A DNA stretch of 32,000 nucleotides from an uncultured Campylobacter sp. (GTDB lineage Bacteria; Campylobacterota; Campylobacteria; Campylobacterales; Campylobacteraceae), in NCBI RefSeq assembly GCF_938039205.1, contig NZ_CALHVM010000056.1, positions 26,511 to 58,510 of the forward strand, read 5' to 3'. A program made the position numbers and the translations under genes. The notes below the pieces were generated by a model. It ran no database searches. It had not been told where the DNA came from and was given only the letters and a program-made list of their open reading frames with translations. Positions 1 through 32,000 of this stretch are shown piece after piece; the first letter of the stretch is position 1; each line of letters starts with the position of its first letter.

Positions 1-1
1 G

Positions 2-1102
2 CTTGAAGCCTTGCTTTTTGGAGCGATCATCTCCTCGACCGACGCTGCGGCGGTGTTTGCGATCCTTGGAGCGAAGGAAATTTTGCTAAAAAATAACATC
101 CGACCGCTTTTGGAGCTAGAATCTGGCTCAAACGATCCGATGGCGATTTTCCTCACTGTCACAATGATACAAATCATCGCCCTAAACACCGTCCCAGACG
201 CCTCTGACATCACTGTCGCACTCATCAAGCAGTTTTTACTCGGCGGGCTGATGGGCTATGTATTTGGCGTCGCGCTACCTGGGCTTTTTAACCGTCTAAG
301 GCTTGAGTACTGGGGACTATATCCTGTTTTTTCGATGGCTTGGGTGATGCTTTTGTACGTGCTAGCGGGCAAGGTCGGCGGCAACGGCTTTTTGGCTGTT
401 TATATCGCGGGTATGTTTATAAATAAAAAAGAGTTCGCGCATAAGAAAAATTTGATCGGTTTTCACGACGGTATCGCGTGGGCGATGCAGATCGTCATCT
501 TTTTGACGCTGGGACTTTTGGTAAATCCTTCTCAGCTGCCCGCCGTCGCGCTTGCGGGCACAGTGATCGCGTTTTGGATCATGTTTATCGCGCGTCCGGT
601 GGGCGTTTTCGCGTCGTTACTTTTTTCGCGTTACAACGTGAAAGAAAAGATGTTTATCTCGTGGGTCGGGCTTCGCGGCGTCGTTCCTATCGTACTTGCG
701 ACCTATCCGTTCGGGGCAAATTTGCCAAACTCGGAGCTGATTTTTAACACGATATTTTTCGTCGTGTTCGTCTCGATCATCATCCAAGGCATGACGCTAG
801 AAAAGGTCGCGCAAAAATGCGGCGTCAAAGAAGAAGTCGCGCCAAAAGAAGTCGAGATGTCAAATTTACCGATCTTTTACCACACTTTACGCCAGCACAC
901 CATACGCTTTGACGCCGAAGTCGTGGGTAAAAACCTAGTCGAGCTCGAGCTTCCTAGCGACTTTTTGGTGCTACTCATCAAGCGAAAGGGCGAATACATC
1001 AAACCTACCGGCTCATCGGTATTTGAGGATGGCGACTTGCTGCTCATTCAGTGCGAGGACGAAAACAAATACAACGAAACCTTAAAGACGTTTACGGCGT
1101 AA
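2..1102 (+). CDS. K+/H+ (cation:proton) antiporter, NhaP2/CPA1 type. This is the C-terminal ~365 aa; the 5' end lies outside the window.
   Basis: The open frame runs from the window edge. The TM-rich part carries LLFGAIISSTDAAAV and ELESGSNDP motifs typical of NhaP-type exchangers. It is followed by a soluble TrkA-C/RCK-C-like tail (VVGKNLVELELPSDFLVLLIKRKGEYIKPTGSSVFEDGDLLLI). Confidence 0.85.
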   Translation, partial: LEALLFGAIISSTDAAAVFAILGAKEILLKNNIRPLLELESGSNDPMAIFLTVTMIQIIALNTVPDASDITVALIKQFLLGGLMGYVFGVALPGLFNRLRLEYWGLYPVFSMAWVMLLYVLAGKVGGNGFLAVYIAGMFINKKEFAHKKNLIGFHDGIAWAMQIVIFLTLGLLVNPSQLPAVALAGTVIAFWIMFIARPVGVFASLLFSRYNVKEKMFISWVGLRGVVPIVLATYPFGANLPNSELIFNTIFFVVFVSIIIQGMTLEKVAQKCGVKEEVAPKEVEMSNLPIFYHTLRQHTIRFDAEVVGKNLVELELPSDFLVLLIKRKGEYIKPTGSSVFEDGDLLLIQCEDENKYNETLKTFTA

Positions 1103-1144
1103 ATTTGCCGCCGTTTGCGTAAAATTTAAAGAAAGGAAATAGAA

Positions 1145-1255
1145 ATGAAATTTGAGGAAATGACCTTATCTACATTTTCAAGCGCATTTCGTAGGATAAG
1201 AAATAAAAGAGGACTTAATAAAAATAAAGATAAAAACGTTAAAGAGGAAAAATAA
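1145..1255 (+). CDS. Possible 36-aa basic small ORF (MKFEEMTLSTFSSAFRRIRNKRGLNKNKDKNVKEEK)
   Basis: ATG is preceded by AAAGGAAATAGAA (SD-like). The ORF lies in an AT-rich stretch directly upstream of the poly-G gene. I recognise no homology. Confidence 0.2.
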   Translation: MKFEEMTLSTFSSAFRRIRNKRGLNKNKDKNVKEEK

Positions 1256-1257
1256 AA

Positions 1258-1718
1258 ATGAAGTTTGTCAATTTATTTTTAATAACCGCTTTAGGTATTA
1301 CATTTAGTTATGCAAAAGAAAAAGTCGATTGTAACGACCCGAAAAACACCCCTAGATATATTGGGGGGGGGTAATGATTGGCGGTAAAATGGAGTGCGAC
1401 GTTAATCGCGGCACTGCGGAGCGCGCCAAACGCGAGCTTGATATGACTATCGGCAGAAACCCAGTAACTGGTAAGGTAACGTCAAAGGCGGAGCTGGCGG
1501 GCGGTAATAAGGCTACGAATAACCTAGAAGCGGCGCAGATGAATTTCGGCAAAGCGGAGCAGGCGCTAAAAGACGCAGAAGAGGCTTACGAGGGCGACCG
1601 CAGCACTAAAAACTCTCGCCGCGTCGATAAGGCGCGTAAAGCGTTTAAGCAGGCGCAGCTAGACTTAGAGGCGGCGGAAGAGATAAAAGAAAAAGCCGAT
1701 AGGAAAAAGGACAAGTAG
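1258..1718 (+). CDS. Putative phase-variable secreted protein, currently split by a G9 tract. 1258-1374 is a 38-aa signal-peptide ORF and 1374-1718 is a 114-aa Lys/Glu/Ala-rich ORF in the next frame.
   Basis: MKFVNLFLITALGITFSYA looks like a Sec signal peptide. This ORF stops at TAA 1372-1374, and the A of that stop is the A of ATG 1374. With G10 or G7 both ORFs fuse into ~153 aa. SD AAAGAGGAAAA lies upstream of 1258. Confidence 0.5.
1363..1371 (+). repeat. Homopolymeric G9 tract (candidate slipped-strand phase-variation switch)
   Basis: Read directly: ...tatattGGGGGGGGGtaatgatt... It is the only G/C run longer than 6 that I saw in the window. Confidence 0.95.
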
Positions 1719-1749
1719 CCTGCTCAAATTTGAGTTTGGACGAGCCAAG

Positions 1750-1825
1750 GATCAAGAGGGAAGCCCTCTTGATCAAATTTAACAATCTAGCGCTTAACCC
1801 CAAGGCGGTGAAACCGCCGAAGGGG
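1750..1825. terminator. Two hairpins between convergent genes (the 1374-1718 ORF and metY)
   Basis: GATCAAGAGGG-aag-CCCTCTTGATC (1750-1774) is a perfect 11-bp stem. CCCCAAGGCGG-tgaaa-CCGCCGAAGGGG (1798-1825) is followed by TATATTT. Neither has a classic long U-tract. Confidence 0.5.
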
Positions 1826-1881
1826 TATATTTGAATTTAGCTTAAATTTAGCCGAATTTATCTTTCAAATTTAACTCTCTT

Positions 1882-3153
1882 TTACTCCAAAGCTTGCGCG
1901 AGATCGGCGATGAGGTCGTCTGCGTTTTCTAGACCGACGCTTATTCTGATTAGTTCTTTTGTTATGCCGGCTTTTATTAGCTCCTCGCTCGAGAGCTGCT
2001 GATGTGTAGTGGAGGCTGGGTGCGTGATGAGCGACTTTGAGTCACCGATATTTACGACGATTTTAAAGAGCTTTACCTTGCCCAGCATCTTTACGGCGCG
2101 CTCATAGCTATCGGTTTCAAAGCACATTAGCCCGCTAGCCATACCGTCTTTAAAGTATTTTTGCGCTTTTTCGTGCTCGGGATCGCTTTTTAGCGCAGGG
2201 TAGGTCACGCGCTTGACGTGTTTATGCGAGTTTAAAAACTCGGCGATCTTGCGCGCATTTTGCGAGTGCCTCTCGATACGAACGCTCAAAGTCTCAAGCC
2301 CCTGGATGAGCTGCCAAGAGTTAAAAGGCGAGATCGTAGCGCCTATATCGCGCACCAAAGCCACCCTCATGCGTAGCGTGTAGATGTCGAATTTGTCAGC
2401 CATCTGAGCGTAAACTAGCCCATGATAGCTCTCGTCGGGCTCGTTAAAGTGCATGTATCTGGCGTTGCCGACTAGCTTGGCGTTTAAATTTTTACTAGCG
2501 ACGACTGCGCCCGCTAGACTTAGGCCCTGGCCGCAGATATATTTGCTCGCGCTATGCACGACGACGTCGATGCCGTGATTTAGCGGCTGGAAAATGATCG
2601 GCGTAGGCACGGTGTTATCGGCTATCGTTACGACGCCGTGCTTGTCTGCTATCTCTACTATCTTTTTAAAATTCGGGATTGCGATTTGCGGATTTGATAG
2701 CGTTTCAAAAAATATCGCGCGCGTTTTGTCGTCTATCAAATTTTCAAGATCATCGGCGCTGTCGCTATCAAACACCCGCGCCTCGATGCCAAAACGCTTA
2801 AGCGTATGTATAAAAAGAACCATCGTTCCACCGTAAATTTTCTTTGCCACGACGATGTTGTCGCCGACTGCGGCTAAATTTGCGATCGAGTAGAAAATCG
2901 CCGACTGACCGCTGGCCGTCACGATAGAGGCCGAGCCCCCCTCGAGCGCGGCTATACGGCTCTCTAGTACGTCCGTCGTCGGGTTGCCCAGCCTCGTGTA
3001 GATGTGGCCCGGTTCTTCTAGCGCAAATCTCGCCGCAGCCATCTCGGCGCTACCAAAATCATAAGCCGTAGTCTGGTAAATCGGCACCGCCATGGCGCCC
3101 GGGCCCGTCTTGGTGTCGTAGCCGTAGTGCGTTGCAATCGTCTCTTTTTGCAT
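1882..3153 (-). CDS. metY: O-acetylhomoserine sulfhydrylase (aminocarboxypropyltransferase), PLP-dependent Cys/Met-metabolism family
   Basis: 423 aa with the typical family N-terminus (THYGYD..GAMAVPIYQTTAY.F), the YTRLGNPT motif and the PLP-lysine motif HSASKYICGQG. Confidence 0.85.
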   Translation of the reverse strand: MQKETIATHYGYDTKTGPGAMAVPIYQTTAYDFGSAEMAAARFALEEPGHIYTRLGNPTTDVLESRIAALEGGSASIVTASGQSAIFYSIANLAAVGDNIVVAKKIYGGTMVLFIHTLKRFGIEARVFDSDSADDLENLIDDKTRAIFFETLSNPQIAIPNFKKIVEIADKHGVVTIADNTVPTPIIFQPLNHGIDVVVHSASKYICGQGLSLAGAVVASKNLNAKLVGNARYMHFNEPDESYHGLVYAQMADKFDIYTLRMRVALVRDIGATISPFNSWQLIQGLETLSVRIERHSQNARKIAEFLNSHKHVKRVTYPALKSDPEHEKAQKYFKDGMASGLMCFETDSYERAVKMLGKVKLFKIVVNIGDSKSLITHPASTTHQQLSSEELIKAGITKELIRISVGLENADDLIADLAQALE

Positions 3154-3203
3154 TTTTTCTCCTTGTAAAATTTGCGCGCATTATAACCGCTAAAAGTTTA
3201 AAT

Positions 3204-3212
3204 TGGTATAAT
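3204..3212 (+). promoter_or_regulatory. Extended -10 element (TGgTATAAT) for the 3233 operon
   Basis: TGGTATAAT lies 21 nt upstream of ATG 3233, in the 79-bp divergent spacer shared with metY. Confidence 0.45.
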
Positions 3213-3232
3213 TGGGCTTTTGAAAGGAAAAA

Positions 3233-3565
3233 ATGGCTGAACAAAACGACAAATTTAAGCGCGTAAAATACCTACGCGGCCTGGAAAAATTCGCAAAAGC
3301 GGCGATTAGCGCGCTAAAAAGAGAGGATTTTAACGAGGATGAATTTCGCGCTAGGGTCGGCAAAAACGCTGAAATTTTACGTAAGATCGAGCCGGTTTTT
3401 TTAGATAACGCCTACTCGAAATCTCTTGAAAATTTCGTAAATTTGGTCGTAAAAGGCGGCGAGAGAGGCGAGCTAGTAGCCTGCGCTAACGCGCTAGAAA
3501 AGCTAAAAAACCAAAAAACCTATAAAAAAGAAAAACATCGAAAAAAATATAAGGACGAAGAGTGA
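3233..3565 (+). CDS. Hypothetical protein, 110 aa, Lys-rich C-terminus
   Basis: ORF with an AAAGGAAAAA RBS. Its stop overlaps the next start (GTGA), which suggests translational coupling. No family recognised. Confidence 0.5.
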   Translation: MAEQNDKFKRVKYLRGLEKFAKAAISALKREDFNEDEFRARVGKNAEILRKIEPVFLDNAYSKSLENFVNLVVKGGERGELVACANALEKLKNQKTYKKEKHRKKYKDEE

Positions 3566-4185
3566 AATGCGTGATATTTGACATGGACGGCACGCTCATA
3601 GATAGCGCAAGAGCGATCTGCGAGACGGTAAACGAGGTGCGGCGCGAGCTGGGGCTTGAGGGCGATCTCGCGGCCGAGTTTATCGTAAAGGCCATAAACG
3701 AGCCGGGGCGAAATTTGGGGCTTGACTTTTACGGTATCGATAAGCCTGATATGAAACTGCGGGATAACTTTGAAGCTAAATTTAAGAAAAACTACCGCGA
3801 ATACGCCGCTGCTTATGATGGCGTCGAGGGACTGCTAGCAGGGCTAAAAGATGCCGGGCATTTCGTCGCTCTAGCTAGCAATGCGCCGCGATATACTTTG
3901 GATGAAATTTTACAAAGAAGCGGGATATTTAAATTTTTTGATCTCATCGTCGGAGCGGACGAAAACGTACCTCAAAAACCAGATCCCGCGATGCTAAATT
4001 TGATATTAAAATCAGGCGAATTCGATAAAGCGATTTTTGTCGGAGATAGTAAAAAAGATGAGCTTGCCGCACGCAATGCGGATATGAGATATCTAAACGT
4101 TTGCTGGGGATTTGGTAGCCAAAGTCCAAGCTGCGATAATGTTTTTACGGTGGCTGAGGCAGCCCTATATATCGAGAAGTTATAA
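3562..4185 (+). CDS. HAD-superfamily hydrolase (phosphoglycolate-phosphatase-like)
   Basis: Motif I is FDMDGTLIDS. Motif III/IV is K...FVGDSKKDELAA. Length 207 aa. Confidence 0.8.
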   Translation: MKCVIFDMDGTLIDSARAICETVNEVRRELGLEGDLAAEFIVKAINEPGRNLGLDFYGIDKPDMKLRDNFEAKFKKNYREYAAAYDGVEGLLAGLKDAGHFVALASNAPRYTLDEILQRSGIFKFFDLIVGADENVPQKPDPAMLNLILKSGEFDKAIFVGDSKKDELAARNADMRYLNVCWGFGSQSPSCDNVFTVAEAALYIEKL

Positions 4186-4275
4186 AAATTTAGCGTATTA
4201 TAGTGTGTATGATTTTAAATAAGATTTTACAAAAAATAATATGTATTTTAAGATTTGCGAAAGGTTTTAAAATTT

Positions 4276-4533
4276 ATGGATTATGATATATTTTCTCAAA
4301 GTCCGAGAGAAAAATTCTTTGAAATTTTATTTAACGCGAACAAAAACTTAGTCGAAAACGAGCTTGAAAAAACCTTTGAAAAATTTATCGCGATGAGTGA
4401 ATTTTGCGAAAAAAACGGCTTTGACGAAATGGCGCAAAATTCGTTTATTTCTCAAAATCAAACCCTGATAAATGAGCGTCTAAACGACATTTATATCGGG
4501 CTTAGTGGGGATATTTTAAGTCAAAATGAGTAA
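4276..4533 (+). CDS. Hypothetical protein (~85 aa from ATG 4276; the ORF also opens at TTG 4255)
   Basis: The ORF overlaps the next gene's start (ATGAGTAA). No family recognised and the start is uncertain. Confidence 0.4.
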   Translation: MDYDIFSQSPREKFFEILFNANKNLVENELEKTFEKFIAMSEFCEKNGFDEMAQNSFISQNQTLINERLNDIYIGLSGDILSQNE

Positions 4534-4981
4534 AATAGCCGTTATATTTTCGTTGTTTTTATCGCTGGCTTTTGGCGCGGTAAATTTCGAGGAAGAGCAC
4601 CTTTTTGAGCTCAAAAAAGACGAGTGGGCGCGGGTTTTCGTCACTAAAAAAGGCACAGACGAGCGCGAGAGCTTCGACTTTCGCTGGACGCTTTTTGATA
4701 ACACGAACATCATCGTGCATTCGCGCTACCGAAACTATCCTCGTCAGCTTGTTATGTCGCTAAGGCGCGGCCTTGAGACTTACAAGCAGACTTTGATACC
4801 TGACCTCAAGTATCCGCCTAGCGACCGCGTCGCGCTTTATCTCGTTTTTGAGGATTTTAAGCAAGGCGTAGCGAAATTTCGCGTGCTGATAAACGACGAC
4901 GAACAGCGCGTAGACGTGGAGTTTTTGAACCCGCCAAGAAAGCAGAGCGGCGCTCAAAATAGCGCGCAAAACGCCAGATAA
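4526..4981 (+). CDS. Hypothetical exported protein, 151 aa
   Basis: N-terminal signal peptide MSKIAVIFSLFLSLAFGA. No family recognised. Confidence 0.55.
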   Translation: MSKIAVIFSLFLSLAFGAVNFEEEHLFELKKDEWARVFVTKKGTDERESFDFRWTLFDNTNIIVHSRYRNYPRQLVMSLRRGLETYKQTLIPDLKYPPSDRVALYLVFEDFKQGVAKFRVLINDDEQRVDVEFLNPPRKQSGAQNSAQNAR

Positions 4982-5003
4982 AAGCAAAATTAAGTGAGCC
5001 TAA

Positions 5004-5897
5004 ATGGAAAAAATAGATCTGATAATGAAAAATTTTATCGCGGAGCTTGGCTACGAGCCTGCAAACGCGATGTTTGCACGGATAAATTCGGGCAAAAAGC
5101 TGCGCTCTAAGCTACTTTTAAAAATAGCGGGAGAAAGCGAGCAAAGCCTAAAAATTTGCGCGATTATAGAGCTTATTCACCTAGCTAGTTTGCTTCACGA
5201 CGACGTGATAGATGATGCGGGCACCAGGCGCGGAAGCCCTAGTATAAACGCGAGTTTCGGCACCAAAAACGCCGTTATGCTGGGCGATATCCTCTACTCG
5301 AAGGGCTTTTACGAGCTGTCTAAATTTCCGCACGAGATCGCGGGCGAGATATCGTGCGCGGTTAGTAAGCTAAGCATAGGCGAGATGATGGACGTGGATA
5401 TCTCGGCTAAATTTAACGAAGACAAGTCTGCATACGAAACGATGATCTACTACAAAACCGCCGTTTTGATTGAGGCTACTGCCGCGGTCGGTGCGATGCT
5501 GGCTGGGCTTGACTCGCGTAATTTTAAAATTTACGGCAAAAACCTAGGCCTAGCCTTTCAGATAATCGACGACATCCTAGACGTCACGCAAGACGCCGCG
5601 ACGCTTGGGAAGCCGAATTTTAGCGACTTTAAAGAGGGTAAAACGACGCTACCTTACATTTATCTTTACGAAAGCTTAAACGAAGCGGACAAAGATAAGC
5701 TAAAAAGCCTATTTAAAAAGGATCTGAGTGAGGCCGAGCGAGGCTGGGTGAGGGCGAAGATGAACGAAACGGGCGCTATAAAAAAAAGCATAGAAGCGGC
5801 GAAAAATTTAGGCGAGCAGGCGATAAAATCGGTAGAGAAATTTAACGTAGACGGCCTAGAAAGTATCGTAAAATCAATGATAGATAGGGAATTTTAA
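5004..5897 (+). CDS. ispB: Polyprenyl (octaprenyl)-diphosphate synthase
   Basis: Both Asp-rich motifs of trans-prenyltransferases are present (LLHDDVIDD and FQIIDDILD). Length 297 aa. Confidence 0.85.
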   Translation: MEKIDLIMKNFIAELGYEPANAMFARINSGKKLRSKLLLKIAGESEQSLKICAIIELIHLASLLHDDVIDDAGTRRGSPSINASFGTKNAVMLGDILYSKGFYELSKFPHEIAGEISCAVSKLSIGEMMDVDISAKFNEDKSAYETMIYYKTAVLIEATAAVGAMLAGLDSRNFKIYGKNLGLAFQIIDDILDVTQDAATLGKPNFSDFKEGKTTLPYIYLYESLNEADKDKLKSLFKKDLSEAERGWVRAKMNETGAIKKSIEAAKNLGEQAIKSVEKFNVDGLESIVKSMIDREF

Positions 5898-7189
5898 TGC
5901 ATTATGCAAGCGTGAGCTTTACGCACAAAAACACCGATATATCCGTGCGCGAAAAGCTCTCTTTTTCTAACATCGAGCGCAAAAACGAAATTTTACGCCT
6001 CATTAGCTCCAGTCAAAACATCAACGAATGTATGGTGCTAAGTACTTGCAACCGCGTCGAGATCATCGCTAGCGTAAAGACGGTCGAAGGCGCTAGCAAG
6101 CACATCATCGCCTGCATGTCGCTCATCTGCGGCATCCCTTTTGAGGAGCTGCAAAGCAGAGCCGACATCTACGAGGATAACGGCGCCGTGCATCATCTCT
6201 TTGCCGTAGCTAGTTCGCTAGATAGCCTTGTTATCGGCGAAACGCAGATCGCGGGACAGCTAAAAGAGGCTTATAAATTTGCCCGCGCTAACGGCAAATG
6301 CGGCGCAAAGCTAGGTAGAGCGATGGAGTTTGCCTTTAAATGCGCGGCAGAGGTGCGAAATAAAACCGAAATCTCCAAAAATCCGATCTCGGTCTCAAGC
6401 GTCGCGGTGGCTAAGGCAAAGGAGATTTTCGGCACATTAAACGGCATGGTCGCCGTGATCGTGGGTGCGGGAGAGATGGCGGAGCTAGCCGCAAAGCACC
6501 TGATCGCAAGCGGTGCGCGAACGATAATCGTCAGCCGAAACAAAGAACGCGCTAAAAATTTGGCCCTGACGCTGGGGGATAATAACGAATACGACGCACT
6601 TTCAAACGTAGCGCAGTACATAAATAAATATCAAATCATATTTTCCGCGACCGCCGCGCCGCATCCCGTTTTGATCGACGCGATGGTAGAGCCAAAGGAG
6701 TTTAAGCGCTACTTTTTTGATATAGCCGTGCCGCGCGATATCGCGATCACGCAGAGCGAAAATATCAAAATTTACGCCGTGGACGACTTGCAAGAGATCG
6801 TAAATAAAAATCTAGCCCTGCGCGAGGAACAGGCGCAGATCGCGTACGGCATCGTCGGGCGAAATACGGCGGCGTTTTTCCAAATGCTGCGCGAACTAGC
6901 AGTCACGCCGCTAATAAAAGGCATAAGAGAGCAGGCTAAAGAGTGCGCCCAGAGAGAACTCGCAAAAGCCCTAAAAAAGGGCTATCTAAAACATAGCGAC
7001 AAGGAGGAGGCGTACCGCCTCATACATCAGGTTTTTAAGGCGTTTTTGCACGCGCCGACGATAAATTTAAAAAACCTCGCGGGCGCTGCGGGAAGCGAAG
7101 CACAGCTAAGAGCTATCGGGGAAATTTTTAACGTCGCGGAGCAAACGCCGCAAGAAGAAAATAACGAATTTGAATGGGAGAACGAATGA
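5897..7189 (+). CDS. hemA: Glutamyl-tRNA reductase
   Basis: STCNRVEI active-site motif, [11 protein letters not shown] and the NADPH-binding [11 protein letters not shown]. The start overlaps the ispB stop (TAATG). Confidence 0.9.
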
Positions 7190-8898
7190 AATTTAGCAAA
7201 CTTTACGCGCCGACGGCAAAAGAAGCGCCAAAAGACGCGAGTCTGGCAAGTCATAAATTTTTGCTCCGAGCGGGCTACGCCGAGCAGGTAGGTAGCGGAC
7301 TTTACAACTTTTTGCCGCTTGGCAAACGAGTTCTTGAAAATATAAAAAATATCGTCAAAGAGGAGCTTGACGAGGCGGGCGCGCAGGAGATATCGATGAG
7401 CTTCGTCACGTCTGCGGATCTTTGGCGCGAGAGCGGACGCTTTGACGTCTACGGCAAGGAGCTTTTGCGCTTTAAGGACCGCAAAGAAAACGACTTCGTA
7501 TTGAGTCCAACCAACGAAGAGAGCGTCGTCGCGCTCGTTCGAGGTAAAGTGACATCCTATAAGCAACTGCCGCTAAATTTGTATCAGATAAATACCAAAT
7601 TTAGAGACGAAGCAAGGCCGAGATTTGGACTGCTTAGAGGGCGTGAGTTTTTGATGAAGGACGGATATAGCTTTCACGCAAACGCCGAGGATCTGGACCG
7701 AGAATTTGACCTGATGGAGAAAACTTATAGCAAAATTTTTACTCGCCTTGGGTTAAATTTCCGCGCGGTTAGAGCCGATAGCGGCGCGATAGGCGGCAGC
7801 GGAAGTAAAGAGTTTATGGTGCTTGCAAATAGCGGCGAGGACGACATCATCGTCTGTGAAAACTGCGACTACGCCGCAAACATAGAGGCCGCAACCCGCG
7901 CAAAACGAACGACTAAGGCTGAGCAGCCAGAGGCCGACGCGGCTAAATTTTTAACTCCAAATGCCAAAACCATCAAAGATGTGGCGGAGTTTTTTAGAGT
8001 TGACGAGTTTTACTGCATAAAAGCGGTGATAAAAAAGGCGATTTTTATTGACGCCAAAGGCGAAAAGAGCGAGAAAATCGTAGTATTTTTCGTGCGCGGC
8101 GAGGATGAGCTACAAGAGGTCAAAGCCCAAAACGCATGCGGGGCGCTTGAGCTAGCGGACGCAACCGAGGCCGAGATCACGGCAGCCGGGCTTGTGGGCG
8201 GATTTTGCGGGCCGGTTGGGCTAAAGGGCGTGGAGTTTTATATCGACAAAGAGCTTGAAGGCGAATCGCAGATGATCTGCGGCGCAAACGAGCGAGATTA
8301 TCACTTCGTTGGCGTTAGCGTTAGCAGTTTTAACGCTGAGCGTTTCAAAGATCTAACCGCGGTCAAAGCGGGCGATAAATGCCCTTGCTGCGGCGGAAAT
8401 TTAAGCGTTAGTAAAGGTATCGAGGTTGGGCATATATTTAAGCTAGGCACCAAGTACTCTGAGCCGATGGGTGCGACGTTTTTGGACGAAAACGGCAAGG
8501 CAAAACCGTTTATCATGGGCTGCTACGGTATCGGCGTTAGCCGTCTGGTCGCCGTCGCCGTCGAGGCCAAGCACGACGAAAAAGGCATAATCTGGAACGA
8601 AACCCTAACTCCGTTTAAATTTGAAATCATCATCTCAAATTTAAAAGACGAAGAAGGCGTCAAATTTGCGCAGGAGCTTTACGAGAGCTTGCGCGCGGCT
8701 GGCGTTTCGGTGCTGCTTGACGATAGAAACGAGCGTTTTGGCGTCAAAATGAGCGAATTTGAGCTGATGGGTTTTCCTTATGCCGTGATCGTGGGCAAGG
8801 GGCTAGCAGAAGGCACGGTAGAGCTCGTCACGCGCGACGGGCTAACCAAAGAAACCGTCAAAGCGAGCGAAATTTTAGTGCGACTAAAGAGCTTATGA
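7186..8898 (+). CDS. proS: Proline--tRNA ligase
   Basis: Class II aaRS motifs ([26 protein letters not shown]). ATG 7186 ([10 protein letters not shown]) is preferred over 7174 because it forms an ATGA overlap with the hemA stop. Confidence 0.9.
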
Positions 8899-9332
8899 TA
8901 AAGCATTTTTTTACGCCCTACGTCATTTTGGAGATCGTAGCGGCGTATTTTTTTATCCACGCGTACGGATTTTTAAATTTGGTCTTTGAAGTCATCGCAT
9001 CGGCCGTTTTGGGACTATTTTTTATGTTTCGCGTCGGATTTTTTCAGCTCACGAGCAACATCGCATTTTTTAAGCCCGCAGACGTTTTTAGTAGCGTAGG
9101 TATGGCGATCGGGGGCTTTTTTATGTTTATCCCGGGGCTTATCACCGACGTTTTGGGCGCGGCGATCGTAGCGGTCGCATTTTTTGCAAATTTAAAAAAC
9201 GGCGGCGAGCGCAAAAGCGGGAGCGAATACTATTACGAAAAATTTGAAAGCGGACAGAGCAAACCGCGCGACGAGGGCGAGATCATCGACGTCGAAGTCG
9301 TAGAAGAAAAGAGGCAAATATGGAAAAACTAA
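8895..9332 (+). CDS. fxsA: FxsA-family cytoplasmic membrane protein
   Basis: Small TM protein with the FxsA-like motif [15 protein letters not shown] and an acidic/charged tail. ATGA overlap with the proS stop. Confidence 0.6.
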
Positions 9333-10249
9333 AAATCGCAACGAGAAAAAGCGTGCTGGCTATGTGGCAGAGCGAGCATATCAGGGATAAAATTTTAGCC
9401 CGCTATCCGCAAATCGCGGTCGAGCTAACGGGCATGAAAACCAAAGGCGACGTGATCCTAGACACGCCGCTAGCAAAGATCGGTGGCAAGGGGCTTTTTA
9501 CGAAAGAGCTAGAAGACAGCATGCTAAGCGGAGAAACGCACATTGCCGTGCATAGTCTAAAAGACGTGCCCGTCGTTTTCCCAGAGGGGCTAGTGCTAGC
9601 CGCGATCTGCTCTCGCGAGGACGTGAGAGATGCGATGCTAAGCGAAAAATACGCTAAATTTGAGGATCTGCCGCAAGGTGCACGCGTGGGTACGACGAGC
9701 CTGCGCCGCAAGATGCAGCTTTTAGCGATGCGTCCCGATCTTGAGATAATATCGCTGCGAGGCAACGTCCAAACTCGTTTGCGCAAGCTAAAAGAGGGCG
9801 AATTTGACGCGATTATCCTAGCGATGGCGGGCGTGAACCGCTTAAATTTACGCTCCGAAGTCGCGCATATAGTGCCGTTTGAGCTAGATCAGATGGTGCC
9901 CGCGATGGGGCAGGGTGCGCTAGGTATCGAGGCTAGAGAGGACGCTGAAATTTTAAATTTGATAGAGTTTTTAAAGGATGAAAAAGCCGTGATAGAGACG
10001 ACCGTGGAGCGTGATTTCGTCGCGATACTAGAGGGCGGCTGCCAGGTACCTATCGGCGTAAATGCGAATTTAAACGGCGATAAGATCGAGATACGCGCCG
10101 TTGTCGGACTGCCAGACGGCAGCGAGAGCATACGTGAAAACATCGTCGCGCAAAAAAGCGAGTGGAAGAGCGTGGGCGCCGAGCTTGGTCGGATATTTAT
10201 CGGCAGGGGCGCAAAAGAGCTGCTAAAACGCGCCGAGGAGATGGCGTAG
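9320..10249 (+). CDS. hemC: Hydroxymethylbilane synthase (porphobilinogen deaminase)
   Basis: KIATRKS.LA.WQ N-terminus, HSLKDVP, GTSSLRR and the EGGCQVPIG cofactor-cysteine motif. Confidence 0.9.
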   Translation: MEKLKIATRKSVLAMWQSEHIRDKILARYPQIAVELTGMKTKGDVILDTPLAKIGGKGLFTKELEDSMLSGETHIAVHSLKDVPVVFPEGLVLAAICSREDVRDAMLSEKYAKFEDLPQGARVGTTSLRRKMQLLAMRPDLEIISLRGNVQTRLRKLKEGEFDAIILAMAGVNRLNLRSEVAHIVPFELDQMVPAMGQGALGIEAREDAEILNLIEFLKDEKAVIETTVERDFVAILEGGCQVPIGVNANLNGDKIEIRAVVGLPDGSESIRENIVAQKSEWKSVGAELGRIFIGRGAKELLKRAEEMA

Positions 10250-10253
10250 AGGC

Positions 10254-10619
10254 GTGTTTGAGCTAAATTTTAAAGCAAAAGCCGTAACCGCTACCAAAAA
10301 CAGCAAAGACAACTACTATATGATCGGTCTTGCAGATGATAAATACGACTACAAAAACTATATAATTTTTCAAAGACCGATCAAGCTCAAAAAAGGTGAC
10401 GACGAGAACGCCGATATAAACGGCCTATATGCGGAGTGTAACGGCGACGTTTGCTACAACGCTTGCAAATGCGTAACCATCACCGATAAAACCATAGTTT
10501 TTGAAGTGGAGGATAGCGTCATCAGCGCCAATATAGAAGGCGTGCGGCTAAATGAACGCTTTATGAAATACTGTAAAGAGATATTTGGCGAACTGTTAAA
10601 GTGTAGCGTGCAAAAATAG
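10254..10619 (+). CDS. Hypothetical protein, 121 aa, with a tentative Imm10-like (immunity-protein-like) pattern. Start uncertain (GTG 10254 or ATG 10320).
   Basis: The pattern YYMIGLADD..NYIIFQR...DDENADINGLYAECNG...TIVFEV resembles my recollection of Imm10-family proteins (..QFAD..YLLLQR..D..G.Y.E.NDQ..). Not verifiable here. Confidence 0.4.
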   Translation: MFELNFKAKAVTATKNSKDNYYMIGLADDKYDYKNYIIFQRPIKLKKGDDENADINGLYAECNGDVCYNACKCVTITDKTIVFEVEDSVISANIEGVRLNERFMKYCKEIFGELLKCSVQK

Positions 10620-10633
10620 TTTGTTTAAATTTA

Positions 10634-10777
10634 ATGAATATTTTTAAAAGAAAAAGAGATAAAAAACTAAATTTTCTAAAATTTGTCGCCGTTTCAGGAG
10701 GCGTGACACTACCTACCGTGCTAAATGCTGCAAGCCAAAACGCGGATAAGATATCGAGAAATAAAGCCACGATTTAA
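10634..10777 (+). pseudogene. 47-aa remnant: a degenerate Tat-type signal peptide fragment paralogous to the 5' end of the 11650-12157 pseudogene
   Basis: MNIFKRKRDKKLNFLKFVAVSGGVTLPTVLNAASQNADKISRNKATI*. It aligns gap-free with IKRRNFLKFAAVSGAAALPSALNAASQKADKISQNKAAM. The twin-Arg is replaced by KK and a stop follows immediately. Confidence 0.6.
10661..10774 (+). repeat. Direct repeat, copy 1 (114 bp), flanking the LRAT-like gene
   Basis: Hand alignment with 11653-11766 gives 92/114 identical positions (~81%) with no gaps. Confidence 0.8.
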
Positions 10778-10820
10778 AAGCACCTTTTAAATTTGACCAA
10801 ACGTTAAAACCGTAGTCGGA

Positions 10821-11543
10821 CTAAAATTTGATATTAAAATCCTTTGCGATCTTTGTCTTTAAATCCTCGCCGATATTTTTAAACATAGCGTTCATTTCGG
10901 CATTTTTGTCCATAAATTTCTCTATTTGCAAATTTGCCTTGTCGCTATTTTCTTTTATCATCTCGCGAGCCTTTTTCTCTACCCTATCTTTGGTGTGCTG
11001 CGCAAGCGCGGTAAATGATTTTACGAGAGTTTCTTTGATCTCGTCCTTGGTCTGTGCGCCAAAAAGCTCACTTATGATCTGCCCTAAAAATGGCTCTATC
11101 TCGCTAAAAATCGCAGAATTTTGCTTCGCGTGTTGCACCTGCTGGCTTATGTGCTCGCCAAAGACGCACTCGTTGCAAAAATGCTCGCAGTTGTTGATAA
11201 GCAGGTTGTATTTTTGCTCGCCTATGCGGGCTTTGGCGCAAAGGGCTATATCTTGGCCGCTAAGCGGCGCATTTGCGTGCTCTTTTATCTGCCAAGTATC
11301 GCTGCTAGCAAACTCCTCAAGGCTAGTCATCTCCACCTTTGCGATATTGCGTTTATCTAGCGGCACGACGTTGCTCAAGATCTCCTCAAAGCAGCTCTTT
11401 TCAAAAACTATCCCACGTGCCAAGCCGTTATAATGCACGATCATATCGTCTCCGACGTAGATGCCGTGGTGTTCGTAAAGCTTTATGCCAAACACGCTTC
11501 TATCTACAAAGACGTGATCGCCTATTTTTGGTAAATTTTCCAT
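10821..11543 (-). CDS. LRAT / H-rev107 (PLAAT)-like NlpC/P60-superfamily Cys-His enzyme with a ~100-aa helical, charged C-terminal extension
   Basis: His box YEHHGIYVGDDMIVHY and catalytic Cys box NNCEHFCNECVFG are present. No signal peptide. ATG 11543 (MENLPKIGDH) is preferred; the ORF also opens at TTG 11558. Confidence 0.7.
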   Translation of the reverse strand: MENLPKIGDHVFVDRSVFGIKLYEHHGIYVGDDMIVHYNGLARGIVFEKSCFEEILSNVVPLDKRNIAKVEMTSLEEFASSDTWQIKEHANAPLSGQDIALCAKARIGEQKYNLLINNCEHFCNECVFGEHISQQVQHAKQNSAIFSEIEPFLGQIISELFGAQTKDEIKETLVKSFTALAQHTKDRVEKKAREMIKENSDKANLQIEKFMDKNAEMNAMFKNIGEDLKTKIAKDFNIKF

Positions 11544-11649
11544 ATTTCTCTCTATCAAATTTTTTAAAATCGCAATAAAATGGCAAATTTAGCCCAAATT
11601 TGCTAAATTTCAAATATCATCTAAATTTGACAAACCGCAAGGAGAGAAT

Positions 11650-12157
11650 ATAAAAAGACGAAATTTCTTAAAATTTGCCGCCGTTTCAGGGGCTGCGGCG
11701 CTACCTAGCGCGCTAAACGCCGCAAGCCAAAAGGCTGATAAAATATCGCAAAATAAAGCCGCAATGAAGCGCTTTGAAAAAGCTATAAACAGCGCAGACA
11801 TGGCGGCTCTAAAAGAGCTGGTGGATCCAAAAGCGCCATTTCTCACGCTTACTTCGCCAGAGCCGCTTTACGGCGGAGAGGTTTACTTCGCGGTGGTAAA
11901 GATGATGCGAGATTAGCTTCCCCGACGTGCAGTGGGCGATGCAAGATATGGTGGCGGACGAGCGCTGAGTGGCGGTGTATTGGCTTTGCACGGGTACGCA
12001 TGAGCATGACTTTGCGGGTGTGGCGGCGACTGGGCGTAAATTTAGCGCTAGAGTGATGAATTTTTACTATTTTAACGACGCCGGCAAGATCACGAACGAC
12101 GTGGTAGCCGAGGGGATGATCGCCATCTTGCGAGCTATCGGCGCATGCGATAAATAA
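11650..12157 (+). pseudogene. Disrupted Tat-exported SnoaL-like 'ester cyclase' family gene
   Basis: There are three lesions. ATA (11650-11652) sits where a start is expected, 5-6 nt after AAGGAGAG. One extra T around 11913/11914 (gatTagc; without it the reading is D-S-F-P-D) creates TAG 11914-11916 and shifts the frame. An in-frame TGA lies at 11966-11968. The restored reading ...YFAVVKMMRDSFPDVQWAMQDMVADER*VAVYWLCTGTHEHDFAGVAATGRKFSARVMNFYYFNDAGKITNDV matches the ester-cyclase pattern (AFPD...GDKVAV.W...GTH.G.F.G...TGK). Confidence 0.75.
11653..11766 (+). repeat. Direct repeat, copy 2 (114 bp)
   Basis: See copy 1. Here it encodes an intact-looking twin-arginine signal (KRRNFLKFAAVSGAAALPSALNA). 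Confidence 0.8.
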
Positions 12158-12229
12158 CCGCTCCATGCTCCGCTTCGCCTTTTTCAGCTATTTTTGGCTA
12201 AAATCGCCCAAAAATCAAAAAGGCGAAAT

Positions 12230-14038
12230 ATGGACTACATCAAGCTTCTAAAAGACAGCGGCCTGCTGCGCGTCATTGACGAGCCCGCGGATATCGATCT
12301 GGAGATCGCGCACGCGAGCTACATCGAGGTCAAGTGCGAAAACTCGCAGGCGCTGCTTTTTACAAATCCCGTCTGCAAAAAAACGGGGCGCAAATTTGCT
12401 CCAGTGCTAACAAACATCTACGGCTCAAAGCGCGCTTTAGAGCTTATTTTTGGACGCGATCCCGACGAGATCGCGGGCGAGATCGAGCGGCTTTTAAAGC
12501 CTAAAAAACCTAAAAGCTTTGGCGAAAAGCTAAATTTTGCCGCGTATTTGTTTGAGATGAGAAAAATTTTCACGAAAAGATTAAAAGGCGAGGGTGAGTG
12601 TCAGCAGGTCAAATTCATGGGCGACGAGGTCGATCTATTCTCGCTTCCCGCGCTAAAAACATGGCCGCTTGACGGAGGCGCTTTTATCACGATGGGACAG
12701 GTCTATACGCAAAGCCCTGACGGCGAACTGCAAAACGTCGGCATGTACCGACTGCAAATTTACGATAAAAATCGCCTCGGCATGCACTGGCAGATCCACA
12801 AAGACGGCGCGAATTTCTTTAACGAATACAAGCGCGCTGGCCGCAAGATGCCTGTATCCGTGGCAATAGGGGGCGATCCGCTCTACATCTGGTGCGCTCA
12901 AGCGCCGCTGCCAAAGGGCGTGTTTGAGCTGCTGCTTTACGGCTTCATCCGCAAAGAGCCGGCCAAACTCGTAAAGTCGCTAACGAACGAAATTTACGTC
13001 CCACACGACGCGGACTACGTGATCGAGGGTTTTGTCGATACGGATAAATTTGAGCTTGAAGGACCGTTTGGCGATCACACGGGCTTTTATACGCCGGTGG
13101 AGCCGTTTCCTGTTATGGAGGTCACGGCGATCACGAGCAAGCGTGAGCCCGTATTTCACGCGACCGTGGTCGGTAAGCCGCCGCTTGAGGATAAGTACAT
13201 GGGCTGGGCGACCGAGCGCATTTTCTTGCCGCTTTTGCGCACGACGGTACCGGAGCTTCTAGACTACAACATGCCTGAAAACGGCGTCTTTCACAACCTA
13301 ATCTTGGCTAAAATCAACGCCCTTTATCCAGCGCACGCCAAGCAGGCGATGCATGCATTTTGGGGCGTGGGGCAGATGAGCTTTGTAAAGCACGCGGTTT
13401 TTGTGGGCGAGGATGCGCCAAATTTGAGCGATTATGGCGCGCTTACGGAGCATATTTTAAACCGTTTCAGCGATAAAAGCCTGCTAATCAGCGAGGGCGT
13501 GTGCGATCAGCTCGATCACGCGAGCCCGAACTCGTGCTTTGGCGGTAAGCTGGGAATTGACGCTACGCAGGATTTTTCGGTGCCTGCGCCTATGCTTTTG
13601 GACGACGCTGCGCTGCTGGCTAAATTTAAAGAAATAGAGCCAAATTTAACGCAGCTCGTGCAGTTTAAAACAAATACCAAAACTCCGATTTGTGTCGTCA
13701 AATTTGACAAAAACCGTCTCGTAAAAGAGGTTTTTGAAGAGCTTTTGAAATTTAAAGAGTACTTTAAACTACTCGTTTTCGTCGGCTCCGAAAATCGCCT
13801 GGAAAACCCGTATATGCTGCTTTGGCGCGTGACTAATAACATCGACGCCTTGCGCGATATTTACGTGCGCGATGGCACGGTCTGCATCGACGCCACCGCA
13901 AAAGGCGAGGCCGAGGGCTATACTCGCGGCTGGCCGTTGCAAACCGACTGCGACCGCGACGTCGTGGAGAGTCTCGTTAAGCGCGGCATAGTAAAAGACG
14001 AACCCGAGCTGTTTAGCAAATTTGAGATTTTCGGATAA
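12230..14038 (+). CDS. ubiD: UbiD-family (prenyl-FMN-dependent) decarboxylase, menaquinone/quinone biosynthesis
   Basis: About 600 aa with UbiD motifs (GMYRLQI, WQIHKDG, GGDP, FGDHTGFYT). ATG 12230 (MDYIKLLKD) follows AAAGGCGAAAT and is preferred over TTG 12194. Confidence 0.85.
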   Translation: MDYIKLLKDSGLLRVIDEPADIDLEIAHASYIEVKCENSQALLFTNPVCKKTGRKFAPVLTNIYGSKRALELIFGRDPDEIAGEIERLLKPKKPKSFGEKLNFAAYLFEMRKIFTKRLKGEGECQQVKFMGDEVDLFSLPALKTWPLDGGAFITMGQVYTQSPDGELQNVGMYRLQIYDKNRLGMHWQIHKDGANFFNEYKRAGRKMPVSVAIGGDPLYIWCAQAPLPKGVFELLLYGFIRKEPAKLVKSLTNEIYVPHDADYVIEGFVDTDKFELEGPFGDHTGFYTPVEPFPVMEVTAITSKREPVFHATVVGKPPLEDKYMGWATERIFLPLLRTTVPELLDYNMPENGVFHNLILAKINALYPAHAKQAMHAFWGVGQMSFVKHAVFVGEDAPNLSDYGALTEHILNRFSDKSLLISEGVCDQLDHASPNSCFGGKLGIDATQDFSVPAPMLLDDAALLAKFKEIEPNLTQLVQFKTNTKTPICVVKFDKNRLVKEVFEELLKFKEYFKLLVFVGSENRLENPYMLLWRVTNNIDALRDIYVRDGTVCIDATAKGEAEGYTRGWPLQTDCDRDVVESLVKRGIVKDEPELFSKFEIFG

Positions 14039-14061
14039 ATTTTTAAACTCGGTAAATTTAA

Positions 14062-14087
14062 AAGCGGCTAAATTTGCCGAGCCGCTT
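14062..14087 (+). terminator. Hairpin downstream of ubiD
   Basis: AAGCGGCT-aaatttgccg-AGCCGCTT is an 8-bp stem. A T-rich stretch follows a few nt later (aaataaattcgttttt). Confidence 0.5.
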
Positions 14088-14141
14088 AAATAAATTCGTT
14101 TTTCAAGCGCCTTTTTAGCCCGAATTTTATAAAATCGCAAA

Positions 14142-14975
14142 ATGGATAAAGAACGCCTGATAATCGATAAATTTAGCAACTCTTTCATCGGCGACGACGG
14201 CGCTGTAGTGGCGCATGAGCGCGGCCGGTGGGTGTATAGCAAGGACCTTTTTTGCGAGGGGACGCACTTTCTAGCAGGCTGGCTTAGCATGGAGGAGATC
14301 GCGCGCAAGGCGATGCTCGTAAATCTCTCCGACGCCGTCGCGATGAACGCCGAGCCTAAATTTGCGCTTTTGGGACTTGGGTTACCCAAAAATACGAGCG
14401 CGGCGCAGATCTCGGCGCTACGCAAGGGATTTGCGGACGTTTGCGACGAGTACGGCGTCACTATCATCGGCGGCGACACGATCGGCAGCGATAAAATTTT
14501 GCTTAGCGTTACGATTATTTCACGCCTCCGAGGCAAGGCGGTTTTACGAAGCGGCGCGAAAAAAGGCGATCTAGTCGCTTTTACGGGCGAGCTGGGTCAG
14601 AGCCTCAAGGGGCTTAGGACGCTTTTAAACGGCGGGCGGGTCGCGTCAAATTCTCGCTTTAAAAAGCCTGTTTTAAAAGATAAATTTTTCTATGCCGCAG
14701 CAAATAAGATAAACGCCGCCATGGACGTCTCAGACGGGCTTTGCACCGATCTAGCCAAGCTTTGCGCGCAGAGTCGCTGCGGGGCAAAATTTATCAAACG
14801 GCTAAGCAAACACGAGCTAAATAGCGGCGAGGAGTACGAGATTTTATTTACGTTTAGTCAGAAAAATCGCGCTAAAATTCTAAGCCTCGCTCGCAAAACC
14901 CGCACTAAAATCACGATCTTTGCCAAAATCACGAAAGGAAAATTTAAAAGTAATGCAAGAAACCACCATTTTTAA
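14142..14975 (+). CDS. thiL: Thiamine-monophosphate kinase
   Basis: AIR-synthase-related fold motifs: [33 protein letters not shown]. Confidence 0.8.
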
Positions 14976-16077
14976 GCCCCTTTACGCGCTCACTCACGCG
15001 CCCATTAACGCGTATTTTAGTAAAAATTCAGACGATTTTGTGGTGCGCGAGATCCCGCTTTACGCATTTAGCGGGCAGGGCGAGCACCTCATCGTTGAAA
15101 TTTGCAAAAAAGATATGACGACACAGGAAGCTTTGCACGCTCTAAGCGAGGTTAGCGGCGTAAAGATGCGAGATTTTGGCTACGCGGGGCTAAAAGACAA
15201 ACAGGGTATGACGACGCAGTTTATCTCGATGCCGCGTAAATTTGAGGCCGCGCTAGCAAATTTTAGCCACGAAAAGATGAAAATTTTAAGCCTCGCCGCG
15301 CATGACAATAAGCTTCGCATCGGGCACCTAAAAGGGAACAGTTTTTTTATCCGCCTAAAAAAAGTGATGCCAAGCGAGGCTGCCAAGCTTGAACAAGCCG
15401 TGCGAAACATCGACGAGACGGGCTATGCTAACTACTTTGGCTATCAGCGTTTCGGCAAATACGGCGACAATGCGCAAAGCGGGCTGGAGCTGCTAAAATC
15501 GGGCACCGTAAACGGTAAAAAGAGCAAAAATCCAAAGCTAAACGACTTTTTGATCTCGGCTTTTCAGAGCGATCTTTTTAACCGATGGCTTAGCAAGCGC
15601 GTTGAGATTTCGAGGTTTGCGAAGGATTTTAGCCTGGGCGAGCTAACTCAAATTTACCCTTATCTTGACGGAGTGATTTTGAAAAATTTGAAATCGCAAA
15701 AGAGATTTTTTAAGCTTATTGAGGGTGAAGTTTTGGGGCATTACCCGCACGGCAAGTGCTTTTTGTGCGAGGATTTGGACGCGGAGGGCGCGCGCTTTGA
15801 CGCTAGAGATATCACTAGCTGTGGACTGATCGCAGGCGCGAAGGCGTATGAGGCGCAGGGCGCGGCTAGGGCAGTAGAGGATCAAATTTTCGCGCAGGCA
15901 AATGAATATAAAGCCAAAATGACCGGCTCGAGACGCTTTGCGTGGTGTTATCTGGAGGATGCGAGCTATAAATACAACGAGGAAAAGGCTCATTTTACGA
16001 TAAATTTCACGCTACAAAAAGGAAGCTACGCGACGGTGGTGCTGGAGGAAATTTTACACAAAAATATTTTTGAATGA
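14953..16077 (+). CDS. truD: tRNA pseudouridine(13) synthase
   Basis: The TruD signature [14 protein letters not shown] and NYFGYQRFG are present. ATG 14953 ([11 protein letters not shown]) is preferred and overlaps the thiL 3' end by 23 nt. Confidence 0.85.
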
Positions 16078-16601
16078 TTTGGAATAAGCGGCTTGTTTCG
16101 CGAGCGCTTTTAAATTCTTTTTGCTCCGCTTTGCTCGCAAACTGCAAGCAGAACGTAAATTTCGCCCTGCGATAGGCTATATGCCTTAGCTTGGGACGAA
16201 ATTTACTTATTCCATTTGGCTACGAGCCTAGCGATGTAGAAAACATAAATCATCTCGCGATATTTGCCTTGACTTTCTATGTTAAAATTTGGCGTTATAT
16301 TGCGCTAAATTTGCAAATTTCTACTTTAAATTTACTAGTTAAGCCGCTTGCTTTATCGTCGTCAAATTTTAACCCTATCGCTGTTTTAAACAAATCGCTT
16401 CAAGCCTTGGGTTCGTATTGCTAAAGCTGCAAATTTGTGGTTATTTTTATTAAATTTGATTGTTTTGAAATCAAAGTATCTAAAAGTAACATTAACTAAA
16501 ATAACTAAATATTATTCATTATCTTAATCTGCTTTTTACTCATTCCTAAGCTTCGCGACTGTATATTACCTATGTATTTACTTTATTTTTAAGGAGGCTT
16601 T

Positions 16602-17240
16602 ATGCAAGAGGCAAACGACGGCAAAAAGCTAGCGATCGGCACCGTTGCCTTGATCCTAGCTATCGTCTTTTTCGGCGGTTTCTTAAAGGATGTCGCAGGC
16701 GGTATCTTTGATTTCAGTAAGTTAACCGGACAGTTTCCGGAGTGGTTTAAGACCGCAGGCGGAACTAGCGCAAAGGGCGGTTTTATATTTGCGCTTAGCC
16801 TAGTTCCGGCGATCATGCTCGCTCTTGGGTTCGTCGCGATATTTGAGAGATATTACGCACTTTACGCGGCTTCACGCTGGCTTACTCCCGTGCTAAAGCC
16901 TCTCATCGGTATCCCGGGCTGCTGCTCGATCTCGCTCATAGCTAGTACGCAAAGCACCGACGCGGGTAGCTCCACGGCAAAGTTTTTACGCCAAGACGGC
17001 AAGATCACGCACAAAGAGCTTTTGATATTTGCCGCATTTCAGTTTAGCGCGGGCGCGATGATCACAAATTTCCTAGCATCTTTCGCTCCGTTACTTTTGG
17101 TTGCGGACAAAAATGGAGCCCTAGCGCCTATATCTATCGCGGCGGGCTTGGGAATTATTTTGGTGTTTAAGGTATTTGGGGCAAATTTGATGAGACTTTA
17201 CGTCAAAAAATTCGTAAAAGACGGGGAGACTGAAGTATGA
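16602..17240 (+). CDS. YjiH-like nucleoside-recognition (Gate) domain inner-membrane protein
   Basis: 212-aa polytopic membrane protein with a strong RBS (TAAGGAGG). Its stop overlaps the next start (ATGA). The size and the pairing with a YjiG-like partner match E. coli yjiH-yjiG. Confidence 0.6.
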   Translation: MQEANDGKKLAIGTVALILAIVFFGGFLKDVAGGIFDFSKLTGQFPEWFKTAGGTSAKGGFIFALSLVPAIMLALGFVAIFERYYALYAASRWLTPVLKPLIGIPGCCSISLIASTQSTDAGSSTAKFLRQDGKITHKELLIFAAFQFSAGAMITNFLASFAPLLLVADKNGALAPISIAAGLGIILVFKVFGANLMRLYVKKFVKDGETEV

Positions 17241-17701
17241 GCGAGCAAGCTAATAATAAATTATTAACCGACGTTTTCGTAGAAGGCGCTAGAAAGGGCT
17301 GGGATATCGCCGTTCACAACACTATCCCAAACGTCCTTATGGCTTTTGTTATCATACACATCCTAAAGGTCTCTGGCGCACTTGATATCATAGGCAAGTA
17401 TCTTGGCTTTGTTATGCTGCCGCTTGGGCTTCCGGGCGAGTCGATAGCGGTTATCATGGCGGCGTTTCTTAGCTGGGGAGGGTCTGCTGGCGTGCTAGTG
17501 GCGCTGGTTCAGGGCGGCACTCTAACGGCTCCCGATATCGCAGTACTGATCCCAGGCATGGCGCTAGTAGGCTCTACGGTGCAGTATATGGGTCGCGTGC
17601 TAGGCGTGCTGGGCATCCCGGGCAAGCACTACTTGGTGCTGTTTGGCATATGTATCCTAAACGCCTATCTGGCTATGTTTGTAATGAGTCTCATCGTATA
17701 A
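17237..17701 (+). CDS. YjiG-like nucleoside-recognition (Gate) domain inner-membrane protein
   Basis: 154 aa. From memory of the E. coli YjiG sequence it aligns along its length (F.EGAR.G..IA....PNV.MAFVII...K..G.....G......LGLPGE...V......S.GG..GV...L...G.LT..D...L.P.M.L.G...Q..GR.LG). Confidence 0.7.
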   Translation: MSEQANNKLLTDVFVEGARKGWDIAVHNTIPNVLMAFVIIHILKVSGALDIIGKYLGFVMLPLGLPGESIAVIMAAFLSWGGSAGVLVALVQGGTLTAPDIAVLIPGMALVGSTVQYMGRVLGVLGIPGKHYLVLFGICILNAYLAMFVMSLIV

Positions 17702-17712
17702 AAGGATAGTCC

Positions 17713-18831
17713 ATGAAACAAGAGGAGCTGAAACAATATCTAGCCGAGCTAAAGGAGCTAACCGATATCGAGAGTCCGACGTCTAGCATAGAGGGTGTAA
17801 ATAGCGTCGCAAAGTGGTTTATAAATAAAGCTGATAAGCTCGGCCTAAAGCACGAAAAGGTCGTGCTTGGCACCGATAAGGTCGCTGACTGCCTACTTAT
17901 CTCAAATAATCCGAACGCTGCGAAATTCGACGTGCTTTTCGTTGCGCATATGGATACGGTTTTTCCCGTTGGTTCGGTGCAAAACACCCCTTTTACTCAG
18001 AACGAGGGCAGGGTAAATGCGCTAGGCGTCATCGACGATAAGGGCGGCGCGCTACTATCGCTCTACGTCATCAAGGAGCTTGATCTTAGTAAAATCAACG
18101 TCGCTTTGTTTCTAAACTCGCACGAGGAGACGGGGTCAAATTTCACCAAAGAAAAGATCCGCGAATACGCGAGAAAGTCCAAATTTTGCCTCGTGATGGA
18201 GCCTGCTCGCGAGGACGGCTCGATGGTGGCGACTAGAAAAGGCGTAATGACCTACGTGATAGATTTTCACGGCGTGGGCGCGCATGCGGGCAATCATCCC
18301 GAGCTCGGTCGCTCGGCGCTCGTCGAGGCGGCAAATTTTGTAGTCGAGCTATCAAAGCTGACTGATTTTGCGGCGGGACATACCTTTAACTCCATCATCA
18401 CAAACGGCGGCACCGCGCACAACGTAGTGCCCGAGTTTGCCAGCGTGACCTGCGAGATGAGGTATAAATTTGCCTCCTCGGTCGAGTTTTTTAACAAAAA
18501 GTTGGATGAAATCCTAAGCAAACCGTTTATAAACGGCGTAACTCACAAAAAGACGCTAATCAACGAAGAAGCGCCGATGATAGACGAGCAAAATTTGCCG
18601 AGGATCAAAGCGGTCTTTGACGAGGTCGCCAAAGAAACGGGCGCAAAGGTGAGCTGGGTGGACGCCGGCGGTCTAAGCGACGGCAATATAACGGCCTCGG
18701 CTGGCTGCCCGACGATTGACGGACTAGGGCCTACGGGCAGAAATATGCACACCAAAAACGAGTATATGGACGCTAGCTCCGTCGTGCCAAAGTGCAATCT
18801 CGTGCTAGACGTCATCAAAAAGCTTGTTTAA
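17713..18831 (+). CDS. M20-family metallopeptidase (carboxypeptidase G2-like)
   Basis: Metal-ligand motifs HMDTVFP, DDKGG and SHEETGS are present. The dimerisation-domain architecture and the 372-aa length also fit. Confidence 0.8.
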   Translation: MKQEELKQYLAELKELTDIESPTSSIEGVNSVAKWFINKADKLGLKHEKVVLGTDKVADCLLISNNPNAAKFDVLFVAHMDTVFPVGSVQNTPFTQNEGRVNALGVIDDKGGALLSLYVIKELDLSKINVALFLNSHEETGSNFTKEKIREYARKSKFCLVMEPAREDGSMVATRKGVMTYVIDFHGVGAHAGNHPELGRSALVEAANFVVELSKLTDFAAGHTFNSIITNGGTAHNVVPEFASVTCEMRYKFASSVEFFNKKLDEILSKPFINGVTHKKTLINEEAPMIDEQNLPRIKAVFDEVAKETGAKVSWVDAGGLSDGNITASAGCPTIDGLGPTGRNMHTKNEYMDASSVVPKCNLVLDVIKKLV

Positions 18832-18838
18832 ATTTAAC

Positions 18839-18869
18839 GGCAAAAGGGTCAAATCTGATTCCTTTTGCC
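18839..18869 (+). terminator. Intrinsic terminator-like hairpin after the M20 peptidase gene
   Basis: GGCAAAAGG-gtcaaatctgatt-CCTTTTGCC is a 9-bp stem followed by TTAAATTTT. Confidence 0.6.
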
Positions 18870-18899
18870 TTAAATTTTAAAATTTTAAAGCCTTGTTTT

Positions 18900-18928
18900 G
18901 TAGCTAAATTTAGTCCAAATTTAGCTAC
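18900..18928. repeat. Perfect 12-bp inverted repeat built around two AAATTT cores
   Basis: GTAGCTAAATTT-agtcc-AAATTTAGCTAC, read directly. Confidence 0.9.
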
Positions 18929-19027
18929 AAATTTCACCATAAAATTTAAAATAAAAACTGCCAATTTTAACACTCCCATATCCTTTCGTACTATAATTTC
19001 ATTATAAATCTATTTAAAGGAGGCGCT

Positions 19028-19734
19028 ATGAAAAAGCTACTTTTGAGTGCTGCGACGATCGGCATTTTGGTTGCTTTTGCTCAGGCAAATCCGTCTGCTG
19101 ACTACGGCGAAGCGTTAAAAGCTAAGGCGCAAGGCGATTACGCAAGCGCGACGGCGCTTTTTAAATCTGCTTGCTACGAGGGCGGCAACGACTAGGCAGG
19201 GAGGTAAAGCCTAGAAGGGTACTAAAAGCGCCTGAAAGACCAAAGGATAGCGAAGAGCTGGTAACTGCCGCAAAAGAGTGCCAATAGGGTAGCACCGAGC
19301 AGTGCAAAAAGGCTTTTGGTCTTTATCAAGAAAACCGCCACAGCGAGAAATTTAAAGCATCGTCAAAGGGCTGCGAACTAGGCAGTGCAGTGCTTTGCGA
19401 GGAGGCGGGTCTGGCATACGTGAGAGGTTACGGCGTCCAGCAGGATCAGGGTACTGCCGCTCAGTTTTTCTTAAAAGCTTGTAATGCCAATAACGCATCC
19501 GCGTGCGCACGAATAGGCGTCATGGCTAGAGATATGGGCAATGTCGATGCTGCGGCGGAGATACTGGAACAGGCATGTCAGTCGCTTCCGTGAGCTTGCA
19601 GGGACCTAGCGATGATATATCAAAACGACTCATATGACCGCAAAGACGAAGAAAAGGCGCGCGCTTTATATAAAAAGGCGTGCGACGGCGGAGATAATAT
19701 CGGCTGCGCCGGACTTCAGCAGATGGGCCAGTAA
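19028..19734 (+). pseudogene. Decayed Sel1-like-repeat cysteine-rich protein gene (Helicobacter Hcp-like family)
   Basis: An intact TATAAT (18992-18997), AAAGGAGG RBS and signal peptide (MKKLLLSAATIGILVAFAQA) are retained. The reading frame then breaks: TAG at 19193-19195, a frameshift between ~19165 and 19193, TAG at 19285-19287 and TGA at 19591-19593. Conceptual translation shows repeated C-X7-C pairs and SLR-like units (CELGSAVLCEEAGLAYVRGYGVQQDQGTAAQFFLKAC, CDGGDNIGCAGL). Confidence 0.7.
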
Positions 19735-19971
19735 GGTCATCTAAAGCAAAAGACTGCACAGAGGAATAAATTTGAAGCCGAATTTTATTGGCGCAGTCTT
19801 TGATTTCGTCGCGTTTACGGCGAATTTTGGCGGACTTGGTTTCGTCAAATTTGAGCTTATTTGACGGCGACAAATTTGACGCCTATAACTCGTTTTTTTA
19901 AATTTAGCGGCTTAGATTTTGATTTTTGCTTATTTTTTAGTAAAATGAGCGCTAAATTTAAAGGAGAAAAT

Positions 19972-20181
19972 ATGCCAAAAGACGCAAACGATACCGAACT
20001 AAACGCCGGAGATAACGTAACTTTGACCAAAGATCTAAAAGTAAAAGGCGCGGGCGCGACGCTAAAGCGCGGAACCATGGTGAAAAATATTAAAATCACG
20101 GACGACGACAAAGAAATCGAAGGCAAGATCGATAAAATGGGCGTTATAGTGCTAAAGACGGAGTTTTTAAAGAAGGCTTAA
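19972..20181 (+). CDS. PhnA/YjdM C-terminal-domain protein (69 aa, no zinc-ribbon N-domain)
   Basis: AAGGAG RBS. The sequence GDNVTLTKDLKVKGAGATLKRGTMVKNIKITDDDKEIEGKID..GVIVLKTEFLKKA closely resembles the C-terminal half of YjdM/PhnA. Confidence 0.75.
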   Translation: MPKDANDTELNAGDNVTLTKDLKVKGAGATLKRGTMVKNIKITDDDKEIEGKIDKMGVIVLKTEFLKKA

Positions 20182-20316
20182 TCTCGTCTATGAAAAACGT
20201 AAATTTGACGCAAGATCGTTAAATTTGCGTACCTACAAAACTTAGATATACGCGTATTTTTACGCATATTAAAAATCATAAGATCTAGCCCAAGCTATCC
20301 TTAAACACGAAAAAGC

Positions 20317-20322
20317 TATAAT
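20317..20322 (+). promoter_or_regulatory. -10 box (TATAAT) for rnpB
   Basis: TATAAT lies ~9 nt upstream of the predicted RNase P RNA 5' end. Confidence 0.45.
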
Positions 20323-20331
20323 CGCGCCCAA

Positions 20332-20649
20332 GGTATGGCAAGTGATTGCTTTTGCGTAGACAAAAGAGGAAAGTCCGAGCTGCAATAAGACGGAGTTCCA
20401 TCTAACGGATGGCTGGGGCGACCCAAGGGATAGTGTAACAGAAAGCAAACTGCCGCTTTGGCGGTAAAGGTGAAACGGCGGGGTAAGAGCCCACCAGCGC
20501 GGCGTGTAAGCGCGGCGGCTATATAAACCCAACTCGCAGCAAGAAGGGGTGGTTTTGAGTCTTATGTCAAACCCTTCGCTAGAGCCAAATTGTAAAATTT
20601 GGAGTAGATAAATAATCATTCACGACAGAACTCGGCTTATCGCCATGCC
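20332..20649 (+). ncRNA. rnpB: RNase P RNA (bacterial type A), M1 RNA
   Basis: The universally conserved P4 strands are present, GAGGAAAGTCCGAGC (20366-20380) and ACAGAACTCGGCTTA (3' end), with compensatory CCGAG/CTCGG pairing. Also present are GTGTAACAGAAAGCAAACTGCCG, GGTGAAACGGCGGGGTAAGAGCCCACCAG, and a P1 helix GGTATGGC/GCCATGCC closed by a T-run. Ends are accurate to within a few nt. Confidence 0.92.
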
Positions 20650-20888
20650 TTTTTACTACTTTTATTTCATCAAATTTAGCTAGCTTGGATTTTTTAAATT
20701 CGTGGGTTTGGTTGCGATAAACCGCTATCTGGACGGCGCGTTTTGCGAAGCTTGGCAAATTTAAGCTGAGGTTTGCGGCGAGCAGCAGAGTAAAATTTGA
20801 TCAAATTTGGCGAGGCGGAATCGGGTTTAAATTTGACGGCTACGGACAGGGTTTAAGTTTGAAACGGCGCAAGGCGCGTTTTTGGAGC

Positions 20889-21305
20889 CTAAATACTCCA
20901 AATTTCTAAAATTTGCGGGCACATAGTATTAACGGCTAGCTTAAATTTAGATTTTTGTTCGTCGTTTGGCTCGTTTATGGTTTCAAATTTTCCAAACATC
21001 TCGGCGACTTCAAGCCAGCCTGCCATATCCAGATTAAATTTAACCAAATTTGACGCGCAAAGATATCCCGCGTCGTGGTCGTAAAAAGCAACCTTGCCGT
21101 CATCTAAGCAGGCTAGCCAAAGATCGCCCGTGCCAGTATCTGCAAAGATATAAAACTCGCGCACTATCTCGCTCTCGCCCTCAAAAACAAAATTCGCTTC
21201 ATCGTTAAATTTGACTAGTTCGTGCTCCTTTAGCACTCTAAAGTCGCCCGCTATTTCCGCGCCGAGTCTATCTTTTAAAGCGTCCTTTATAGCGTTTTTC
21301 GTCAT
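20889..21305 (-). CDS. Hypothetical protein, 138 aa, tentatively SMI1/KNR4 (SUKH)-like
   Basis: The core FYIFADTGTGDLWLACLDDGKVAFYDHDAG....NL..F..DMAGWLE resembles the SUKH pattern (fa.dg.G..l.ld...g.V..wdHe......a.sf.e.l). Weak and not verifiable here. Confidence 0.4.
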   Translation of the reverse strand: MTKNAIKDALKDRLGAEIAGDFRVLKEHELVKFNDEANFVFEGESEIVREFYIFADTGTGDLWLACLDDGKVAFYDHDAGYLCASNLVKFNLDMAGWLEVAEMFGKFETINEPNDEQKSKFKLAVNTMCPQILEIWSI

Positions 21306-21376
21306 ATCTTTGCCTTTGTGGGATAAAATTTAGAAGGAAATTTGAGATAAAAAGCGCCGTAAATTTGAGAAATTAT

Positions 21377-21595
21377 TTACGACGCTATGTATTTTTTTAC
21401 GTTTTTTAGTTTTTCTAGCTCTTTGCCGAGCTCGGCTCTGTTTTTTTGTATCAAATTTATCGCTGCACCCAGAAGTTCCTGAGCTTGCAGGGCATCCTCT
21501 AGGCTGTCAAATTTACTAGGAGTCTCGTCCGCTAGTGCCGCGATAGTCTCCGCGTCATTGCTAGCGACGGCTATTTTTAGCTCATCCAGCCACAT
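21377..21595 (-). CDS. Small helical protein downstream of fliS (possible FliT-like chaperone), 72 aa from MWLDEL
   Basis: Positional evidence only: it overlaps the fliS 3' end by 14 nt and occupies the slot held by a FliT-like gene in Helicobacter/Campylobacter flaG-fliD-fliS operons. The start is uncertain (the ORF extends to 21634). Confidence 0.35.
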   Translation of the reverse strand: MWLDELKIAVASNDAETIAALADETPSKFDSLEDALQAQELLGAAINLIQKNRAELGKELEKLKNVKKYIAS

Positions 21596-21974
21596 CGGCT
21601 TGCCCCGCGCCAGTCGTCTCTTTCCATGCTTCAAGTAGCTGTTTGGTTACGCTCACGACCTCGTTTAGGCTCTGCTCGTCGTTGTTTATATTTGCCATCG
21701 ACAGCAGTTGGATCTGTCTCGTATAAAGTCCGCTTAGATAGTGCGCGACGCTACCTTGGTTGTAGTCTAATGAGTTTAGAAGCTCGATAAAGATGGCGTT
21801 CGTGCGGTTTATAAAATATACTTTTTTCTCCACGTCGTTATCTTGCATCGCTTTTCTAGCTCTAAAAATAAATCTCAAAACGCCCTCGTAAAGCATCTCG
21901 ATGAGCTTAGTAGGCGACTCGATGCCGCCTACCGCGTTTTGCGAATACGCCGCGTGTGCAGTGTTGTATTGCAT
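21582..21974 (-). CDS. fliS: Flagellar export chaperone FliS
   Basis: 130 aa. AYSQNAVGGIESPTKLIEMLYEGVLRF is the typical FliS N-terminal pattern. It lies immediately downstream of fliD. Confidence 0.85.
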   Translation of the reverse strand: MQYNTAHAAYSQNAVGGIESPTKLIEMLYEGVLRFIFRARKAMQDNDVEKKVYFINRTNAIFIELLNSLDYNQGSVAHYLSGLYTRQIQLLSMANINNDEQSLNEVVSVTKQLLEAWKETTGAGQADVAG

Positions 21975-21985
21975 AAATTTACCTT

Positions 21986-23719
21986 TTATTTCTTGTTATA
22001 TTCGGCTTCGATCATCGATTTCAGCGACGAAAATTCGCTATTTAACTTGCTGATGATCTTGTCATATGCCAAAAATCGCTCTTCCATCGTGGCGTATTTT
22101 GCATCGAGCGACTTTTGCGTCTTTTCTTTTTCGGCATCGAGCGTTTTTTTCTCCTCGATCAGGCTTTGTCCGTATTTGGTTAAAGAGCCGTTTTTTGAGT
22201 TGATTAGCCCATCTATAGTCTTTTTCGCCGAGGAAAAGATGCCGTTTACGGTCGTATTTTTCGGTGTTACGGTTGATTCGCTAAAGCCCACGGCGTTTAG
22301 CGCCGCTCCAGAACCCTTTATGCTTATTGCCGTACCGTTTGTAGTTTTTAGCGATATGCCGTCTTCGTTTGCGGTTAGCGTCGCTTGTACGCCCGATATT
22401 CCGGCATCGTTTATAGCTTTTAGCAGCGCTAGAGCGTTTTCTTTTGCCGAATTTGACGCAGGCGTAGCGGCTAAATTTATCTTTTTGCCGTTTATCACTA
22501 GATCATCGCCGCCGATAGTGAGCGCGCCGCTATCTACCGGTTTTGAGCTAAGAATCTGAGCCGTGCCGTAGGTAGTGCCGCCGGCAAATATCTTTTGGAC
22601 GCTTTGCAAATCCTCATCTAGTTTTTTGCTGAGTTTTGAGCTATCTAGCTCTAGCAAACCTTCTTTGTTTAGACTTAGACCGTAGTCGGCTAAATTTGCT
22701 GTCTTTGTTACGTTATCTTTCGTGTAGGTCTGATTGCCGAATAAAATTTTATTTAGCGTCGATTTTATCGTATTTATCTCACTCACGCCTTGGAAAGTGC
22801 CCGATTTTTTCGTGTCCGAATCATAATCGGTAGCGACTTTTAGGTTGTTTACGAGATTATTATACGCCGTCACCATGCTTTGCATGCTCTCTTTTATCGC
22901 GCTCGTGTCCTCTTTGACGCTAAAAGTCGTCTTGCCGGTATCTTTTAGTTTTATCGTCATTCCTAAATTTAGATCTTTTACCTCGTTGCCGCTTCGTTTT
23001 ATCGTAATGCCGTTGTAGACGAACTCGGCGTCTTGTGCCGTTGAGATTTTGTTGTTTGCGATATTTGCGCTATCCCAGCCTAATTTTTGCAAAACGTCGT
23101 CTGCACCGGTTAGGGCTGTGCCATCACTATCGACATTTGTTATCTCGACTTTATTTTCTGCACCGGTTTCTTTGGACTGCAATATAAGCTGATACGGATC
23201 TTCGCCGCCAACCTTCATCGCTTTTGCCGAGACGGCGCCGTTTGTGACCTCGTTGATCTTATCGGCTAGCTCTTCTAGCGTAGTGGAGTTTTTAACCTCG
23301 ATTTTATAGGTTTGGTCTCCGACTTTTATACCAAAGGTTCCGTTTTTGCCGATAAACGAGCTTGAGGTGCCAAATTTAGTACTTTGATAAACGTCTTTTT
23401 TGGCTAATTGCTTAACATCTATGTCGATATCTTGTACTGCGACGCCCGCACTCACGCTTATATCTGCGCTCTTTCCATCCGAACTAGTGGTTCTTTTTTG
23501 ATATGAGCTATCGTCTGCTAGAGTTGAAACTGAGGAGCGAAAAGTGCCTATTAGCGTTTTTAGAGCGGTCAGATCTTTTTGCTTTGTCGCATTTGCCGTG
23601 ATTTTAGCAGTTACGGGTTTTATCTGACCCGCTTCGTCGGCGGCTTTTAGCTTATCTATAACGTCTTGCGTTAAAACTTGGCTACCAAAGCCAAGCGAAG
23701 AAACTTTACCTAGTGCCAT
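21986..23719 (-). CDS. fliD: Flagellar filament capping protein FliD (hook-associated protein 2)
   Basis: 577 aa with an N-terminal GLGSG-like motif (SLGFGSQVLTQDVIDKLKAADE), Thr/Ser/Asn-rich central domains and a C-terminal coiled coil with the FliD_C pattern (RFLAYDKIISKLNS). Confidence 0.9.
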   Translation of the reverse strand: MALGKVSSLGFGSQVLTQDVIDKLKAADEAGQIKPVTAKITANATKQKDLTALKTLIGTFRSSVSTLADDSSYQKRTTSSDGKSADISVSAGVAVQDIDIDVKQLAKKDVYQSTKFGTSSSFIGKNGTFGIKVGDQTYKIEVKNSTTLEELADKINEVTNGAVSAKAMKVGGEDPYQLILQSKETGAENKVEITNVDSDGTALTGADDVLQKLGWDSANIANNKISTAQDAEFVYNGITIKRSGNEVKDLNLGMTIKLKDTGKTTFSVKEDTSAIKESMQSMVTAYNNLVNNLKVATDYDSDTKKSGTFQGVSEINTIKSTLNKILFGNQTYTKDNVTKTANLADYGLSLNKEGLLELDSSKLSKKLDEDLQSVQKIFAGGTTYGTAQILSSKPVDSGALTIGGDDLVINGKKINLAATPASNSAKENALALLKAINDAGISGVQATLTANEDGISLKTTNGTAISIKGSGAALNAVGFSESTVTPKNTTVNGIFSSAKKTIDGLINSKNGSLTKYGQSLIEEKKTLDAEKEKTQKSLDAKYATMEERFLAYDKIISKLNSEFSSLKSMIEAEYNKK

Positions 23720-23721
23720 TT

Positions 23722-24093
23722 TTAGCTCTCCTTGTCAAATAAAACTCCGACCGCCTCTCTAAAATATTCGCTTAGCTTCATTGCCTGTTCGGTCGGGATT
23801 TTGCGGATTACTTCGCCGGTTTTCATCTCCATGACGTTTACGTACATCGCGCCTATTTTGTCGTTGTAACCAAAACGTATGCTAGTGCCTAGATCTTCCA
23901 TTTGTTTATTTAGCTTTTCCGTGGCTTCTTTTACTTCTTTGCTTAGCGTTTCGTTGTTTTGCTCAGTTAGATTGCGCGTCGTATCTTGCTGGATCTGCGT
24001 CCTTTCGACCTCTCTGGTTTGCGTAGAGCTTTGTGCGTGCGAGCTTGTAGCTACGTTTGCCATCGGCTGGCTCGCTACTTTGAAAATTTCCAT
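23722..24093 (-). CDS. flaG: Flagellar protein FlaG
   Basis: 123 aa. The C-terminal FlaG motif is IRFGYNDKIGAMYVNVMEMKTGEVIRKIPTEQAMKL. Confidence 0.85.
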   Translation of the reverse strand: MEIFKVASQPMANVATSSHAQSSTQTREVERTQIQQDTTRNLTEQNNETLSKEVKEATEKLNKQMEDLGTSIRFGYNDKIGAMYVNVMEMKTGEVIRKIPTEQAMKLSEYFREAVGVLFDKES

Positions 24094-24123
24094 ATTTTCT
24101 CCTTTAAATATTTGCTAGCTTCT

Positions 24124-24150
24124 ATATCGTCAAATTTGTAAATTTTTTTA
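24124..24150 (-). promoter_or_regulatory. Sigma28 (FliA) promoter for flaG-fliD-fliS
   Basis: On the minus strand this reads TAAA-N15-GACGATAT, against the consensus TAAA-N15-GCCGATAA. The -10 lies ~30 nt upstream of the flaG ATG. Confidence 0.65.
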
Positions 24151-24240
24151 GCCCCGTTCGGGAAAATTTTTGCTTAATTTAAATTTTCGCATAAATTTGT
24201 TAAAATCCAGCCTAAATTAAGGCGAGAAAAAGGAGAATTT

Positions 24241-24618
24241 GTGAAAGTTTCGTTTGAATGCGACTGTATTTTGCTAGGAGAGTCGCTAAGGCTATTTTTG
24301 AGGGATTTTATCTCGCCTAGAAAAGATTGCGACTTTATCGTGGCGGACAAAAAGATAGAGACCAAAAAGCCCGTTTTCGTGATCGCCGAGCATTCGCCGC
24401 ATCTAAAAATCCCTTTTAGCAAAGAGGCCCTTATTTCTGCGCTTGAGGAGTTTTACTCGGCGATCCAGTTTTCAGAGCCCATTGCGCTCTCTCGCGCGAC
24501 CGCGACCGCAAAAGAAGAAGCCGCGCCGCAAAACGGTTCAAATTTGGAGACTGAGGTTTCAAATTTGATAGATAAATTTAAAGAAGAGCTACTTGCGATT
24601 CTAAGGAAAGCTCGTTGA
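24241..24618 (+). CDS. Hypothetical protein, 125 aa (GTG start)
   Basis: AAGGAG lies 5 nt upstream of the GTG. The stop overlaps the rsmD-like start (TTGA). No family recognised. Confidence 0.5.
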   Translation: MKVSFECDCILLGESLRLFLRDFISPRKDCDFIVADKKIETKKPVFVIAEHSPHLKIPFSKEALISALEEFYSAIQFSEPIALSRATATAKEEAAPQNGSNLETEVSNLIDKFKEELLAILRKAR

Positions 24619-25181
24619 AAAATCTCTACGCTACGATTTCAAGCGGCAAATTTAAAGGTAAAAAGCTGCTTTTGCCATCGCTTCAAACTACAAGAAGCAC
24701 AAAAAGCATCGTCAAAGGCTCATTTTTTGATTCGTTTCGCTACGAGCTAGCGGGTAAGGTTTTTATCGAGGCTTTCGGTGGTAGCGCGCTGATGGCCGCA
24801 GAAGCGCTAAGTAACGGCGCGGCAAAGGCCTATGCGGTAGAAATCGACAAAAACGCCTACAAGATCGCGTTACGAAACGCCAAGCTTATCGGCAACGAGC
24901 TTGAGGTCATAAACGGCGATACTTTTGATACTACGCCGGCTATCGTCGCGAGGCAAAATTTGCCCGTTATCTTGTATCTCGATCCGCCTTTTGATATCAG
25001 AGACGGATTTGCGGACGTTTATGAAAAGTGCGTAAATTTGGTGCTAAATTTGCCTAAAGATAAAATTTATCTGATCGCTTTTGAGCATGCTAGCCATATA
25101 AATTTACCCGAAAATATCGGGGCTTTTACGCTTTTAAAATCTAAAAAATTCGGAAATACCTCGCTTAGCTACTATTCTTAA
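24615..25181 (+). CDS. rsmD: 16S rRNA (guanine966-N2)-methyltransferase RsmD-like
   Basis: ISSGKFKGKKLLLPS N-terminus, the SAM-binding FGGSALMAAEALSNGA and the DPPF catalytic motif (LYLDPPFD). TTG start assumed. Confidence 0.75.
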   Translation: MKNLYATISSGKFKGKKLLLPSLQTTRSTKSIVKGSFFDSFRYELAGKVFIEAFGGSALMAAEALSNGAAKAYAVEIDKNAYKIALRNAKLIGNELEVINGDTFDTTPAIVARQNLPVILYLDPPFDIRDGFADVYEKCVNLVLNLPKDKIYLIAFEHASHINLPENIGAFTLLKSKKFGNTSLSYYS

Positions 25182-25197
25182 ATTCTTGCATCAAATT

Positions 25198-25213
25198 TGG
25201 AATGCTAATTGCT
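25198..25213 (+). promoter_or_regulatory. Sigma54 (RpoN) promoter for flgI
   Basis: TGGAAT-GCTAA-TTGCT has the GG(-24) and GC(-12) dinucleotides at the canonical 10-nt spacing. It lies 35 nt upstream of ATG 25248. Confidence 0.65.
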
Positions 25214-25247
25214 TTTAGTCCTTGAAAATACAAATTTAAGGACGAAA

Positions 25248-26309
25248 ATGAAACTAGCGGCATGCTTGCTGAGCCTTGCCATATCGACTTTTGCGGCGCA
25301 GATAAAAGACATCGCAAACGTCGTTGGCGTGAGGGAAAATCAGCTGATCGGATACGGTCTGGTCGTCGGTCTAAACGGCTCTGGCGACGGCAGTAGCTCT
25401 GAGTTTACGATCCAGTCTCTTTCAAATATGCTTCAAAGCGTGAACGTAAAAATCAAGCCAGACGACATCAAATCAAAAAATACCGCCGCGGTAATGGTTA
25501 TCGCAAAGCTGCCGCCGTTTGCTAGGCAGGGCGATAAGCTCGACGTCGTGATATCATCTATCGGCGATGCAAAGAGCCTTCAGGGCGGAACGCTTTTGAT
25601 GACTCCGCTTAAGGGCGTGGACGGCGACATTTACGCTCTAGCTCAGGGCTCGCTAACTATAGGCGGCAAAACCGCATCTCGCGGAGGCGGAAGTAAAGGC
25701 GGCAACCACGTAACCGCGGGCACGATCCCAAGCGGCGCAATCGTGGAGCGCGAGATCGCGTACGATATCTATAATCAAGAAGCGATATTTTTAAGCTTAA
25801 AAGAGTCGAATTTCGACACCGCTTCAAATATACAAAGAGTGGTAAATTTAAATATAGGCGGCGATAGCGCCGTAGCGGTTGACTCCAGAACGATCAGGAT
25901 CGCTAAGCCAAACGGAGTAAATATGGTTGATTTCGTAGCTAGGGTGTTAAATTTGGACGTGGATTATAAAGCGCTAGATAAGATCGTAATCGACGAGCGC
26001 ACCGGCACGATAGTAAGCGGCATAAATATCACCGTCGATCCCGTCGTCATCACGCACGGCGATATCACGATAAAGATAGAGCCTAGCTCATACGACGATA
26101 TGGCGGCAAATCAGCAAACAATCGATCTACAAGACGGCGCAGCGGTAGATCCGCTAACTAATATGCTAAAAATCAGCGGCGAAAAAACAACCGTAGCTAG
26201 CGTCGCAAGGGCGCTAAGCAAGATGGGCGCGACACCTAGCGATATCATCGCGATAATGGAAAATCTAAAACGCGTAGGCGCTATACACGTAAATTTGGAG
26301 ATAATATAA
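25248..26309 (+). CDS. flgI: Flagellar P-ring protein FlgI
   Basis: A signal peptide is followed by IKDIANVVGVRENQLIGYGLVVGLNGSGDG, the canonical mature N-terminus of FlgI. ATG 25248 is preferred over TTG 25209. Confidence 0.9.
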   Translation: MKLAACLLSLAISTFAAQIKDIANVVGVRENQLIGYGLVVGLNGSGDGSSSEFTIQSLSNMLQSVNVKIKPDDIKSKNTAAVMVIAKLPPFARQGDKLDVVISSIGDAKSLQGGTLLMTPLKGVDGDIYALAQGSLTIGGKTASRGGGSKGGNHVTAGTIPSGAIVEREIAYDIYNQEAIFLSLKESNFDTASNIQRVVNLNIGGDSAVAVDSRTIRIAKPNGVNMVDFVARVLNLDVDYKALDKIVIDERTGTIVSGINITVDPVVITHGDITIKIEPSSYDDMAANQQTIDLQDGAAVDPLTNMLKISGEKTTVASVARALSKMGATPSDIIAIMENLKRVGAIHVNLEII

Positions 26310-26620
26310 TGTTAAACGTAGACAGTTCGGCGGCTTTAAGCTCGTATAATAAATTTGCCACTAGTTCAATCGAAAATAGGCGCGCAAATAAGCCTCAGAG
26401 CGAGCAAGATGCGCTTTTAAAAGAGCAAACCGACGCTTTTGAGGCGTTTTTAGTTAAAAGCGTGCTGGATATCGCGCTAAAAGACGAAAATCCGTTATTC
26501 GGTAAAGACGCCGGTGACGAGATCTATCACTCGATGTATAACGATACGATGAGCAAGGCTCTGAGCGGAAATTTAGGCTTTAGTGAACTTTTATTCAATT
26601 ATTTGAAAGAAAGGGCTTAA
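26309..26620 (+). CDS. flgJ: Rod-binding protein (FlgJ N-terminal-domain only, no muramidase domain)
   Basis: 103 aa. FEAFLVKSVL......LFG.......Y.SMY...MSKALS...GFS fits the rod-binding domain. TAATG overlap with flgI. Confidence 0.7.
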   Translation: MLNVDSSAALSSYNKFATSSIENRRANKPQSEQDALLKEQTDAFEAFLVKSVLDIALKDENPLFGKDAGDEIYHSMYNDTMSKALSGNLGFSELLFNYLKERA

Positions 26621-26643
26621 GAAAAATCAAAATTTGCCGATTT
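26617..26643 (+). promoter_or_regulatory. Possible internal sigma28 promoter for flgM
   Basis: TTAA-N15-GCCGATTT lies ~30 nt upstream of the flgM ATG. The -35 is imperfect. Confidence 0.4.
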
Positions 26644-26673
26644 AGTTTCTAACAAATCTAAAAAGGCTTTAAA

Positions 26674-26877
26674 ATGATAGGAACTTTGGGAGCTAAACTG
26701 GGCATGAGCCCGCAGCAAATCACTCGCTCAAACGACGTAAAAAAGAGCGAAAACATGGAAAAAACACAAGGCAAAGAAGAAAGCAAGGTTGCAAAGATAG
26801 CCGAGCAGATCGCAAACGGAACATATAAACTAGATATGTCCAAGACTGCAAAAGCCATTGCCGATACGCTTTTATAA
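26674..26877 (+). CDS. flgM: Anti-sigma-28 factor FlgM
   Basis: 67 aa. The C-terminal motif KIAEQIANGTYKLDMSKTAKAIADTLL is typical of FlgM (I..G.Y.vD...iA..l). Confidence 0.75.
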   Translation: MIGTLGAKLGMSPQQITRSNDVKKSENMEKTQGKEESKVAKIAEQIANGTYKLDMSKTAKAIADTLL

Positions 26878-26880
26878 GAT

Positions 26881-26913
26881 TTTTTGTCCTTGCGTAAAAA
26901 GAAAGGACAAAAA
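26881..26913 (+). promoter_or_regulatory. Perfect 11-bp hairpin occluding the flgN RBS and start codon
   Basis: TTTTTGTCCTT (26881-26891), an 11-nt loop, then AAGGACAAAAA (26903-26913). The last A is the A of ATG 26913. Confidence 0.6.
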
Positions 26914-27341
26914 TGCTTAAAAAATATTTAGATGAGGCGATGGGCGTGCTAGACGAGCTCATCGCCCAAACTACGGAAGATATAGAAAAGATAAAACTAG
27001 CCGATCACACTAAGGTCGATGATAGCGTCAAACGCAAAAACGAGCTGGTTAAAAAATTCGAATCTATAAAATCGCTGCTAGATAAAGAGCTTTTAAGAGT
27101 CTCAAAAGAAAACGGCGAGGCAAATTTAAGCTCTATCCTTGACGATGAGGTAAAATCATCTCTCGCGCTTATGCGCTCAAAGCTTGAAGAGCTCTACTCA
27201 AAAAACAAAGAATACGCAAAATACGTCGTCGGAGTAAAAGAATTTTTCGATAGCTTGCTAAAAAACATGTTTAAAAGCGAGTCTGGCAGCTACGATAAAG
27301 AAGGCTTGACGCCTGAAAGTTTATTTAAAACAAGGGTTTAA
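26913..27341 (+). CDS. flgN: FlgN-like flagellar chaperone (for FlgK/FlgL)
   Basis: 142-aa helical protein between flgM and flgK. The call is mostly positional. Confidence 0.55.
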   Translation: MLKKYLDEAMGVLDELIAQTTEDIEKIKLADHTKVDDSVKRKNELVKKFESIKSLLDKELLRVSKENGEANLSSILDDEVKSSLALMRSKLEELYSKNKEYAKYVVGVKEFFDSLLKNMFKSESGSYDKEGLTPESLFKTRV

Positions 27342-27344
27342 AAA

Positions 27345-29198
27345 ATGGCTAATATATTTTCGTCTTTACATATCGGAGTTAGCGGCCTAGATGCCGCGCA
27401 GACGCAGATCACTACGACAGGACACAACATCACAAACGCCGACAGCGAGCACTACACTAGACAGCGCGTCGTGCAGTCTGCCAGAGAGCCTTTTCACGAT
27501 ATGCCGGGCGACATCGGTACTGGCACCAAGGTCGATACGGTCGTACGCGTGCATGACGAGTTTACGTTTGCTAGACTTCGAACTTCAAATATAAATTTAG
27601 AATCAAGCGAATATAAAAAGCAAATTTTAGAGGAGATTTCGCAGCGCTTCCCTGATCTACAAAGCGTAGGCATAGGCAGGGATTTGCAAAATTATTTTAA
27701 TGCATGGAACAACCTCGCTTCTAACCCGACCGAGGGTTCTCAGAAGGTAAATCTACTAAATTCGGCCGCGACGCTATCAAATAGCATAAACAAAGCTCAC
27801 GATATGCTAACTAAGATCCAAAAGGACGTGGACTCGCAGATAGAAGTTGCCGTAAATGAAATCAACAAATACGCCAAGCAAATCGCGCAGATAAATAAAG
27901 AGATTGTACGTGTCGAGTCAGTCGGCACTACTAGAGCAAACGACCTACGCGACAAACGCGATCAGCTCGAACTAGCGATGTCTAAATTTGCGGGTATAAG
28001 CGTATTTAAAGGGCAGCTACAAAGTAACAATATCGATCCGACCGTAACTGATATGGGTACGAAACATCAGATAAATATATCTGGTTTTAATATTGTAGAC
28101 GGTACAACGTATCACCCGCTAACAGTCGATAGGATAAGCGACAAGAGCGATTTTAAAGGTGTATTTTTCGAAAGAGACGATAGCAAGAAAGTCGATCTAA
28201 ACGGACGAATCTCGGGCGGTAAACTAGGCGCCGCACTAGATCTGCGCGGACGAAGAGTGGATGATAACGGCGAATTTCAAGACGGAACGATACAAAAATA
28301 CATCGACAACCTAAATACGTTCGCCAAAGGCATCATAAACGAGACAAACAATATCTACGCGAGATCGGCCGTAGAAAACGCCGTGACCGATGAGCTGGAC
28401 GGCCTAAGCGACTCTAGGACGCTGATGAATTTTAACGACGACATCAAGCACGGTAGCTTTGACGTCGTAGTTTATAACAACCAAGGCCAAGAGGTCGCTC
28501 GAAAAACGATAAACATAAACGCCTCTACTACTATAAACGACAATACTCGCGGCAACTCTATCGTGCGGGACTTTAACTCCGACACCGACGATAACGGCGA
28601 CAATAACTCGCTAAACGACGTGGATGATTATTTTCAGGCAAACTACCAATACGACGCGGCGACGGGCAAAGGCACGTTTGGCGTAACAGCTAAAAGAAAT
28701 GCCGGCGAATACAGCGTCGCTTTCGTGGATAAGGGTACGAATTTCCCAGGTATTATCGGTGTAAATAGAGTTTTTGAAGGCGGAAACGCGAAAAATATGA
28801 GTGTAAAAAGCGAGCTGATGGAAAATCCGCACAAGCTAAAAGCCTACTCAAACCCGACTCCTGGCAACAACGAAGTTGCAAATGATATGGTGCAAATGCA
28901 GTATAAAAAAATCATATTTTACTCCGACAAGCATGCGGACAAGGAGGAGAGCGTCGAGGGCTACTATCGCTATATAACCACCGATCTAGCTAGCCAAACT
29001 CAGGCAAATAACGATCTAAACGACGCAAATACAGCTATCCATAAAGTTGCTATGTCTGAGTACCAGTCGGTTAGCGGCGTAAATTTAAACGAGGAGCTGA
29101 CAAACCTCATACGCTTTCAAAGCAGTTACGGTGCGGCGGCTAAAATAATCACGACCGTAGAAAAGATGCTCGATACCTTGCTCACGCTAAAACAGTAA
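27345..29198 (+). CDS. flgK: Flagellar hook-associated protein 1 FlgK
   Basis: The N-terminus is LHIGVSGLDAAQTQITTTGHNITNADSEHYTRQRV and the C-terminus is SGVNLNEELTNLIRFQSSYGAAAKIITTVEKMLDTLL. Both are canonical for FlgK. Confidence 0.9.
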   Translation: MANIFSSLHIGVSGLDAAQTQITTTGHNITNADSEHYTRQRVVQSAREPFHDMPGDIGTGTKVDTVVRVHDEFTFARLRTSNINLESSEYKKQILEEISQRFPDLQSVGIGRDLQNYFNAWNNLASNPTEGSQKVNLLNSAATLSNSINKAHDMLTKIQKDVDSQIEVAVNEINKYAKQIAQINKEIVRVESVGTTRANDLRDKRDQLELAMSKFAGISVFKGQLQSNNIDPTVTDMGTKHQINISGFNIVDGTTYHPLTVDRISDKSDFKGVFFERDDSKKVDLNGRISGGKLGAALDLRGRRVDDNGEFQDGTIQKYIDNLNTFAKGIINETNNIYARSAVENAVTDELDGLSDSRTLMNFNDDIKHGSFDVVVYNNQGQEVARKTININASTTINDNTRGNSIVRDFNSDTDDNGDNNSLNDVDDYFQANYQYDAATGKGTFGVTAKRNAGEYSVAFVDKGTNFPGIIGVNRVFEGGNAKNMSVKSELMENPHKLKAYSNPTPGNNEVANDMVQMQYKKIIFYSDKHADKEESVEGYYRYITTDLASQTQANNDLNDANTAIHKVAMSEYQSVSGVNLNEELTNLIRFQSSYGAAAKIITTVEKMLDTLLTLKQ

Positions 29199-29209
29199 AT
29201 TTAAATTTA

Positions 29210-29252
29210 TTTTAGCCTTTTTGGTTTAAAATCTCGGCCAAAAAGGCTAAAA
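29210..29252 (+). terminator. Perfect 15-bp hairpin after flgK, whose 3' arm abuts the next ATG
   Basis: TTTTAGCCTTTTTGG (29210-29224), a 13-nt loop, then CCAAAAAGGCTAAAA (29238-29252). The ATG is at 29253. There is no U-tract beyond the stem, so a terminator function is uncertain. Confidence 0.5.
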
Positions 29253-30014
29253 ATGGACTTAAAAACATTCCTAGATCAAAACGTAATCTCTAAAAATACT
29301 CATACAGACCTGTTTGCCGCCGCCGATCCGCTACAAGTTGCCAGCAAATTTAAAACGCCCGAGATCTCGCTCATCTGCGCGCTTTTTGCTTACGGCAATG
29401 CAAAACTAATCGTAAATTTTCTAAATTCGCTCGACTTCTCGCTGCTAGATAAAGGCGAGGAGCAAATCGCCTCAAATTTGACGCAGCACAAATACCGCTT
29501 TCAAAGCTGCGAGGACGTGAGGCAGATTTTTATCACCCTTTCACGCCTAAAAAAGCACGGTGATATCGAAGGTGCGGTGAGATCGGGCTTTGAAAAAAAC
29601 GGCTCGATGGTGGACGGCGTAAACGAGCTTATTAAATTTATCTACTCGCTAAACCCTTACCGCTCGGAGGGGTATGAGTTTTTCTTTGGTAAGCCATACG
29701 AAAAAGCGCCGCAAAGCCCGTATAAACGCTACAATATGTTCCTGCGCTGGATGGTGCGAGATAGCGACATCGACCTTGGGCTATTTAAAAGCCTGCCAAA
29801 AAGCAAGCTCCTCATGCCTCTTGACGTGCATACACATCGAGTTTCGCTAAATTTGGGCTTGATCTCTCGCAAAAGCTATGATTTTAGGGCTGTGCGCGAG
29901 CTAACAGACAGGCTTTGCGAATTTGACCCCGCCGATCCGATCAAATATGACTTCGCGCTCTACCGCATCGGGCAAAGCGGCGAACTGGCGCAAATTCTAA
30001 GCGAGATAAAGTAA
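29253..30014 (+). CDS. TIGR02757 / DUF2400-family protein
   Basis: 253 aa. The features ALFAYGN, YRF, FLRWMVR.D..DLG.....P..L..PLDVH..RV...LGL and DP.KYDFALY.IG match my recollection of this family. Not verifiable here. Confidence 0.55.
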   Translation: MDLKTFLDQNVISKNTHTDLFAAADPLQVASKFKTPEISLICALFAYGNAKLIVNFLNSLDFSLLDKGEEQIASNLTQHKYRFQSCEDVRQIFITLSRLKKHGDIEGAVRSGFEKNGSMVDGVNELIKFIYSLNPYRSEGYEFFFGKPYEKAPQSPYKRYNMFLRWMVRDSDIDLGLFKSLPKSKLLMPLDVHTHRVSLNLGLISRKSYDFRAVRELTDRLCEFDPADPIKYDFALYRIGQSGELAQILSEIK

Positions 30015-30089
30015 ATTTGGCGGGTTTTTCTCTCGCGAAATAGCGGCAAATTTAAGCCCTTGCGGCGCATTAAATTTAAGAAAATTTAA

Positions 30090-30114
30090 AGCCTAAATTA
30101 ATCAAATTTAGGCT
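30090..30114. promoter_or_regulatory. 10-bp perfect palindrome overlapping the putative sodC promoter (operator candidate)
   Basis: AGCCTAAATT-aatca-AATTTAGGCT is immediately followed by TATAGT (30114-30119) and the AAGGAG RBS of sodC. Confidence 0.4.
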
Positions 30115-30149
30115 ATAGTTACCTTGCAATTACATTTTAAGGAGAAAAA

Positions 30150-30698
30150 ATGAAAAAAATCGTTTTAGCTAGCGCGGCTCTAGGCTGTCTACTCGCTACT
30201 AGCGCCCTTGCGCACGAGGAAAAAGCCTTTGATCCAAAGGCTGGCAAGCACCTAGTCGTCACTATGGAACAACTAAGCGAAAAAGGCAACACTGTCGTAG
30301 GCGAGGTAGTAGCGATCGAGACTAACTACGGTGTGGCGCTATTCCCGAATCTTAAAGGCCTTGAGGGCGGCGCGCACGGATTTCACGTGCATCAAAACGC
30401 TGACTGCGGCGCAAATGAAAAAGGCCTAGGCATGAAAGCGGGCGGTCACTGGGATCCAAGCGACACCAAAAAACACTCGTTTGCATGGGACGACAGCGGC
30501 CACAAGGGCGATTTACCTGCGCTTTTCGTTGATGCTGAGGGTAACGCGGTTTATCCAGTCCTAGCTCCGAAAATCAAAACAATCGACGAGCTAAAAGGCC
30601 ACTCGCTAATGATCCACGTCGGCGGCGATAACCACAGCGACCATCCAAAGCCTCTTGGCGGCGGCGGCGCTAGAATGGTTTGCGGCGTTATAAAATAA
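30150..30698 (+). CDS. sodC: Periplasmic Cu/Zn superoxide dismutase
   Basis: Signal peptide [21 protein letters not shown]. Metal-ligand motifs [17 protein letters not shown] and GHKGDLP are present, as are [15 protein letters not shown] and [14 protein letters not shown]. Confidence 0.92.
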
Positions 30699-30705
30699 TC
30701 CCGTA

Positions 30706-30750
30706 TTCGCCGATTTGCCGCGCTCGGCAGTCGGCGAACTTCTTTTTCTT
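30706..30750 (+). terminator. Rho-independent terminator of sodC
   Basis: TTCGCCGA...(inner GCCG-cgct-CGGC)...TCGGCGAA is followed by CTTCTTTTTCTT. Confidence 0.7.
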
Positions 30751-31134
30751 ACTCAGTCAAATTTAACGCGGCTTTAAATTCGGTGTTTCGTATGTTTTTT
30801 AAACCCGCATCTCGAAAAAGCAAAATCTCAATAAATTTTCTAAAATATCCAAATTTCGTCCGCTCGGTTTTGCAAGCTAAATTTTAAAAACTATATCAAA
30901 TTTACCGTCGTTAAATAGAGCTCAAATTTGCAAAATTTATCTAAAACTTCAAAAATCGCCGAACTTGCCCGCAAAATTTACAAAACGCGCCGCAACCTAA
31001 ACCGCTAAATTTAACCCCGCTCGGTAAAATTTACCCGCCGTTTCGTTAAATTTTAACCGCAGTAAAACAAAAAGCCAAATTTTATAAATTTTTAAAATTT
31101 TCGTAGTATGATTTTGCTATTTAAAGGGGCGAAA

Positions 31135-31902
31135 ATGGACTTTGACTTCGGCGTTACGGCATATTTGATATTTTTCGCGGCGGCCTTTGCGGCAGGTTTT
31201 GTAGATGCGATCGCGGGCGGGGGCGGACTGATCGCGCTACCCACGATAATGGCTATGGGCGTGCCGCCTCACATGGCGCTAGCGACGAACAAGCTTCAAG
31301 GCACTTTCGGCAGCTTCACGGCGGCGCTAAATTTCGCCCGAAAAGGCATGATAAATTTCCGCGAAGTTTTTATCGGCATCGTTTTTACTTTTATCGGCGC
31401 GTGCGTAGGTACGGTCCTTATCTTGTTTTTGAGCGCCGAATTTTTGCGCGTTATTATCCCATTTTGTTTGATAGCGATTTTCATCTATACGCTTTTGATG
31501 CCAAAGGTCGGCGACGAAGACAGAGTCGCCCGCATGAATGCACGAGCTTTTTACGTGATATTTGGCCTAATTTTAGGCTTTTACGACGGATTTTTCGGGC
31601 CTGGAGCGGGCAGTTTTTGGACGTTTGCGATGGTTGCGCTCATCGGGCTAAATATGAAAAAAGCCGTCGCGCATACGAAAATACTAAATTTTACCAGCAA
31701 CATCGTCTCTCTTGTCGTTTTTATCGCGGGCGGACAGATACTTTGGACGGTCGGGCTTTTGATGGGCGTAGGGCAGGTTTTAGGCGCGTATTTTGGCTCA
31801 AACATGGTCATGAAAAAGGACGTTAAATTTGTTAGAGTCGTATTTTTGGCCGTCGTGGGCGCGACGATACTAAAGCTTGTTTACGATAGATTTTTCGCGT
31901 GA
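31135..31902 (+). CDS. TauE/SafE (DUF81) family sulfite/anion exporter-like membrane protein
   Basis: Polytopic membrane protein with the twice-repeated family pattern (AGFVDAIAGGGGLIALP...G.....A.ATNK). ATG 31135 (MDFDFGV) follows AAAGGGGCGAAA and is preferred over 31108. Confidence 0.75.
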   Translation: MDFDFGVTAYLIFFAAAFAAGFVDAIAGGGGLIALPTIMAMGVPPHMALATNKLQGTFGSFTAALNFARKGMINFREVFIGIVFTFIGACVGTVLILFLSAEFLRVIIPFCLIAIFIYTLLMPKVGDEDRVARMNARAFYVIFGLILGFYDGFFGPGAGSFWTFAMVALIGLNMKKAVAHTKILNFTSNIVSLVVFIAGGQILWTVGLLMGVGQVLGAYFGSNMVMKKDVKFVRVVFLAVVGATILKLVYDRFFA

Positions 31903-32000
31903 GTGCTGATTTTAAAAAACGACGTAGAAATTTGAGCTAAATTTGACAAAAAAGCTAAAATTTGGGCGAAATTTGAGGTAAGCTTAAAAAACTTTTAACG

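Follow-up and report, generated by a model that had tools for sequence, protein, structure and literature searches.

An over-represented and conserved AAATTT hexamer in the Campylobacter showae group and its possible role as a methylation-linked self tag

Results and discussion

The stretch of DNA analysed here (hereafter the window; 32,000 bases, 46.2% GC), which belongs to the Campylobacter showae group, carries 228 copies of the palindromic hexamer AAATTT, and this hexamer is very probably a real DNA-level word maintained by selection. Its excess over chance in the showae-group chromosome is about 5- to 20-fold, and what maintains it would operate at the level of the DNA, either as selection or as a transmission bias resembling selection. 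As to function, the most likely reading is that AAATTT is a methylation-linked self or uptake tag; with all steps of that chain taken together, we put its probability at roughly 45%.

Abundance of AAATTT in the window

AAATTT ranks first among all hexamers of the window, with twice the count of the runner-up. An earlier note on this DNA had arrived by hand scan at about 225 copies, with about 10–20 expected from base composition; the corresponding calculated expectation is 12.1. Markov models of order 1, 2 and 3 (the last being the tetranucleotide model) predict 43.6, 45.8 and 172.8 copies, while the agreement at order 4 (225.7) is trivial, since 88% of the AAATT pentamers already lie inside AAATTT. 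Dinucleotide-preserving shuffles (n=100) gave a mean of 44.1 copies (sd 5.8, maximum 56). Among the 64 palindromic hexamers strong enrichment is confined to AAATTT, the isocompositional controls reaching 84 (TTTAAA), 8 (AATATT), 9 (ATATAT), 5 (TATATA), 1 (ATTAAT) and 0 (TAATTA). The enrichment thus outlives all the nulls that the earlier note had named, i.e. Markov models, dinucleotide shuffles, codon-preserving randomization and isocompositional palindromes, with TTTAAA at 84 vs 228 and the other control palindromes at 9 or fewer.

As the earlier note had described, the word occurs within genes in all three phases and is denser in spacers: 139 copies lie wholly within genes (5.1 per kb) and 82 wholly within non-coding DNA (18.0 per kb). 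Nearly every gene exhibits an excess, from 2 to 17 times the expectation calculated from its own protein sequence and the codon usage of the window. The copies, the main clusters and two example genes are as follows (strand given for the genes only):

1..32000: 228 AAATTT copies, spread over the whole window
7174..8898, plus strand: proS (prolyl-tRNA synthetase), 12 AAATTT vs 3.7 expected from protein sequence
11533..11676: intergenic cluster, 8 AAATTT, edge of variable island
12194..14038, plus strand: UbiD-family gene, 12 AAATTT vs 4.5 expected, holds GTCAAATTTGAC
16285..16369: cluster, 5 AAATTT, 35% G+C stretch
18830..18947: intergenic cluster, 7 AAATTT, 3' of M20 peptidase gene
24084..24198: cluster, 6 AAATTT, divergent intergenic region between genes at 23722-24093 (minus) and 24241-24618 (plus)
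30759..31105: intergenic cluster, 14 AAATTT, between Cu/Zn superoxide dismutase gene and TauE-family gene
31928..31979: cluster, 4 AAATTT, after TauE-family gene

The spacer counts of 8, 7, 14 and 4 copies originally given for 11531-11680, 18830-18950, 30756-31110 and 31921-31980 were all reproduced. The 78-codon ORF called in the region of the cluster at 16285..16369 is probably not a gene. In the cluster at 30759..31105 the words are separated by G+C-rich spacers, and no excess of promoter-like or terminator-like sites was found there.

The extensions of the word by flanking bases are weak and carry little information. The 8-bp palindrome CAAATTTG is present at 21 sites, including every position listed in the earlier note, compared to 14 expected from pentamer context (the note had put the expectation from base composition at well under one). 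The variants GTCAAATTT and AAATTTGAC occur at 9 and 10 sites (about 18 had been counted together), and the perfect 12-mer GTCAAATTTGAC occurs once, at 13697-13708 inside the UbiD-family gene, where it had been reported. Y is favoured at -1 (69%) and R at +1 (70%), which amounts to at most 0.16 bit per flank column; A is found at -1 in just 20% of the copies, and AAAATTTT is observed 10 times vs 25–29 expected.

Codon choice and protein sequence

The codon-preserving nulls, computed on 35 confident genes, leave the genic excess intact: 140 copies are observed vs 41.1 under within-gene synonymous shuffling (sd 4.5, maximum 58) and 26.9 under full codon permutation. The 140 copies fill 73% of the 192 peptide contexts capable of encoding the word (expected 20%). 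Asn is encoded by AAT in 63 of 63 A_AAT_TT contexts vs 38% elsewhere, and Ile by ATT in 29 of 32 AA_ATT_T contexts vs 12% elsewhere. The synonymous opportunities for AAATTT are therefore near-saturated. The protein sequence is affected too, with dipeptide usage shifted in KF, NL, QI and IF; for KF the observed/expected ratio is 1.34–1.50 in the showae group and C. concisus vs 0.62–0.89 in relatives, but for FK, the same pair in reverse order, it remains near 1. Of the dipeptides in which the translations had earlier appeared rich, KF and NL are indeed enriched and NF is not.

These data bear on the explanation that amino-acid and codon usage (Lys-Phe, Asn-Phe/Leu and Ile contexts) or low-order base composition produces the excess as a side effect. 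AAA and TTT are indeed the preferred codons of Lys (67%) and Phe (82%), and AA/TT dinucleotides are common. Nevertheless, this explanation fails against Markov orders 0–3, the dinucleotide shuffles and both codon-preserving nulls, the density of the word peaks outside genes, and the phase distribution of the genic copies (48/29/63 observed in phases 0/1/2 vs 31.8/3.6/5.7 expected) exceeds expectation 8-fold in phase 1 and 11-fold in phase 2. We regard it as refuted.

Conservation among related genomes

Conservation was assessed in 8–9 showae-group genomes of 91–95% identity. Third codon positions inside AAATTT diverge 4.6-fold more slowly than those of the same codons elsewhere (0.037 vs 0.170), only 16 of them being polymorphic vs 54 expected, and non-coding divergence is 0.005 inside the word vs 0.037 outside. 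Invariant copies make up 75% for AAATTT vs a median of 40% for other hexamers. Resolved by site, divergence at third positions falls from a background of 0.175 to 0.10–0.16 in the flanking bases, 0.05–0.06 at the outer four positions of the word and 0.008 at its central ApT; the conservation footprint covers exactly six bases and ends at the hexamer edge. At larger distances, C. concisus, with 70% nucleotide identity, retains 48% of the genic copies at their positions (19% for the median hexamer), and the C. jejuni group retains 19% (4% for the median hexamer). Recent changes within the showae group comprise losses at 17 of 79 sites vs clear gains at 3 of 104 one-off sites. Among 35 single-base variants of the word the RAATTY-preserving outer A-to-G change is the commonest (17), compared to 8 and 4 for A-to-G at the second and third bases of the word.

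Lineage distribution and relationship to RAATTY

With proS as the probe for assembling a comparative set of loci, the excess proved lineage-specific within Campylobacter. AAATTT is present at about 7–8 per kb in every showae-group and C. concisus locus fetched, with an observed/expected ratio (Markov order 2 throughout) of about 5 in the showae group (15 loci) and in C. concisus (8 loci), compared to 2.5 in C. majalis, 1.3–1.5 in the C. jejuni group, and about 1 or less in most other Campylobacterota loci (pooled 0.89) and in the 36 outgroup loci (pooled 0.86). The broader RAATTY class is dense in all Campylobacter loci (7.7–10.6 per kb at 31–48% GC) vs 2.0–2.7 per kb elsewhere, and 92% of the AATT tetramers in the window stand in RAATTY context vs 31–36% outside the genus. 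The genus densities match published whole-genome counts (C. jejuni, PMC4294202; C. fetus, PMC13436318), which for C. jejuni amount to 8.4 per kb (27,514 motif positions, two strands; PMC4294202).

RAATTY is the methylated site in C. jejuni, C. coli, C. lari and C. fetus, with about 99% methylation in C. jejuni and C. coli (PMC4294202, PMC4335053, PMC8627207) and 80–100% in 4 of 5 C. fetus isolates analysed by PacBio (PMC13436318). In other Campylobacter species it is methylated by a conserved orphan adenine methyltransferase (CtsM / M.CjeI-type), and C. jejuni needs methylated RAATTY for DNA entry into the periplasm; what the earlier note stated on the role of CtsM and RAATTY in the transformation of C. 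jejuni agrees with the literature (PMC8468864, PMC10046745, PMC8627207). The link that it drew from RAATTY to the present word gains comparative support from the context of AATT and the genus-wide density, but has to be narrowed, as the selected word is AAATTT itself and not the class: 81% of the RAATTY sites in the window are AAATTT, despite equal frequencies of A and G. GAATTC does not exceed expectation and may fall short of it, and non-coding copies with G at the outer position do not outnumber those with C or T. The word is exact, its single-base variants being depleted. No DNA methyltransferase gene was found within the 32-kb window, and probes of the EcoRI-methylase family retrieved only plasmid, island and phage enzymes, none of them tied to the organism of the window, which weighs against the methylation-linked reading.

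Possible functions of the word

AAATTT is probably the RAATTY-type methylation site of this lineage; that its maintained function is that of an uptake or self tag is a more tentative proposal. Several observations count against the latter. The enrichment concerns AAATTT and not the whole RAATTY class, whereas for a simple RAATTY tag much commoner G forms would be expected, A and G being equally frequent in the genome. For uptake in C. jejuni a single site on a fragment is reportedly enough (Beauchamp et al. 2017), so that drive or some other function would have to be invoked for one copy per 140 bases. The excess of losses over clear gains also speaks against it, and the strong positional conservation fits purifying selection internal to the chromosome at least as well as uptake-driven turnover. 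Perhaps, then, AAATTT is a conserved orphan adenine methyltransferase site kept for a chromosome-internal role, either as a post-replication hemimethylation signal similar to Dam/GATC or as an array of binding sites for an abundant protein of the nucleoid or of segregation, with C. jejuni having secondarily put a mark that was already dense to use in its uptake specificity? This alternative, which we consider rather unlikely, would agree with the constancy of density (7–9 per kb) across the genus whatever the GC content, with sites conserved in place instead of turning over, with the tightest constraint at the central ApT (the bearer of the methyl groups in RAm6ATTY) and with maximal density in intergenic DNA. 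Orphan RAATTY methyltransferases are conserved in the unrelated Spirochaetaceae (PMC4752239) and Akkermansia (bioRxiv 10.1101/2022.11.07.515285), and for cyanobacterial HIP1, the closest formal analogue, a role in chromosome or nucleoid structure has been argued (PMC5861425). However, no reader protein is known, and nothing in the window ties the sites to features of replication or segregation. Moreover, the C. jejuni ctsM mutant is said to grow normally (Beauchamp et al. 2017), and Campylobacterota are not known to possess methyl-directed repair of the MutH/MutL type.

Two further explanations were considered. The word could be a functionless mutational or repair sink, made from near-matches and rarely destroyed, owing to short-patch repair or to a mutation spectrum that depends on context and is peculiar to the lineage; for instance, methylation might shield adenines from the AT-to-GC pressure behind the rise in G+C content of this lineage. 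A low exit rate makes a sequence both abundant and slow-evolving, so conservation alone is compatible with a sink, and so are the minimal divergence at the two central, presumably methylated positions and the intergenic clusters, whose words stand between G+C-rich spacers as though the sequence surrounding protected words had been eroded. For HIP1 an origin in repair has reportedly been proposed (Elhai 2015). Yet the outer four positions, which would not be methylated, are still 3–4 times more conserved than matched synonymous sites, the footprint halts exactly at the hexamer edge, the 73% saturation and the dipeptide shift demand a bias that beats codon preference and some protein-level cost, equal density at 31% and 48% GC is not predicted by a passive sink, and recent gains are rare; we therefore deem a sink unlikely. 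Very unlikely, in our opinion, is a DNA-shape element, in which A3T3 would form a bent tract with a narrow minor groove in helical phase, curving or compacting the chromosome; the earlier note had suggested an A-tract/T-tract bending code. In its favour, intrinsic bending is reportedly a property of A3T3 and not of T3A3 (Hagerman 1986), and TTTAAA shows no comparable enrichment. The copies are also spaced with a period of 11.0 bases, at a power that 0 of 500 jittered controls attained, and they are in phase with other A/T tracts. The periodicity, however, is restricted to coding DNA (period 11.25, p=0.002), which fits the 3.6-residue repeat of the alpha-helix and not DNA phasing; it is missing from non-coding DNA, where the word is densest (word-to-word p=0.09; vs A/T tracts p=0.65). 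In addition, longer A4/T4 tracts are disfavoured, as seen from the deficit of AAAATTTT and of A at -1, and the word is exact, with single-base variants depleted, unlike degenerate structural codes. The data thus give no support to a bending code.

Comparison with known systems

The RAATTY system of C. jejuni (Golz & Stingl 2021, PMC8468864) belongs to the same genus and likewise concerns a palindrome of 6 bases with copies in almost all genes, RAATTY being present at about 8 per kb in both cases and AAATTT being the all-A/T one among the four RAATTY sequences. The window differs in that AAATTT exceeds base composition 19-fold vs about 2.3-fold in C. jejuni-group loci, accounts for 81% of RAATTY vs 54%, and has its synonymous opportunities saturated; the links to a methyltransferase, to methylation and to uptake are known in C. 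jejuni and presumed here. The DUS of Neisseriaceae and the USS of Pasteurellaceae are also lineage-specific short words, over-represented genome-wide in genes and spacers and common to related species, and are thought to be maintained by biased uptake and recombination. These, however, are non-palindromic, unmethylated, 9–12 bases long and present at about 1 per kb, compared to a 6-base palindrome at 7 per kb, which, if the proposed link holds, would be recognised only when methylated. HIP1 of cyanobacteria (GCGATCGC; Xu, Lawrence & Durand 2018, PMC5861425; bioRxiv 10.1101/2024.09.10.611283) is a palindrome containing a methyltransferase site which, like AAATTT, is hyper-abundant against codon-aware nulls, occurs in all reading phases and between genes, and is conserved in place between genomes and hence maintained by selection; it has recently been tied to transformation efficiency in a methylation-dependent manner. 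It differs in phylum, sequence, base composition, length (8 vs 6 bases) and in its much larger fold-excess (15–300 times), and its periodicity of 10–90 kb is too long for a 32-kb window. GATC, the site of the orphan adenine methyltransferase Dam in Gammaproteobacteria, is a similarly dense palindrome, with several copies per kb throughout genes, but it shows no strong over-representation and does not reshape codon choice, and its readers MutH and SeqA have no known counterpart in Campylobacterota.

Implications for the C. concisus-showae lineage

The C. concisus-showae lineage keeps AAATTT at near-saturating density (about 7 per kb). For the organism of the window we infer a CtsM orthologue, methylation of AAATTT and AAATTT-dependent uptake. 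According to this proposal, the word would be methylated at the central ApT on both strands, and the methylated word would mark DNA as self or kin for natural transformation. Fragments and alleles rich in copies would be preferentially imported and recombined, so that copies would be kept, and lost ones regained, during the drift of the remaining genome to higher G+C. The preference for RAATTY would have narrowed to AAATTT in the C. concisus-showae lineage.

Abundance of AAATTT

The palindromic hexamer AAATTT occurs 228 times in the window (46.2% G+C), where it is the commonest hexamer, twice as frequent as the runner-up. Base composition predicts 12.1 copies, Markov models of order 1, 2 and 3 predict 43.6, 45.8 and 172.8 copies, respectively, and 100 dinucleotide-preserving shuffles gave a mean of 44.1 (sd 5.8, maximum 56), which excludes low-order composition as the cause of the excess. 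The expectation of the order 4 model (225.7) is uninformative, because 88% of the AAATT pentamers are already inside the word. The isocompositional control palindromes are ordinary or rare (TTTAAA 84, AATATT 8, ATATAT 9, TATATA 5, ATTAAT 1, TAATTA 0), and among all 64 palindromic hexamers strong enrichment is found for AAATTT only. An earlier note on this DNA, made from the sequence alone, had pointed to the excess, which proved to be stronger than stated there; all its counts were reproduced exactly (four spacer clusters, 21 copies of the 8-bp palindromic extension CAAATTTG, 9 and 10 copies of the further proposed extensions GTCAAATTT and AAATTTGAC, respectively, and a 12-mer at 13697).

Next to AAATTT, the only bias is towards Y at the preceding and R at the following position (69–70%), with at most 0.16 bit per flank column. 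CAAATTTG was observed 21 times versus 14 predicted from the pentamer context, no 10-mer recurs more than 7 times in the window, and the 12-mer is present once. The flank information and the recurrence of the 10- and 12-mers rule out a longer hidden motif around AAATTT, and the suggested extended forms are weak.

Several other palindromic hexamers are nearly absent from the 97 kb pooled from the window and three comparison loci (L003, L008 and L014), as judged under Markov order 2: GTCGAC (0 vs 22 expected), CAATTG (0 vs 16.5), GTATAC (0 vs 11.6), TGTACA (0), CTGCAG (2 vs 11.7) and GGGCCC (1 vs 10.7). Depletion of this kind, opposite in sign to the excess of AAATTT, is typical of restriction-site avoidance.

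Distribution in genes and spacers

The gene content of the window is ordinary housekeeping and flagellar, and the genes identified by Pfam include a Na+/H+ exchanger, a Cys/Met PLP enzyme, hemA, proS, hemC, a UbiD-family gene, truD, fliD, flgI, flgK, sodC and others. Further features are as follows.

10640–12200: variable island, with an LRAT / NlpC-P60-like gene (10821–11558, minus strand) and two small ORFs
19028–19880: probably a frameshifted or decaying gene; a signal-peptide ORF ends after 54 codons and is followed downstream by sequence that resembles cysteine-rich Sel1/Hcp-type repeats in other frames
19526–19873, minus strand: ORF, probably spurious
20269–20619, minus strand: spurious ORF, overlapping the RNase P RNA
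20330–20655, plus strand: bacterial class A RNase P RNA (255.6 bits), which holds one AAATTT

The variable island is missing or replaced in several relatives from the Campylobacter showae group, the alignments jumping from about 10,246–10,640 to about 11,990–12,212; two dense runs of AAATTT lie on its flanks and none is present at 11000–11500, inside the LRAT / NlpC-P60-like gene.

In the 35 confident genes AAATTT occurs 140 times, as compared to 41.1±4.5 copies after within-gene shuffling of synonymous codons and 26.9 copies expected under codon permutation, and nearly all genes of the window show the excess. The chance that the excess is a coding artefact, arising from codon or dipeptide usage, is practically negligible, as this explanation fails both codon-preserving nulls. 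The word is 8- and 11-fold above expectation in phases 1 and 2, and 140 of the 192 protein-neutral peptide contexts able to encode it use it (73% vs 20% expected), with the Asn codon AAT chosen in 63 of 63 A_AAT_TT contexts (38% elsewhere) and the Ile codon ATT in 29 of 32 AA_ATT_T contexts (12% elsewhere). The density is 18.0 per kb in spacers and 5.1 per kb in genes; the spacers contain 82 copies versus 22 predicted by their own trinucleotide content, and the words stand there as A/T islands flanked by G+C-rich stretches. AAATTT acts at the DNA level and is not a by-product of coding, in agreement with the earlier note, which had remarked on the occurrence of the word in all phases and its greater density in spacers.

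The protein sequence is slightly shifted along with the excess. The observed/expected ratio of the dipeptide KF is 1.34 in the window and 1.50 in C. concisus, versus 0.62–0.89 in relatives, and that of the reverse dipeptide FK is near 1. NL, QI and IF are also elevated and NF is not; thus, of the KF, NF and NL richness claimed from visual inspection, the KF and NL parts stand and the NF part does not.

Distribution among relatives and conservation

The ProS protein of the window is 96–98% identical to those of C. showae and uncultured Campylobacter genomes, and the DNA identity to the corresponding loci is 91–95%. The comparison used 79 loci retrieved from around proS, each species being represented by a single chromosomal neighbourhood, with the expectation computed under Markov order 2.

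Table. Observed/expected ratio of AAATTT in the loci around proS.
Showae group, 15 loci (45–50% GC): about 5 (range 3.8–6.2); top hexamer, 6–7.6 per kb
C. concisus, 8 loci (38–43% GC): 5–7; top hexamer, 7–10 per kb
C. majalis: 2.5
C. coli, C. aviculae and C. estrildidarum: 1.3–1.5
Other Campylobacterota (Helicobacter, Sulfurovum, Nautiliales, unclassified loci): mostly at most about 1 (pooled 0.89); three short loci (3–19 copies) 1.25–2.1
Outgroups, 36 loci, several with the same GC: at most about 1.2 (pooled 0.86)

The excess found in the window is present likewise in the showae-group and C. concisus loci, and in the sampled loci AAATTT resembles classical uptake sequences (DUS/USS) in being an over-represented, lineage-specific short word common to related species. 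Throughout the clade it is a six-base word that selection maintains at near saturation. In the searchable literature, no account of the excess was found for C. concisus, C. showae, C. rectus or C. curvus, nor any earlier description of it for the concisus–showae lineage.

Selection was analyzed in 12.2 kb of the window aligned to 7–8 showae-group genomes. The third-codon divergence within AAATTT is 0.037 versus 0.170 for the same codons elsewhere, with 16 polymorphic third positions versus 54 expected, and the divergence of spacers is 0.005 within the word and 0.037 outside. The fraction of copies invariant in all aligned genomes is 75% (median hexamer 40%, TTTAAA 53%). The conservation footprint is sharp-edged: the divergence of third positions falls to 0.008 at the central ApT and is 0.05–0.06 at the other four positions, 0.10–0.16 in the flanks and 0.175 in the background. 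At larger distances, 48% of the genic copies are in place in C. concisus (70% nucleotide identity; median hexamer 19%), 33% in C. majalis and 19% in the C. jejuni group (median hexamer 4%). The same logic served to argue selection for HIP1, the highly iterated palindrome of cyanobacteria (PMC5861425). As far as aligned sequences can tell, the conservation is compatible with purifying selection or with uptake-and-recombination drive, and leaves some room for a word that is hard to mutate. In the showae group, recent changes amount to a loss at 17 of 79 sites and a clear gain at 3 of 104 one-off sites, numbers too small to tell drive from selection.

The relationship to RAATTY

AAATTT is one of the four RAATTY sequences, and 280 of the 303 AATT tetramers in the window (92%) are within RAATTY: AAATTT 228, GAATTT 28, AAATTC 23 and GAATTC 1, with the remaining 23 in twelve non-RAATTY contexts.

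Table. RAATTY in the window and the comparison loci.
Share of AATT within RAATTY: showae group and C. concisus 0.88–0.91; C. majalis 0.59; C. jejuni group 0.49; other Campylobacterota 0.36; outgroups 0.31
RAATTY per kb: window 8.75; showae group 8.6; C. concisus 9.6; C. majalis 7.7; C. jejuni group 7.75; gut Campylobacter from Hadza metagenomes 10.6; other Campylobacterota and outgroups 2.0–2.7

The density of RAATTY is thus near-constant in the Campylobacter loci (7.7–10.6 per kb) over a 16-point range of GC. RAATTY is reportedly described as an over-represented 6-bp sequence in C. jejuni already in the abstract of Beauchamp et al. 2017. The published whole-genome counts of 27,514 positions on two strands in the 1.64 Mb of C. 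jejuni, i.e. 8.4 per kb (PMC4294202), and of 24,750 positions in C. fetus (PMC13436318) agree with the density seen here. N6-adenine methylation affects about 99% of RAATTY sites in C. jejuni and C. coli (PMC4294202, PMC4335053, PMC8627207) and 80–100% in 4 of 5 C. fetus isolates analyzed by PacBio (PMC13436318), and RAATTY is also a methylated motif in C. lari (PMC12679398). In these four species the m6A is at the third base of the motif, on each of the two strands. The requirement of methylated RAATTY for uptake and transformation has been demonstrated for C. jejuni only (PMC8468864, PMC10046745).

The four sequences are not equivalent in the showae group. Although the two bases A and G are of equal frequency, AAATTT accounts for 81% of the RAATTY sites, and GAATTC does not exceed its expectation. 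In spacers, G at the outer position is no commoner than C or T, so the G variants in genes are largely effects of GAA codons. Thus, the RAATTY class as the unit of selection holds only in part, and the specificity appears narrowed to AAATTT in this lineage. The link to RAATTY drawn in the earlier note is supported by the 92% share of AATT, but the selected word in this lineage is AAATTT itself. Among 35 single-base variants within the showae group, the commonest is the RAATTY-preserving outer A-to-G change (17), the same transition at positions 2 and 3 accounting for 8 and 4. The two Hadza gut metagenome contigs (L081 and L082, 38.5% GC), which have the top RAATTY density and 78% of AATT in RAATTY, differ from the showae group in that GAATTY forms are frequent and GAATTC is undepleted.

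Methyltransferase searches

Pfam scans revealed no DNA methyltransferase gene within the window. Two EcoRI-family probes were used: an M.EcoRI sequence validated by Pfam PF13651 (protein and plasmid searches), and a C. coli plasmid homologue (protein, phage and representative-library searches). All enzymes that these probes and the look-ups of encoding contigs and clusters led to were from plasmids, islands or phages, or from outside Campylobacter. In C. jejuni and C. coli, the enzyme for RAATTY is described as a protein of 364–367 residues with a D12 class annotation (PMC4294202, PMC4335053, PMC8627207), and therefore the EcoRI family may be the wrong one to probe. Probing phages with E. coli Dam gave no useful information.

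The searches brought up EcoRI-family adenine methyltransferases in the conjugative C. coli plasmid pOR12CC42 (L080, 3001–3918) and in the phages F336 (L091, 1459–2273) and PC5, which are lytic Fletchervirus phages of C. jejuni and whose methyltransferase gene is split into two ORFs. An EcoRI-family methyltransferase is also encoded in L081/L082, in a small island between udg and surE. Those of mobile elements may mimic or complement the host mark at RAATTY/GAATTC.

Possible explanations

Among known kinds of sequence, AAATTT comes closest to methylated uptake motifs that are over-represented, or to highly iterated palindromes. With the RAATTY tag that is methylated in C. jejuni by the orphan adenine methyltransferase CtsM it shares membership in the class and high density (8.75 per kb in the window), but differs in that the RAATTY variants are not interchangeable. 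The favoured explanation, with a probability of roughly 0.45 for the whole chain, is that AAATTT represents the RAATTY methylation site of Campylobacter in the form used by this lineage, which would retain it as a self or uptake tag. DUS and USS have a non-palindromic core of 9–12 bases and informative flanks, unlike this six-base palindrome. The likeness to HIP1-like palindromes lies in hyper-abundance against codon-aware nulls in every phase and in spacers, and in conservation of sites between genomes above background. Perhaps AAATTT is the Campylobacter counterpart of HIP1, a putative methylated palindrome with an indispensable chromosome-level role, for instance as a site array serving a nucleoid protein or a reader of hemimethylation? 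The genus would then hold the word at about 8 per kb at any base composition, maintenance of this density would dictate synonymous codons and shift dipeptide usage, and C. jejuni would only later have come to exploit the mark for its uptake specificity. This proposal is unlikely to be correct; the broader one, that the same putatively methylated site has some chromosome-internal role, is slightly less unlikely. A mutational or repair sink, for which the conservation data leave some room as a hard-to-mutate word, is quite improbable.

The alternative of a phased A-tract curvature code, raised in the earlier note, was initially promising. The spacing of AAATTT has a period of 11.0 bases whose power was matched by 0 of 500 jittered controls, and the word is in phase with other A/T tracts, with TTTAAA showing no comparable signal. 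However, the period comes from coding DNA (11.25 bases, p=0.002), and no phasing was detected in spacers (p=0.09 from word to word, p=0.65 against A/T tracts), which fits the 3.6-residue periodicity of the α-helix and does not fit DNA phasing. Longer forms of the word, with A4 or T4, are also disfavoured: AAAATTTT was observed 10 times versus 25–29 expected, and A is at position -1 in only 20% of the copies. A bending code is therefore very unlikely. In the coding regions of the window, in L019 and in other C. concisus loci, both A/T tracts and AAATTT are strongly periodic at about 11 bases in genes only, consistent with an amphipathic-helix pattern of Lys/Asn versus Phe/Ile/Leu codons.

Implications

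AAATTT is a sharp k-mer signature with which DNA of oral Campylobacter could be binned, and digestion with ApoI/XapI-type enzymes or m6A calling could enrich these organisms. Pre-methylating the donor DNA may be what opens the poorly tractable species C. concisus, C. showae and C. rectus to genetic tools. If the HIP1-like role is true, the concisus–showae lineage, with its GC-richer background, would be a natural system for finding the reader of the word. If the link to CtsM is true, this lineage shows the long-term effect of a methylation-dependent uptake or self tag on a genome: the tag would override codon preference at nearly three quarters of the usable positions, nudge protein sequence, and keep its density constant while base composition moves by 16 percentage points. 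The evolution of uptake specificity, from RAATTY to AAATTT, would then be testable in species pairs differing only in motif preference, and so would the old question of whether uptake sequences are kept by drive or by selection. Should the link fail, what is left is an unexplained, strongly selected six-base code in the genus.
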